A stretch of DNA of 54,768 nt from an uncultured Gemmatimonadaceae bacterium (GCA_963829055.1 CAWHHI010000015.1:1-54768); one strand, 5' to 3'. Positions 1 to 54,768 are shown, counted from the first letter of the stretch. Numbers and translations are program-made. The notes: generated by a model not told the origin, from the sequence alone.

Positions 1-159
1 GCTGTTGCTCGGCCTGTCGCGTGACCGCCCGATCGTCCACACGTGCCCGGTCTGCCACACACGCCGATTCGCTCGCCGCGTTATGCGTGCGTGGCGCTGT
101 CGGACGTGTGTCGACAACGGGCTGGCCGGCGAGCTGATCGCGACGCGAGTGAATGCCTG

Positions 160-3100
160 AGCGCGAGCTGTCCCGTTCTGCGACGGCAACGGTGCCGAGT
201 GGTTCCACTCGGCGCCGCTCGTCCGCGCGTTGTGGGATCGCTATCCGGTCACTCCAGGCCACGCGCTGATCGTCGCGCGACGCCACGTCGCCTCGTGGTT
301 CGACGCGACGCCCGCCGAGCGCGCCGCGATGCTCGACGCCGTCGACGCAGTCCGCGACGTCATCGAACGTCAACACTCGCCCGACGGCTACAACCTCGGA
401 CTCAATGTTGGCGCCGCGGCAGGGCAGACCGTGGATCACCTCCACCTCCACGTCATCCCGCGCTACGCCGGCGACGTCCCCGACCCTCGCGGCGGCGTCC
501 GCCACGTCCTCGCGCACTCGGGCAACTACCTCCTCACGCCTACCATAGAAGGGGCGCCTCACGACCGCGCGATCATCCGCGGTGCCGACGACCCGCTCCT
601 CCCGCACCTCGTCGCGCACCTCGATCACGCCGATCAGGTAGACATCGCCGTTGCGTTCACCATGGTCAGCGGCGTGCGCGAGCTCCAGGAGTACCTGCGC
701 GACGTGATCACCCGAGGCGGTCGCGTTAGGTTCCTCACCGGCGACTACCTCGACGTCACGGAGCCCGACGCACTGCTTCGCCTCCTGGACCTCGGGGAGG
801 GTGCCGAGCTGCGCATCTTCGAGAGCGGCGGCACCAGCTTCCACCCGAAGAGCTACATCCTGCGCCGAGCGGGTGGGTATGGGACGGCGTTCGTCGGCAG
901 CTCGAATCTGAGCCGCAGCGCGCTCCAGGCGGGCGTCGAGTGGAATTACCGCGTCGTCACGTCGCGCGACGGGCATGGCTTTCGAGACGTGTGCGACGCG
1001 TTCGACGCGCTGTTCACGGACCCGCGCACTCGCCCGCTGACGGCGGACTGGATCGAGACCTATCGCCGACGACGCACGCCGCCGCTCCCGCAGCGCACTG
1101 GCGTCGTGATCGACCCGCCACCGCCGATCCCGCTGCCGAATGCGGTGCAGGTCGAGGCGCTGAACGCGTTGACGGTGACGCGCGCGAACGGGAACGCGGC
1201 CGGCCTCGTGGTGCTCGCGACGGGACTCGGCAAGACGTGGCTCAGCGCGTTCGATACGTCGAACGCGAATGCGAAGCGCGTGCTCTTCGTCGCGCACCGC
1301 GAGGAGATCCTCGACCAGGCGATGCGCACCTACCGCGCCATTCGCCCACACGCGGTACTCGGCAAGTACACGGGTACTGAACGGTCGCCTGACGCAGACG
1401 TCGTCTTCGCGTCGATCCAGACGCTCGGTCGCGCGCGTCACCTGCGCCGCTTCGCGCCCGACGAGTTCGACTACATCGTCGTCGACGAGTTCCACCACGC
1501 GGCGGCGTCGACGTACCGGCGGCTCATCGATCACTTCACGCCGCGGTTTCTCCTCGGACTTACGGCGACGCCCGAGCGCACGGACGGCGCGAGCCTGCTC
1601 GCGTTATGCGGTGAGAACCTGGTCTACCGTTGCGATCTCGCGGACGGGATCAAGCGCGGACTCCTGTCTCCGTTCGACTACTACGGCGTGCCTGACGAGG
1701 TCGACTACGAGAACATCCCGTGGCGGAGCAATCGGTTCGACGAGGAGGAGCTGACCAACGCGCTCGCCACGACGTCGCGGGCCGAGAATGCGCTGGATCA
1801 GCTGCGGCGTCGGGGAGGGAAGCGGGCGCTCGCGTTCTGCGTGTCGCAGCGGCATGCGGACTTCATGAAGACGTTCGCTCGAAACGCCGGGTCTGAACGT
1901 GGCGGCGGTGCACTCGGGGCAGTCGAGCGATCCGCGCACGCATTCACTCGAGCGACTGCAGCGCGGCGAGATCGACGTGCTGTTCGCCGTGGACATGTTC
2001 AACGAGGGTGTCGACCTGCCGGACGTCGACACGATCCTCATGCTCCGTCCGACGGAGTCGCAGATCCTCTGGCTGCAGCAGTTCGGGCGCGGGCTGCGGT
2101 ATCGCCCGGAGAAGCGGCTCAAGGTCATCGACTACATCGGGAATCACCGCTCGTTCCTGCTCAAGCCGCGGACGCTGTTCCAGCTCGAGGGCGGCGACGT
2201 CGACATCACGCGCGCGCTGAACCTCATCGAGGTCGGGCGTGGGGCCGAGCTCCTGCCGCCTAACTGTTCGGTCACGTACGACCTCGAGGCGAAGAACATT
2301 CTGCGCGGTCTCCTCGAGGCGGCGCCGAGGGGCGATCTCCTTCGCACGTACTACGAGGAGTTCCGCGCGCGTACTGGATTCCGTCCGTTCGCCACCGAAG
2401 CGTTTCACGACGGCTACGATCCGGGCTCGGCTCGTTCGGGCTACGGCTCGTGGTTCCAGTTCGTGCGCGCGATGGGCGACCTGGCCGAAGCCGACGACGT
2501 CGAGGTGCGACTCCGTCCGCTGCTCTCGGCGCTCGAGACCACGCCCATGACCAGGAGCTTCAAGATGGTCGTGCTCTTGGGCCATGATCGCGGAGGATGC
2601 GTTTCCCGGATCGGTCTCGATCGAGAAGCTCATGGAACGCGTGCGCATCATCGCGCGTCGGAGCGCGCCGCTTCGTACGGAGTTTGGGGAAGCGCTCGAT
2701 GATGACGCTGCACTCCGGGCTCTGCTCGAGGAGAACCCGATCGACGCGTGGACGGGCGGGCGTGGAACGGGTGGCCAGAGCCATTTCCGCTACGAGGGCG
2801 GGCGATTCTCCTCGGCTATCTCGCTGCCGCCAAACCTCCGCGAGTCAGGCGCGGCGCTCGTGCGTGAGTTGGCCGAGTGGCGGCTTGCGCGCTATCTGCG
2901 GCGTGCGGGGGCGGCGGGTGGTGCGCCGCGCATTGTGTGCAAGGTGTCGCACGCCGGCGGAAAGCCGATCCTCTTCCTCCCATCGCGCGACCGGAATCCC
3001 GGCATCCCTGAGGGCTGGGTGGAAGTCACCGCGGACGGCGAGACGTATCAGGCGAACTTCGTGAAGATCGCCGTGAACGTCATGACGCGTGGCGCATCCG

Positions 3101-3691
3101 ACACGAACGTGCTGCCGGAGCTGATGCGGAAGTGGTTCGGGCCTAACGCTGGTCAACCGGGGACGACGTTCCAGGTCGTGTTCGAGCGGAGCGACGAAGG
3201 CTACGTCCTGTCGCCCGCATCGAACGAGCAGCACGACGGGGCCTCAGCTCTGGGACGCGGTACAAGCGCGACGAAGTGCCGAAGCTCTTTGGCTTCGAGT
3301 TCAAGGGTCGCGAGGCTCAGTCAGGTGTGGTCGAGAGGCCCGGGCTGATCTTGCTCTTCGTCACGCTCGACAAGACGGACATGCAGGAGGAGCACCGGTA
3401 CGAGGACGCCTTCCTCTCACCGACGGAGTTCCGGTGGCAGAGTCAGAATCGAACCGCGCGCGATAGTTCAGATGGGGCGGAAGATTCAGAATCACCGAGC
3501 GGAGGCGACGAAGATCCATCTCTTCGTCAGGACCGATGGCCAAGGTGGGCGGTCGCACGCAGCCGTTCCTGTACGCTGGGCCGCTCGAGTTCCAGCGGTG
3601 GGACGGCGACAAGCCGATCACGGTGTGGTGGAAGCTCAATTCGGCAGTCCCGCGCGAATTGAAAGACTCGTTGCGCCTGCCTCGGAAGTGA
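160..3691 (+). CDS. HIT + phospholipase-D nuclease + SF2 (DEXD/HelicC) helicase + DUF3427 fusion; SauUSI-like putative modification-dependent nuclease (several frameshifts; start approximate)
   Basis: Motifs across ORFs 230-2263, 1899-2702, 2584-3348, 3276-3662: PFC..., GQTVDHLHLHVIPR (HIT), FHPKSY...GSSNLS (PLD HxK), ATGLGKT, DEFHH, GLTATPER, DMFNEGVDLP, RPTES, QQFGRGLR, LFVTL...YEDAF...FRWQSQ (DUF3427). The last frame ends LRLPRK-TGA at 3691. Confidence 0.85.
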
Positions 3692-3709
3692 TTCGGGTCT
3701 ACCGGCGTG

Positions 3710-4306
3710 CTATGCGTCGTACTCCACCGCCTCCGGCTCCGCGATGGCGGTCAACTCTACGCGGTGATAGATCGCATCGAGCGTCAGCTCTGCATCGAGG
3801 CACGGGACGGCCACGCTCCCGTCGCCGACGATCTCCTCGCGCATCCATGCCGCCGAGGCATCCTCACGCCAGTGCCGCTCGACGCGACGCCGACGATGGT
3901 CGACGATGAGATACGCGCGTAGCGACGGGATCTCTCGGTAGGCAGCGAGCTTTTCGCCACGGTCGATCCTCGCCGTGCTCGGTGACGTCACCTCGATCAC
4001 CACGCACGGCTCGCGGATGACGATGTCCTCCTGGCTGATCGCGCCGCAGACGACCATGGCGTCGGGGTAGTAGTAGGCGTCGTCGGCGGCCCGGAGCCGA
4101 ACCTCGATAACCGCCTGACACGGCCCGTCACCGGCGGCGGAGAAAAGGCGAGTCGCGATGTTCAGCGAGATACGGCTGTGCCGGACTGTGCCGCCGGACA
4201 TCGCGTACACCTCACCCGCGACGTACTCGTGCCTGAGAGGCGAGCTCTCCTCGAAAAGGAAGTACTCATCGACGGTCATGGACCGCCGCGCATCGGGCTC
4301 GGTCAT
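3710..4306 (-). CDS. Uma2 (DUF820) family PD-(D/E)xK endonuclease-fold protein
   Basis: RHEYVAGEVYAMSGG, YYPDAMV, IEVTSPST..D..EK...Y, YLIVD pattern. Confidence 0.9.
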   Translation of the reverse strand: MTEPDARRSMTVDEYFLFEESSPLRHEYVAGEVYAMSGGTVRHSRISLNIATRLFSAAGDGPCQAVIEVRLRAADDAYYYPDAMVVCGAISQEDIVIREPCVVIEVTSPSTARIDRGEKLAAYREIPSLRAYLIVDHRRRRVERHWREDASAAWMREEIVGDGSVAVPCLDAELTLDAIYHRVELTAIAEPEAVEYDA

Positions 4307-4358
4307 ACATCCACTCTACGCTCGGCGCTCGAAACAGTGCAAGCGAAGAAGCGCCGAG
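4307..4358 (-). promoter_or_regulatory. Putative leaderless sigma70 promoter with inverted repeat around the -35 box
   Basis: Minus strand TTGCAC(4342-4337)-N18-TAGAGT(4318-4313), 6 nt before the ATG. IR CTCGGCGCT-N20-AGCGCCGAG. Same layout at 35242-35293. Confidence 0.55.
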
Positions 4359-4371
4359 GGGGCCGGGGCCG

Positions 4372-4432
4372 GCGCGAAGGTCACAGCGAGCCCCAGCGGT
4401 AAGCGACGAGCCTGAAGCTCGGAGCCGTGAGC
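4372..4432. repeat. Left arm of an imperfect inverted repeat (heptamer-periodic) flanking the four-helix-bundle gene
   Basis: cagcgagccccagcggtaagcgacgagc...gagccgtgagc is the near reverse complement of 4900-4959. Confidence 0.8.
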
Positions 4433-4514
4433 GGACACACACCGCCGCGAGGATTCGCTCCGTCGCGCGTTCGCACGGTGGTCATAAACGCGAGGGACGG
4501 TGCGATCGTGCACG

Positions 4515-4877
4515 GTGCGTGACTACCATCGTCTCGAGATTTGGCGCCGCGCGCATGCGCTGGCGATCGCGATCCATGAGGTGGCCCGCGGACTGCGCGG
4601 AAACGAACTCGCCGGGCTTCGGTCGCAGCTCACGCGGGCTGCCGACTCCGTGGCCGCCAACATCGTCGAGGGGTGTGGAGCGGCGAGCGTGCGGGAATTT
4701 GCTCGCTTCCTGGACATGAGCATCAAATCGGCGTCGGAGACCGAATACCATCTCCTGAGCGCGCGCGATCGGCGCGCGCTCATCCCTCGCCGATGGCGGC
4801 AGTTGTCGAGCGAGGCGGTGGAGATTCGGCGCATGACGTACGCCTACCGGAAGCGGCTGCTCGAGGACGACACGTAG
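4515..4877 (+). CDS. Four-helix-bundle protein (23S rRNA intervening-sequence protein family)
   Basis: RDYHRLEIWRRAH...LRSQLTRAADSVAANIVEGCG...FARFL..SI.SA.E..YHL. Confidence 0.9.
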   Translation: MRDYHRLEIWRRAHALAIAIHEVARGLRGNELAGLRSQLTRAADSVAANIVEGCGAASVREFARFLDMSIKSASETEYHLLSARDRRALIPRRWRQLSSEAVEIRRMTYAYRKRLLEDDT

Positions 4878-4899
4878 CAGACGAGCGGCAGCAGGCGTA

Positions 4900-4959
4900 G
4901 CTCACGGCTCACAGCTAATAGCTCATCGCTTACGGCTGGGGCTCGCTGCCATCTTCGCG
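4900..4959. repeat. Right arm of the inverted repeat flanking the four-helix-bundle gene
   Basis: gctcacg gctcaca gctaata gctcatc gcttacg gctgggg ctcgctg heptads, complementary to 4372-4432. Confidence 0.8.
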
Positions 4960-5091
4960 ATGCCCTGAGCCTCAGCGACGGCCATGACTCACCACGTCAC
5001 CGTACGCGCCTCGGCCAAAAACACGCCACTGTACTTGTGAGATGCTACCCATCCTGCCGCGCGACGCTTAACTCACGCGCCGTTACAGCGT

Positions 5092-7226
5092 TCAATCCAC
5101 CCGTGCGTGCGCGCCGGGCACGTAGGCACAAAAGACGCCGGTGCGGATGCTCCGGTCGAGATGATCGCCTAACGTCGAGTGGTGTTCGCGAAGTCGACCA
5201 TCGCGGCCCGCACCGCCCGGGTCACACTCACTCTCGCGCGTTCCGACGCCGAGCCTGCGCGCCGATCGCGACCGCCGAGTCCGACCGCGCGCGACAGCTC
5301 ACGGATCAGGAAGTCCCGTTCAGTCTCCGCCTGCGCCTGACGCTCACTGTCCGCGAACGCCCGCGCCTCTTCGATATCCTCCTCGATCTCGGCGAGTCGC
5401 CGCCGGTACGCCTCCTTCGCTCGCGCGTCCAGCATCTCACCGGCGTCGCCTAACGCCGCTGACGTAGCCCCGGACTCGGTCGCCTGCGTCAGGTCCGCGG
5501 TCTGTCCGCGCTCGGCGGCCACCAGGTCGAGCACGTGAAACGCACGCCCGGGATCGGCGAGGAGTCGACCGATGTACCGCAGTCCCTTCGAATCCCGCAG
5601 GCGCACTGTCTGCCCCTCGAACGTCACGCACCAGTAGTCGCCCTCACAGCGGAATTCGCCGAGCTGCGAAGTGACGCTACGGGTGTCGCGCGCTAGATCC
5701 CTCCCTTCGTCGCTTGCGCTCCTCAGGGCAGGCGCTGACGCTCGGGATGACAACGTGCGGCCGCAGGCGTGCGTCGCGCGGTCTGCGTGATGCACGGCCC
5801 CTACGCGCTCGAAGCCTGATCGCGCGGCGCGAAACTCGAGCAGCGCACGCTCCTCGTCGCCTTCGTCACGGTGTGCTTGCGCGAGCCCCATACGCGCGAC
5901 CGCCGTCTCGTACGGAGCGCCGACCTCGTTCCAGAGATGCACTGCCTCCTCGAAGTCGCGCCGAGCCCCCACGACATCCCCCTCGGCCAGCCTAACGTTG
6001 CCACGCGCGGTCAATGCGCCCGCGGTGAGGGCCTTGCTGCCGAACAGGGTGGCGATCGTGCTCAGCTCGTCCGCCGCCCACCGCGCTCGCTCGAGATCAC
6101 CAGCCGCCAGCGCGATCTCCACCTGCGCCTCGAGGAGCGGCGCTCGGCGAAGCTCCGTGTTCGGCGGAAGCTCCTTCGATGGGAGTGCTGAGCGGGTGCT
6201 CGAGCGCATCCCGGATGGACGCCGCGGCCAGCGCGACATCGCCTCTCGCCAGAAAGACCAACGCGAGGCCCGGCTGCGGATCCCACCCGGCGTGGTGAGC
6301 CTCGAGGAACGCCTGCTCGGCGCCCTTCGACGTCGCCCTTCCGCAGCCGGATGCGGCCGAGCTCCGTCAGCGGCCATCCGAATTCCCGTCGCAGGTAGGG
6401 GCGCAGCTCGTCGCAGGCCAGGAGCGCTTCGCGCTCCGCCTCGTCGCTGGACCCGCGCAGGCGGAGGATCTCGGCGCGGTGAACGCGGCAGCGTCCGTGA
6501 ATGCTTCCCACCGATCGCCCCTGCCGCCATCGCTCCATGGCCTGCGTCCACTCCTCGGCCAGGTCGTACTGCGCGACCGCCTGCAGCGCACATACGAGCT
6601 CGCAGTACACGACTCCGGTGAGGAAGGGATCGAGCTCGCCGGAGACCGTGACGACGGCCGCTTCATCGAGCAGCTCGAGGCCCTGTTGGACGTCGCCATC
6701 CAGGATGAGGCTGCGCGCCTCCGCGATTCGGCCGATCGCGGCCGCGGCGGGATCGTACTTCGTGCCCAGCTCGATCGCGCGTCGGGCCCACTGGCGAGCT
6801 GCGGGGAAGTCACCCGAGAGCAGCCGTTCATAGTTGCGGGCGACCGCCACCCACGCGTGCACCGGCGTCTCGTCGTGACCCTCGAGGAGACGCTCCGCGC
6901 GTTTGATCCAACCGCGGACGGGTGCCATGAGCGCCGTGTCGAACAGCAGGTGCATGGCGACGCGCGCCGCCGCACCCGCGGCCGCTAGGCGATCGCCCGC
7001 GCGCACGGCCTGCGCGTGCGCGCGCTCCCACACCTCGAGCGACACATCGAGATGACCCGCCGCATACGCGACGTCGGCGAGCAGTGGAAGATCCGCGCGG
7101 TCCAGGGACTGACCCCCATGACCCGCATCCGCTTCCGCGAACAGCTCGTGGGCCTGTTGCCAGTCGCCCCGCGATGCGGCCTCGCGCGCCCTGGTCTCCA
7201 GCGGCTGTAACAGCAGACGTTACCAC
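5092..7226 (-). CDS. TPR/MalT-like helical transcriptional regulator with C-terminal DNA-binding region (frameshifted)
   Basis: Joined from ORFs 6062-7045 and 5169-6593 plus a final frame ending HLDRSIRTGVFCAY. Motifs GRCRVHRAEILRLRG, GAPYETA, FRCEGDYW, KGLRYIGRLL..PG, ERARVSVTRAVR. AGGAGG lies upstream of GTG 7226. Confidence 0.7.
5695..5753 (-). repeat. Half copy of the GTCATYCCGAG palindromic repeat family inside a coding linker
   Basis: Minus strand ttgtcatcccgagcgtcagcgcctgccctgaggagcgcaagcgacgaagggagggatct closely matches 46591-46650. Confidence 0.8.
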
Positions 7227-7340
7227 GGTAACGGTCCTCCTCACGCCTGATGGGAGGGAGCTGACACGCCCCAACGCGGAGCCGAGGCGACGGTGCCTCG
7301 CCGCAGTCTCGAGTGTCGAAGACAACTTGGGGGACGAGCC

Positions 7341-8233
7341 ATGGAACGCGCAAAGGTGAATGGCGTCGAGCTGGAGTATGAGGTGAAGGGATCGGGCGAA
7401 CCGGTATTGCTGATCAGTCCCGTCGTCGCGGGAGCGTTCGTGCCGTTCCTGTCGGCACCGGCGCTCGTCGATCGCTATCGCCTCATTCGGTACCACAAGC
7501 GCGGCTGGGGTGGAAGCACGCACTACCGCTCCGCCCGTGCGCATCGCGGATCACGCGGCGGACGCCGCCGCGCTACTCGACCACCTCGGCGTCTCGCGCG
7601 CGCACGTCGCGGGACACTCGAGCGGTGGCTCGATCGCCTTGCAGCTGGCCTTCGAGCGTCCCGACCTCGTTCACACGCTGGCGCTCCTGGAGCCGTCGTT
7701 GTTCAGCGTGCCGAGTGCGCAGGCGTTGTTGGAAAGAGCGGCGCCTTCCGTGGAGGCTTACCAGAGCGGCGATCACGAGGGAGCGGTCGTCGGCTTCCTG
7801 AGTCTCGTGAGCGGCCTCGATCGAGAGACGTGCCGCGGCGTGATCCAAGAGAACGTTCCGGGTGGCATCGCGCAGGCGATCAGCGACGCAGACACCTTCT
7901 TCGGCGTCGAACTGCCAGCGGTCGGTGCGTGGGAGTTCGGGCGCGACGAGGCGGCGGTGATCACGCAGCCGGTGCTTTCGGTGCTCGGGACCGAAACCGA
8001 GACGTTGTGGGTGGAAATCGCTGGCCTGCTTCGATCGTGGTTCCCGCAGGTCGAGGAGCTTCGCCGTCGACGGCGTGGGTCACTTGCTGCAGATGCAGCG
8101 TCCGGAGCCGGTTGCGCGAGGACTGGCCTCGTTCTTGGGTCGCTACCCAATGTCGTCCGTGGAAAACGGCAAATCACACGCGCGAGCTCGAGCCGTGGTT
8201 GGCGCGCCGTTGAGCGGTGCGGTAGGCGCCTAA
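7341..8233 (+). CDS. Alpha/beta fold hydrolase (frameshifted)
   Basis: NGVELEYEVKGSGEPVLLI, YHKRGWGGS, GHSSGG nucleophile motif, GVGHLLQMQRPE in the final frame ending TAA 8233. Confidence 0.85.
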
Positions 8234-8261
8234 CGGCTCACGGAGTAGAACCCCCGGCGCA

Positions 8262-8435
8262 TCAGGCCGGCCGTCGCTCGACGTTCTCGAGGATGACTTC
8301 GGGATGCCGGTCGGCCACCTGCAGAAGGCGCAACGCAGCGCCTTCCGGCACACGCTTCTCCTGCTCCCAGGAGCGCACGGTCTCGGCGCTCACATTCAGT
8401 GCCTTGGCGAACACCGTCTGCGAGAGTGCCAGGGA
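8262..8435 (-). pseudogene. C-terminal Xre-type HTH remnant (antitoxin-like)
   Basis: LALSQTVFAKALNVSAETVRSWEQEKRVPEGAALRLL; no plausible N-terminus or cognate toxin. Confidence 0.55.
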
Positions 8436-8587
8436 GGACGTCGACGAAGTGGAGAGCGATGCGCATCGGCCAATCGGCAAAGAACGCGGAATGCAATGCG
8501 TTAGGCATGAAGCTGTGACGCTCGGTACCTGGTAATCGTGTCGCGTGTGACGTCTACATCGGCTGTCCATCTTATTGGAGGAATGCA

Positions 8588-8995
8588 ATGCGATTCATCG
8601 CCTGTCTGTTACTTGTGGTCACCGCTGCATGTGGAAGCGACGCGCCAACTCAGCCGACGTCTGCCTCAGTTGCAGGTACGTGGAGGCTCCAAACGGTCAA
8701 TGGCACCGCCCTCCCTTTCGTCGCAGCGCAGATCGGTAGCGACAAGGTCGAGTTGACGAGCGACGTACTTACCGCCGTTCAGAGCGGAACCTTCACGCGA
8801 ATGACCCAGATACGCGTGACACAGAATGGTCAAGCGTCGACGCAATCGATCTCGGACGCCGGTTCGTATACGCTGAGCGGAACCGCGGTGACGTTCACGT
8901 TCGACGGCGATGGCTCGAGCGGTACCGGCTCGATAAGTGGAAACACACTCACTGTGGCTGAGGACGGATTCGCGTACATCTACAAGAGACAATAG
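8588..8995 (+). CDS. Lipoprotein, lipocalin-like beta barrel
   Basis: GGAGG RBS; lipobox VTAAC; VAGTWRL...DAGSYT pattern. Confidence 0.75.
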   Translation: MRFIACLLLVVTAACGSDAPTQPTSASVAGTWRLQTVNGTALPFVAAQIGSDKVELTSDVLTAVQSGTFTRMTQIRVTQNGQASTQSISDAGSYTLSGTAVTFTFDGDGSSGTGSISGNTLTVAEDGFAYIYKRQ

Positions 8996-9102
8996 CCGTC
9001 GGGCGCCGAGTACCACGCCAGCGGTTCGACATGGGTGCGACGCGACCACGTCGAACAACGAAGAAGCCGCGGAGGCCGTAGGCTGATTCTGGAGCGTGCG
9101 AT

Positions 9103-9124
9103 TGTCAGGTCCTCGTGTTAGTGT
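9103..9124 (+). promoter_or_regulatory. PafBC/RecA-NDp-like promoter
   Basis: TGTCAG-gtcctcgtgt-TAGTGT = TGTCRG-N10-TA-N3-T, 37 nt upstream of ATG 9162. Confidence 0.65.
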
Positions 9125-9161
9125 GTCGGCCGGTTCGCGACACCTCCCCGCTGAGCCATGA

Positions 9162-12100
9162 ATGCCCGATTCGCAGCACCGCCTTCTCTTCACCGGCCCG
9201 TTCCACGCCGACCACCGCGCACGTGCCCTCGACGCCCTGTGCGCCCGGGCTGACGCCAACGCCCGCGACATCCTTTATATAGTCGCGTCCGCGGCGGCCA
9301 AGCGCCGGGCAATCTCTGACCTGCTGGCCCGCCGCGACGCGATCTTCGGGTTCCACGTCATTACCCTCCGCGGCCTCGCGGCCGAGCTCGCGCGCCGGGC
9401 TCACGCCAAGGAGCCCGCCCGCGTGAGCGGCGTCGTCGATGAGCTGCTCGTCGAGCGCGAGATCCGCTCTGCGTCCGGCAGCCGATTTCGCGGCGCCACG
9501 CCCGTTAGCGGCCTCGCTGCGAAAGCGGCATCCACGATCGACCTCCTCGAGCGAAACGGCGCCACCCCTTCGGCGTTTAGGGGTTTCCTCGACCAGTCTG
9601 CCAATGTGGGCGACGGAGCACGCATGCTGGCGCAGGCATGGGGCGGTCTCGCGGTCAAGCGGCCCCACTATGGCCGAACGGAAGCCGGCATGCTCGCCGA
9701 GGCTGTCGAGTTGCTCCAGGTGAACGCCGGTGTTCTCAATGGGCTCGACGTCCTCGTCCTCGAGGACCTGTCGCTGCTGACTGCAATGGAGTGCGCGGTC
9801 GTCCGCTCGCTCGTCGCACGTGCGCCGGCGCACGTGATCGCGTCGCATGGATACGTTGGGCAGCTCGCGGATGCGCCGTCCTCGCGTTCCCTGCGAAGTC
9901 TTCGCGAGCTCGCGTCCTGGACTGAGACGCGTTGTGCACCGATCGACGACAATCGGACCGCATTGCTCCGCCGACTCTTCGCTGCGTCGGACACGACTTC
10001 TGCTGTCGCGTCGTCGAATGGCACCGTGCCCGCGATCCGCATGACCCGGCTCGAGTCCAACGGCGACCTCGGCGAGGTTCGCACCGCGGCGCGCGTCGTT
10101 AGGCGACACCTGGATGCAGGCGTCGCCCCGGAACACATCGCGCTCGTCGCCCACGGCGCTGGGGGGCGCTATCGTGAGCTCGTCCGCGAGGTCTTCGGCG
10201 CCGCCAGAATCCCTGTCGCCGTCGCGCTTCCACGAACGCTCGCCGAGACGGGGATCGGGAGTGTGCTGCTCCAGCTCCTCGAGCTGGCGATCGTTCCCGA
10301 ACGCATGACTCGCGAGACGTCACTCGCCGTCGCCCGTGCGCCGCACGTGGGCCTTCGCACGCGGCAGCGCCGACCGTCTTCATCAGCAGGTCGTGAACGC
10401 AGGGTTTCTCGGGTTGGACGGATGGACCGAGCTGGCCACGAAGACGTTAGGCGAGCACGCTGCGAACCGCGTGAATCGTCTCAAGCGCGCGGTCGCCACG
10501 GCGCGTAGCGGCTTCGAGTCGGTGTCGTCCCCAGCACAGGCGGCGCGAGTGGTCCGGCAGCTCGCGAAGGAGCTTCACCTCCTGAACAACGCATACTTCG
10601 AGCGCCGGCGCTCGGCTCGTAGCTCGTACTCGCCGCAGCGCGCCGATGGCGTGGACGCCCTGTCGTCGATGACCGCGCTCGCGGTACGCGAGGACAGCCT
10701 GGCCTGGGAAGCGATCGTCACCGACAAGAACTCGGTGCTCGATACCACCGTGCCCACGATGCTCGAGATCGATCGCGTCTCGGCAGGCAAGTCCGGGCTG
10801 GAATACGCTGCAGCGTGGCTCGCGATGCTCACTCGCGTCATGCACTCGGACACGGTGACGCCTGAACGCGCGCCGGCGCACGCGGTGCAGTTCCGTGGCA
10901 CGGGCCCGGGCTGCGAAGCCCCGGCGCGCGTCACGATCGTGCTCGGCCTTCTCGAGAAGATCTTCCCGCGCCAACCACGCCAGGATCCTTTCCTCGACGA
11001 CGAGCTCCGGACTGCGCTCTCGGCTTCGTTCGGCTGGCAGCTGCCGACAACCGTGGACGCGGTCGACCGCGAGCGCGAATGCTTCATCCGCGCGATCTCC
11101 TCTGCCACCGAGTCCCTCTACCTGTCGTACGCGGCGACTGATGCCGAGGGGAGGCCGGGAGTCAGGTCGTTCTTTGTCGATGACCTGCAGGCCGCGGTCG
11201 GAGAACAACATCCGATCGGCGTCGAACACTCCGGCGCGACCACGGCGATTGCCAATGTGAGCGATGCGGTGAGCGCGAGCGGACTGCTGACCGCGGTCTC
11301 GCACGACGTGTGGCAGTACCTCCCGCGCACGACCGACGTGACTGGGCGTCGCGGGGCGGCGTTCCGCGCGCTCGATGCGTTGGCGCGTCGCGAGCAGGAT
11401 GTCTCGCCCGTTAGGCACGGGCGTCGCGTGAGCCAGACGCCGGATCTTGCGGGCGTGCTGCCCGTGGATGCGCCGCATCTCACGCTGCGACTGAGCGCCT
11501 CACAGCTCAAGACGATCTCGCACTGCACGTACGAGCACTTCGTCGATAAGGTACTGGACCCGAGCTCCATCGCCGCGCCGGAGTACAACGCGCCTGACGA
11601 AAGGCAGCCTCATACATGACGCCATCATGCACTGGGCGACGGCGCTCGATGGCTGGAACGCGAGGTGAGGCAGCGCTGACGGAGATCGACGAATGGGTAC
11701 GCGGCCGGGTCGAGCAGTGGTCGCCAGCGCAGCGCGGCACCACGAAGACGGCGCGAACGATGGCTGCGGATCTCGAGCGTCTGAACGAGTTCCTCCGCGA
11801 GGAGCTACGCGACGCGGAGACGCCTGGCGTCGGGCGTCCGACGTTCGCCGAGCTGGCATTCGGCGAAGAGCCGAACGCTGCGCATGGTCCCCGTGATGCG
11901 GCGTCGCGCGTCGAGACATTTCCCCTTCAGCTCAAGACGTCGACGGGCCTGGTGACGGTACAGTTCCGCGGGTCGATGGATCGCGTGGACGTCGTCACCG
12001 TCGACGATAGGCAGTACGCGGTCATCATCGATTACAAGAGTGGCAAGAATTCCGAGTACTACGCAAACGCCATGATGAGGGGCGAGGACCTGCAGCTTCG

Positions 12101-12421
12101 GCTGTACCTGCTCGTCCTTCAGGAGTTCTGGAACATCACGCCGATCGGTGCGCTGTACCTGGGCTTCGGCGACGGCGTTAGGCGTGGAGCCATACGAGCG
12201 GACTTCGCCGATCGCTTTGCCGGCATGGACCGGAGCGACGTGAAGCGCCTCGCGGCGCCGGACTGGCAGGGATTCGTCGACGAGACACACGGACTCGTCA
12301 CGCGCGCTGGTGGACCGTCTCGTCAGGCTGGACGTGACGCCGGCGCCGCGCGACAACAAGTGCGGTTTCTGTAGAGCTCACTCCGGTCTGCCGGTACGAT
12401 CGCTGGGCGCCGGCATCATGA
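9162..12421 (+). CDS. AddB/AdnA-like inactive-helicase plus PD-(D/E)xK nuclease subunit (frameshifted)
   Basis: ORFs 9162-10508, 10336-11619, 11616-12374. Motifs LGLLEKIFP, ERECFIRAISSA..L.LSY, LSASQL...HC.Y.HF, ELAFG, RGSMDRVD, IIDYKSG, QL.LY, terminal CGFC...C. ATGA overlap with the next gene. Confidence 0.85.
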
Positions 12422-15400
12422 CTACACCCATCACGGTGCCGCAGGCCCTCGCGCCGACGCTGGATCGACGTTCCAGTGACCGCCACGCGTTCTCCGCTGA
12501 ACAGGACGCTGCCATCCGCGCCCGCGCACCACTCGTCGCGCTCTCCGCCGGCGCCGGGTCGGGCAAGACGACGGTCCTCGTCGAACGGTTCATCGACCTC
12601 GTCCACCACGACGGCGTGTCGCCGCTCGAGATCCTCGCGATCACGTTTACCGAGAAGGCGGCGGCGGAGATGAAGGAGCGCATCGTCCGCCGCTTCGAGG
12701 AGCGGAAGGACGTGGCGAATCGTCGTCAGGCAGAGGCGGCGTACATCTCGACGATCCACGGCTTCTGCGCGCGAATCCTGCGCGAGAATCCGCTCGCGGC
12801 TCGCCTCGACCCGTCGTTCCGCGTCATGGACGAGCTGACGCGGAGCGTTTTCCTCGATGAGCGACTGGAAGAGCTCTACGCGGACGACTGGTTCGCCGGG
12901 CACGTGGAGTTGTTGAGCAAGCGATTCGGCTTCGAACGGCCGGCGCTGGTCGAGATCATCGAGGAAGCCGCGTTTCTCCCCGCGGAGTTCGGAAGGCTGG
13001 GCGTGACCGAAGAGAGCTTCACCGTCGAGGAACACATCGCGGGTGCGATGCGCCGTGTCGCGGAGCACTGGAGCGGTCAGTGGCAGCGCGCACGAGCATG
13101 GCTCCTCGACGCCGAAGCGATGATCGTACGCGCGGAAGTGAACGGACCGACGCGACGACAACAGCACGACGCGATGTGTGGCATCATCCGGGAGCTGGCC
13201 CATACCGAGGCGATTGACGCCCGCCTCGCTGAGCGGTTTGGCCAGTGCGCGGCATTTACGGCCGGCGCGGTAGATCGTGAGCTGTTGAAGGCCGTGCTGG
13301 ATCCGTTGAAGAAGTTTTTCAAGGACAGCATCGAAGTCGATTTCGCGGAGCTCGAGCGTCAGGAGCGGGAGGTGTTCGCTCCACTCAAGGCGAAGATCTA
13401 CGAAACGGCGATGGAGACTCGCCGCAAGTACGAGGAGTTCAAGCGTCAGCACGGCTACCTCGACTTCGAGGACATGCAGCGCCGCGCGTTGGAGCTGCTC
13501 GACGACGACGCTGTACGGTCGGCGTACGGAAAGCGCTTCACGCACATCCTGCTCGACGAAGCGCAGGACACGAATGATGTGCAGATGCGCATCGTCCAGC
13601 GGTTGCAGGACGGCCGACAGAGTCTGTTCGCCGTGGGCGATGTGAAGCAGTCGATCTACGGATTCCGGGGCGCGAACGTCGAGATCTTCCAGCGACTCTG
13701 TCATTCCGGGCGCAGCGACGATTCTTCTCTCCCCACCGCGTCTACACTCTCTCTCGTCGACAACTATCGCTCTCGCGCAGGTGTCATCGACGTCGTCAAC
13801 GCTGTTGGCGAACGGTTATGGAACGACGGCTCCATCGAGTTCGAGGCGCTGTTGCCGCAGTTCCCCTACGAGCCGCGCGGCAGCGATCCACGTGTCGAGC
13901 TCTGGGTCATGGAGAAGCGCAAGAGCGAGACCGACGATGAGGCGAAAGACTCGGCCGACGACGTCCGCGAGCGCGAAGGTGTCGCCCTCGCCGTCGTGGA
14001 TCCGCTCCGCTGTCGATGGCGATCGGGGTTTCGCGGTCTACGATCGCATCACGGAGACCTACCGACGCGTGCAGTACGGCGACATCGCCATACTAAGCAA
14101 CTCGCGCCTGCCGTTCCCCGCGTACGAACGTGCGCTCGCCGAGCTCGGGATTCCGTTCGTGAAGGATGGCGGGCGCGAGTTCTTCCTCGGGCGCGAAGTG
14201 CAGGACCTGCTCGCCGCGATGCGCGTCATCCACAACCCGCTGGACGACGTGAACCTGCTCGCCACGCTGCGGTCGCCACTCTTCGGCTGGGGCGACCGCG
14301 ATCTTGTGCGGCTTCGCGTCGCCGCGGGTGAGGGGTCGTTGTGGGACGCGCTACCCCGCGTCACACCTAACGACGCAACAGCGGCGCCCGATACACTCGC
14401 ATCGCTTCGCACGCTGCGTCAGTATGCGGCGGTCGTGCCGCCGGTCGGGCTGATTGAAATGATCTGCGAGGTCACGGCCTATCGCGCCGCGCTGCTCTGC
14501 CTTCCGCGCGGACGCGCACAGGTCGCGAACATCGACAAGCTGATCGAGTTCGCGCGCGTGACCGCGACGCTCGATGGTCCCTCGCTCGCGGCGTTCGTAC
14601 ACAGGGCCGAGTTGGCGGAGAAATACCTGGCGGCTGAGACGGATGCACCGATCGCGACCACGGGTGACGATGTCGTCACGATCTCGACGATTCACGGCGC
14701 GAAGGGGCTGGAGTGGCCAGTCGTGATGCTCGCCGGTCTCGATAGTGACTTCGCCCGCCTCGACACGACGTCCCGCTACCTGGCGGCGGAGGGCGCGCTG
14801 ATCCTTCAATACAAGGATGAGCACGGCGAGCAAGTGCGGTCGGCGGGAAACGCGCCGCTCATCGAGGCCGCGAGGGCACGCGAGGAGGCGGAGGCGCGCC
14901 GACAGCTCTACGTCGGAATGACGCGCGCACGCGAACGGCTGATCCTGAGTGGCCGCTACTCGTATCCGAAAACGCCGATCAACAAGAATGGCCTCGCCGC
15001 GCCGATGGACTGGCTCGCCATAGAGCTAGGCATCACCGCGCCGGGTACCGAGGCAACCATTGTCAGGCTCGGTGCGGCCGAGCTGCTCGTCGACTTCGTG
15101 TCACCCGAGCGGGTCGAGACGCTGCGCGCTGCCGCCGCTGGCCTGCGAGACGAGCGGCTCGCCGCCGCGAGGCAGGCGGTGCGTGACGGGCTCCCGGTCG
15201 AGTGGGCAGAACGCGTCGCCATCCGAGGTGCCCGCAGCGGTCGCGCGAGTGTTGGGCGATCAGGCCACTCCTTGGGCAACGCAGCGAGCGCTGGCGATGA
15301 CGACGGTCACGCAGCTCGTGTATTTCCTCCGCTGCCCGATGGTCTACTACTTCGACCTCGTGCTGCAGATCGATGAGCATCCGCGTGGGCGAGGTAAGGC

Positions 15401-16049
15401 GGCAATGACTGCCGCGAAACGAATGAGCGCGCTGGATCGGGGGACGCTCGTTCACGAGCTGCTCGAGCGCGCTGATCTGACGGCGATACCGAGTGCGGAG
15501 ACCGAGAGACTCGTTGGTGAGCTCACAGACATCGAGCCTAACGAGCGATCGCGGATCGCGGGCATGCTGGGCAACGTCCTCGGCGATCCGCTTCTCGAGC
15601 GGGCACGCTCGGCCACTCGGCTCGAGCGCGAGTATCCGTTCTATCTCGAGATCGGTGGGTCGACGGTGCAGGGCGTGATCGATCTCGTCTTCCGCGACGC
15701 CGAGGGTCGAGGCGTCGTGGTGGACTACAAGTCGAATGACCTCGCCGCGCCTGGTCGCCTGGCGACGCTGACGGAGCTGTACCGTCCGCAGATCGAGCTG
15801 TACGCATTGGCGGCGCGTCGTGCTGGTCTCGTCGAGCCGACCGAGGGAACACTGTACTTCCTCAACAAGGCGCAGGCGGTGACTACACCGCTGGACGCCG
15901 AGAAGCTCGATGCCGTCGAGGAGCAGGCAAGCGACACGTTAGGTAGAATCGCCCGCGGTGCGTGGGACACACAGCCTGGCGAGAAATGCCGGAGCTGCGG
16001 CTACCGGAAGCGCGGCTATTGCGAGGTCGGGAAGGCCTTCAAAGAGTGA
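12418..16049 (+). CDS. addA: AddA/AdnB-like UvrD (SF1A) helicase plus nuclease subunit (frameshifted)
   Basis: AGAGSGKT, ITFTEKAA.EMK, STIHGFC, LDEAQDT, VGDVKQSIYGFRG, NYRS, TIHGAKGLEW, YVGMTRARE, QGVIDL, VVDYKS, terminal CRSC...C. Confidence 0.88.
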
Positions 16050-17213
16050 GTGTGCTACAGCGGCACCTCGTCTCCGTCTGGAATCCGTCGTACGAAGCCG
16101 ACGCGATGGACCAGCATCTGTCCGTCCTCCTCGCGAATGCGGCGCGGTTCCGGGACAAGAAGTGTGACGAGGAAGATGTGTACGTCTGGTGGGGCAAGAT
16201 CCGCTCGTCGAATCGTCAGCAGCCGATGCCTCACCTCGACGACATCCTCGCGATCGACGCCGAGCTCGGTGAGGACGGAGAAACGGTCGCCGCCGACCGT
16301 GAGGTTCACCTCTACCTCACGGACTACCGTTCGCTCTACGTCGCGCACGTCGCGGAGATCTCCACGGACGATCAGCGAGACGACGAAGGGCACGTGCCGG
16401 CGTTCTACGGCCAGAGGCGAGTTCAGCTTCGACTGCTGGTTTCAGCTCTGGGACATGAGACGCCTCGTCGCGAACGATACACCGGGCGTCGTCGAGGAGC
16501 TCAAGCAGCTTCGCAACACGCGCTACAACGACCGGCCCGTGTCGATCTACGGCGGGATGGTGGATCTCCCGCTCATCGTCACGCGTGCCGACGGCGCACG
16601 CTGGTTCGATCGCGCCGTGCGCGCCGCGCTCACCGACGGCCGTTTCTGGTGCGAGTTCGACGCCGAACGCAGTGGCGTTGGTGCAATGGAGCGCGAGCTC
16701 CGCGAGAACCTGTTCGGCGCGACGGCGTGGAATGCGTTGGATCCGGCGGCGAGGTCGTTCATCGCGTCCGCCGAGAAGATGTTTCGTGACCATCGGCACG
16801 ACGCCGCGTTCGACTTCAGCAGCGTCGTGATCGATTACGCGAAGGCGTTCGAGGTGCAGGTGAACAGCCTGCTCCGGCGGGCCATGGTCGGTGCCAAGCG
16901 CAATGTGCAGGTCGTCAATGTCGGTGGGAAGTCGATCGATATCATGACCGCGCCGCCGTTGTCGTTAGGCCAGCTCGCGCGAGCGATCGCGGACAACAAG
17001 CCGCTCAACGACTTGCTCAAGCGACGGCTGGATCCGCGCGAGTGGGTCGCGATCTCGCTGCCGCCGATTCTCGAGAACCTTGCCGCCTACCGAAATCCTG
17101 CGGCTCACGCTGACCGGATTACTCGCGAGCAGGTCGTTGCGCTGAGAGACAGTCTCGTTGGTGTTGGGTGTACGGGCAGGCTGGTGGAGCTCGGCAAAGT
17201 GAGGGTGGTCTGA
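16046..17213 (+). CDS. HP0729-like protein with C-terminal HEPN-like RxxxxH motif (one frameshift near 16410)
   Basis: GTGA overlap with the addA-like stop. WNPSY...QHL.VL...WGKIRS, LYLTDYRSLYVA and SIYGGM..LPL resemble the HP0729 family (recognised from memory). C-terminal RNPAAH. Confidence 0.6.
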
Positions 17214-17215
17214 GT

Positions 17216-17259
17216 TGTCATCCCGAGCGGAGCCGCGCAGCGGCGGAGTCGAGGGATCT
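17216..17259 (+). repeat. Half copy of the GTCATYCCGAG palindromic repeat
   Basis: tgtcatcccgagcggagccgcgcagcggcggagtcgagggatct. Confidence 0.75.
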
Positions 17260-17354
17260 GGTCGAGTGTGATAACAATGTCGCGGAGGAGAGTCATCTCC
17301 AATGCCCTGGCGCTCGATCACTCGCCCCGCGGCAATGCGGGTGAACCAAGCCGA

Positions 17355-17376
17355 CGGGGAGGCTTTCGCCTCCCCG
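17355..17376 (-). terminator. GC-rich hairpin downstream of the lasso precursor
   Basis: cggggaggc-gaaa-gcctccccg on the minus strand, about 12 nt after the stop; no clear U tract. Confidence 0.55.
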
Positions 17377-17387
17377 CGGCCAGAACC

Positions 17388-17501
17388 TTACGGAGCGTAC
17401 CGGTGAAACGGGTTCGCGCCATCGCCGGGGGTGAAATCGCCGCCACCGAGCGTCAACTCGCGCAACGTTCCCAAACGCTCGAGCTTGGGTGCCTCGTACA
17501 T
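17388..17501 (-). CDS. Lasso-peptide-type RiPP precursor (37 aa)
   Basis: MYEAPKLERLGTLRELTL-GGGDFTPGDGANPFHRYAP: YxxPxL leader motif, Thr at -2, Gly1, Asp9; AGGAGG RBS just upstream. Confidence 0.8.
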   Translation of the reverse strand: MYEAPKLERLGTLRELTLGGGDFTPGDGANPFHRYAP

Positions 17502-17873
17502 CGAGCCCTCCTGAGTGAGGGGTTTCCGGGATTTCCCGGCAAAGCACGTCCGCCATGCCGGAGGCGCACCCTGCGGCAATGCCGGACGTGGTGGACGTTT
17601 CATCGTCCGTGGTGGTGCACAAGCCTTGCCGCTGCCACTCTAATGCGCCGATTAGCCCACGTCGGCGTTTTCGGCGCCAGGCCATGCCATTCGCGTACTG
17701 CACGTTATTGCCCACTCCTGATCATCCGACGGAGCGTTAGGCACGTCCGACGCTCGGCCACCCAAATCGCCGCAGGCGACAAAGCGCCGAGCTCGGCGAT
17801 CGAACCCGGCTGTCTGAGGGCACGTCATCTGCAGGCTCGTGCGACTCGCGTGACGAGACACAGGCAAGGAGGT

Positions 17874-18188
17874 ATGATGGCAAATCGCGACAATCTCAGC
17901 GGCATCACCGACCACAGCGTTACCGGCGACTGGGGCACGGAAGAGCAGTACTGGCGCAGCAACTTCAGCACGCGGCCCTACGTGAACGCCGACCGCGGGT
18001 TCGACTTCTACCAGCCGGGGTATCGGTACGGGTACGAGTCCGCCACGCGGTATCGCGGACGCAACTGGAACGACGTCGAGAGCGATCTGCGGACGAGCTG
18101 GGACCGGTACGAGCATCGCGGGCAGGGCACGTGGGAGAACGTGAAGGATGCAGTGCGAGACGCGTGGAATCGCGTCACCGGCCGCTGA
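17874..18188 (+). CDS. Small conserved hypothetical protein (Trp/Tyr/Arg-rich)
   Basis: AGGAGG RBS; YWRSNFSTRPY...YQPGYRYGYE...WNDVESDL...WENVKDAVRDAW. Confidence 0.75.
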   Translation: MMANRDNLSGITDHSVTGDWGTEEQYWRSNFSTRPYVNADRGFDFYQPGYRYGYESATRYRGRNWNDVESDLRTSWDRYEHRGQGTWENVKDAVRDAWNRVTGR

Positions 18189-18209
18189 CCGGGATCAGTC
18201 GTTAGGCGG

Positions 18210-18237
18210 GCGGCCCACCATCCATGGTGGGCCGCCC
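18210..18237. terminator. Hairpin between convergent genes
   Basis: gcggcccaccat-cc-atggtgggccgc. Confidence 0.55.
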
Positions 18238-18272
18238 ATACCGCGATGCCAAGGTTGGAAAGCGCCGATCGG

Positions 18273-19133
18273 TCAGTTGATCGGCCGTGGCTCGCCGTAG
18301 ATGAAGTCGTCCATCACGACAATGTCGCGCTTCACTCCCGCGCCCTTCACGTTGTCGAAGTTGTCGACGCCGATCGGAGTGTCGCCTGCGGTGATCCGAA
18401 CGCGCGCCACGACTCCCGCGTCGAACTTCGCGCCGATGAACGAGAGACCCCTGTCGTCACTGCGCCGCGGCGCCGTCAGCTTGAGCAGCTCGGTTCCGGC
18501 GGCGTCGAAGTACTGGATGGTGGTGGTCGAATCCGCCAGGCCGACATCCGCGAACACCGCGCCGAAGCCCGTCACCAGCGCCGGCGTATCAGACCCGGCG
18601 ACGACGAACCTCACGTCGGTCACGGTGCTGTTCCTCGCCGTGAAGAGTTTGCGCGGGCTGAAGGCCCTGAACTCCTGGGCATAACTCGGGTTCACGTCAA
18701 TGAACCCAATGTCGCTGATCCGGAATAGCTGCCCCTCGGTCGTGAGCAACACGCCACGGGGAGAAACGGTGTTGAAGAAATCGCCGGGGAAGGCATCGTT
18801 GTTCGTCACCGTCGCCCCCACGATGGGGGCGTCCCAGTTGATCTCACGACGGTCGCCCGGCTGTTCTCCCGCGACGTTCGGATTGAGAACGGGGCCGAGT
18901 AGCGAGCGATACTCGTTGACCGCGGGGGCAATGTCGCCGGTCGCGCTCACGATCTGCACGTCGTGCCGCTGCTTGACCGTATTCGGATCCGATTGTGGCG
19001 CAAGCTCGATCGCGCTGCTCTTCGTGCTGCTCACGCGGCCGGGCTCGGTCACGACGTCGCCAGCGTCACTACAGCCGGCGAGGATGATGGCCGCGCCTAA
19101 CAACGCGGCTCGAAGTCCGTTCATCTGCTGCAT
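18273..19133 (-). CDS. Hypothetical lipoprotein
   Basis: Lipobox ILAGC; RREINWD...FGAVFADV...DIVVMDDFIYGEP; GGAG RBS. Confidence 0.7.
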   Translation of the reverse strand: MQQMNGLRAALLGAAIILAGCSDAGDVVTEPGRVSSTKSSAIELAPQSDPNTVKQRHDVQIVSATGDIAPAVNEYRSLLGPVLNPNVAGEQPGDRREINWDAPIVGATVTNNDAFPGDFFNTVSPRGVLLTTEGQLFRISDIGFIDVNPSYAQEFRAFSPRKLFTARNSTVTDVRFVVAGSDTPALVTGFGAVFADVGLADSTTTIQYFDAAGTELLKLTAPRRSDDRGLSFIGAKFDAGVVARVRITAGDTPIGVDNFDNVKGAGVKRDIVVMDDFIYGEPRPIN

Positions 19134-19281
19134 GATTCTTCTCCATGAATTCACCACCACGGGTTCGATTGCCGGCCCGTGAAGCGGATACTTCATGGTG
19201 GCCTCGCCCTCACCCCGCGTCGGGCGTACCCTCCATCACGCAGCGGAATTCACGATGCGGACACCGCGACCACGAACCGGT

Positions 19282-19925
19282 CTACTTGGACCCGTTGTCG
19301 CGCAGCATCAAGGAAAGCGAGCCAAGGACCGGCACGTGGCTCTTGAGCATGACGAGCGTGCGCGCGGAGTCGTCGGTGAAGTACACCTCGGCGTTGCCGC
19401 CCTGCCCGAACAGGCCGCTCGCGTTGGTGATCGTCGGCTGGACGACGATCGTCTCGAACGTGCCGGCCGGCACCGTGATCGTCCGCTTGCCGATGACGCG
19501 GATGATCACGTCACGGCCCGACTTGAAGTAGCGCGGGATCGTATCCACGTCGCCGACGCGGAGCGGCAGCGTGCGGACGTAGAACAGGAACGACACGTCG
19601 TCGAGCGGCTCGTCGGTCGAGAGCGAGTCGACGCGACCACTGTGCTTCTCCACGAACGTTCCCTGCTCGGGGGCGATCTCGTAGTGCCGCCTCCGCGTGT
19701 GCCCGACCTCGCGTTGATTCTGCACGAACCGGCGCGAGGTGAAGCGATGTGGTCGAACCAGGAATCGAACTGGTCGTCGACCTTCGCGAACAGCAGCCCG
19801 CCGGTCACCTTGAGCGAGGCGTGCATGGTGTTGCGCCCGTCGACCGAGTCCGCGCCAATGACGTCGAATGACCCTCTGCCGACCCGGTGTCCCTTGAGCT
19901 CCACGTCGTAGGTCGCGTGCTCGAG
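19282..19925 (-). pseudogene. DUF3108-family protein, 5'-truncated and frameshifted
   Basis: TYDV...VG.G, KVDDQFDSW, PLDDVSFLFYVRTLPL, ITVPAGTFETIVVQP, VYFTDD..R..V; no signal peptide or start recognisable. Confidence 0.7.
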
Positions 19926-20268
19926 CGCAACTCCTCGCGGCATTGCGCCGGGATGAGCGGTCGGGCTGGTGATTCGGACGACGAGCTCGCTCGACGCCTC
20001 TCATGACCTGCACGCAGGAAGTCCGTGATCTCGACCGCGCGGGTCCTTCCGCGCGACGTGCAGACTCGGTACTGATCGTTGAGCGTGCGCTTCCGGTCCT
20101 GTCACCCCGCAACTCTCCCACCAAGTGCCGGCGGGCGCAACGACTCGCGAACTGCGGATCACGTCGAGCTTGGGTGGGCGACGCCCAGAGCGGTCCGGGC
20201 AGACGCGCCGCGCGACTTGGTACCTTGCCTCGCGTCCGCCGACCGCGGTCGCGGAACGAACGGATCAT
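19926..20268 (-). pseudogene. Decayed higB-higA (killer/antidote) remnant
   Basis: Fragments in shifting frames: MIRSFRDRG, KLDVI, LRGDRTG, NDQYRVC, VEITDF, then PTAHPG; compare intact higBA at 37919-38516. Confidence 0.6.
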
Positions 20269-20305
20269 GGCGCTGCCGGAGTCAGGCCGGCACGTCTCAT
20301 CGAAC

Positions 20306-20324
20306 TATAACGGATACCGTTATA
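20306..20324. promoter_or_regulatory. Perfect palindrome, probable HigA-type operator
   Basis: TATAACGG-ata-CCGTTATA upstream of the higB remnant; shares the TAACG..CGTTA core with 38525-38539. Confidence 0.55.
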
Positions 20325-20469
20325 CACGCCAATTTCCGATTGGAAGCGATCCGCCAGCATGGCGTTGGCGCGCCTTCATTTGCCATCGAGCTGGCCTACA
20401 GGCCATCGTTCCAGCGTGGCGTCACACAGCGTCGCCCATTCGGCCTCACGTGATCCGTGACGGTGCCCA

Positions 20470-21066
20470 ATGCCTCAGTACTTCGACTTCACCGTCTCCC
20501 TCCAGGACGTCATCCCACGCCCGTGGCGACGCTTCCTCATTCGATCCACCTCCCGCTTCGCCGCTCTCCACTCGGCCATCCAGGACGCGTGCGGCTGGAC
20601 CAACTCGCACCTGTACCTCTTCCGCGCTGCCGGCGACTATCAGCACGACGTGATCGCGGGCCTGCGGCTCGAGGACGGCGACGACGACATGAACGGCCCG
20701 GTCCCGAGCGCCGAGCAGACACACGTCGCCAGGTACTTCGGTGTGGAGGGGCGCACGACGTGCCTCTACGTCTACGACTTCGGCGACGACTGGACGCACG
20801 ATGTGCAGCTCAACGACATCGTGACGCTGCCGGATCGCTTCACGCGCCGCTTGTTAGGCGGCGAGCACGCGTTTCCGCCGGACGATTCGGGCGGCGCGCA
20901 CCGCTACACGCTCATCCAGAAGGCGCTTCGAACCGGGAAGGATCCGGAAGGGCTGCTCGAGTGGGCGAGGGGTACGTGGGACTGGACGGGCGAGTTCGAT
21001 CTCGAGAAGACACGGCGTGCGTTCGACAAGGCGCCGAGGGCGTCAAGCGGTATCCAACCCTCGTAG
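20470..21066 (+). CDS. Plasmid pRiA4b ORF-3 family protein
   Basis: PWRRFLI..LHSAIQDACGWTNSHLYLF, YVYDFGDDWTHDV, GEHAFPPDDSGG. Confidence 0.85.
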   Translation: MPQYFDFTVSLQDVIPRPWRRFLIRSTSRFAALHSAIQDACGWTNSHLYLFRAAGDYQHDVIAGLRLEDGDDDMNGPVPSAEQTHVARYFGVEGRTTCLYVYDFGDDWTHDVQLNDIVTLPDRFTRRLLGGEHAFPPDDSGGAHRYTLIQKALRTGKDPEGLLEWARGTWDWTGEFDLEKTRRAFDKAPRASSGIQPS

Positions 21067-21172
21067 CGCGGCGAGTTTACGCTTCGTCCTCCGCCCTTCG
21101 GGCTGGGTGCGGGGTTTGCCTGACTCGGCCCGCGACGAGTTGGTAGTAATCGTGGCGACACCCGGAGGTACC

Positions 21173-21565
21173 ATGGCCGACGACATGGGCATTCTGCGCA
21201 CCGACGTGGAAATCGAGTCTCTGCTGCGAGAAGGGGACCGGCGACTGCTTCGCGATGTCCTGGTCGACACCGGGGCCGAGCTGTCGTGGGCGCCAGCGGC
21301 CGTCCTCGAGTCGCTTGGCATTACTCGCCGCAAGGCGATCCGCTTTCAGCAGGCCGACGGAACGGTTCTCGAGCGATGGGTTGGTTTCGCGATCGTTCAC
21401 GCGGGCGGGACGTTTACGAATGACGAGGTCGTGTTCGGCGAGCCCGGCGACCTGGTCTTGCTCGGCGCGCGCTCGCTCGAAGGACTGAATCTGAAGGTGG
21501 ATTTGGTTGGCAAGCGGCTGGTGTCGGCCGGGCCAATGCTCGCCGCCGCGGGACTAGCGGACTGA
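21173..21565 (+). CDS. Retropepsin-like (clan AA) aspartyl protease
   Basis: GGAGG RBS; LVDTGAE, ADG, LLGARSLEGLNL.VD. Confidence 0.8.
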   Translation: MADDMGILRTDVEIESLLREGDRRLLRDVLVDTGAELSWAPAAVLESLGITRRKAIRFQQADGTVLERWVGFAIVHAGGTFTNDEVVFGEPGDLVLLGARSLEGLNLKVDLVGKRLVSAGPMLAAAGLAD

Positions 21566-21578
21566 ATCGCAGTGTGTC

Positions 21579-21714
21579 GTCATTCCGAGCGGAGCCGCGA
21601 AGCGGCGCGGGTGCCCTCAGGGCGCATGAGGAATCCTCGCTGTCCGCGCCAGAGAGGCCCCTCTACTGCGGACGCACGGATTCCTCGACTCGCCTGCGGC
21701 TCGCTCGGAATGAC
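21579..21714. repeat. GTCATYCCGAG palindromic repeat (REP/MITE-like), full copy
   Basis: gtcattccgagcg...gaggaatcc...ggattcctc...cgctcggaatgac. Confidence 0.85.
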
Positions 21715-21763
21715 ACGTGCTATCGGCGCTCCGACGTGCTCCACTAGTACCGGCGACGCGCAC

Positions 21764-21785
21764 TGTCAGACCCCTCTGTTACCAT
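21764..21785 (+). promoter_or_regulatory. PafBC/RecA-NDp-like promoter
   Basis: TGTCAG-acccctctgt-TACCAT = TGTCRG-N10-TA-N3-T, 26 nt upstream of ATG 21812. Confidence 0.65.
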
Positions 21786-21811
21786 GTGAGCGTCCCGATC
21801 GGAGGCGCTCC

Positions 21812-23107
21812 ATGCAACACAAGGTTCTCGTCGACTACGAGCTCGCCGTCGCGCAGCAGGGCTTCATCGTGCGCGCGATGCTCAAGCTGGAAGGCCAGGC
21901 ACCCACGCGCGACAATCGCATCCCCCTCAACCTCTCCGTCGTCCTCGACCGCTCCGGCTCCATGGCCGGTGAGAAGCTGGCCGCTGCGCGCGATGCGGCC
22001 GCGATGCTCATCCGCCGGCTCCACCCTAACGACACCGTCAGCGTCGTCGCCTACGACGACGAAGTGATCACGGTCGCGGAGCCGGCCACGGGTGACACCC
22101 AGGCGTCGCTGCCGCAGCAGGTCCAGGCAATCCACCCCGGCGGCAGCACGAACCTGAGCGGCGGCTGGCTGCGCGGCCGAGAGCTGGTCGCTCGAGCGAA
22201 ACGTGAAGGAGGCGTCAATCGCGTCGTCCTCCTCACCGACGGACTCGCGAACGCCGGCATCACCGCGCCCGACCAGCTCCTCGGCCTGTGCCGGACCGCG
22301 TGCGGCGCGGGGATCACGACTACCACCATCGGCTTCGGCGCCGACTACGACGAGAAGCTCCTGCGCGGCATGGCCGACGCGGGCGGCGCGAACACGTACT
22401 ACATCGAGCGGCCCGATCAGGCCGCCGACGTGTTCGCCGAGGAGCTGGAGGGACTGCTCACGCTGTGTGCGCAGACGGTGGCGGTGGAGATCCGGCCGTC
22501 GGATGCCGTGACGCTCACCGCGATTCGGCATCAGTACCCCACGACCACGTTAGGCACGGGCGGTGCACGGCTCGAGCTCGGGGATGTCTACGCCCGCGAG
22601 CCGAAATCGGTGCTCGTCGAGTTCTTCGTGCCGGGACTTCCCGACGCTGGGAGCGACGAGCGCGACATTGCGATCGCGCAGATCACGCTCACGGCCCACG
22701 TCCTGACGGAGGGCGGCGGCGTCGAACGGCAGGAGATCGTCTTCCCGATCGTCACGCGTCTCTCGGCGGCGGGACACGCGGAGCCGGAAGTGCGGCGCGA
22801 GATGCTGCTGCTCGATGCAGCGAAAGCTCGCGAGGACGCGCTTCGCATGCGGGACGAGGGCGACTTCGGCGGCGCGGCCTCGATGCTTCGTGCCATGTCA
22901 ATGAAGATGGCCATAGCTCCGCAGCAGCTTGGGCCGGAGTTCGCTATGGAGCTGCGAGAGCAGGCGGTCGACCTCGAAGATGTCGCGAAGCAGTTCGCCC
23001 TGTCGGACGTGACGGAGGAGGACGCGAAGTATCTGGCGCAGCGTGCGTACAACGCGCACCGTAGCAAGCGCGCGTACGAGGCGAAGTTGTCTCGGCGGAA
23101 GGATTAG
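21812..23107 (+). CDS. von Willebrand factor A (vWA) domain protein
   Basis: GGAGG RBS; PLNLSVVLDRSGSM (MIDAS), GGSTNL, VLLTDGLAN, TIGFG. Confidence 0.9.
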   Translation: MQHKVLVDYELAVAQQGFIVRAMLKLEGQAPTRDNRIPLNLSVVLDRSGSMAGEKLAAARDAAAMLIRRLHPNDTVSVVAYDDEVITVAEPATGDTQASLPQQVQAIHPGGSTNLSGGWLRGRELVARAKREGGVNRVVLLTDGLANAGITAPDQLLGLCRTACGAGITTTTIGFGADYDEKLLRGMADAGGANTYYIERPDQAADVFAEELEGLLTLCAQTVAVEIRPSDAVTLTAIRHQYPTTTLGTGGARLELGDVYAREPKSVLVEFFVPGLPDAGSDERDIAIAQITLTAHVLTEGGGVERQEIVFPIVTRLSAAGHAEPEVRREMLLLDAAKAREDALRMRDEGDFGGAASMLRAMSMKMAIAPQQLGPEFAMELREQAVDLEDVAKQFALSDVTEEDAKYLAQRAYNAHRSKRAYEAKLSRRKD

Positions 23108-23233
23108 TCATTCCGAGCGAAGCGCCGCCAGGCGCGGAGTCGAGGAATCGCGATCATACTGGTAGAGGGGTCACTCTATCCTGACAGTCGCGATTCCTCG
23201 ACTCCGGCCCTTCGGGCCTGCGCTCGGAATGAC
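23107..23233. repeat. GTCATYCCGAG palindromic repeat, full copy, between vWA and pafB
   Basis: gtcattccgagcg...gaggaatcgcga...tcgcgattcctc...cgctcggaatgac. Confidence 0.85.
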
Positions 23234-23257
23234 ACGCTCCACCAACCGCACAATACT

Positions 23258-24505
23258 GTGACTCCGAACGACCCTCTTTTCGATGATGACGACGATCCTC
23301 CCCCGGATCGCAGTCTCACCACGAGCGAGCAGAAGCTGCAGCGCTGGGTCGATCTCCTGGCGGCGCTGCTCATCCGCCAGCGTCATGCACCGTTCGACGA
23401 GCTGGCCAAGGACGTTCCGGGCTACGACGTCGCGAACGCGCAGCGCGACAGCGTCATGCGGACGTTCGAGCGCGACAAGGACGAGCTCCGCCGCTTCGGC
23501 GTGCCGATCGACACGGTGAAAGACGGCGAAGGCGACACGCTCGGCTACCGACTCGATCGCAAGGCGTTCTACCTGCCGTACCTCGTGGTGTCCGGTCACG
23601 AACGTGCGGCGCATGGGCCGCGGAAGGTGGACCACGACGGCTATCGCGCGCTCCAGACACTCGCCTTCGAGCCGGACGAGCTCGACGCGATCATCCAGGC
23701 CGCGGTACGCGTCCGCTCACTCGGCGATCCTACCCTCGCTCGCGAGGCAGAAGCCGCCATCCGGAAGCTCGCGCTCGACCTCCCGTTAGGCGCCGTTCTC
23801 GCGGACGTCGCGTCGCCGATAATGGCCGAGAAGCGTCTGATCAAGTTCATGCGGACCGAGGCGCCGAAGGAAGCGGCGTCGGCGTCATTCTCGCGCAAGT
23901 TCCAGGCGCTGATCGTTCCGCCAAAGCGTCAGGCAGATCCCCCGGTCTTCGATCGCTTGAGCGACGCACTGGCGCGGCGGAAGGTCGTCAGCTTCGACTA
24001 CTTCGCGATGGAGCGCGGCGAGCAGTCGCGCCGCACCGTCGAGCCGTATGGCCTGTTCTTCGTGAGCTCGCACTGGTACCTGGCGGGTCGTGACTCGGGT
24101 CGCGATGCGCTGCGCAACTTTCGCCTGAATCGCATCTCGAGCGTCGAGGTGAATTCGAAGAAGTCGCAGTCCGCCGACTACGAGATACCGGACGACTTCT
24201 CGTTGCGCGATCACGCGCAGGCGCGCGAGCCGTGGGAGATTGGCGATGGCGAGGCGACTGCCGCGATCGTCGAGTTCACCGCGACGACGGGTGCGACACA
24301 GGCCGCGCTCAGGCTCGGACGTCCGGTCGAAGGTAACGAGCATCGTCGTCAGTTCGACGTTCGTCGCCCTGATGCATTCGCGCGGTGGCTGCTCTCGTTC
24401 GGCGGTGATGCTCGTCCCATCGAGCCAGCCGAAGTTCGCGCGGCGTACGAGACTGCGGCGTCGGAGACGCTTGGCCGGTACGCGAGAGTCCCTAACGATG
24501 AGTGA
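23258..24505 (+). CDS. pafB: PafB-like wHTH-WYL-WCX transcriptional regulator
   Basis: KLQRWVDLLAALL...VPGY...RTFERDKDELRRFGVPI matches the PafB N-terminus; RRTVEPYGL, HWYLAG, FRLNRI. Confidence 0.8.
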   Translation: MTPNDPLFDDDDDPPPDRSLTTSEQKLQRWVDLLAALLIRQRHAPFDELAKDVPGYDVANAQRDSVMRTFERDKDELRRFGVPIDTVKDGEGDTLGYRLDRKAFYLPYLVVSGHERAAHGPRKVDHDGYRALQTLAFEPDELDAIIQAAVRVRSLGDPTLAREAEAAIRKLALDLPLGAVLADVASPIMAEKRLIKFMRTEAPKEAASASFSRKFQALIVPPKRQADPPVFDRLSDALARRKVVSFDYFAMERGEQSRRTVEPYGLFFVSSHWYLAGRDSGRDALRNFRLNRISSVEVNSKKSQSADYEIPDDFSLRDHAQAREPWEIGDGEATAAIVEFTATTGATQAALRLGRPVEGNEHRRQFDVRRPDAFARWLLSFGGDARPIEPAEVRAAYETAASETLGRYARVPNDE

Positions 24506-25461
24506 GACAGCCGCCGCGCGCCTCCGGCGCATCCTGCTGCTCATCCCGCATCTCGCGGATGGCGACGAGCATCGCGTCGCTGACCTGGCTCGCGCCGTTG
24601 GTGCCGACCGTGAGACGCTCGTGCGCGATCTCGAGACCCTGGTCACGCGCGATGACGACCCGGGCGGGTTCGTGCCGGGCGTGCAGATCTACTTCACGGG
24701 TGACCGCGTGTCGCTCACGAGCACCCCATTCCGGCGTCCCATGCGACTGACGGCCTCGGAGCTCGGCGCGCTGGAGCTCGGCCTCGCAATGCTGAGGGCG
24801 GAGCGTCCGCCTGACGAGCGGAAGGCGGTGAACGGCGCGCTCGAGCGGCTGCGTGCGGCGATGGTGCACATTCCGTCGGACGCAGTCGCGGCGGGTCAAC
24901 GCGAGGCGTCGCTTGCCGGACCCGGGCGACGCGACGACGCTCGCGACGGTGCAGCGCGCTATGGCAGCGCGAAGGAAGATCGCGATTACGTACCGTGGTG
25001 GCTCGAAGGAAGCGGCGACGGATCGTACGGTGCAGCCATACGCGTTGGTCGTCGCGTCAGGCAGCTGGTATGTCCTCGGACACTGCGAGTCGAGCGTCGG
25101 TATTCGATCGTTTCGACTGGACCGCATCGAGCGAATCGAGGAGCGGGCGGAGTCGTACGAGATTCCGGCGACGTTCTCGGTGGACGAGCACCTGAGCGAC
25201 CGCAAGGTGTTGCGCGCCGGACAGCCGCGGTGGATGCGCGTGCGCTACTCGCCCCGCATCGCGCGGTGGATCGCCGAGCGGGAAGGGAGGGAGCTGGAGC
25301 CGGACGGGTCGTTGACGATGGAACACCCGCTCGCCGACATCCAGTGGGGCGTCAGGCATGTGCTGCAGTACGGACCGGACGCCGAGGTGCTCGAGCCAGC
25401 GGACGTGCGCGACGAGCTCACCCGGCGTCTCGCGGGGCTCGTCGCGCGCACGCCTGCGTAG
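24498..25461 (+). CDS. pafC: PafC-like wHTH-WYL-WCX regulator (frameshift near 24925)
   Basis: RLRRILLLIPHL...RDLETL...RPMRLTASE; RTVQPYAL, WYVLGHC, FRLDRI, LQYGPDAEVLEP; overlaps the pafB stop. Confidence 0.8.
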
Positions 25462-25489
25462 TCGGTCGTCGAGCCAGTATAGCCAGCGC

Positions 25490-25944
25490 CTAACGCCGAC
25501 GCATGCGCACGAAGATGATCCCGCCGCGTTGCGTCGAACCGTGCAGCAGGAAGGCGTCGACGGCGGTGATGTAGTGAATCTCCGCGACGGCGTCGGCCGG
25601 AATGGATAGCAGCGTCGACACCGGGCCGGCTACGAGGCCGTCGATGTACACCGTCGGGTCGGCTGAACCCTCCACCGCGTCATGGTCGCGGCGCAGGAAC
25701 TCCGGCCGCAGCCGCGAGACGATCTCGTAGACCGAGTTCGTGGGAAACGACCCGAGCTCCGCCGCGGTGATGGTGTGGCTGCTCGGCCTCAGGCGGGCCT
25801 GGCGCGCGCGAGCGATGACTCGGACGAGCCGCCAAGGCTGCTGGAGAACTGAGTTGGCCGGGCGCAGCCGGCCCCCGCCACGACGAGCACAACGAACGTG
25901 AGTGCGAGCGACCAGCGGCCGACTCGCGACGCATATGAGTGCAT
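25490..25944 (-). CDS. Small TonB-plug-like lipoprotein (frameshifted)
   Basis: Lipobox-like AGAGC; ITAAEL...YEIVSRLRPEFL...VYIDG...IPADAVAEI...GGIIFV. Confidence 0.65.
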
Positions 25945-26116
25945 GACCCGTTTCCGTGATTGGTGTAGGTGTGCGTTGTGTAAACGCAACCCAGCCGGAA
26001 ATCAGGTCATGCACGGACGTTCAGCGAGTCACGCATCGTACTGCCGTCGCTTTCTTCGTAGCGACTTCTCGCTCCGGTCCGCCCGCGCCGTCATGATCCT
26101 GTTCGCCGAAGACTGC

Positions 26117-26569
26117 CTAACGGCGCGTGCGGACGGCAATGATGCCGCCGGAGTGCACCGGCCCATACTGCTTGACGGCTTCGGCTGGCGTGATGTACCG
26201 GATCTCGGTGACGATGATAGCGGGTATATCCGAGAGCAGCGGCAGCGGACCAGCATCCGTCCTATCAATGTAGACGGTGGGGTGACTGACAGCGCCGGCG
26301 ATCCCGGGAACGGTCCGTAAGAACTCGGGTCGCAGCCGGAACACCAGCTCGTAGGCCGAGTTCGCGCGAACCGTCTTGAATTCGGCTCTCGTGACTCTGC
26401 GTCTGGCCGAGCTCATCGGAGCGTCGGGCGGTACCGCCCAAGGGCCGGACACACTGAGAGCAATGAGCGAGCACCGCGTCGCCTGGCTCCAGCAAGCAGC
26501 CAGAGCCGAGAGCGCGGCACGGATGAGTGCGATTGGCCGGCGGCCGACTCGCGAAGTATATGAAGGCAT
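26117..26569 (-). CDS. Small TonB-plug-like lipoprotein paralogue
   Basis: LAAC; AYELVFRLRPEFL...VYID...IPA..VTEIRY...YG...GGIIAVRT. Confidence 0.65.
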   Translation of the reverse strand: MPSYTSRVGRRPIALIRAALSALAACWSQATRCSLIALSVSGPWAVPPDAPMSSARRRVTRAEFKTVRANSAYELVFRLRPEFLRTVPGIAGAVSHPTVYIDRTDAGPLPLLSDIPAIIVTEIRYITPAEAVKQYGPVHSGGIIAVRTRR

Positions 26570-27000
26570 TTTGCTATCTCCTCAATTGGGTTACTACGGG
26601 CTACGCTTCGTTAGGCGCGACCTACCGCGGAATCGAGCCATCCCGCGAACACCGTCGAAACAAGAAGGGTGTGCAGTGTGAGGATGGCATCGGGCTATCA
26701 AACGCCAGTCAAACCGGAATGAATACGAGCGTGTAGCCACATCAATTCGTCACCGCTTCGCCGTTCGTTCGCCGCTTGACACGATTTCAAGGGAGGCCCA
26801 GGGTACAGGCCCCGCTGGTGACTTCTTCAATCAGCCCGTTGCCGAACGCGCGCGCGGAACCGTCTTCTCGACCGACGGTACGGGTTTCCGCGTCAGTGAC
26901 AACGATTTCGCCGACGTGAATCCCGACTACGCGGATCGAGTTCAACGCGTTCAGTCCGCTCCGGACGTTCTCGGCCGTCGGCAGCAACGAGGCGCAGACG

Positions 27001-27360
27001 GGCGCTGCGGACGAGTCACGTCTCACCGACAGCACGCGCGAGGCGTTAGGCGCGTCCTACTGGTGGGTCATGGACCTCGCCGGCTCGGTGTGGGAGCGCG
27101 CGGTCACGATCGGCCATCCGCGCGGACGCGCGTTTCGCGGGACGCACGGCGACGGGAATATCCGGGACTACGGGATGCCGACGAACGAGGATTACTACGA
27201 GCGAGCCCGCGAGCAACCACGCGCATCGGCTACCGCGCCCGAGCTCAATCCGTACAGCCCTGTGGAGTGGCGGAACTACGGCTCGTGGGGCGGGGGACCG
27301 AGAGGGGTGGCCTACGGGTTCCGCGCAGTGCGCACGACTGACTCGGCACGACCACGCTGA
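27001..27360 (+). pseudogene. C-terminal remnant of a SUMF1/EgtB/PvdO (FGE-sulfatase) family gene
   Basis: GASYWWVMDLAGSVWER...YGFRAVRT; N-terminal part missing. Confidence 0.55.
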
Positions 27361-27390
27361 TCGGATCACACGGACGACCTTCCGCGCGAG

Positions 27391-27624
27391 TCAGCCAACA
27401 CCCTTCTTGCGGCGCGACCGCCACTCCATCGTTAGCCGCCGTCCGCTGGCTGCGCATTCGCGCAGGTAGAGATTAATCAGAGTCTGGTACGGAATCTCTG
27501 ACTCTACCGACATTGCCTTGAAGTACTCGATGGTCGCGTCGTCGAGTCGAATCGTAACCGAGCGCTTCAGCTTCGCGGCGTACGGGTTAGCCCGACCCTT
27601 CGAAAAGTCGTATTCGCGTTTCAT
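27391..27624 (-). CDS. brnA: BrnA-family antitoxin
   Basis: MKREYDFSKG..NPY...VTIRLD...YFK.....IPYQTLINLYLR. Confidence 0.85.
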   Translation of the reverse strand: MKREYDFSKGRANPYAAKLKRSVTIRLDDATIEYFKAMSVESEIPYQTLINLYLRECAASGRRLTMEWRSRRKKGVG

Positions 27625-27932
27625 GAGCGAGGTCGCGCGTCGTACTGGGCGCGTTCAGATCGAGTGGCTTTCCGGGCAGAGATCAGGCGAATCGTGCGAT
27701 CGGCGTCTCGGTAGCAGTGGACGACCACGAGTAGGCGAAGTGCACTGCTCAGTCCGAGCAAGACGAGGCGTTCTTCGTCATGGGCCGCGTCCGGGTCATC
27801 GAGCAGAATCGCATGGTCGTCACTGAAGACGCTTCGAGCTTCGGCGAACGCCACACCGTGCTTCAACACGTTTCGAATCGCCTTCGCCGAATCCCATTCG
27901 AAACGCAGGCGCCCCGGTGGAGTAATGTACAT
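27621..27932 (-). CDS. brnT: BrnT-family ribonuclease toxin
   Basis: FEWDSAKA..N..KHGVAF.EA..VF.D...EER...IRLISARKAT..ER..Y. Confidence 0.9.
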   Translation of the reverse strand: MYITPPGRLRFEWDSAKAIRNVLKHGVAFAEARSVFSDDHAILLDDPDAAHDEERLVLLGLSSALRLLVVVHCYRDADRTIRLISARKATRSERAQYDARPRS

Positions 27933-27945
27933 ATATCGTATGTAC
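27927..27945. promoter_or_regulatory. Palindromic operator overlapping the brnT start
   Basis: GTACATA-tatcg-TATGTAC. Confidence 0.6.
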
Positions 27946-28122
27946 GAAGGCAACCGACATGGATGATGAGGCCAGCTGCACGGGCGACCGGCACGATACC
28001 GATCCCGGTGGGACAACGGCCATCGATTCGTCGCTGGCGAAGCCCTATTATTTCGAGCGTCGGCCGTCGACGCGGCCGAGCCGCATCGGTAGCGCGCTGA
28101 TCCTCTGACCCTCCCTCCACCA

Positions 28123-28789
28123 GTGTCGCTCGTGGACAATCCGCTGACCGACGTCGAGGCCCGCGTCCTCGGCTCCCTCATCGAGAAGGAGATGACGACA
28201 CCGGATCACTATCCGCTGTCGCTCAACGCGCTGACGAACGCGTGCAACCAGTCCTCGAACCGCGAGCCCGTCGTGCAGTATGACGAGCACACGGTCGCTC
28301 GCGCCGTCGAGACGCTCCGCGTGCGGGCGCTCGTGCGCGCCATCCAGCAGAGCGGGTCACGCGTGACGAAGTACCGCCACCTCGTGGGCGAGGCGATGGG
28401 GCTCATCGCGCGCCAGGAGGCAGTCCTGTGCGTGTTGATGCTTCGCGGCCCGCAGACGCTCGCGGAGCTTCGCACGCGCAGCAGTCGTCTCGCGACCTTC
28501 GAGAGCCTCGATGACGTGGAGACATCGCTCAACCAGCTGATCGCCCGCGAGCCGTCCGCGCTCGCGGTTCGGCTCCCGCGTCGGCCGGGACAGAAGGAGG
28601 CGCGCTACGCGCACCTGCTGTCCGGCGAAGTGTCGTTCGACACCCCGGACACCCCCGACAATGTGCCGGCGCGAGCAGCGGCCGGGCGTCGACCGGATCG
28701 GAGCGCTCGAAGCATCTGTGGATGAGCTGCGGAAGGAAGTCATTGACCTCCGAAATCAGCTCGACTCCTTCAGGAAGCAGTTCGAGTAG
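28123..28789 (+). CDS. yceH: YceH (DUF480) family protein (frameshift near 28685)
   Basis: EARVLGSLIEKEMTTPDHYPLSLNAL..ACNQ.SNREPV, LMLRGPQT..EL, EARYAHLL, C-terminal coiled coil. Confidence 0.9.
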
Positions 28790-28840
28790 CAGCCACTATC
28801 GACCTCGCCCAGGCAAGTGCCCAGTCGCCCATACCGCTGT

Positions 28841-29296
28841 TCATCGTGCCGAATGCTTCGCCGAGGTCGTCACGGCAATGACGCCGCTGTTATGCCGGCC
28901 GCCATACAGGGTCGCAGCCTCGCCGGAAGTGAAGCGCCGCACGTTCACTACTGACCGCGCAGGAATCCTGTCGAGCACCTCGATTCCACCGAGCAGAACG
29001 CCGTCGACGTACACATGAGTGGCGTGCGCGTCCTCGACGCCTGTGGGTCCGAGGTCGTGCACGGCACTCACTTCACGCGGAGCGAGCATCCACGGCCTTA
29101 GTGTGCGAACGACGTCGGCAGCGGTGTCCATCCGCCACATCACCGGTTGCATCTCGACGAGCGGGAGGTTGTTCGCACTCGTGAGCGGGTCCGTGCCACT
29201 GGCTCGCCTGGACGATGACGTGCAGCAGCCGAGTGCCGCCAAGGATGTGAAAGCGCTGAGGTACGCGGCGTGCCGGGCGTGCGACGGGGTGAACAT
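28841..29296 (-). CDS. Small TonB-plug-like lipoprotein paralogue
   Basis: ALGC; ADVVRTLRPWML...VYVDG...IPARSV.....A...YG...GVIAVTT. Confidence 0.65.
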   Translation of the reverse strand: MFTPSHARHAAYLSAFTSLAALGCCTSSSRRASGTDPLTSANNLPLVEMQPVMWRMDTAADVVRTLRPWMLAPREVSAVHDLGPTGVEDAHATHVYVDGVLLGGIEVLDRIPARSVVNVRRFTSGEAATLYGGRHNSGVIAVTTSAKHSAR

Positions 29297-29595
29297 TAAC
29301 GCCTCCGACAGCAGGGCGAGCAATCGCTCGGCGACCACTAGTGTGCGGGCAGCACCGCCGTCACTCTGGGCGCAAAGGCGCAGCGACTATGGGCGAGGAT
29401 CACACCCGGCGCATCGGACGTCTGTCCCATCTTGCCAACCCCGACTGGCTATCGCGCGACGACGGACGGGGCCGCTTGCGGTATGAGAACAGGACCCCAT
29501 GTTGGAAGCAGAACTTCGGTCCATCGAACGCCGTAGCTCTACCAGATCCCATTGAACCAGCGTTAGGTTGCGTGCACCGGCGGAGGTACCTCGCC

Positions 29596-30756
29596 ATGGG
29601 ACTCTATCTTCGCTCGCGAGATTTCGACGCGATCGGCGCGATCGCCAATGTCCTGACGGCTCCACTCACGTTCGACAGCCCGTGCTCATGGGCGCTCGAT
29701 GCAGCGCAGCGACTCCGGGATTTCGTCGGCGGCGAGGCTGCGATTCTCTATGGCTCCGGATTTGACGCGCCCGGAGTGTGGAGCGTAGACCTGGACTCGC
29801 AGATCAGGGAACGACTCTCTCAGTTCCTCGGACACACGGACACGACGCCCGTGTTGCGCAGCAGCGATCCCATCTGGGATGCTTCACTCGAACACCGCCG
29901 CGCCGACCATATCGACGTCTATTCCATGGCCGACGTCCGCACCGCACTAGGGAACGTGCGGCTGGAAGATCTTCCGATCTACCACGAGGTCATAGCGCCA
30001 AGTCGAATGCTGCACGTCTATGGAATGGCAAACGTGAGCGACAATGCGGAAAGCCACCTCGTCGTCATGAGCTCATGCAATGGTCGGTGGCGCTTCCGCG
30101 ACGACACGCGGGCGATCGCTCGACTCCTTCTCCCGTCGTTCCGACTGGGTTGTGGGATGCTGGCGCGCGCTGGCATGCAACACGACGACCCACGACGAGC
30201 CGCCAGCGCGCTACTGGATGCCATGGCGATCTTCGATCGTAACGGGAAGCACCTCGTCGACTCGGGCCCGGAACTTACTCGCATCGTCAATGCAACCAGC
30301 GCCGGTCAGCTGTTACTGGATGCCATTCGCGGCACCGCTCGCGCAGTGGTCGCGAGCGAGCGCACACGCCCTACGGGAGACAGGCTGAGCCCATCCACGG
30401 TGGTCCGCCGGCTTCGTTTCCCGGAAGCGGACGTCGAGATCGTAGCAACGCGCCGCCGTGCCAATGAGTCATCTGGATCGGACGTCGTGCCGGTCGTGAT
30501 CCACTGCGCGCCGACACGTCTCCCGACGCGCCGGAACCTCGCCCGACAGCACGACCTAACGACGCGTGAGGCGGACGTCGCGCTGCTCCTCGCCAAAGGG
30601 CTACAGCGCACGCAGATCGCGCGCACCCTTGGCCTGAGCCCGCACACCATCCGCCACCACACTGAGGCCGTATTCCGCAAGCTCAACGTCCACACACGCT
30701 CGGCCGTGGCGGTGGCGCTGCTCGAGGGAGCTAATTCGAGCGAATCACAGGAATGA
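29596..30756 (+). CDS. LuxR-family HTH transcriptional regulator
   Basis: GGAGG RBS; C-terminal LTTREADVALLLAKG...IA..LGLSPHTIRHH...VFRKLNV..R. Confidence 0.85.
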   Translation: MGLYLRSRDFDAIGAIANVLTAPLTFDSPCSWALDAAQRLRDFVGGEAAILYGSGFDAPGVWSVDLDSQIRERLSQFLGHTDTTPVLRSSDPIWDASLEHRRADHIDVYSMADVRTALGNVRLEDLPIYHEVIAPSRMLHVYGMANVSDNAESHLVVMSSCNGRWRFRDDTRAIARLLLPSFRLGCGMLARAGMQHDDPRRAASALLDAMAIFDRNGKHLVDSGPELTRIVNATSAGQLLLDAIRGTARAVVASERTRPTGDRLSPSTVVRRLRFPEADVEIVATRRRANESSGSDVVPVVIHCAPTRLPTRRNLARQHDLTTREADVALLLAKGLQRTQIARTLGLSPHTIRHHTEAVFRKLNVHTRSAVAVALLEGANSSESQE

Positions 30757-30828
30757 CACGCGGCGTCCCTTGATTCGGGGGAGTTCTTCGGCCCATCTTC
30801 GGCTCCCACCGAATCAACCGAGAGTCCG

Positions 30829-31374
30829 ATGAGCGCTGCTGCTACCCCGAACCCGCCGTCTCCCACCAGCGGGATGCCTAACGCACGCGAGCAGTTCCTC
30901 GACGCCTACGAGCGCGAGCACGCGATCACCATGAAGGTGCTCCGCGCCTTCCCGCCCGAGAAATCCGAGCTCCGGCCGCATCCGAAGAGCAAGACGGCGC
31001 GCGACCTCGCGTTCATCTTCGCCCTCGAGCGACGCCTCGGGAAAAAGGGATTGGCGAACGAATTCGCAGCTGGCGGCGGTGGCACGGGGTTCCCGACAAC
31101 GCCGGAGAAGTGGGAGGACGTCCTCTCTGCGATCGAGACCGCGCATGCCGAATTCCGCGACGTGTTCAACTCCTACACCGACGAGCAACTGGCCGAGCCG
31201 ATCAAGTTCTTCGGGGGCCCAAGGCAGCTGATCGACGTCCCGCGTCTCGCGTTCGCCTGGTTCCTCGTCCACGATCAGATCCACCACCGCGGACAGATGT
31301 CGATCTACCTGCGCATGGCCGACGCGAAAGTGCCGAGCATCTACGGCCCTACCGCGGATGAGCCCTGGACCTGA
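30829..31374 (+). CDS. DinB family protein
   Basis: REHAITMKVLRAFP, HDQIHHRGQMSIYLR...VPSIYGP. Confidence 0.9.
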   Translation: MSAAATPNPPSPTSGMPNAREQFLDAYEREHAITMKVLRAFPPEKSELRPHPKSKTARDLAFIFALERRLGKKGLANEFAAGGGGTGFPTTPEKWEDVLSAIETAHAEFRDVFNSYTDEQLAEPIKFFGGPRQLIDVPRLAFAWFLVHDQIHHRGQMSIYLRMADAKVPSIYGPTADEPWT

Positions 31375-31406
31375 GGCGGTGCACTGCCCGGGGTCCAGTG
31401 CCCGCG

Positions 31407-32180
31407 ATGGCGAGTCGTTGGCACCGGACCGGGTTGATCGCCTCGGCGTTTCTCGTCGTCGCAGCTCACGCGCTTTCCGCTCAAGGGGACGCGACGCCGG
31501 CCGCGACTCCGGCGCTCACCGCATTCGCGCGCGCCAAGGCCGAAACGCTCCTTCGCGACCAGCTTCCGTGCCTGGGTTGTCACGCCCTCGGTCGCGACGG
31601 CGGGACGCTGGCGCCTGACCTCGCGACGGTGCGCCAGCGTCGCACGCCGGAGTACATCGCGCGCATGGTGAGTGATCCACAAGGCACTGTCGCGGGGACG
31701 ATCATGCCCCACACACCCATGCCGAGCGAGTGGCGCGCGCTCGTCATCCGATATCTCGGTGGGAACGCTCCGAGCGACGGTGCAGGGGCCGGTCGTGTCG
31801 CAGACGTAGCTGGCTCCTCGCGTGAGGCGGCGCTGCGTCCCGTCTCGTCGTCGCCAGCCGATTCCAACGGCGCCGCCCTGTACACACGCTTCTGCTCGGG
31901 ATGTCACGGCGCGGAGGGCAAGGGTGACGGGCCTAACGCGCGATCGCTCCCTGTCCCACCGGCGCGCCACGCCTCATCCGAGGCGATGTCCGCCAGACCC
32001 GACGACTCGCTCTATGACACCATCGCTGGCGGCGGCGCGATCATGAACCGCAGCCCGCGCATGCCGGCGTACGGGACGACGCTCTCGCCGCCGCAGATCC
32101 GCGCGCTGGTGCGTCACATCCGCACGTTATGCAAGTGCGCGGGACCTGCGTGGTCCACTGATGGCAAGGGACCATCATGA
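31407..32180 (+). CDS. Diheme c-type cytochrome
   Basis: Signal peptide; CLGCH and CSGCH, each followed by an MP axial-ligand motif. Confidence 0.85.
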   Translation: MASRWHRTGLIASAFLVVAAHALSAQGDATPAATPALTAFARAKAETLLRDQLPCLGCHALGRDGGTLAPDLATVRQRRTPEYIARMVSDPQGTVAGTIMPHTPMPSEWRALVIRYLGGNAPSDGAGAGRVADVAGSSREAALRPVSSSPADSNGAALYTRFCSGCHGAEGKGDGPNARSLPVPPARHASSEAMSARPDDSLYDTIAGGGAIMNRSPRMPAYGTTLSPPQIRALVRHIRTLCKCAGPAWSTDGKGPS

Positions 32181-32199
32181 CTGCGCGCGGACCCCTAAC

Positions 32200-34676
32200 G
32201 TGAGCAAGAAGAAGCGAAGTCGGCCGACGCCCGCGGCGTCAGACGCGCGTCGAGTGGGTGGCCGCGGTTCCGACGCATCCGGAGGAGCGCCGCGCAGACG
32301 ATTCCTGCGACCCCGAGCACGAGCGGTCGCGGCAGTGGTCATAGCGCTGGCGGCTCTGCTGGTCGTCGTGCTACGACTCACACGCACGCCTAACGGCTTC
32401 CGGCCCGGTGGGCGTCGCGTCGAGTTACCAGTTCCTCGCGACACCACGCCACCGCATGCTCCATCACCATCAGAGTTCGCGGGGGCGGAGCAGTGTCAAT
32501 CATGCCACGCCGCGCAGTACGCGGCGTGGCGTGGTTCTACCCATGGCAAGGCGGGTGGGACGCCGGGTGACGTCGCGGTCATCGCGCCGTTCGATGGAAC
32601 GCCTATCCGGTTTCGCGACGCCGTCGTGATCCCGGCCGCATCGGGGCGACGGTACACGTTCACCGTTAGGCAGAATGGACGCCCTGACCGCGTGTTCGCG
32701 GTCGACGCCGTCGTCGGTGGCGGGCACATGGAGGGCGGAGGAACGCAGGGATTCGTGTCGCGCTTCCCCGACGGCACCGTTCGCTTTCTCCCATTCGACT
32801 GGAGTCGCCACGGCGCGACGTGGTTCTGCAACACGGGGACGCGAGCGGGGAAGGGATGGATGCGCGTGACGGCCGACATCTCCCTCGCCGACTGTGGAGA
32901 TTGGCCCCCTCAACGCATACTCGGCGACGAGCCCCGCTTCGCCAACTGTCAGGGATGTCACGGCAGCCAGATCGACATCCGTCTCGATACGACCCGCAAG
33001 CGGTGGGAGACCAACATCGGCTCTCTCGGCATCAACTGCGAGTCGTGCCACGGGCCGGCGAAGCAGCACATCGCTCTCATGTCCGCGCCACGAACGGCTG
33101 TCGAACGTTAGGCGCAGACATTGGCCTGACGTCGCTCGTGAACCTGACCAAGGATCAGTCGGTCACGGTCTGCCTGCAGTGCCACGCGCTCAAGTCCCAG
33201 CTCGCGCCGCACTATCAGCCAGGCGCCTCGCTCGCCTCCTTCTACAGCACGCGTCTCGCTCAGCTCGGCGACACGGCACTGTACCCCGACGGACGTACGC
33301 GGACGTTCGCCTATCAGGAAGGCCATCTCTACAGCGCGTGCTATCTCAAAGGCGGGATGACGTGCACGAGCTGCCACGATCCGCACTCGCAGCACTATCG
33401 CGACGCGTTCGGCACTCCGCTCGCGGGTCGCTTCGACGACCGGCAGTGCACGGCGTGCCACGCGAGCAAGGCTGAGAATCCGACGCTGCACACGAAGCAC
33501 GCACCGGCCAGTGCGGGGAGTCGCTGCACGAGCTGCCACATGCCGTACCTGCAGCAGCCCGAGATCGGTCACGCGATTCGTTATGCACGCGCCGACCACT
33601 CGATTCCCATCCCACGCCCCGCGTTCGATGCGGCCGAGGGAGTGGTGAGCGCGTGCAAGACGTGCCATGCTGATCGCGAGGAGAGTGCGCTCGATGCGCA
33701 GGTGCGCGCGTGGTACGGCGCGCCGGCTCCGCATGAAGCAGCGGTGGCCGGACTCACGCGTGCAGCAACAGCGAAGACGAGAGCCGAGGCGGCGGGGTTG
33801 CTGCTGGATACGACGTCGGGTCACGCGTCGGCGGTGGCGGCGGGTCTCGCCCGGTTCGTCGAGAAGTGGCTCACGGCCGAATGCGTCGGACCTCGAACCA
33901 GGAATTGAAGATCGGCTTCGAGCACTCGCTCGCAGCTCCGACATCGATGTGCAGTGCCACGCGCGCTCGCGGCGCTTCACTTCGCCCGTGGTGAAGACGC
34001 GGACACACGCCGCTTTCTGGCCGAGCGTCTGCGAGGTCTTGGTGCGGACGACTCGGCCGTCCGCGCGCGGTGGGCGCTCGTGCTCGGATATCTCGCGGAC
34101 AGGGCGTTAGGCAGCGGTGACGCGTCCGCCGCGGTGACGACCTATCGAAAGGCGATCGAAGTCACGCCGAGTGCGCCGCGTCTGTATCAGAACCTGGGGT
34201 TGGCGCAGGCGCAGGCGGGAGACGTCCAGGGGGCGGTGGCGAGCTATCAGCGGAGCCTGGCGCTGGACGCGAGCCAGCCGCTCGTGCTCGTGAACATGGG
34301 GATCGCGCTCGAGTCAGCTGGTGACGCTCAGGGCGCCGAGGCGGCGTATCGGCGGGCGGTGGCGCTCGACCCTAACGAGCCGCTGGCATGGTTCGATCTC
34401 GGCAACGTGCACTTGAAGAAGGGCGACGCCGCGAGCGCGATTCCCGAGTATGAACGTGCGGCCGCGCTCGATCCGTCGCTGGCGAAGGCGCACTTCTATC
34501 TCGCGGATGCGTACGCCCGGACCGGTGAGTTGCGACGTGCGCTGGACGAGGTGAAGCGCGGGCTCGAGTTCGATGCTGGGAACGCCGAGGCGAAGAGTGT
34601 GGAGGCGAGGCTCGAGCAGGCGCTCGCGGGTGTGGTCACGCCACCTCGTACTCCTCAGCGTCCGGCTCCGCGATAG
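32200..34676 (+). CDS. Membrane-anchored multiheme (8 CxxCH) cytochrome with C-terminal TPRs (frameshifted)
   Basis: CQSCH, CQGCH, CESCH, CLQCH, CTSCH, CTACH, CTSCH, CKTCH across ORFs 32161-33111 and 32820-33908; TPRs in 33954-34676. Confidence 0.8.
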
Positions 34677-35241
34677 TCGCCAGGTCGACGCCGCGATAGA
34701 TCTCGTCGAGCGTCAGCTCGGCCTCGAGACACGGCACTGCGACCGCTCCGTCGCCCATGATGTCCTCGCGCTTCCAGGGGGACGCGAGATCGTCCCGCCA
34801 GTGACGCTCGACGCGACGCCGACGATGGTCGACGATGAGGTAGGCGAGAAGCGATGGAACGTCTCGATATGCGGCCAACTTTTCGCCCCGATCGATTCTC
34901 GCGGTGCTGGGCGATGTCACCTCGACGACGACGCATGGCTCGCGGACGATGATGTCCAACTCCTGGACCGCGCCGCAGACGACCATGACGTCAGGGTAGT
35001 AGTAGGTGGTGTCCGAAGCCCGAAGCCGAACCTCAGTGAAGCACACCCTGCAGGGCCCGTCTCCGGCGGCTGAGTTGAGCCGAGTCGCGATGTTGAGCGA
35101 AATGCGGTTGTGCCGGAGCGTGACGCCGGCCATCGCGTACACCTCGCCCGCCACGTACTCGTGCCTCAGCGGGGAGCTCTCCTCGAACTGGAGATACTCC
35201 TCGACGCTCATCAACCGTCGCGCATCACGGTTACCGCTCAT
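34636..35241 (-). CDS. Uma2 (DUF820) family protein, close paralogue of 3710-4306
   Basis: Nearly colinear protein sequence with the first copy. Confidence 0.9.
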   Translation of the reverse strand: MSGNRDARRLMSVEEYLQFEESSPLRHEYVAGEVYAMAGVTLRHNRISLNIATRLNSAAGDGPCRVCFTEVRLRASDTTYYYPDVMVVCGAVQELDIIVREPCVVVEVTSPSTARIDRGEKLAAYRDVPSLLAYLIVDHRRRRVERHWRDDLASPWKREDIMGDGAVAVPCLEAELTLDEIYRGVDLATIAEPDAEEYEVA

Positions 35242-35293
35242 GCTTTCACACTACGCTCGGCGCTCAAACCCGTGCAAGCGAATAAGCGCCGAG
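35242..35293 (-). promoter_or_regulatory. Second copy of the Uma2 leaderless promoter and inverted repeat
   Basis: TTGCAC-N18-TAGTGT-N6-ATG; CTCGGCGCT-N20-AGCGCCGAG. Confidence 0.55.
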
Positions 35294-35296
35294 GCA

Positions 35297-35433
35297 GTCA
35301 TTCCGAGCGGAGTGTCATTCCGAGCGGCGAAGTCGAGGAATCGCGATCGTCCGGATAGAGAGCCCTCTACGCGTACGGTCTCGATTCCTCGACTGCGCCC
35401 ACTTCGTCGGCACGACTGCTCGCTCGGAATGAC
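35297..35433. repeat. GTCATYCCGAG palindromic repeat with duplicated left end
   Basis: gtcattccgagcgg at 35297 and 35314; right end cgctcggaatgac. Confidence 0.85.
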
Positions 35434-35439
35434 GTCCGC

Positions 35440-36544
35440 CTAGCGGCTAATCACCTGCTTCTCCGGGTTGATGAAGAACTCCGCCCACTTCGGCGCGGCC
35501 GTCACTACGTTCACGGTCTTGCACGCTGGCGTCGCGTTCCAGTGGTTGACCGGTGGTACGGTCTCGCAGATCTGATAGGTGCCCGCGGCCGGAAGCTTCA
35601 CGGAGAGCGCGCCCAGCTTCGGATCGATGTCGTTCACACCGTTGTCCGTCACATCGGTCCACGTCTGGTTCGCCGCGATCACCTTGAACGACGACGGTCC
35701 GATCAGGTTGTAGAAGAACGTGGGGCTGATCGTTCCGTCCGTCACCTGCCACAAGGCACTCGCGATCGGATACAGCGTGAAGGGCCCGGCCTGCTTCGAC
35801 TCCGCCGTTCTTTACCGTGTAGTCGAAGCAGAACTTGATCTGCGCAAGCGGAAAGGCGTATCCCGGGGGCAACGTCGTCTCGCACAGCGTGTACTTGCTT
35901 TCGAACGGCAGCGTCAGTGCGACCTGGCCCCCGACCGGGTCGGAGTCGAGCGGGCCGTTGTCGACCACCAGCGATGAGTACACGTTCGCGGAATCCTTGA
36001 TCGTGAACGTCATGTTCGGAACCAGATTCCCAATGAAGTCCACGACCTTGAACGTGATCTTCGGAAGATGCGGGTTGACGAGGTACAACCCGACGGTCGC
36101 TCCGGCGTAGACCGTTACGACACCGCACGCGGGCTTGGCGAGCGCGTAGTCGACGGGCGCCTCGGTCTCGCAGACCTGGTACGTGCCCGGGACGAATCCC
36201 TTCATCAGGGAGACCCCCATCTCCGGTTCGCTGTCGTTCACGAGCCCGTCCTTGAGCGTCCACGTCGACGTGATGCCGCCGTTCGACCTGATGATCTGGT
36301 ATGTCGCAGACGACGTCGTGATCAGGGCCTGCTTCTCGTCGAACACCTTCATGACGATGGAGCCGGTCTTGATAGGGATCACGATTGGTGCGGCGGTGAC
36401 GGGAGCGGACGGCGGCTTCGGCGCGGTGGGCTGATTGTCGTCGCAGGCCGCGAGGAAGGCGACGCTCGCCATGCTCGCGACAGCCAGGCAGGAGAGCCGG
36501 AGCGCACTCCGGCGGGCGAAGGGCATCGAGTACGTGGTGGACAT
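35440..36544 (-). CDS. Lipoprotein with three SpaA/prealbumin-like (Cna-B type) repeats (frameshift near 35790)
   Basis: FLAAC lipobox; repeated D.D...G and GTYQVCETEAP / YTLCETTLP / TYQICETVPP. Confidence 0.7.
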
Positions 36545-36912
36545 GGGCGGAATCCTCAGTGTTGTATCGGTCAGCCGGAGCCAGCGTCGCGCAGGAGTGC
36601 GCGGTCAGCTCGGTTCGGCGAGCGGAATACAACGAGCCCGAGTCACCTGTGCGTCAATTCGGCCAGGTGACAATCAGCCTATCGCGTGCGGCTGCTGGCG
36701 TGAGTACGTGCAACTCGCGCTGTCGCTTGGGTTTCGCGGCGTGTCCGACGTCGTGGCTAACGAGCGCTGCGCGCGCAGTCAACGCCGCGATTCGCGCGCG
36801 CCATATCCGAATTCGAGTCCTGAGCCGTGTCCGTATTCGCCATCCGCCTTCGTATTCGTAGATTCTGCAGTGCGGTTCAGTCAGCTCTGCATCTATAAGA
36901 AGGAGGAGCGTC

Positions 36913-37665
36913 GTGAGCAGCTCGGTCACGTGGGTGGGTAGCCCCCACCGACACAAGGGTCGTGGCGGCTTCCGTCCGGAAGCTGTCGTCATCCACATCA
37001 TCGAAGGAACGCTCGGTGCGGCGGACAGCTGGTTTCGCGCGCCGGAGTCCGAGGTGTCAGCGCACTACGGCATCGGGCGAAGCGGCGAGATCCATCAGTA
37101 CGTCGGCGAGGCGGACACGGCGTTCCATGCGGGACGCGTGTGGAAGCCGAAGTGGGGGAAGCTCAAGGCGAAGGTGAACCCGAACCTCTACACGATCGGC
37201 ATCGAGCACGAGGGGCAGGGCGCGAGCGACTGGCCGGACGCGATGTATGCCTCGAGCTCGAAGCTCATTGCCGACGTCTGCAACCGGTGGTCGATCCCGA
37301 TCGATCGCGAGCACATCGTGGGGCACCGCGAGATCTATGGAAGGAAGACGTGCCCCAATGACATCGTGGATCTCGACCGGCTGATCACGCTGGCGCGTGA
37401 GGCGGCGCTGTCACCGGACCGGTTCAACTTCATCGCGCAGCCGGGTCAGGTGCGGACGCGGACGGGCCTCAACGTGCGTCGCGGCGCGCCGACGACGGCG
37501 GCGCCTGTCCTGCGGGCGGCGCCACCTAACGAACTACTCGAGTTCGTGGGGTGGACGAGCAACGGCATGAGCGTGAACGGGAATCCGCACTGGTACCGCG
37601 ACGAGAATCGGAACTACTTCTGGGCTGGCGCGACGACGCGTCCGGTTCCGGGTGTGGACGACTGA
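36913..37665 (+). CDS. N-acetylmuramoyl-L-alanine amidase (Amidase_2) with C-terminal SH3b-like domain
   Basis: AAGGAGG RBS; VVIH, SAHYGI, AFHAG, TIGIEHEG, IVGHRE, KTCP; LNVRRGAPTT..WY. Confidence 0.9.
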   Translation: MSSSVTWVGSPHRHKGRGGFRPEAVVIHIIEGTLGAADSWFRAPESEVSAHYGIGRSGEIHQYVGEADTAFHAGRVWKPKWGKLKAKVNPNLYTIGIEHEGQGASDWPDAMYASSSKLIADVCNRWSIPIDREHIVGHREIYGRKTCPNDIVDLDRLITLAREAALSPDRFNFIAQPGQVRTRTGLNVRRGAPTTAAPVLRAAPPNELLEFVGWTSNGMSVNGNPHWYRDENRNYFWAGATTRPVPGVDD

Positions 37666-37669
37666 ATTT

Positions 37670-37882
37670 GAGGAAGGAGGAAGGGGGCCTTAGGAAGGAG
37701 GAGGGCGGAGGCGGAGGGCGGAGGGCGGAGAAAAAGCGTGTCATCCCGAGCGTCAGCGAGGGATCTTTTGTACGGTTCTCGTGGCTGGCCGAGCCACAAT
37801 GACGGTCGAGAAGATCCCTCGCTGGCGCTCGGGATGACATAGTGCTCGCTCCCCTTTCCTAAGGCCTCCTTCCTCCTTCCTC
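37670..37882. repeat. Composite repeat: purine-rich heptamer inverted arms enclosing a GTCATCCCGAG palindrome (37739-37839)
   Basis: gaggaaggaggaagggggccttaggaagg versus tttcctaaggcctccttcctccttcctc; inner tgtcatcccgagcg...cgctcgggatgaca. Confidence 0.8.
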
Positions 37883-37918
37883 GAAGTTCAGAACGTGATC
37901 TGCAGGGGCAGAGGCGAT

Positions 37919-38224
37919 TCAACTCGCGGCGCGAAAGACGATCACCTCTTTCTCCAGCCGCTTCCCCAGTCGGTCGCGTTCCGTCTCGAGGTCGAACCGG
38001 GCCTGAAGGTTGAGCCAGAAGTGTTCGCTTGTGCCGAAGTAGCGTGCGAGTCTCAACGCAGTGTCGGCCGATATCGATCGCGTGCCGTGCACGATCTCGT
38101 TGATGCGACGCGGAGGAACACTGATGTCGCGCGCCACCCGGTATTGCGATAGACCAAGCGGCTCGAGGAAGTCGGCGAGAAGAATTTCACCGGGGTGAAT
38201 CGGAGCGAGCTTACGCGCGGCCAT
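37919..38224 (-). CDS. higA: HigA family antitoxin
   Basis: PIHPGEIL..DFL.PLGLSQY..A....RINEIVHG.R.I..DTALRL..YFG.S..FWLNLQ. Confidence 0.92.
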   Translation of the reverse strand: MAARKLAPIHPGEILLADFLEPLGLSQYRVARDISVPPRRINEIVHGTRSISADTALRLARYFGTSEHFWLNLQARFDLETERDRLGKRLEKEVIVFRAAS

Positions 38225-38234
38225 CGGGATCCTC

Positions 38235-38516
38235 TCAATGGTAGTCGACCAGTTCGACATCGTACGCGTCGCCGTCACGCCAGGTGAAGCAGACGCGCCA
38301 TTGGTCGTTGATACGGATACTGTATTGCCCCGCGCGCTCGGCGGTCAGCTTTTCCAAACGGTTACCGGGCGGTACGCGCAGATCAGCGAGCGAATCGGCC
38401 GCATCGATCGCGACGAGCTTGCGAAGCATCATTCGCTGGAGCAGCACGGGAAAGCGCCGGACAGGCTCGCGACCAAAAAGACGTGCCGTGCTACGGTCAG
38501 CGAACGAACGAATCAT
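38235..38516 (-). CDS. higB: HigB (plasmid maintenance killer) toxin
   Basis: MIRSFAD...DLRVPPGNRLEKL...GQYSIRINDQWRVCF.W....VELVDYH. Confidence 0.92.
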   Translation of the reverse strand: MIRSFADRSTARLFGREPVRRFPVLLQRMMLRKLVAIDAADSLADLRVPPGNRLEKLTAERAGQYSIRINDQWRVCFTWRDGDAYDVELVDYH

Positions 38517-38524
38517 CTGGATAT

Positions 38525-38539
38525 TAACGCGCCGCGTTA
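38525..38539. promoter_or_regulatory. higBA operator palindrome
   Basis: TAACGCG-c-CGCGTTA just upstream of higB. Confidence 0.6.
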
Positions 38540-38786
38540 TCATGCGCCATTCACCGTCACGAATGTGGCGCAGCGTAATACGGCGCGCGTCAGCCCGTGG
38601 GAGCAAACGCCTGCTGGCGTAATCCGAAACCTGCAACGGCCTCGTGCCCGCAGGATCAGATCGGCGCTGGGTGCCTTCGCACCGGAGCCATTCGCCAGGC
38701 GGGACTGAGAACTGATCACCGACGACTGACCACTCACGACGTGTTACTCGCCGGATCAATCGCGATGCCACGTCAGTTCACGCGGT

Positions 38787-39416
38787 CTACAGCCTGATGA
38801 TCCCGCGCTCGACCGCGGTGGTCACCGCCGCCGTTCGATCATCGACCCCGAGCTTCGAGAAGATGTGCAGCAGGTGCGTCTTCACCGTCGTCTCGCCGAT
38901 CTCGAGATCACGCGCGATGAGCTTGTTGCTCGTGCCCCTCGCCACCAGCATCAGCACCTCGATCTCGCGCGCACTCAACGACCGCTCGCCCGGATCACGC
39001 GTCCGCCCCACGAGCCGCGACGCCACACTCGGCGACAACACCGACTTGCCTGCCGCCGTCGCGCGAATCGCCGCGAACAGCTCCTCGCGCGGCGTCTCCT
39101 TGAGCAGGTAACCGGTCGCCCCCGCCTCGACGGCACGCAGAATGTCGGCGTCCGTGTCGTACGTCGTGAGCACGAGGATGCGCACCGTCGGGACCTGCGC
39201 GCACATCTCGCGGATCGCGCCGACGCCATCCAGCTCGGGCATGCGCAGGTCCGTGAGCACGACGTCCGGCCGCGTGCGCAGCACGACGTCGACAGCTTCT
39301 CGGCCATTCGCCGCTTCGCCTACCACCTCGAAGTCGGGCTGCGATGCCAGGAGGCCGAGGAGGCCCGAGCGGACGATCGGGTGGTCGTCGGCGATGACGA
39401 TGCGAATAGGTGTCAC
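38787..39416 (-). CDS. NarL/FixJ-family response regulator
   Basis: IADDHPIVR, DLRMP, LTTY, GYLLK, LuxR HTH. Confidence 0.95.
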   Translation of the reverse strand: MTPIRIVIADDHPIVRSGLLGLLASQPDFEVVGEAANGREAVDVVLRTRPDVVLTDLRMPELDGVGAIREMCAQVPTVRILVLTTYDTDADILRAVEAGATGYLLKETPREELFAAIRATAAGKSVLSPSVASRLVGRTRDPGERSLSAREIEVLMLVARGTSNKLIARDLEIGETTVKTHLLHIFSKLGVDDRTAAVTTAVERGIIRL

Positions 39417-40750
39417 GCGGGTGACGCCGTCCGTGGCGGTGTCGTACCACCTAACGGTGCTCCTGACGGCAACACTGGAACCGGATACGTCTCCGTTCGG
39501 AACGCCGGGATAGTGACGCTCACGGTAGTACCATCGCCTGGCGCACTCTCGATGTCCACCTTGCCGCCGAACTGCTCCGCGCGCTCGCGCAAGCCACGAA
39601 GGCCAAAACCGCCACGCGCAGCCTCTCCGGGGCTTTCGTCACTCGATGGCTCGTCGTGAGCGGCGTTAGGCGCGAAGCCAGCGCCATCATCCCGCACGTC
39701 GAGCACCACGACATCCGAGATGTACGACAACGTCACCGTGACGTGCGTCGCCTTGGTGTGCTTCCGAACGTTCGCGAGCAGTTCCTGCGTCGCGCGCAGC
39801 AACATCACCTCCGCCTCGGAATGCAGCAGCAACACGTCACCCGTCACATGCAACACGCACGGGACTCCGGTGCGGCGAGCCCACTCGGTGGTCACGCGGG
39901 CGAGCGCGGCGCTCAGCCCGCCCTCCTGATCGAGAACCTCCGGGCGAAGTGCGGTCAACATTCTCCGCGCCTCCTCGAGATTCTCGCGCGCGATCGACCG
40001 CGCGAAGTCGAGATGCGGCCGTGCTGCATTCATCGAGCTCCCGGACGCGACGTCGGCCTGTTCGAGATGCACGACGATGGCCGCGAACCCCTGCGCGAGC
40101 GTGTCGTGAATTTCGCCCGCGAGTCGCTGGCGCTCCTCGAGAATGCCCGCCCGCCGCTCCGCGGCGGCAAGCGTATCGAGAAGCCGTCGCCGCTCCTCGT
40201 TCTGTGCCGCGGCAGTGCGCACGACGATGCCGAACATGACCATGACAGGAACTCTCAGGAACAGTACAGACGTGATCTCGGCCGCGGCGTCGGGAATCGC
40301 ACCATGCGTGTCGTACAGCCGTCCCGTTGGAAACGCGATCAGAATCGTCAGCAGCACCGACCACCCGACTGGCAGCGCGACGAAGAAGTGCATAACGAGC
40401 ATCAACAGCACGACCAGATACGCGTCGTGAATCACGGCGAGCGCCGAGGTCAGCGCCACGCCCACGAGCGCGAGGACCAATCGATGCGCCAGGGCGTGAC
40501 GACCGACGTCCGCTCTGACGTGAACGATCCACCGGTGGAACCAGAACGCGGTTGCAAGAGCGGTGACGACGCCGGCCACCTGCTCGCGCCACCCGTGTCC
40601 GGGCAGGACGACCAGCAACACGGTCGCGATGCCGAGCGGCGTGTAGTAGAACGCGTACGGGTTCTCCACCCACCGGCGCCACACGTGATCGGTCGGCCCG
40701 AGCACGGTGCCGATATGTCCGGACGGCGTCTGCCGCCACGACTGCCTCAT
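39413..40750 (-). CDS. HisKA_3 membrane sensor histidine kinase
   Basis: Several TM helices; ERQRLAGEIHDTLAQ, QELLANVRKH, DDGAGF, GFGL..L.ER. Confidence 0.92.
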   Translation of the reverse strand: MRQSWRQTPSGHIGTVLGPTDHVWRRWVENPYAFYYTPLGIATVLLVVLPGHGWREQVAGVVTALATAFWFHRWIVHVRADVGRHALAHRLVLALVGVALTSALAVIHDAYLVVLLMLVMHFFVALPVGWSVLLTILIAFPTGRLYDTHGAIPDAAAEITSVLFLRVPVMVMFGIVVRTAAAQNEERRRLLDTLAAAERRAGILEERQRLAGEIHDTLAQGFAAIVVHLEQADVASGSSMNAARPHLDFARSIARENLEEARRMLTALRPEVLDQEGGLSAALARVTTEWARRTGVPCVLHVTGDVLLLHSEAEVMLLRATQELLANVRKHTKATHVTVTLSYISDVVVLDVRDDGAGFAPNAAHDEPSSDESPGEAARGGFGLRGLRERAEQFGGKVDIESAPGDGTTVSVTIPAFRTETYPVPVLPSGAPLGGTTPPRTASPA

Positions 40751-41037
40751 GACCCGCTCCCGCATTCGAGAGCAGTCACGTTACCGCCGCGACGCTCGAG
40801 ACAGAATAGCGAGACCCCACCTTCCAGGCCGCCGGTCGATCGGAGGAGCGTGCTATCCACCGAACGGTGGATACGGATCCGACTCATCGCCTGATGTTCG
40901 CGCTGCTTGGGCGCTGATACCATTGCTCCCACGTGAGGCGCACGTCGCCGGAAGCGCGCGGCGCCCACGAGCACTCATAGATCCAACTCTATTCACGCCG
41001 CACGTCGGCGTTCACGCTCTCCTAGAGGACGACTTCC

Positions 41038-41721
41038 ATGCCTAAGCTCCGCTCCCTCCGCACTTTCGTGCTATCGTCCCTCACGGTTGCCGCTACGTTG
41101 GCGACCGCGACCACCGCGTACGCCCAGAGCTGCCTTGGCCTCCCCATGCCGGGCAAGAACTACCTCGGCGCCGAACAGCGCGAGGCATGGACGGGCCATG
41201 GTCGCCAGACGCCGGTGTACGGCGGTCGGTATGCCCACAGCTTCGACGCCGGCAACGGTGTCGGCGTGATCGCCAGCATCGGCGGCGGTGGCGGCGGGAT
41301 GCAGGGCGACACGTCCGCCATACACGTGTCGGGCATGTTGTCGACGAGCGTGCAGCCCGCGGGGACGGCTCTCTCGTTGTGCGCTGGTGCCGGCTTCGAA
41401 GCGCAGGCGGTCGACTATCCGGGCGAGAGCAAGAACGACGCAGACGCATTCGGCTCGGTTCCCGTGAGCCTCGGCATTGGGTACGACGTGCACGTCGGTC
41501 AGATGACGGTCACCCCATTCGCCGCTCCGACGCTCGCGTACTACCAGTTCGAGAGCGACAACGTCAAGAACGGCGCACGTCAGCGCGGCTTCGACTCGTA
41601 CGTGACGATGGGCGCTACGGCCTCCATCAGCCGCTTCTCGGTTGGGGCGAGTTATCGGAATGGTGATCGGTCGATCGGGCAGTCGGGCCGATTCGCGTTC
41701 AACACCGGCATCAACTTCTGA
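41038..41721 (+). CDS. Secreted, probable outer-membrane beta-barrel protein
   Basis: Signal peptide AYA-Q; amphipathic strands; C-terminal Phe. Confidence 0.6.
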   Translation: MPKLRSLRTFVLSSLTVAATLATATTAYAQSCLGLPMPGKNYLGAEQREAWTGHGRQTPVYGGRYAHSFDAGNGVGVIASIGGGGGGMQGDTSAIHVSGMLSTSVQPAGTALSLCAGAGFEAQAVDYPGESKNDADAFGSVPVSLGIGYDVHVGQMTVTPFAAPTLAYYQFESDNVKNGARQRGFDSYVTMGATASISRFSVGASYRNGDRSIGQSGRFAFNTGINF

Positions 41722-41856
41722 GACTGCTTCGAGACCCACCAATAGGATCGAAGGCGCGGTCGGGCCAGCCGAACGGATAGCGAGCGCTAACCGGACGGAA
41801 TTCCTGACCGCGCCTTTCGACGGATCGAAGCAACGACGTTGCGACCGACGCCCCGC

Positions 41857-42210
41857 TCACACTCGTGCACGCTGGGCGCTAACAGCTGTCACGGTCGCCC
41901 GAGGGGTCTCGCGAATCGATTTGTTAGGCAGGTCGGGAGCGTTAGGCACCGCCCGCGCACGATCGGCCATCCCGTACGCGGCGGAGTAGACGGGCTGGCC
42001 GTCCCTGGCTACCAGCACGACGCCGGAGAACGCGCCGGCACGCGCACGCGCGTCGAGCCATGGCCCGAGCTCGCGGCGGAGCCGGTCGCCGAGCGTGTCG
42101 GCGGACGCGGTGATCGCGGGGGAGAGCAGGGCGGGCCGTTCGACCGAGGTGGGTGACGACGCGCCGCCCAGCAGTGTGGCGGCGAAGGGAACGAAGACGT
42201 AGTGTCGCAT
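41857..42210 (-). pseudogene. N-terminal fragment of a beta-lactamase-family serine hydrolase
   Basis: FSGVVLVARDGQPVY..AYGMADR...PN; breaks off before the SxxK motif. Confidence 0.7.
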
Positions 42211-42361
42211 GGGCTTGGGCGAGTGACCGCGGGTGACAGGGAAGTAGGGCGTACGCGGCGCGCACGAGCCTACGCCTCACCAGCAGACACCGCCCGGGGA
42301 TAGATTGTGAGTCAGGCACCCGCGGTGGCTGAACGACCCATCGCCCTTCAATCGGTCCGTC

Positions 42362-43514
42362 ATGTATTTCAAGCAAATCCTGGATGAGCGCTGCGGCTGC
42401 GCCTCATACCTGATCGCCTCGCGGCAGTCGCACGAGGCCGCGATCGTCGATCCGTCCATCGACACCGCGCAGTACGAGCCGCTGCTGCGAGAGCGCGGCT
42501 TCACGCTGCGCTACGTGATCGACACGCACGTCCATGCCGACCACGTGTCCGGCGCACGGCGGCTCGTCGCCGACTATGGCGCCGAGCTGTGTCTGCACGA
42601 GTCAGCCAGAGTGACGTATCCGTTCCGGCCGCTCGCCAACGGCGAAGAGCTTCCGCTCGGTCAGCTCAGGCTGCGCATCCTGCACACGCCCGGGCACCGG
42701 CCGGAGCTCATCTCCGTTCTCGTCGTGAATCCACAGCGCAGCCCCGAGCCGTCGATGGTGCTGACTGGCGATTCTCTGCTCGTCGGCGACGTCGGCCGCC
42801 CCGACTTCGGCGGCGGTGACGCGTCCGCGCAATTCGAGAGCATGTCCAAGCTGCTCCGTCTGCCGGACTGGGTCGCGGTCTTTCCGGGACACTTCGAGGG
42901 CCCGTGCGGAAAGGGCATGTGCGGCCGCCCGAGCACGACGATCGGCTTCGAGCGGCTGTACAGTCCGCTGCTGCACATGGACCGCGACCCGTTCGTGGCC
43001 ACGCTCAACAACGGCATCCCGGCCCGTCCGCTGAACATGACGGCGATCGAGGCGACGAACCGCGGCGTCGCCGACATGCCGTGGGCGATGCTGACCTCAT
43101 CGCCCGAGGTGGAGGAAGTCGGCATCGATGCGGTCGACGCCGCGCCTAACGCGGTGCTGCTCGACGTGCGCGAGCCGGAGGAGTTCGCGCGTGGTCACGT
43201 GCAACGCGCGGTGAACATCCCGCAGGCGGAGCTTGCGACGCGGCTCGAGGAGATACCGCGCGATCGTCCCGATCCTGACGATCTGTCAGACGGGGATGCG
43301 CTCGCTCCGTTCGGCGCAGTTCCTCCTGCAGCAGGGGTTCGATCACGTGTCTTCGGTCGCCGGCGGGACGGCGGCGTGGCGAGCGGCGGGTCGTCCGGTA
43401 GAGGCAACGGAGGCAGACGGCGAGCCGCTGCGCATTACGGATTCCGAGTGGGCGCATGCCGGCGCGCTCAGGACGAGCACGTTGTCATCGTTGTCATCCC
43501 GAGGAACGCAGTGA
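42362..43514 (+). CDS. MBL-fold (persulfide dioxygenase-like) plus rhodanese fusion (frameshift near 43268)
   Basis: DTHVHADHVSG, TPGH, TGDSL.VGDVGRPD, PGH; LLDVREPEEF..GH, CQTGMRS, GG..AW. Confidence 0.88.
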
Positions 43515-43597
43515 CGAGGGACCTTCTGTGATGTCATCGTAGCCAGTCCAGCCACGATGACCGTCAAGAAGGTCCCTCGCTGACGCTCGGGATGACA
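43492..43597. repeat. GTCATCCCGAG palindromic repeat, full copy
   Basis: tgtcatcccgag...gagggaccttct...agaaggtccctc...ctcgggatgaca. Confidence 0.85.
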
Positions 43598-43652
43598 CGG
43601 CTTTTCCTACCGCCCTGCCTCCTTCCTAAGGCCTCCTTCCCAAGGCCCAGAG

Positions 43653-44936
43653 ATGACCATCACTCGTCGCGATCTTCTGGCTGGTGCAGCGGCCGCCGTA
43701 GGTACCGCCGCCGCCCGCGCCCTCACCGCGCAGTTGCCATCGGGGAGCATCATGCCACACGCGCCCGCTATTCGTCCGCCGGATTTCCCGCGGAAGGCCG
43801 ACTTCGCCATCCCCGCCGGCCTCACGTACATCAACGGTGCGTACACGCATCCCATGCCCGTCGCCGCGGCGGCCGCCATGCGCCGGTATGCGGACGCGCG
43901 CGCGTCGTTCCAGACCGATGACGTGACCGCGGGTACGGTGAGCGCCGGCGTCAAAGCCGCGTTCGCGCGACTCATCAACGCGAAGCCGTCGGAGATCAGC
44001 TACGTCCCGAACACGAGCACCGGCGAGAACCTCGTCGTGAACGGGCTCGAGATCGCGGAGCAGGCGCGCAACGGCATCAACGTCGTGACCGACGCGCTGC
44101 ACTTCGACGGATCCATCCTCAACCTGCAGCTGCTGAAGCGCGATCGCGGGCTCGATCTGCGCATCGTCATGCCGCGCGACAACGGCTCGCGCATCGACCT
44201 CCGCGACATGGAGAAGGTCATCGACCGCAAGACGAAGCTCGTCGAGATCTCGCTCGTCGCGATGTACAACGGGTTCCAGCACGATCTCAAAGCCGTGTGC
44301 GATCTCGCGCACGCGAACGGCGCGTACGTCTACGCCGACATCATCCAGGCCGCGGGCGCGTCACCGATCGACGTGAAAGCGACCGGCGTCGACTTCGCCG
44401 CCTGCGCGAGCTTCAAGTGGTTGATGGCCGACTTCGGTCTGGGATTCCTGTACGCGAAGGAGGAGTTGCTCGATCGCGTCATCCATCGCTCGCAGCGCGG
44501 CTACCACTCGTCGCGCGACATCGTGACGCACTTCCTCCCGTACGACCCGCCGGCCCCGACGCCATTCACGTGGGAGCTCGGCACCGATGCGAGCTCGTAC
44601 TTCGAGGTCGGCAGCAACGCGTGGGGCCCCATCTCGGCACTGAGCCAGTCGCTGCCGTACATCGAGCAACTCGGCGTCGCGAACATCGAGGCGTGGCGTC
44701 AGCCGATGCTCGCGCGACTGCGTGAAGAGATGCCGCGACTCGGCTTCACTCCCGTGACGCCGGCAGGCACACGCTCGGCGCTCATCACGTTCACGTTCAA
44801 GGACCGCGCGCCCGTGGTCGAGAAGCTGAGGAAGGCGAACGTCAACGTGCGCGTCGGCCAGAACTTCATCCGCCTGTCGCCGTCGGTCTACAACGACATG
44901 GGCGACGTCGATCGACTGCTCGGGGCGCTCGCCTAA
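43653..44936 (+). CDS. Class V aminotransferase / cysteine desulfurase-like PLP enzyme with Tat signal
   Basis: TRRDLL Tat motif; NTSTG, ADIIQAAG, ASFKWL, IRLSPSVYN. Confidence 0.88.
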   Translation: MTITRRDLLAGAAAAVGTAAARALTAQLPSGSIMPHAPAIRPPDFPRKADFAIPAGLTYINGAYTHPMPVAAAAAMRRYADARASFQTDDVTAGTVSAGVKAAFARLINAKPSEISYVPNTSTGENLVVNGLEIAEQARNGINVVTDALHFDGSILNLQLLKRDRGLDLRIVMPRDNGSRIDLRDMEKVIDRKTKLVEISLVAMYNGFQHDLKAVCDLAHANGAYVYADIIQAAGASPIDVKATGVDFAACASFKWLMADFGLGFLYAKEELLDRVIHRSQRGYHSSRDIVTHFLPYDPPAPTPFTWELGTDASSYFEVGSNAWGPISALSQSLPYIEQLGVANIEAWRQPMLARLREEMPRLGFTPVTPAGTRSALITFTFKDRAPVVEKLRKANVNVRVGQNFIRLSPSVYNDMGDVDRLLGALA

Positions 44937-45226
44937 CGCGGCGACGCTCTCGGGCCAACGTGAAATCACCGCGGGACGTGGAGTGCGCCGGCAGCCTCGG
45001 CAAGCATCTCAGACGAAGGCGAGCGGATGCGGGAATCGAACTGATTGATTCCGTGAACAGGCGGAGGCTCCTGACGAGCCGCTAATGTGGTGCGGTACGC
45101 CGAACTGTCGTTACTCGGAGTCATCCGGCCGATCCGGCGCATCCGTTCGCGTCTTCGCTGACGCTCGGGATGACCGACAACGCCCGCCCCTCACGTTTCG
45201 TCCCCGGCCGGTGTCCCTTTACTGGC

Positions 45227-45490
45227 GTGGCGACCGAGCAGAGCGACGAAGACCTCGTTCACCGCACGTTGGCGGGGGAACAGAACGCGTTTGCGGACCT
45301 GGTGCGCCGGTACCGGCGCGCCGCACTCGCGCGGGCGCTCGCCATCCTCGGCGACCCCGCCGAGGCCGACGACATTGCGCAGGAGGCCTTCGTGCACGCC
45401 TACGAACAGCTCGCCACCTGCCGTCAGCCCGCCCGGTTCGCTGCGTGGCTCCTCACCATCGTGCATCGACGGTCGCTGAACCGGCGATGA
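45227..45490 (+). pseudogene. Truncated ECF sigma factor (region 2 only)
   Basis: SDEDLV.....AF..LV.RY...ADDIAQEAF..AY..L...F.AWLL.I then stop; region 4 absent. Confidence 0.65.
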
Positions 45491-45515
45491 AGCACCTGGC
45501 GCGAGGGACCTGTTC

Positions 45516-45974
45516 CTAGTCCCCAGTCCCCAGGGCCGAGTCCCGATTGACGTCCTTCGCGTACACCCCTTTGTACTTACTGACCTCGCTCCGCTCACGG
45601 TCGAGCTCAGGGATGTGGCGCGGGAGGAAGCCGTACTTGCCGAAGAACTCCTCGTCGTTGCTGACGGCGAACACCGTCCGGTAACCACGACGACGCGCGA
45701 GGTCTTCGACCGCCGCGACCAGCGAGCGCCCGACACCCATCCCCTGCGCATCCGGTGCCACCGCCAGCGAACGCAACTCGGCGAGACTCGGCGCATACTC
45801 GTCGAGGTGCGCACAGCCGACCACGCGCCCGCGGCGGATCGCGACGACGAAGTGGTCGGCATGCGAGGCGATGAAGTCCTCCGACCGCGGAAGGAGTGTT
45901 CCGTCAGCGACGTAGAGGTCGATCAGCGCGCGGATCGCTGGGGCGTCCCGCTCGATGGCGCGGCGGATTTCCAT
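45516..45974 (-). CDS. GNAT acetyltransferase (short ArgA-like)
   Basis: GTLLPRS, LAELRSLAV...QGMGVGRSLV, EFFGKYGF. Confidence 0.85.
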   Translation of the reverse strand: MEIRRAIERDAPAIRALIDLYVADGTLLPRSEDFIASHADHFVVAIRRGRVVGCAHLDEYAPSLAELRSLAVAPDAQGMGVGRSLVAAVEDLARRRGYRTVFAVSNDEEFFGKYGFLPRHIPELDRERSEVSKYKGVYAKDVNRDSALGTGD

Positions 45975-46053
45975 GGGCACGAACGGGGCAGACGTCGACG
46001 GGCGGAGAGCGGTGCAATCTATCTGAAACGAGAGCCGCCGGTATGTTCCCGAC

Positions 46054-46569
46054 ATGACTGTCCCGCCGTCGCCCACCTCGGCTGCGTCCGCGTTCGTCAT
46101 CCGCCCTCTCGCCACCGACGACGAAGCTCGCGTCTGCGCCGAGATCATGTCGACCACCGAACCATGGCTGACGTTCGGTAGATCCTTCCAGCAGTCGCTG
46201 GAGATCCTGCGCGACCCCGCTCGCGAGGTGTACGTCGCGCTCGACGCGCCTGAGGGCGTCGCGTCAGGCGTCGCGGGATTCGCGATCCTGGTCATGGGTG
46301 GTGCCTTCGTCGGCTACATCCAGTCCCTCGCCGTCCGCGACGCCTGGCGAGGTCGCGGCCTCGGCACGGCCCTCATCGCGTTCGCCGAGCGGCGGATCCT
46401 CCGCGAGACGCCTAACGTGTTCATCTGCGTGTCGTCGTTCAACCCAGGCGCTCGGCGTCTCTACGAGCGGCTGGGGTACCAGGTCGTGGGCGAGCTACGG
46501 ACTACATGGTTCGCGGCCATTCGGAGATCCTGCTCCGGAAGACGACCGGCCCGCTGGCGGAGCACGTGA
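46054..46569 (+). CDS. GNAT acetyltransferase (3' frameshift near 46500)
   Basis: YIQSLAV...RGRGLG..L, VSSFN..A.RLYERLGY. Confidence 0.85.
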   Translation: MTVPPSPTSAASAFVIRPLATDDEARVCAEIMSTTEPWLTFGRSFQQSLEILRDPAREVYVALDAPEGVASGVAGFAILVMGGAFVGYIQSLAVRDAWRGRGLGTALIAFAERRILRETPNVFICVSSFNPGARRLYERLGYQVVGELRTTWFAAIRRSCSGRRPARWRST

Positions 46570-46570
46570 G

Positions 46571-46975
46571 TGTCATCTCGAGCGGAGGAATTGTCATCCC
46601 GAGGAGCGCCCAGAGCCTGCCCTGAGGAGCGCAGCGACGAAGGGAGGGACCTTCTGTGATGTCATCGTAGCCGGCCTGCCCACGAGTACTTCACACAAGG
46701 TCCTCGCTGACGCTCGGGATGAGCACAACAACAAGCAGGACAGGATTGCAGGATTGGCAGGACTCCGGGCGGGCGGATCGCGACCATCCCTCGAGACGTC
46801 TCTTCAATCCTGCCAATCCTGGCCATCCTGTCTCTTGCCGTTGCCGTGCCGTTTGCTGTTGTCCTGTCGGCTCGGCAGCGAATCGAGGTGCGTCAGGAAT
46901 CGGCTGTGATTTCATCGTCGCTGGTCCGGCCACGATCACGTCAGAGAAGGTCCCTCGCTGCCGCTCGGGATGACA
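46571..46975. repeat. Cluster of GTCATYCCGAG repeats plus a CAGGATT/AATCCTG inverted repeat (46738-46832)
   Basis: tgtcatcccgag 46592...ctcgggatga 46722; gacaggattgcaggattggcagga versus aatcctgccaatcctggccatcctgtc; extra right arm ending 46975. Confidence 0.8.
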
Positions 46976-47125
46976 ATGCCGAGGCTCGGGACGCCACTGG
47001 TGCCGCGCGTAATGAAGATCGGTTCGTCACAGAACTCTACCGGGATCGCGCGCGGTGCCTCACGTTCGCGCGGTGCCTCACGTTCAATTTGCCGCTACGA
47101 TGTGAACGCTCCAGTCCGGGCCCTC

Positions 47126-47875
47126 ATGCAACGATCGATCGTCGTCACAGCCGTGATGTTGGCCACCGCACTCGCGGCGGACGCGGCGCACGCCCAGTTC
47201 CCACCGGAACGCGCGACGAACCTCAAGGTGCTGCCGACGAGCATCTCCATGGATTCGCTCGTCAACACGATGGCCGGTTTCACTCGCGCGCTCGGTGTGC
47301 GGTGCGGCTACTGCCACGTCGGCCCCGAAGGCGGGTCACTCGATCAGTACGAGTTCGCGAAGGATGAGAAGGCGACCAAGGAGAAGGCCCGCGCGATGCT
47401 GCGTATGGTCGCCGCGATCAACGACGATCATCTCGCGAAGCTCGCGATGCGACGCACGCCGCCGATTTCCGTGACGTGCGCGACCTGTCACCGCGGCATA
47501 GCGCAGCCCCGCCCACTGCAGCAAGTCCTGCTCGGTGCCTACGACGCCGGAGGAACGGATTCGCTCGTCAACGCGTACCGTGCGCTTCGCGCGCGCTACT
47601 ACGGTGCCGCGGCGTACGATTTTGGCGAGGTCCCCCTCGCGGACGTCGCGTCATCGATCGGCGAGCGCGGCAAGCTGGCGGACGCCGTCCGCATCCACGT
47701 GCTCAACACGGAGATGTCTCCGACTTCCGGATTCGCGCTCCGCCAGGCATCAGCGGCACAGCTGGCGTTAGGCGACACCGTGGCCGCGATCGCGAGCCTC
47801 GAGCGTGCGCTGACGCTCAACCCTAACGATGGTCAGTCTAAACGGTCGCTGGACACGTTGCGGAAGAAACCGTGA
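47126..47875 (+). CDS. Diheme c-type cytochrome (reaction-centre cytochrome c-like fold) with TPR
   Basis: Signal peptide; NLKVLP, M..F..ALGVRCGYCH, K..AR.M..MV..IN, VTCATCHRG. Confidence 0.8.
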   Translation: MQRSIVVTAVMLATALAADAAHAQFPPERATNLKVLPTSISMDSLVNTMAGFTRALGVRCGYCHVGPEGGSLDQYEFAKDEKATKEKARAMLRMVAAINDDHLAKLAMRRTPPISVTCATCHRGIAQPRPLQQVLLGAYDAGGTDSLVNAYRALRARYYGAAAYDFGEVPLADVASSIGERGKLADAVRIHVLNTEMSPTSGFALRQASAAQLALGDTVAAIASLERALTLNPNDGQSKRSLDTLRKKP

Positions 47876-47920
47876 TGTGGGGGCGCGCTGACACCCCAGG
47901 GTCGGATCTATCTTCGAAGC

Positions 47921-48349
47921 CGAACTGCGGAACACAGAGCGCGCAGGCGCGCTTCGCGCGCGACGCAGAAAACTGCAATGCTGTCATTCCGAGGAGCGCG
48001 GGAACCCGCCGCAGGCGGGTGCATGACGAGGAAGCTTCTGTAACGTCATCGTAGCAATTCTGGCCACGATCACGTTCGAGAAGATCCCTCGCTGTCGCTC
48101 GGAATGACGCACACGACCTCGGGCAGGCAAATCCTGTCCCGAGGCTGTTACCCCTTTTCAAAAGTCTTGGCGCCCCGAGTCTGTCCCGAGCGGCTGCAGT
48201 TTTCTGCGTGTTCTGCGACGGCCGCGCAGCGGCCCTGCGCGCTCTGTGTTCCGCAGTTCGACGTCGCGTGCTCGACTCTGAGCCCCGGCGGTACTGGCTA
48301 CGATGACACCACAGAAGATCCCTCGTCGCTAGCGCTCCTCGGGATGACA
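47921..48349. repeat. Nested repeats: outer IR (47921-47977 / 48195-48260) enclosing a GTCATTCCGAG element (47982-48108), plus a right arm at 48315-48349
   Basis: cgaactgcggaacacagagcgcgcagg...acgcagaaaactgca versus tgcagttttctgcgt...cctgcgcgctctgtgttccgcagttcg. Confidence 0.85.
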
Positions 48350-48358
48350 CGGACCGGC

Positions 48359-51300
48359 TCAGCTCACGCGTTCGAGCGCGAGCGTGAACGTCGATCCCGT
48401 TCCAGGCTCGCTCTCCACCGTCAGCTCGCCACCCATGCCGCGCGCCAGGTCTCGGCTGATCGCCAATCCGAGCCCTGTCCCCTCCGCCGGCTGCGCGAGC
48501 GTACGATGCAACTGCACGAACGGCTCGAAGATCGCTCCCCGGCGATCGACCGGGATGCCGATGCCCGTATCACCCACGCGAATGTAGACTCGAGCCTCAT
48601 CGTGCTCGCACACGACGTGGACGCGACCACCCGGCGGCGTGAACTTCACCGCGTTCGCCAGAAGGTTCAGCAGCACCTGCCGAACCTTCTCGGCATCCGC
48701 GCGCGCGACGATGCTGCCGAACACGGGCTCGCACACGAACTCGAGTTGCTTGGCCGCGAGCTGTGGGCGGATGAGCGACTCGAGATCCCCGAGCAGCTCC
48801 GTCACCGGAACGTTCGTCACCCGATACTCGACGTGCCCCGCCTCGAGCCGCGCGAAATTCAGGATGTCGTTGATGACGCTCAGCAGGTGACGCTGACTGC
48901 GCATGATGCGACCGAGGTCCTCCTGCTGCTCGGACGTCGTCGGACCGCGGAGCCCAAGGCTCATCAACTCGGCGTATCCCGAGATCGCGTTGAGCGGCGT
49001 CCGGAGCTCGTGGCTCATCGTCGCGAGGAACTGCGTCTTGGCGCGATTCGCCTCCTCCGCCGCCTGCCGTGCGCTGTGCTCCGCTTCCAGTAACCGTACG
49101 CGCTCGAACGCCTGCGTCGCCTGATCGCCGATCGACGCGATGTAACCCCGCACGTCGTCGCTGAACACACGCCGCTCGTCGAAGCCTAACGCCACAGCAC
49201 CCAGCGGCTTGCCAGTGGACGCGATCAGCGGCAGCGCCGCCCACGCTTCCTGCGTGACCGTGCGCCCATCGGCAGGCCACGCGGGAAATCGCTGCTCGAA
49301 CGCGGCTCTGTCGGGGAGGAACACCGGCTCCTGCGAACGCACGACCTCGGCGAGCGGCGTCTCACTATCGATGGCGATACGATCGAACCGCCGGCGACTC
49401 CACGTCTCCACACCGCGCTCATCCATCATGACGAGCTCGGGCCGTCCGTCGCTCCCGTCCTCGACACGGTAGATGGCAACGCGCGGCGTGTGAACGATCT
49501 CGCGCAGGTTCGACACCACGACCCGTGCGATCTCCTGCTCGGAGTTTGCCTCGCCGAGCGCGGCCATGATCGCCTGCAGGCGTTCCGTGCGCTCGCGCGC
49601 GATCTGTTCCGCTTCGAACGCGAGCGCGCGGGCAAGCGCCTGACCGCACTGCGCGGCGAAGAGCTCCATGAACTCGCGCTCGTCGTCCGGGAGATCGCGT
49701 ACGTCCCTCCACGACAGCGTGATCAACGCTCGCACCTGGCTGTCGGTCGCGATCGGCAGCACGACGGCGGTCTGCGTGCCCGCCTGTTCGAAGTACGGCG
49801 CTGCCGCCGGATAGCGGGTGCGCGCATCGTCGAGCGATTCGATGAACACTCCGCGGGCGGTCGCGACGGCGTCTCGCGTGGCGGCGACGGTCGTGCGGAG
49901 CGAATACGACCGCCACGCCTGGAGCACGTCCGCGTCGTAGCCGAACGCGGCCACGAAGCGCGTCGTGTCGCCGTCCTCCTCGATGAGCGACACCGTACCC
50001 CGTTCCGCACCGAACGCTTCGGCTGCCTCGGCGAGTATTGTTTCGGCGACAGCCATCGCCGTCGCGGCACCAGTCAGCCGCGCCGTGAGTGCGTAGAGCC
50101 GATCGGCCACGCGCGCCGAGCGCTCGGCGCGCGCGCGCGCGGCAACGGCCTGGCGATGAAGCCGAGCATGTTCGACGGCCACCGCCGCCCGCCGCGCAAG
50201 CTCGATCGCGAGTGGCAGGTCACGCTCGGAGTATCGACGACCCGATTCCGCGGACACGAGTGTGAGCGCACCGACGGCTGTGTCGCCAACGACGAGCGGC
50301 ACGATCATGGCCGACCGGAGGCCGAGCGTCCGCGTTATGCGCAGATGCTCGTCGTCCACCGCGCCGGCAACGAGCATCTCGTCGGTGATCTCGCTGACGA
50401 GCTCGGGTCGACGCGTGCGCAACACGTTAGGCACGCCGGTCGTCGCGTCGGGTCGTGGCGGGTATCGTCGGTTGAGCTCCCGCGCCCACGTGACCTTCGT
50501 CGGATCGACGTGTGCCACCGCCAGCTGCCGAGGGGCGTCTCCGTCCTCGACGATGTGCACGGAGCACCAGTCGGCGAGCTGCGGCACGACGATCTGCGCG
50601 AGCTGCTCGAGCGTCGTCTCATAGTCCAGCGACGACCCCAGCACCTCGCTCGCGCGGCCGAGGTAATGCTCGGTCTCCTCGGCTCGCTTGCGGGCGGTGA
50701 CGTCCACCCATTGTGTCGCGAGACCGCCATCGGCGAGCGGAAAACACGATAGCGTCAGCCACTCGCCGCGTCCCGGATAGAACGCCTCGAACGTCACCGG
50801 GATCCGGTCGGCCGCCGCGCGACGCATCTCGCGCTCGAACGCCGTGCCGATGATGTCCGGATACACCTCCCACAGCACGCGCCCAATGGGTGGTTGATTC
50901 GAAGCGCGCGGCGACTGTCGGAAGACCGCGGCGGCAGCGTCGTTGATGAAGAGGAAGCGCCACTTGGCGTCATGCACGACGAACGGATGCGCGATGCTGT
51001 CGAGGATGCCCTTCGTGAACAGCTCGGCCGCTTCAGCCGCGGCAGTCCGATCAGCAAGCTCCTCGGTGGACTGCTCGAGCTCCTCTGAGAGTGCCTGCGA
51101 TTCCTCGAGCTGCTGTTCCAGCTCCATCGCCTGCGACTCGAGCTCGTGGGCAAGCTCCGCGTTCTGAGCCGCTGCCATAGCCGCGGAGCGACGAGCGGTT
51201 CGCGCCGCCGTCGTGAGCATCGAGACGGCGGTGGACGCGAATAGAAACGCCGCGAGTGGAACGAGATCTTCGGGAGTGGCCAGCGCGATCTTACCTGGCG

Positions 51301-51646
51301 GGCCGATGAGGTAGTAGTCGACAGCGAGTACCGAGAGGGCAGACGCGAGAATCGCCGGACCCAACCCACCAAACCAGGCGCTACCGATGACCGCGGGCCA
51401 GAACAGGACAAAAATGACCCGCTGCAGCAGCGAGGCTGCGGGTAGTGTGGCCGCGAGCGCGAGTGCGGTAGCGCCAACGGCTACCAGATACCGCACGGGC
51501 TGGGGACGTTCTTCGGGGAGGAGCACGGCGACCGCGTGGCTGGCGGTCGCCGGAATGCGCGTTGACGTGCGATGCGTCGGGTCGTTCGCCTGAAGTTCTA
51601 TGCGGCCCTGACTACCATCCTGCGCGCTGGCCTCCCCACTCGTCAT
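48359..51646 (-). CDS. Sensor histidine kinase (DUF4118 TM, PAS, multiple GAF, HisKA/HATPase)
   Basis: FLATMSHELRTPLNAI, NLLANAVKFT, DTGIGI, GTGLGLAI. Confidence 0.95.
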   Translation of the reverse strand: MTSGEASAQDGSQGRIELQANDPTHRTSTRIPATASHAVAVLLPEERPQPVRYLVAVGATALALAATLPAASLLQRVIFVLFWPAVIGSAWFGGLGPAILASALSVLAVDYYLIGPPGKIALATPEDLVPLAAFLFASTAVSMLTTAARTARRSAAMAAAQNAELAHELESQAMELEQQLEESQALSEELEQSTEELADRTAAAEAAELFTKGILDSIAHPFVVHDAKWRFLFINDAAAAVFRQSPRASNQPPIGRVLWEVYPDIIGTAFEREMRRAAADRIPVTFEAFYPGRGEWLTLSCFPLADGGLATQWVDVTARKRAEETEHYLGRASEVLGSSLDYETTLEQLAQIVVPQLADWCSVHIVEDGDAPRQLAVAHVDPTKVTWARELNRRYPPRPDATTGVPNVLRTRRPELVSEITDEMLVAGAVDDEHLRITRTLGLRSAMIVPLVVGDTAVGALTLVSAESGRRYSERDLPLAIELARRAAVAVEHARLHRQAVAARARAERSARVADRLYALTARLTGAATAMAVAETILAEAAEAFGAERGTVSLIEEDGDTTRFVAAFGYDADVLQAWRSYSLRTTVAATRDAVATARGVFIESLDDARTRYPAAAPYFEQAGTQTAVVLPIATDSQVRALITLSWRDVRDLPDDEREFMELFAAQCGQALARALAFEAEQIARERTERLQAIMAALGEANSEQEIARVVVSNLREIVHTPRVAIYRVEDGSDGRPELVMMDERGVETWSRRRFDRIAIDSETPLAEVVRSQEPVFLPDRAAFEQRFPAWPADGRTVTQEAWAALPLIASTGKPLGAVALGFDERRVFSDDVRGYIASIGDQATQAFERVRLLEAEHSARQAAEEANRAKTQFLATMSHELRTPLNAISGYAELMSLGLRGPTTSEQQEDLGRIMRSQRHLLSVINDILNFARLEAGHVEYRVTNVPVTELLGDLESLIRPQLAAKQLEFVCEPVFGSIVARADAEKVRQVLLNLLANAVKFTPPGGRVHVVCEHDEARVYIRVGDTGIGIPVDRRGAIFEPFVQLHRTLAQPAEGTGLGLAISRDLARGMGGELTVESEPGTGSTFTLALERVS

Positions 51647-52575
51647 GCGGCGAGCACCCTCGCGACGACGGCTGTCACGTTATCCGATCCACCGGCCGCG
51701 AGCGCCATGTCGATGAGCGATCGACATCCTGCCTCCACGTTAGGCGTGCCGGTGAGCACCTCGCGGATGCTGGCGTCGGACACGTGCTTCGTTAGACCAT
51801 CGGTGCACAGGAGCAGCGTGTCTCCGCGCTCGAGGCGGATGAAATCGACGGCCGGCGTCATGTCCCGCGCGCCGATCGCGCTCGCCAGCACGTTGTACAG
51901 CCCGGCCTGCACGGCCTTCTCCTTGGGCATCCCATGCTCGGAGACGAGCACCTCGCCAACCGTCTGATCACGGGTGAGCGGACGCATCGTGTCCCCACGA
52001 AGATGGTAGACGCGGCTATCCCCGACATGAACGATGTAGGCGAACGGCCAGACGACCATCGCCAGCGTGAGCGTGGTCGCAGGTCCGCCTCGCGTCTGCA
52101 GCCGGAACGTCTCGACGAGGTGATCGTGCGCGCGATGCGCCGCCGTGCGCAGGTGTTCCGGGAAGTCCTTTCCTTGATCGGCGCCGTAGCCGTTGTACGC
52201 ACCAACCACCTCGCCGAGGTATTCGACGATCGTCGCGACGGCGATGGCGCTCGCGACGCGTCCGCCCGCACTCCCGCCCACGCCGTCGGCCACCACGTAC
52301 AGGTACGCGCGAGGTCCGGACAGGCGGTCGAAGACGTGCGTGTCGTCGAGGTTCGTCTGCCGGATCTGCACGGCGCGCTGGAGGGCCGCGGTCACGAAGT
52401 GGTCTTCGTTCACCTTCCGCACGTTGCCCACGTGCGAGATCCCGAAGCTCTCGATCAGGCGCCGCACGTCGGCCGTGGTGCCTGACGAGGCGACTGCTGG
52501 TGGGAGAGCCGGCTCCGGGCGCGGGATGATGCCAACTGCGCGGTCCGTCCCGATGGGTAGCTGTGCGTCGGTCAT
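51643..52575 (-). CDS. PP2C-family Ser/Thr protein phosphatase
   Basis: GNVRKVNED, VADGVGG, HVGDSRVY, LLCTDGL, GGSDNVT. Confidence 0.93.
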   Translation of the reverse strand: MTDAQLPIGTDRAVGIIPRPEPALPPAVASSGTTADVRRLIESFGISHVGNVRKVNEDHFVTAALQRAVQIRQTNLDDTHVFDRLSGPRAYLYVVADGVGGSAGGRVASAIAVATIVEYLGEVVGAYNGYGADQGKDFPEHLRTAAHRAHDHLVETFRLQTRGGPATTLTLAMVVWPFAYIVHVGDSRVYHLRGDTMRPLTRDQTVGEVLVSEHGMPKEKAVQAGLYNVLASAIGARDMTPAVDFIRLERGDTLLLCTDGLTKHVSDASIREVLTGTPNVEAGCRSLIDMALAAGGSDNVTAVVARVLAA

Positions 52576-52787
52576 CGCGTGTCCTCGGTGCACCTGCGTT
52601 ATCGTGGCGGCGGCCGCACGGCGCACACCGACTATGGGCCCCCCAAACTATGACACCGGCACGCGGGCGGCTATGCTCGGCCCGTAGCCCGGACTCCGGC
52701 TGCCCCCGTGGTGCCGTACGCCCGGCGGTGATAAGCTGACCGCGCTTTGCACGCTTCACATTGCTTCTTGCTTCCTGGGGGAGACTC

Positions 52788-54768
52788 ATGCCGTTCGACA
52801 TTCCGGGCGTTTGGCCCGACGAGAGCCACACCGCGATCCGCTCCGCGCCCGTCGGGGTCATCAAACTGCGCATCCGCTGTTTCGAGGATTCGTGCAAACC
52901 GGGCGCGATGACCGTGCGCGTCGTTGGCGCGACCACCGGAAGGGTCATCGCCCAGGGAACGGTTACGAGCTCGTCGACCAAGAAGCTCCACGAGCTTCCG
53001 GTGCTGGGCTCGCGATCACGGGCGAAAACGAACGTCCGCGTGCTGTTCTCGTGCGGCGGCGAAGAGGCGGAAGGGTGGGCAGGCCAGCTGTGGATCGGGA
53101 CGGCCGAGACCCCATCATCACCGGGCGACGGGCGGACTCCGGCGCGGGGCGCACGACCGGCTGCGATGAAAGCCGCCGCCTCACCCCGATCGCGCGCCTT
53201 GGCCAGCAAGCCGGGGTCCACCGTCGCTTTGGAGGATCCGGCAATGCCCGGCACGACAACGGACGACGCCGACGACGACACCCCAAAGACGACTCGTCCA
53301 AGTGCCTGGCGGCGGCGAGAGCCGGAACCGGCGACCACGGCGGCCGAGAATATCGGACGCAAGCTCGACGCGGTGCCAGATCGGGTGGACACACGCGACT
53401 GGTTCTTCCAGCCACGCCTAACGCCGCTGCCGACGTCGCTCGTGAACTGCGATCACGTGCCGGCCATTCTCGATCAGGGTAACGAGGGTGCGTGCACCGG
53501 GTTCGCGCTGGCGGCGGTGGTGAACTACCTGCTCGCGCATCAGACCGTGGATCGCAAGGTGAGTCCGTACATGCTCTACGAGCTCGCGCGAAAATACGAC
53601 GAGTGGCCGGGCGAGGGATACGAGGGATCGTCGGCGCGAGGCGCCATGAAGGGCTGGGTGCGCCACGGCGTGTGTCTCGAGAAATCGTGGACGAAGAAGG
53701 ACAAGGGCGTCAGCTGTCTCCGGAAGACGCTGAAGAAAGGGTTCACCATCAGCGACGAGGCGCGCGCCACGCCAGGCGGCGCGTTCTACCGTGTGCAGCA
53801 CGATCAGGTGCGTGACATGCACGCCGCCATCGCCGAGGCGGGCGCGATCTACTGCACGCTCATGGTGCATTCCGGGTGGGACGATCCGGGCGGAGACGCG
53901 AAGGCGCCGCGCGCACCGGTGACTGGCTCCAATACGATCGAGAGCCTGCCGATCATCCAGCGTCGCGGCCGCGCGACGGATGGTCATGCGATCGCGATCG
54001 TCGGCTACACCGACGTGGGCTTTGTCATCCAGAACTCGTGGGGACCGACGTGGGGCGAGAAAGGGTTCGCGCTCCTGCCGTACGAAGACTTTCTCATGCA
54101 CGCCACCGACGTCTGGGTGATGCAGATTGGCGTGCCGCTCAAGATCGATCTCTGGGAGCAGGGAAAGACGTTCGCCGACTCCGCGGCCGGCTTACCGCGC
54201 GCGCATCAGGCGGTGCCGCTCGACGCGATTCGTCCGTTCGCGGTGGATGTCGGTAACAACGGCGAGCTGTCCGACACCGGCGACTACTGGACGACGCCCG
54301 ACGACATCGAGCACCTGTTCGCCGTCACGATACCGGAAGCGACGAAGGCGTGGCGTCGCCGGCGCATCATGCTCTACCTGCACGGCGGCCTGAACGACGA
54401 GCGCTCCGTGGCCGATCGCATCATCGCGTTCCGCGAGGTGATGCTCGCGAACGAGATCTATCCGATCCACATCATGTGGGAGTCCGGTGGTGTGGAGACG
54501 TTAGGCAACATGCTCCGGGACTATCACACGGATGTGGATGACCGCGCCGGCGTCGGCGAATGGCTCAAGAAGCTGCGCGACAACCTCGTCGAGGCGAAGG
54601 ACCGATCGCTCGAGGTGACGCTGGCGCGACCGGGTGGTCTCATGTGGCGCGAGATGAAGGAGAACGCGCGGCTCGCCTCGGAGCATCCGGACGGAAAGGG
54701 CGCGATGCAACTGCTCACGACGCGCGCGCGGAAGGCGGTCTCGAGTCTCGCCGAGACGACTCGTGGGT
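52788..54768 (+). CDS. Papain-like C1 peptidase fused to a downstream hydrolase-like domain (runs off the window end; absent from the ORF track)
   Basis: Read by hand from ATG 52788 (GGGGGAG RBS): LDAVPDRVD.RD, DQGNEGACTGFA, GHAIAIVGY, IQNSWG, then LYLHGGLNDE. Confidence 0.85.
   Translation, partial: MPFDIPGVWPDESHTAIRSAPVGVIKLRIRCFEDSCKPGAMTVRVVGATTGRVIAQGTVTSSSTKKLHELPVLGSRSRAKTNVRVLFSCGGEEAEGWAGQLWIGTAETPSSPGDGRTPARGARPAAMKAAASPRSRALASKPGSTVALEDPAMPGTTTDDADDDTPKTTRPSAWRRREPEPATTAAENIGRKLDAVPDRVDTRDWFFQPRLTPLPTSLVNCDHVPAILDQGNEGACTGFALAAVVNYLLAHQTVDRKVSPYMLYELARKYDEWPGEGYEGSSARGAMKGWVRHGVCLEKSWTKKDKGVSCLRKTLKKGFTISDEARATPGGAFYRVQHDQVRDMHAAIAEAGAIYCTLMVHSGWDDPGGDAKAPRAPVTGSNTIESLPIIQRRGRATDGHAIAIVGYTDVGFVIQNSWGPTWGEKGFALLPYEDFLMHATDVWVMQIGVPLKIDLWEQGKTFADSAAGLPRAHQAVPLDAIRPFAVDVGNNGELSDTGDYWTTPDDIEHLFAVTIPEATKAWRRRRIMLYLHGGLNDERSVADRIIAFREVMLANEIYPIHIMWESGGVETLGNMLRDYHTDVDDRAGVGEWLKKLRDNLVEAKDRSLEVTLARPGGLMWREMKENARLASEHPDGKGAMQLLTTRARKAVSSLAETTRG

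Follow-up and report, generated by a model that had tools for sequence, protein, structure and literature searches.

The stretch of DNA analysed here, 54,768 nucleotides from an uncultured Gemmatimonadaceae bacterium and hereafter called the window, carries one short non-palindromic word, CGTTAGGC/GCCTAACG, at a frequency that raises the question of what places it there and what keeps it. By exact matching we find 37 copies of this octamer, 21 on the plus (+) and 16 on the minus (-) strand, and 53 occurrences of its GTTAGG core, which agrees with the approximate counts of the initial annotation and with every coordinate it gave; its assumed GC content of about 68% is replaced by a measured 66.1%. 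Dinucleotide-preserving shuffles of the window (100) hold 1.08 octamers on average and 5 at the most, and 5.79 cores are expected. All 16 cores outside the octamer are one-letter end variants, namely seven copies of CGTTAGGT (724..731 (+), 14365..14372 (-), 15937..15944 (+), 29561..29568 (+), 30554..30561 (-), 37524..37531 (-) and 39449..39456 (-)), five of CGTTAGGG (22024..22031, 24490..24497, 32193..32200, 34370..34377 and 47821..47828, each (-)), three of TGTTAGGC (19095..19102 (-), 20852..20859 (+) and 41922..41929 (+)) and one of AGTTAGGC (2258..2265 (-)).

The host is a soil-type Gemmatimonadota bacterium. Its genome (7.78 Mb, 20 contigs) holds 5,004 octamers (2,547/2,457 on the two strands), one per 1.56 kb, where an order-3 Markov model trained with the octamer masked expects 60; this roughly 83-fold enrichment tops the over-representation of all 8-mers in the genome. 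The word is present on 20 of 20 contigs and in all six other genomes of the genus, with 2,501 to 5,112 copies each, so that the enrichment is confined neither to one contig nor to one assembly, a restriction that the initial annotation had considered. The density lies in the range of the uptake sequences USS and DUS.

Codons, frames, stop codons and strand

Our data support that selection or drive on the octamer works at the level of DNA and not of protein. When codons were shuffled synonymously within genes, preserving both the proteins and the codon usage of each gene, 10 runs left 134–176 octamers, on average 157.5, whereas the called genes contain 3,328, so the enrichment persists under the codon-preserving null that had been proposed as its refutation. 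The word uses all four stop-free reading frames, as NCG-TTA-GGC (1,323 copies in called genes), G-CCT-AAC-G (933), xGC-CTA-ACG (608) and C-GTT-AGG-C (454), as well as intergenic DNA. Peptide sites able to encode it are filled despite the rarest codons being needed: 1,328 of 5,989 for [SPTA]-L-G, 934 of 1,631 for x-P-N-[VADEG], 608 of 3,111 for [SRCG]-L-T and 458 of 4,320 for x-V-R-x. The earlier remark that the word imposes rare codons, TTA for Leu and CCT-AAC for Pro-Asn, is thereby borne out. With genes assigned by a custom, crude gene caller (77% coding) on an assembly containing frameshift errors, about two thirds of the copies are intragenic, rpoB and rpoC included, and the densities are similar, with 0.72 per kb in spacers and 0.55 per kb in genes.

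The window shows the same spread. Read as NCG-TTA-GGC, the octamer lies in plus-strand genes at 10445..10452, 16963..16970, 22548..22555 (VWA), 23784..23791 (WYL), 26609..26616 (short ORF), 33106..33113, 34105..34112 (TPR), 47766..47773 (cytochrome c) and 54499..54506 (peptidase C1), all (+), and in minus-strand genes at 5448..5455 and 49184..49191 (GAF histidine kinase), both (-). As G-CCT-AAC-G it occurs on the minus strand in plus-strand genes at 3141..3148, 15536..15543 (PD-(D/E)XK nuclease), 30876..30883 (5' end of a DinB-family gene) and 31931..31938, and on the plus strand in minus-strand genes at 10097..10104, 12176..12183 (weakly called), 39664..39671 (histidine kinase), 41940..41947 (short ORF), 50425..50432 (the same GAF histidine kinase gene) and 51738..51745 (PP2C). 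The frame C-GTT-AGG-C is taken at 5990..5997 (-) in a minus-strand gene and at 11409..11416 (+) in a plus-strand gene, and xGC-CTA-ACG at 53416..53423 (-) in the plus-strand peptidase C1 gene named above; a further copy at 43144..43151 (-) lies in a plus-strand metallo-beta-lactamase/rhodanese gene. Intergenic copies are found at 8499..8506 (+), 17735..17742 (+), 18200..18207 (+), 27044..27051 (+), 32388..32395 (-), 32664..32671 (+) and 46410..46417 (-).

The remaining copies, all (-), involve stop codons, which the octamer was noted to supply at 8233, 25490, 26117 and 44936. Three of these end ORFs of at least 150 aa, as does a stop at 5169: the TAG of the copy at 5167..5174 ends the minus-strand ORF 5169..6593, the copy at 25488..25495 stops both strands (its TAA ends the plus-strand ORF 24240..25493 and its TAG the minus-strand ORF 25490..26014), the TAG at 26115..26122 ends the minus-strand ORF 26117..26569, and the TAA at 44931..44938 ends the plus-strand aminotransferase gene 43653..44936. 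The stop at 8233 did not hold up equally, as the copy at 8228..8235 is intergenic by our gene calls and ends a 90-codon open frame only. A special use of the octamer as stop codon is rejected, since its genome-wide shares of TAA and TAG stops (26% and 10%) match its shares of all TAA and TAG trinucleotides (24% and 9%).

Replication-strand polarity is absent, with 1,399 copies (50.6%) on the G-rich strand and 1,365 on the other; adjacent octamers lie on the same strand in 52% of cases, and the bias towards the coding strand is slight (1,782 vs 1,541). Polar chromosome signals such as Chi or KOPS, read by RecBCD/AddAB or FtsK, would also be frequent 8-mers, and recombination genes (RecA) are present, but the missing skew contradicts such a role and an 83-fold enrichment is far above the few-fold enrichment of Chi, which makes this reading highly improbable.

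No conserved flanks were found around the copies (at most 0.13 bits per position). Variants differing by one letter are tolerated unevenly: those at the end positions are 17–21 fold enriched, whereas those at positions 2, 5 and 7 are not (0.4–0.9 fold), as binding specificity would produce. The bare flanks and the insertion-free alignment of the sites with relatives also speak against a short mobile repeat (MITE/REP) and against the octamer being a side effect of codon or peptide usage. Although Leu-Gly, the dipeptide encoded by the most frequent frame, is itself common, the codon shuffle (157 left of 3,328) and the use of four frames and spacers refute such an origin, and we regard its probability as negligible.

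Copies arise in place by substitution and are held there

The octamer arises in place through point substitutions, mostly synonymous, and is then held there across species. Its sites align gap-free with CGCTCGGC or GCCTCACG in relatives, which amounts to a silent swap of Leu codons. The word is identical in 13 of 19 site-by-congener comparisons, against 4,359 of 25,311 (17%) for the remaining 8-mers of these alignments, and 8 of the 17 octamer columns in rpoBC are common to at least two genera. In the window, the copies starting at 44931 and 46410 are kept in three of three congeners, that at 43144 in three of four (the fourth has a one-letter variant) and that at 49184 in two of three. In the congener G001 the copies at 32664 and 50425 are kept, those at 33106, 34105 and 51738 are not, the site at 39664 falls into an alignment gap, and the end variant at 39449..39456 is a full octamer. 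Taken with the codon null, the four frames and the spacers, the synonymous origin and orthologous retention support the view of the annotation that the DNA itself is the target of selection or drive.

The copies furthermore repel one another at distances up to about 500 bp. The hazard of meeting the next octamer is 0.10–0.17 per kb under 100 bp and climbs to about 0.8 per kb at 800 bp and beyond. Compared with a null in which occupancy was re-dealt across 15,051 synonymously accessible sites, we observe 27 pairs closer than 100 bp (168 ± 13 expected), 210 closer than 300 bp (458 ± 19) and 487 closer than 500 bp (707 ± 23); the smallest gap in the window is 271 bp. The octamer is missing altogether from a 49.6-kb block whose housekeeping genes look foreign. 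For uptake sequences, PMC1939737 describes even spacing and no orientation bias, with 65% of the H. influenzae copies in ORFs.

This repulsion bears on a drive by repair and methylation as proposed for HIP1, in which a methyltransferase and a sequence-specific mismatch nuclease would convert near-matches site by site. Hyper-abundance and positional conservation are shared with HIP1, and the three inner-position variants at or below expectation (0.4–0.9 fold) look as if corrected. A site-by-site process, however, predicts independent sites, C-to-T variants at the two ends show a 17–21 fold enrichment instead of a depletion, the octamer is non-palindromic, and Vsr is found in 5 of 58 genomes and in none of the 12 richest. 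We thus consider such a drive distinctly unlikely.

Among relatives, presence of the octamer is patchy within one family. Word-rich lineages are interspersed with word-poor ones inside one order, and none occur elsewhere in our sample of the phylum. An RpoC tree of 24 taxa requires at least six changes between the word-rich and word-poor states and rejects monophyly of the word-rich taxa (p-AU 1.2e-13). The positive lineages belong to three families, and every one of them uses the identical octamer. No dialects of the word were found; the sole candidate tested proved to be a local tandem repeat and was rejected. The repulsion of copies, their conservation in place, their mostly synonymous origin and the scattered distribution of word-rich lineages are new here.

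Candidate readers of the octamer

With somewhat less than even confidence, we favour the reading that the octamer is a DUS-like 'self' tag read by a putative sequence-specific protein. Such a protein would recognise the word as double-stranded DNA in either orientation, and DNA segments with at least one copy would have an advantage, most plausibly when DNA from close relatives is taken up and recombined. If so, new copies would gain ground through biased transmission, a molecular drive that selection may assist, and another copy only a few hundred bases away would bring no further benefit, so that copies stay apart. The density, the action at the DNA level, the lack of polarity and of flanks, the conservation in place, the repulsion, the uneven variant tolerance and the octamer-free foreign block all argue for an uptake tag, as do the competence genes of the genome: ComEC, DprA, a secretin and an HHH_3 (ComEA-type) domain, the latter two checked in five genomes.

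These genes do not discriminate, however. ComEC (40 of 41 relatives) and DprA (54 of 58) occur in word-rich and word-poor genomes alike, and neither they nor Vsr track the octamer. The ComP family of DUS receptors gave no match in four genomes (G000, G001, G005 and G014), our literature search turned up nothing relevant on whether Gemmatimonadota are transformable or have uptake sequences, and no inverted octamer pairs acting as terminators were found in the genome. The presence of one word in every positive lineage likewise counts against an uptake tag; DUS and USS differ between genera.

Copies that are evenly spaced and conserved in position would also suit an intracellular site bound by an abundant chromosomal protein (a nucleoid organiser, a recombination or repair loader, or a self marker in defence), where selection would maintain roughly one site per 0.5–2 kb without any DNA transfer. 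Further points in its favour are the repulsion at distances under about 500 bp, which looks as though each bound site covered a stretch of DNA, the position-specific variant tolerance, the foreign-looking block without octamer and the missing specific tie to competence. Against it, no candidate protein was identified, and closely related genera lack the octamer entirely, with at least six state changes and a single clade rejected; such patchiness is hard to reconcile with a core chromosomal function. The density is flat over genes and spacers, and the octamer is neither polar nor regional, unlike the chromosome signals KOPS, Chi and matS. We regard an intracellular site as possible, though on balance doubtful.

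What the uptake tag leaves without explanation is the identity of the octamer with the integron core site, at which gene cassettes are cut, a match absent from the initial annotation, as are the attC arrays of relatives. GTTAGGC fits GTTRRRY and GCCTAAC fits RYYYAAC letter for letter, the motifs that PMC3053210 and PMC12901181 give for attC, as its core and inverse core, and for the R box of attI. In two relatives (G027 and G025) the octamer terminates each canonical attC, with 40 distinct sites of 88–133 nt at about one per 550 bp and nearly all sites on one strand per array (22 of 23 in array L106); one array adjoins an IntI fragment. An IntI is also encoded in the genome studied here (G000), at C20:208008-208985 and next to attC-like sites, and 24 of 41 relatives have an IntI above the curated cut-off. 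The octamer might thus be an R box recognised by an integrase of integrons or by a related protein, with the 5,000 copies acting as integrase-binding boxes or as cassette docking sites resembling attG, widespread genomic sites that integrases are reported to use (cited in PMC12901181); the same word throughout the positive lineages of three families would fit.

Yet IntI presence does not track the octamer: a full-length IntI is found in 8 of the 13 genomes strongly rich in the word and in about 13 of the 25 poor in it. An inverse core lies 45–140 nt upstream of only 74 of 5,000 octamer sites, below the 163 at a control distance, and 4 of these 74 pass an attC-like fold filter; less than about 1% of the sites in this genome have attC context. 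Cassette insertion into the roughly two thirds of copies within genes, rpoB and rpoC among them, would be lethal, and the variant profile departs from GTTRRRY (A-to-G at the first R 0.65 fold, G-to-A at the third R 0.41 fold). An integron-linked role therefore appears unlikely.

Comparison with known systems

With Chi and KOPS the octamer shares length and chromosome-wide spread, but it shows no strand skew and its enrichment is tens of times stronger. The cyanobacterial HIP1 (GCGATCGC) is likewise a hyper-abundant 8-mer at about one per kb in genes and spacers; it is a palindrome linked to methyltransferases, whereas the octamer is asymmetric, and the word-rich genomes yielded no Vsr-type repair. 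The resemblance to HIP1 that the annotation had suggested fails on palindromy. The R''/R' boxes of integron attC and the R box of attI (PMC3053210, PMC12901181) match the octamer letter for letter, and it ends canonical attC sites in the cassette arrays of relatives; here, however, 99% of the copies lack an attC hairpin, partner box and array, most are intragenic, IntI does not co-vary with them and the variant tolerance is unlike RRRY.

From the DUS of Neisseriaceae and the USS of Pasteurellaceae the octamer differs in its eight letters without extended consensus, in the lack of dialects among the lineages compared and in its patchy presence within one family; we found no literature report of competence in Gemmatimonadota and no ComP-family match in the genomes searched, and the inverted-pair terminators of Neisseria have no counterpart in this genome. 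The resemblance that the annotation had drawn to DUS and USS nevertheless stands in density, strand symmetry, missing replication polarity, uneven variant tolerance and even spacing. In both cases a short non-palindromic word occurs about once per 1–1.5 kb, equally on both strands and in genes and spacers alike, is made by point substitution with biased single-mismatch forms, and is spaced more evenly than chance, as PMC1939737 states for uptake sequences. The pattern of the octamer resembles that of bacteria preferring the DNA of their own kind.

Abundance and distribution of the word

The non-palindromic octamer CGTTAGGC (reverse complement GCCTAACG), here called the word, occurs 37 times in exact form in the window (21 copies on the + and 16 on the − strand), compared to 1.08 copies in dinucleotide-preserving shuffles (maximum 5), which bears out the over-representation described in the initial annotation. 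Its GTTAGG core is found 53 times against 5.79 expected, and the 16 cores outside the octamer are all one-letter end variants of it, namely CGTTAGGT (seven), CGTTAGGG (five), TGTTAGGC (three) and AGTTAGGC (one). The source genome G000 (7.78 Mb in 20 contigs, 85.9% complete, 3.95% contaminated), placed in the order Gemmatimonadales of the Gemmatimonadota by its RecA neighbours, contains 5,004 copies (2,547/2,457 by strand), some on every contig, where an order-3 Markov model trained with the word masked predicts 60. The word is the top over-represented 8-mer of this genome, followed by overlapping shifts of itself, and it accounts for 70% of all GTTAGG hexamers, 56% of TTAG and 24% of TAA trinucleotides. 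As the flanks of the 5,004 copies hold at most 0.13 bits per position, the word is not a repeat element, and a REP or MITE reading was dismissed for the same reason, no conserved flanks or hairpin being found outside the core.

A second repeat family, unrelated to the word, is present in spacers of the window at 21579-21714, 23107-23233 and 35297-35433 (also 48097). It consists of inverted CGCTCGGAATGACA pairs about 125 bp apart enclosing AGTCGAGGAATC, its 12-mers occur 669 and 372 times genome-wide, and the family resembles MITE or REP elements. The window is also rich in defence-like genes (230-2260, 3710-4303, 12310-16046, 23258-25458, 34636-35238), comprising a HIT-PLD-ResIII helicase fusion, two Uma2 nucleases, two WYL/WCX regulators, a VWA protein and a UvrD helicase adjoining a PD-(D/E)XK nuclease.

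We found no published description of the word in the literature searched; the raw word as a query returned primers and unrelated sequences only, 'Gemmatimonadetes' combined with 'uptake sequence' gave 0 papers, and 'Gemmatimonas' combined with 'natural transformation' nothing relevant. Its distribution was assessed in 41 relatives and in 401 genomes drawn from the phylum, and in both samples hyper-abundance is limited to one order, where it covers some 13 genera of family f1, one genus of f2 and two genera of f3; none of about 140 genomes from other families or classes is word-rich. The tallies take in the unpublished genomes G013, G086, G125, G204 and G459, of which those counted (G013, G086, G125 and G204) are word-poor, and no conclusion rests on unpublished rows. 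All seven genomes of the source genus carry 2,501 to 5,112 copies each, and the densest genome, G014, has 6,360 copies in 5.1 Mb (1.25 per kb). At two loci of G014 (L083, L084) a T or CT commonly stands before the word, with TCGTTAGG seen 40 times among 59 copies, and this may represent a somewhat longer local variety of it.

In an RpoC tree built from 24 taxa, word-rich lineages are interspersed among word-poor ones, requiring at least six changes of state, and a single word-rich clade is rejected by an AU test (p 1.2e-13, for one gene and with groups defined once the tree was known). Such word-rich and word-poor sister lineages, for example G305 and G306, are natural experiments by which a reader protein could be found through comparative genomics. 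Further rich/poor contrasts are G241, G298 and G402 against G294 in genus g46, G174, G212, G219 and G364 against G153 and G173 in g77, and g1 against g37 and g43. One genome of genus g46, G294, has 66 copies against 3,479-4,141 in three congeners and gives two RpoC matches on separate contigs; it may be a mixed bin or misplaced.

The longest word-free stretch of G000 spans 49.6 kb on contig C6 (5440-55037, L103-L105; GC 69.9%). It carries second copies of housekeeping genes, those for chorismate synthase, DAHP synthase, peptidase M17, FtsK and TrpB, which share only 47-56% identity with the other copies in the genome (TrpB up to 74% over one short piece), and a D5_N/RFX primase-like gene lies at its left edge. 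The block represents a large island of foreign DNA or else a chimeric assembly join, and its detection illustrates how sharply the word marks native DNA.

A signal at the level of DNA

Genes of G000 were called with a crude codon-score caller, yielding 7,389 genes and a coding fraction of 77%, which is low in part because the assembly contains frameshifts, among them one in rpoB. On contig C19 (L135) this gene is split by a frameshift, leaving an open frame of 1,151 aa compared to about 1,550 aa in three relatives, probably through indel errors in the assembly, which would also account for the coding fraction. Within the called genes the word is read as NCG-TTA-GGC (1,323 copies), G-CCT-AAC-G (933), xGC-CTA-ACG (608) or C-GTT-AGG-C (454), these four being every frame that avoids its internal stop codon; by the same calls, 1,279 other copies lie between genes and 402 across a gene boundary. 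It occupies 22% of [SPTA]-L-G, 57% of x-P-N-[VADEG], 20% of [SRCG]-L-T and 11% of x-V-R-x sites, in a genome where TTA makes up just 1.5% of leucine codons.

After synonymous codons were shuffled within genes, 134-176 copies were left of the 3,328 observed, which rules out a codon or dipeptide artefact. A stricter shuffle with neighbouring bases also fixed retained 1,370 copies and is uninformative, since its within-gene exchange groups are tiny and most codons stay unmoved. The proposal made on first inspection, that selection or drive acts at the level of DNA, has survived the codon shuffle, and the signal is strong.

The word also provides stop codons, 243 of 926 TAA and 196 of 1,915 TAG; as these proportions equal those of TAA and TAG trinucleotides overall, the stops are a side effect. 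The metagene profile is flat except for a two- to three-fold peak at and directly after stop codons. In the window, the octamer at 25488-25495 ends two convergent open frames, supplying TAA to the + strand ORF 24240..25493 and TAG to the − strand ORF 25490..26014.

Across five congeners at 74-84% nucleotide identity, the octamer is kept in 13 of 19 site-by-genome comparisons, as opposed to a rate of 17.2% for other 8-mers; the associated binomial p (1e-6) makes the case look stronger than it is, since the compared relatives are kin. Along rpoB-rpoC of four word-rich genera we counted 17 word columns, 8 of them common to at least two genera, and the alternative state in relatives is the synonymous CGCTCGGC or GCCTCACG, aligned gap-free.

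Orientation does not follow replication: judged by local GC skew in G000, the word lies 1,399 times on the locally G-rich strand and 1,365 times on the opposite one (50.6%), by which a Chi- or KOPS-like behaviour was ruled out. Neighbouring copies share a strand in 52% of cases genome-wide, and the strand runs suspected in the window (23 of 36 neighbours on the same strand) are not significant. There is a slight coding-strand bias (1,782 vs 1,541). Spacing is far from random, as the chance of meeting the next copy per kb is 0.10-0.17 below 100 bp and reaches about 0.8 only from 800 bp, and the shortest gap between octamers in the window is 271 bp. When occupancy was re-dealt over 15,051 synonymously accessible coding sites, 168 ± 13 pairs were expected below 100 bp, 458 ± 19 below 300 bp and 707 ± 23 below 500 bp, compared to 27, 210 and 487 observed. 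Copies thus avoid one another, with fewer pairs below 500 bp than in either of two nulls. A process acting site by site would leave the sites independent, and the observed repulsion instead fits a benefit counted per DNA segment.

Among one-letter variants, changes at the ends are strongly enriched (C1>T 17 fold, C8>T 21 fold, C8>G 14 fold), as is the inner variant G6>T (9 fold), and substitutions of G2, A5 and G7 do not exceed expectation (0.4-0.9 fold). This profile looks like a binding specificity.

Relation to integron recombination sites

GTTAGGC and GCCTAAC match the integron core GTTRRRY and the inverse core RYYYAAC. Two papers give R'' as RYYYAAC and R' as GTTRRRY and describe the integron integrase IntI as binding the double-stranded attI R box (PMC3053210, PMC12901181), and a third lists Gemmatimonadota among the integron-bearing phyla (PMC8618304). 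At the level of its letters the word is an integron core site, and its variant profile differs from that core in not matching the RRRY degeneracy.

An apparently polar signal in two word-poor relatives, G027 and G025, where the octamer recurs roughly every 550 bp and nearly always on one strand per array (22 of 23 in L106), proved to reflect integron cassette arrays. These periodic stretches contain neither a tandem repeat nor an ORF longer than 400 aa. Every copy in them forms the end of a canonical attC, GCCTAAC...GTTAGGC, of which 40 distinct sites of 88-133 nt were collected, and one array adjoins an IntI fragment. The loci concerned (L106-L110, on G027:C95, C80 and C43 and on G025:C3) are large chromosomal cassette arrays with two or three attC subtypes.

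In G000, an inverse core is located 45-140 nt upstream at 74 of 5,000 sites, and only four of these 74 pass an attC-like fold filter (requiring a paired R box and −0.30 kcal/mol per nt or less), so that the attC inverted repeat R''-L''...L'-R' (57-141 bp) is absent at most copies. An attC pattern search retrieved 2 sites under strict and 12 under looser settings. Altogether an attC context of any sort applies to at most about 1% of copies, and the majority of all copies lie in genes, rpoBC included. Same-strand arrays beside intI are likewise not a general property of the G000 copies, given the 52% of same-strand neighbours; they were seen only in the relatives' arrays and, mostly, near the genome's own intI on contig C20. 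This integrase (C20:208008-208985) scores 265.7 bits against a cut-off of 265, and the first His of what we take to be its HxxR motif reads Arg. Next to it are attC-like sites ending in the octamer, mostly on the − strand (C20 about 119-209 kb), and among the mostly − strand copies nearby there are two on the + strand. A truncated IntI N-terminus at C4:2850-3281, considered as a stand-alone reader, looks like a gene fragment. Full-length IntI is present in 8 of 13 strongly word-rich genomes vs about 13 of 25 word-poor ones, and its presence does not follow the abundance of the word.

On a reading that we regard as improbable, the abundance of the word follows from its being the integron R box. 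In some Gemmatimonadales, a reader acting in uptake or recombination would then have become tuned to the 7-8 bp cut by integron integrases, so that kin DNA and cassette arrays, the latter carrying about one word copy per 550 bp, would be preferentially imported and chromosomes would become seeded with thousands of integrase-recognisable boxes. Were this true, natural transformation would be tied to gene-cassette capture, and if the identity with the integron core is not due to chance, two major routes of gene acquisition would be linked.

Candidate readers and known genome words

G000 possesses ComEC, DprA, a secretin and an HHH_3 domain. ComEC was detected in 40 of 41 relatives, rich and poor alike, DprA in 54 of 58 genomes, and secretin together with HHH_3 in all five genomes tested; these components do not separate word-rich from word-poor genomes. 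DprA had appeared to co-vary with the word when it was missing from the word-poor G306 in a five-genome test, a pattern that failed over 58 genomes, and Vsr, found in 5 of 58 genomes and in none of the 12 richest, was rejected as well. The ComP-type DUS receptor (PF16732) has no match in G000, G001, G005 or G014, and the sole ComP_DUS match above cut-off is in the word-poor G016. Pilins diverge fast, so a distant ComP analogue is possible.

The one second word tested as a possible dialect, GTAGACGG/CCGTCTAC, stood out in locus L008 of a Gemmatimonadales MAG and was discarded as a dialect, being a local heptamer tandem repeat; CCGTCTAC is hyper-abundant in 0 of 401 genomes, the k-mer survey of word-poor genomes covering samples of 36-80 kb. 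The L008 repeat (4319-4440) is made up of two arrays of the tandemly repeated heptamer CCGTCTA that face each other beside recA; its CCGTCT resembles the Neisseria DUS core, but the signal is purely local. In G007, TCGTCTAT was counted 9 times in 80 kb.

To our knowledge, genome words of such abundance have been accounted for in just two bacterial families, those with the DNA uptake sequences DUS and USS, and the cyanobacterial HIP1 is unexplained. The word adds a third and very strong case from a little-studied, mostly uncultured soil phylum, and should it serve as an uptake tag, kin-biased transformation would be indicated for the first time in Gemmatimonadota.

The likeness to HIP1 suggested initially does not extend to palindromy, as CGTTAGGC is unlike its own reverse complement. 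The Neisseriaceae system differs in its ComP-type minor pilin receptor, which is unmatched in G000. Competence machinery occurs in G000 and to the same extent in word-poor relatives, so that it does not discriminate. Like DUS and USS, the word is non-palindromic and occurs about once per kb on both strands far above chance; it shows no replication polarity (1,399 vs 1,365), is spaced more evenly than random, and arises in genes and spacers by point substitution and not by insertion. On every feature that can be tested from sequence the word behaves like a DNA uptake sequence, as a putative member of the DUS/USS class.

Follow-up and report, generated by a model that had tools for sequence, protein, structure and literature searches.

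A 54,768-nt stretch of DNA from an uncultured Gemmatimonadaceae soil bacterium (the window, meaning the whole stretch that was analyzed; its genome is referred to as G000) raises the question of whether the PafBC-type control of repair genes, described in mycobacteria, operates in another phylum, and if so, over which genes. A first-pass annotation of the window had proposed such a regulon on the strength of two promoter motifs and a pair of WYL-domain genes. The mycobacterial facts that it relied on hold in the portions of the literature available to us: the RecA-NDp motif is tGTCgg(N10)tA(N3)T and includes a -26 element (PMC8635444), and the mycobacterial gene adnA, which corresponds to addA, is PafBC-dependent and controlled via PafBC only (PMC8682763). 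The assignment of the DNA to Gemmatimonadota and not to Actinobacteria was likewise borne out, as the records with a title among the 80 best-matching related loci belong to Gemmatimonadota, with the exception of one MAG labeled Kuenenia and three entries named “uncultured bacterium”. The gene content read from the sequence, i.e. AddB-like, AddA-like, vWA and WYL genes, the last at 23258–25461, was recovered with Pfam. The features discussed below are as follows.

9103..9124, + strand: promoter 1, with TGTCAG (9103–9108), spacer GTCCTCGTGT and -10 box TAGTGT (9119–9124)
9162..12430 (end approximate), + strand: addB-like gene, degenerate helicase-like body and C-terminal PD-(D/E)XK nuclease (Pfam, NCBIfam)
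12415..16049 (start approximate), + strand: addA-like gene, UvrD helicase, UvrD_C and PD-(D/E)XK nuclease (Pfam, NCBIfam)
16050..17213, + strand: HP0729-family-like gene (NCBIfam NF041917, 3.6e-21, below cut-off)
21579..21714, no strand assigned: REP/MITE-like palindromic element, copy 1, just 5′ of promoter 2
21764..21785, + strand: promoter 2, with TGTCAG (21764–21769), spacer ACCCCTCTGT and -10 box TACCAT (21780–21785)
21812..23107, + strand: vWA-domain gene, 431 aa, intact, with the Pfam vWA domain in the N-terminal half
23107..23233, no strand assigned: REP/MITE-like element, copy 2, between vWA and pafB
23258..24505, + strand: pafB-like gene, 415 aa, intact, with wHTH, linker with insertion, WYL and WCX (Pfam WYL and WCX)
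24498..25461, + strand: pafC-like gene, HTH_PafC, WYL and WCX (Pfam), with a frame break at about 24913–24935

Two Promoter-Like Sites

The window contains exactly two matches to TGTCAG-N10-TAnnnT, at 9103 and 21764, both on the + strand as first described, and a pattern search of both strands agrees with the earlier reading by eye in finding no third one, also when the pattern is widened to TGTCRG. One hundred dinucleotide-preserving shuffles of the whole window gave an expectation of 0.02 (TGTCAG) and 0.17 (TGTCRG) matches per window, with two or more matches in none of the 100; the earlier estimate of about 0.2 chance matches per window is therefore fair to conservative. In both sites TGT stands immediately 5′ of the -10 hexamer, a detail already noticed in the first reading, and the two are the only sites with this feature in the whole 7.78-Mb genome, which holds six exact TGTCAG-N10-TAnnnT matches, two of them in this contig, 12.7 kb apart. 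Promoter 1, for which a -35-like hexamer was sought at 16–18 nt and not found, ends 37 nt before the ATG of the AddB-like gene at 9162, and promoter 2 ends 26 nt before the vWA ATG at 21812, which is preceded at a distance of 6 nt by GGAGG (21801). The pair is thereby confirmed as real, non-random and promoter-like in its placement.

The WYL Pair

The pafB-like and pafC-like genes are adjacent paralogues, each encoding a wHTH, a WYL and a WCX domain, with the start of pafC overlapping the stop of pafB by 8 nt; they carry the only WYL domains in the whole G000 genome, and such a tandem pair is present in 25 of 61 related genomes. Among proteins of solved structure, the PafB-like protein matches M. 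smegmatis PafB at 6e-26 versus 7e-4 for PafC, and the PafC-like protein, represented by the intact 324-aa orthologue from the relative G004, matches M. smegmatis PafC at 3.4e-14, PafB at 4.5e-9 and DriD at 1e-5; against the fused PafBC of PDB 6SJ9, the same orthologue scores 74 bits with the PafC half and 18 bits with the PafB half. The assignment of one gene to PafB and the other to PafC is thus reciprocal among the solved chains, and together with the HTH_PafC hit in the second protein it upholds the names given to the genes in the first-pass annotation.

Consistent with that, the residues that read the promoter are kept. R68 and R72 of the PafB-like protein align with M. smegmatis PafB R46 and R50, which contact the GTC triplet according to the accessible text of PMC8635444; their equivalents are invariant in all 13 aligned relatives, and the recognition helix R-x-FERDK, identical in M. 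smegmatis PafB, occurs at all of the 100 loci that gave an HTH match, which comprise 97 distinct sequences. The residues to which ssDNA-binding roles are ascribed in the accessible part of PMC11804915 are kept in both proteins: R259, Y274, R282, R286, R289 and R292 of the PafB-like protein align with, and are identical to, PafB R181, Y196, R204, R208, R211 and R214, as are R213 and R216 of the G004 PafC-like protein to PafC R201 and R204.

Conservation of the Promoter Motif

A relaxed motif, TGTC[AG][GC]-N10-[TCG]AnnnT, scored within 200 nt 5′ of orthologue starts, precedes 5/5 addB, 10/10 vWA and 24/96 pafB orthologues, the chance rate being 0.010 per 200-nt upstream region; many of the pafB starts with no motif directly upstream appear to sit behind addA or other genes, and in G001 and G028 pafBC lies behind the motif as in G000. 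The addB orthologues of G003, G004, G006 and G009 have TGTCAG-N10 at the same place, which with the window makes five of five, and TGTCA[GC]-N10-[TCG]AnnnT precedes all ten vWA starts, which represent several genera and two families, being kept even in orthologues with protein identity as low as 40%, where the flanks are unrelated. One of the vWA sites, TGTCAC-N10-CATCTT, comes from G055, an assembly in 340 contigs that is 100% complete by markers (the vWA contig is 3.6 kb long) and in which a search for WYL domains found none; none was found in G006 either (77% complete; its contig stops within addA).

The 10-nt spacing is strongly preferred. Across 586 kb from 80 related Gemmatimonadota loci, the pafB strand has nine matches to TGTCAG-N10-TAnnnT and the opposite strand has one, versus 0–1 at each of eight other spacings; TGTCGG-N10 gives 6 + 3 matches versus 0–2 at other spacings, and the relaxed motif, on the pafB strand, 86 matches at N10, the in-phase spacings N7 and N13 giving 25. 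The motif flanks hold 0.0–0.3 bits of information and the unforced positions 7–10 (“aCCC”) 0.4–0.9 bits; the invariance of TGTC and of the -10 A and T is by construction, because the pattern with which the sites were collected fixed these letters. Relatives often have C as the sixth base of the element (TGTCAC), which departs from the actinobacterial consensus. These results support the earlier proposal of a shared promoter code, which is found here as a TGTCRG -26 element, a strict 10-nt spacer and a TAnnnT -10 box with no -35 box, and is conserved before orthologous operons across the phylum.

The Genes behind the Two Sites

All matches to the NCBIfam addA and addB models fall below the cut-offs. 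The intact orthologues from G004 have UvrD-helicase, UvrD_C and PDDEXK_1 in AddA and PDDEXK_1 only in AddB, so the AddAB pattern of an SF1 UvrD motor with a RecB-type nuclease in one subunit, and a nuclease with a degenerate motor in the other, is present. The HP0729-like gene is a conserved companion of the cluster, lying after pafC in G009 and G026, and it shares 45% identity (E 2e-67) with a gene at another locus (L114) that is preceded by TGTCGG-N10-TATGCT. The contiguous order is vWA-addB-addA-pafB-pafC in G004, addB-addA-pafB-pafC in G003, and the same followed by the HP0729-like gene in G009; this shared synteny of vWA, addBA and pafBC supports the link between them.

It has to be noted that frame breaks, which the first-pass annotation did not mention, affect addB, addA, pafC and the HP0729-like gene in the assembly. 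In addB the reading frame is lost near 10365, 11591, 11660, 12300 and 12373, with residues 5–1089 of the intact G004 AddB (1092 aa) aligning to the window in five frame pieces, and addA is broken near 13993 and 15207, its G004 orthologue being 1210 aa in one frame; in the HP0729-like gene, which has a break near 16409, the N-terminal third of the translation is probably in the wrong frame. Compared with the window, contigs from short reads of near-identical strains have one base fewer at 11591 and at 11660 in addB, one fewer at 13994 in addA (run X4) and one fewer at 16409 in the HP0729-like gene (X4 and X5), and a 1327-nt X4 contig over 24097–25424, in the pafC region, aligns with one gap. 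The breaks in addB, addA and pafC thus look like assembly indels, and may alternatively mark pseudogenes in this one strain.

The vWA protein has about 225 residues beyond the vWA domain that match no family, and is 77% identical to its G004 orthologue, whose gene sits directly 5′ of addB. The two REP/MITE-like elements that flank the vWA gene share the terminal inverted repeat GTCATTCCGAGC...GCTCGGAATGAC, of which the genome holds 205 paired copies; copy 2 folds as RNA at -95.3 kcal/mol (z -10.0) and has no T-run terminator, and a search for terminator-like sites in 20900–25800 returned none.

Extent of the Proposed Regulon and Alternative Explanations

The first-pass annotation had extended the proposal to a broad, mycobacteria-like damage regulon, covering recA, uvr, ruv, ssb and radA along with numerous further genes, of which the window would show just two members. 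In G000 there is no genome-wide excess of the motif at N10 over other spacings, nor is there any in five relatives (motif/control counts of 6/5 in G004, 2/3 in G009, 1/2 in G026, 2/5 in G016 and 1/3 in G047), and the motif alone therefore singles out no regulon. Elsewhere in G000, exact matches stand 5′ of genes encoding an oxidoreductase, a kinase, a methyltransferase and a coiled-coil protein, as well as within the coding sequence of an amidohydrolase. No motif, strict or relaxed, precedes recA in any of 29 genomes, and in G000 it is absent upstream of uvrA, uvrA2, uvrB, radA, ruvA, lexA1 and lexA2, so that just one of the nine repair genes checked, ssb, stands behind it (TGTCGG-N10-TACTTT, 36 nt before the start). 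The ssb site speaks for the broad regulon in being conserved in 7/7 genomes of its genus, against which it is absent from the 21 of 28 genomes that lie outside that genus, nine of them with pafBC. Upstream of ssb in other genera stands TTGACA-N17-TATAnT, a canonical promoter of the phylum, which differs in appearance from the motif. G000 is 85.9% complete, and because strong conservation in actinobacteria is, according to the accessible text of PMC8635444, limited to the GTC core, degenerate sites could have escaped the patterns used. A large damage regulon including recA, which is a trait of the mycobacterial system and not of the protein family, is on balance quite unlikely here; the regulon appears small and local, and looks as if it were made up of 2–4 local units.

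It is also unlikely that the motif marks a promoter class recognized by a different protein, for example an activator other than PafBC or an alternative sigma factor, with the PafBC-like pair having another target or acting as CapW/BrxR-style repressors. That would account for the motif-like site before vWA in G055, in which no WYL domain was found, and would agree with the literature available to us, in which most characterized WYL regulators outside Actinobacteria and Caulobacter repress adjacent genes. Against it speak the match of the 22-nt geometry and GTC core to the PafBC motif as given in the accessible text of PMC8635444, the mycobacterial form of the PafB recognition helix at every locus with an HTH match, and the clustering of the sites around pafBC genes phylum-wide on the pafB strand. 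Furthermore, the element is non-palindromic and stands in place of the missing -35 box, features more in keeping with an activator than with an operator, and PADLOC detected no defense genes or systems at this locus. That the two sites are a chance pair, or inherited sequence with no function, is very improbable: the genome count of six is low and near the counts of other spacings, and close relatives do have common sequence by descent, but this reading is opposed by the shuffles, by the persistence of the motif in front of vWA orthologues that have as little as 40% protein identity and unrelated flanks, and by the spacing specificity across 586 kb from about 80 genomes.

Proposed Model

The reading that we consider likely is that the window carries a PafBC-type break-response module of this Gemmatimonadaceae bacterium, with promoters at 9103 and 21764 and a local circuit. 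By homology with the mycobacterial system, the PafB-like and PafC-like paralogues would most likely form a heterodimer, and ssDNA, arising from resection of a broken end by AddAB, would bind to their WYL domains. The dimer would then activate transcription by sigma adaptation, inserting between the housekeeping sigma factor and the -26 element (TGTCAG; TGTCAC or TGTCGG in relatives), which is placed exactly 10 nt 5′ of the TAnnnT -10 box of promoters with no -35 box. In G000 the signal stands before two transcription units, addB-addA, possibly with the HP0729-like gene, from 9103, and vWA-pafB-pafC from 21764, so that upon damage the sensor would induce itself, its signal-making enzyme and two proteins of unknown role; the module is, by this analogy, probably self-inducing, with a feedback loop. 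Unlike in mycobacteria, the circuit looks local, the signal being absent before the recA, uvr, ruv, radA and lexA genes. The first-pass observation is thus confirmed and its interpretation partly supported. Since the PafBC pair and its promoter signal occur together in Gemmatimonadota, this PafBC-type switch of repair genes would reach beyond the group in which it was described.

Comparison with Known Systems

CapW, BrxR and related phage-defense WYL repressors, as well as M. smegmatis SiwR, resemble the present pair in being wHTH-WYL(-WCX) regulators of neighboring genes, some of them ssDNA-sensing, and differ from it in being homodimeric, mostly repressors, and in using palindromic operators; the matches of the PafC-like protein are weak (CapW 8.5e-5 to 8e-4, BrxR 8e-3), and SiwR is set apart by description only. 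DriD of Caulobacter crescentus (PDB 8TP8) is similarly an SOS-independent WYL-WCX activator switched by ssDNA, and differs in being homodimeric and in having a target site of its own; the PafC-like protein is the one that it matches, the PafB-like protein having no match to it at E ≤ 0.01.

That a pafB-pafC pair occurs outside Actinobacteria holds for this locus, but the idea is not wholly new, as the literature already describes a pafB-pafC-cyaA operon of Myxococcus xanthus with a link to the UV response (PMC9705874), and the authors claim a PafBC-binding sequence in 24 of 51 genes. By the published description, that pair, unlike the one here, is repressed by LexA through an SOS box and shares its operon with an adenylate cyclase gene, and the available portion of the paper reports neither linkage to AddAB or vWA nor promoter conservation across species.

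The closest system is actinobacterial PafBC (M. smegmatis and M. tuberculosis; the fused A. aurescens protein in PDB 6SJ9; the RNAP complex in 7P5X). It differs in phylum, in preferring TGTCGG where TGTCAG or TGTCAC is preferred here, and in its pafA-pafBC operon, which G000 does not have, given that no Pup_ligase match was found in this incomplete assembly. Mycobacterial PafBC levels are reported to be constant, whereas in G000, and among its relatives in G001 and G028 for example, pafBC itself stands behind the signal; the mycobacterial regulon comprises about 150 genes versus the few local units here, with recA and other classical repair genes outside the signal; the PafB-like protein, unlike actinobacterial PafB, has about 80 additional residues inserted between its HTH and WYL domains; and the nuclease is AddAB-type, with one motor, the mycobacterial one being AdnAB-type. 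The two systems nevertheless have in common the adjacent paralogous wHTH-WYL-WCX genes as reciprocal best solved matches, the R-x-FERDK helix with its two GTC-reading arginines, the ssDNA-binding WYL arginines, the TGTC(R)G-N10-TAnnnT promoter lacking a -35 box, and a two-subunit end-resecting helicase–nuclease as a target, adnAB there and addAB here.

Two promoter motifs and the genes behind them

Pattern search of the window for TGTCAG-N10-TAnnnT returns exactly two matches in 54,768 nt, at 9103 and 21764, as the first-pass annotation had reported by eye, and widening the hexamer to TGTCRG yields no extra match. Dinucleotide-preserving shuffles give 0.02 (TGTCAG) and 0.17 (TGTCRG) matches per window, with two matches in 0 of 100 shuffles. 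The annotated gene content behind both sites is borne out by Pfam and NCBIfam, so that this observation stands as a whole, in the number and positions of the sites and in the genes that follow each.

Motif sites (pattern search) and the genes behind them (Pfam and NCBIfam)
9103-9124, + strand: site 1, TGTCAG-N10-TAnnnT
ATG at 9162, behind site 1: AddB-like gene, C-terminal PD-(D/E)XK nuclease
Next after the AddB-like gene: AddA-like gene with UvrD helicase, UvrD_C and PD-(D/E)XK
After the AddA-like gene: gene distantly like the HP0729 family
21764-21785, + strand: site 2, TGTCAG-N10-TAnnnT
21812-23107, behind site 2: vWA-domain gene
23258-24505, after the vWA gene: WYL and WCX gene (pafB-like)
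24498-25461, with an 8-nt overlap at the pafB-like stop: HTH_PafC, WYL and WCX gene (pafC-like)

The distance from the end of the motif to the start codon is 37 nt at site 1 (ATG at 9162) and 26 nt at site 2 (ATG at 21812), the second ATG having GGAGG six bases on its 5' side; at neither site is there a -35-like hexamer 16-18 nt upstream of the -10 box. The window is one complete contig (C15) of a genome of 7.78 Mb in 20 contigs (66-67% G+C); that genome in its entirety holds six exact TGTCAG matches only, and the TGT directly before the -10 box, also described earlier, is found at both window sites and at no other of the six. A σ70 candidate from a scan of 20900-25800 (ATGACA-17-AATACT, ending at 23257; one found, 0.4 expected) was given no weight because it abuts the pafB start codon. 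A weight matrix built from 22 pattern-selected sites gave 9 hits in the genome vs 3 in the control at ≥16 bits and 4 vs 1 at ≥18 bits, and was set aside as overfitted, since site 1 was missing from its best 40.

In intact orthologues from the same genus the motor lies in AddA and the nuclease is the only recognisable domain of AddB, and the nuclease is therefore assigned to the AddAB type. The pafB-like and pafC-like genes carry the only WYL domains found in the genome. In the protein atlas the vWA protein matches generic vWA clusters only, falling among those of about 420 aa, which are commonest in Actinomycetota, and the HP0729-like gene matches nothing. A “von Willebrand factor” protein, MSMEG_5511, may be a lead: in M. 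smegmatis without pafBC it is given as 1.6-fold lower (PMC5656591, Table 1). PADLOC returned generic WYL, UvrD and Cas4 matches only. Two short contigs from an RNA run (X19) lie on pafB (23668-23818 and 23837-24052, two differences each); they are not counted as expression because DNA may be present in the library and the contigs show no transcript ends.

Identity of the regulator pair and of its host

Among all solved structures the PafB-like protein is best matched by A. aurescens PafBC (3e-26) and M. smegmatis PafB (6e-26), with PafC far behind (7e-4) and no match to DriD at E ≤0.01. The intact PafC-like protein of a genome of the same genus (G004) shows the reciprocal preference, scoring 74 bits against the PafC half and 18 bits against the PafB half of the fused A. 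aurescens protein, and matching M. smegmatis PafC (3.4e-14) better than PafB (4.5e-9) or DriD (1e-5), and better than CapW and BrxR as well. No NCBIfam model matches either window protein, and the JGI pipeline already labels many of the PafB-like relatives “proteasome accessory factor B”.

The key residues are likewise kept. R68 and R72 of the PafB-like protein align with R46 and R50 of M. smegmatis PafB, two arginines by which the -26 element, here the TGTCAG hexamer, is read at its GTC triplet (PMC8635444); every one of the 100 Gemmatimonadota loci that have an HTH match carries the helix R-x-FERDK; and the ssDNA-binding residues that are named in PMC11804915 are identical in the PafB-like protein and in the PafC-like protein of G004. 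Across 30 loci the presence or absence of arginine at PafB residue 67 was set against C or G at the sixth base of the element (15, 3, 3 and 9); an arginine just before R68 goes with C in the raw counts, which reduce to 2-3 phylogenetically independent pairs (sign test p = 1).

A one-genome-per-species scan with the PafB-like alignment found at least 573 related stretches; the titles of the best 80 name Gemmatimonadaceae, Gemmatimonadales, Gemmatimonadota or Longimicrobiales in nearly every case, the exceptions being one MAG labelled Kuenenia and three titled “uncultured bacterium”; the best 120 homologues and the best 80 loci are close relatives throughout. A G004 contig matches a record titled Gemmatimonadaceae bacterium without a difference over 7,080 nt. 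Titles and identity together place the contig in Gemmatimonadota and not in the actinobacteria, in agreement with the initial assignment of both the host and the PafB/PafC pair.

Conservation of the motif and of the gene cluster

Within the family the genes sit side by side. G004 has vWA-addB-addA-pafB-pafC contiguously, G003 has addB-addA-pafB-pafC adjoining, and in G009 the same four are followed by the HP0729-like gene. Ahead of addB the motif reads TGTCAG-N10-TACCGT in G003 and G004, -TACGTT in G009 and -GATCTT in G006, a genome in which pafBC was not found and whose contig ends within addA. All eight close vWA orthologues are preceded by TGTCAG or TGTCAC-N10-(T/G/C)AnnnT, and three distant vWA paralogues lack the motif. 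Counting, like G006, against a tie between the motif and PafBC, one further genome (G055) has a motif-like site before a vWA orthologue, on a contig of 3.6 kb, in an assembly that yielded no WYL domain. Elsewhere, as in G001 and G028, the motif stands directly upstream of pafB.

In non-redundant DNA a relaxed form, TGTC[AG][GC]-N10-[TCG]AnnnT, occurs within the 200 nt before the start of addB in 5 of 5 cases, of vWA in 10 of 10 and of pafB in 24 of 96, against a background of 0.010 per 200-nt stretch. The spacing is sharply preferred: over 586 kb of 80 titled loci strict TGTCAG counts are 9+1 at N10 vs 0-1 at N6-N9 and N11-N14, those of TGTCGG are 6+3 at N10 vs 0-2 at other spacings, and the relaxed pattern on the pafB strand occurs 86 times at N10 vs 25 at N7 and N13. 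The flanks of the motif hold 0.0-0.3 bits, and the four unforced bases after the hexamer lean towards aCCC (0.4-0.9 bits). A TGT preceding the -10 box is no general feature, being kept before addB within the genus and found at 1 of 10 vWA sites. Conservation before the orthologous operons, for which the first-pass annotation had called, is thus evident. The genes behind the motif in the 80 loci are AddB-like, vWA, pafB, HP0729-like and several ORFs without a family, with a HerA-like ATPase, a metallophosphoesterase and an ARPP-1 protein found once each. Just upstream of a distant vWA paralogue in G009 (contig C136, about 14150-14250) lies a tandem repeat of GAACGCCGG units.

Copies of a REP/MITE-like element lie in the window at 21579-21714, 23107-23233 and 35297-35433, with a lone end at 48097. 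The family has the terminal inverted repeat GTCATTCCGAGC...GCTCGGAATGAC; 205 paired copies, each 72-175 nt long, and 669 terminal 12-mers were counted across the genome, and for one copy the predicted fold reaches -95 kcal/mol (z -10). The vWA cassette lies between two of the copies, and in G004 a copy occupies the matching place before pafB. These elements may be traces of the rearrangement by which the cluster was split, and may explain how vWA, upstream of addB in G004, came to stand before pafB in the genome under study. Joints in read contigs linking two REP-like copies have sides of 22-37 letters and were read as cross-matches within the repeat family. Also between the AddAB and vWA units, at 20470-21565, are a PRiA4_ORF3-like gene (E 1.8e-34) and an overlapping retropepsin-like aspartyl protease ORF, neither of which is in the contiguous cluster of G004.

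In this genome pafBC has no motif of its own and lies behind vWA, with a REP-like element in between that folds strongly and contains no T-run, for which reason read-through from the promoter at site 2 into pafBC is the simplest reading.

Integrity of the reading frames

In this assembly addB falls into five frame pieces, addA into three and pafC into two, and the HP0729-like gene gives low-complexity text over its first third when translated; in relatives addB, addA and pafC are each one frame. We read these breaks as assembly indels, because the essential rpoB (C19:47991-52509) and one of the two lexA copies (C16:429982-430584) are also split between frames, rpoC being whole, because completeness is just 85.9% for a 20-contig assembly, and because short-read contigs from other metagenomes, at most a few percent different, lack single bases exactly at four of the breaks, namely 11591 (runs X4 and X5), 11660 (X4), 13994 (X4) and 16409 (X4 and X5). 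The breaks could conceivably represent pseudogenes private to this strain; at the break near 10365 and at that in pafC the spanning short-read contigs have one gap each.

Several other overlapping same-strand ORF pairs in the window resemble these breaks, among them 7293-8213 paired with 7510-8535 and, at 5169-7544, the TPR genes. The PafB-like genes of three related loci (L037, L041 and L042, in G027, G046 and G044) each have one in-frame stop, TGA in G027, which could be sequencing error, pseudogene formation or recoding; these rows were left out of the alignment of PafB-like proteins.

Extent of the regulon

Tested before repair genes, as the first-pass annotation had suggested, the proposal of a broad damage regulon found no support. 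Within 350 nt upstream of uvrA, a second uvrA, uvrB, radA, ruvA, recA and both lexA genes there is neither an exact nor a relaxed motif in this genome, leaving ssb as the one positive among nine repair genes, and recA lacks the motif in all 29 genomes searched. In five good relatives the genome-wide counts of the exact motif match those of the control pattern, there is no N10 excess for TGTCAG, TGTCAC or TGTCGG in the genome under study, and its remaining exact matches lie before unrelated genes or inside genes.

The ssb site (TGTCGG-N10-TACTTT, C16:221896-221917) lies 36 nt before a GTG start and is kept in 7 of 7 genomes of the genus, being absent from the other 21 of 28, some of which have a plain TTGCGG- or TTGACA-N17-TATAnT promoter instead. 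As it is confined to the genus and TGTCGG-N10 has no genome-wide excess, ssb was not retained as a conserved target, and its motif may be due to chance or to a genus-level gain. On the same strand, uvrB lies 1.8 kb upstream of ssb.

The repair-gene, recA and genome-wide counts therefore argue for a local circuit comprising the nuclease, the vWA gene, the HP0729-like gene and the regulators. The genome encodes two LexA homologues (C16:988627-989229 and C16:429982-430584), so that a classical SOS system is likely to operate alongside. A search for Pup ligase found none in this 85.9% complete genome. Of the original interpretation, the regulator, the promoter code and the phylum stand, and the broad regulon does not.

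Proposed mechanism and comparison with known systems

Beyond the sequence and its conservation, every step of the mechanism is one that we infer, by homology with M. smegmatis. ssDNA would bind the WYL domains of PafB-PafC, and the heterodimer would then bridge σ region 4 and the -26 element at promoters without a -35 box. Since AddAB, the producer of ssDNA, and its sensor share one signal, positive feedback would be expected, in which AddAB makes ssDNA, PafBC becomes active, and AddAB and PafBC are induced in turn. Our tentative model, held with a little less than even confidence, is that PafBC σ adaptation is an old cross-phylum promoter code, of which Gemmatimonadota retain a closed, self-amplifying double-strand-break circuit that leads from AddAB through ssDNA and PafBC back to AddAB, PafBC, vWA and the HP0729-like protein, the last two of which would be new break-repair or break-signalling factors.

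The regulator pair, the DNA-reading helix and the 22-nt promoter geometry recur throughout Gemmatimonadota, which would imply that the mechanism suits another RNA polymerase background and is far older, or more mobile, than thought. With the sensor, the ssDNA-producing nuclease and two uncharacterised proteins all behind one signal, so compact a circuit makes a simple natural model in which to examine the triggering of the switch, and it names the vWA and HP0729-like proteins as break-repair candidates. Cultured Gemmatimonas species may carry the module (two of the related loci, L072 and L100, bear their names in MAG titles), which would open the idea to bench work.

In mycobacteria the role ascribed to PafBC is that of master activator of the damage response; the motif, the -26 element and σ adaptation are established there, the last being discussed for mycobacteria and other actinobacteria (PMC8635444). 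An earlier consensus, tTGTCRgtg-8nt-TannnT, already permits A at the fifth position (PMC5656591), adnA is reported to depend on PafBC alone (PMC8682763), and PafBC is called the sole heterodimeric WYL regulator reported (PMC11804915). Outside the actinobacteria, a LexA-controlled pafB-pafC-cyaA operon with claimed PafBC-type sites is described for Myxococcus xanthus (PMC9705874). Among the literature matches listed, no paper was found that ties PafBC to Gemmatimonadota or Gemmatimonadetes, or WYL proteins and DNA damage to Gemmatimonas. The local and probably self-inducing wiring is what distinguishes the module, given that PafBC levels in mycobacteria are reported as unchanged in PMC6789036 and PMC7617703, whereas the arrangement described here would have the regulator raise its own level together with that of the nuclease.
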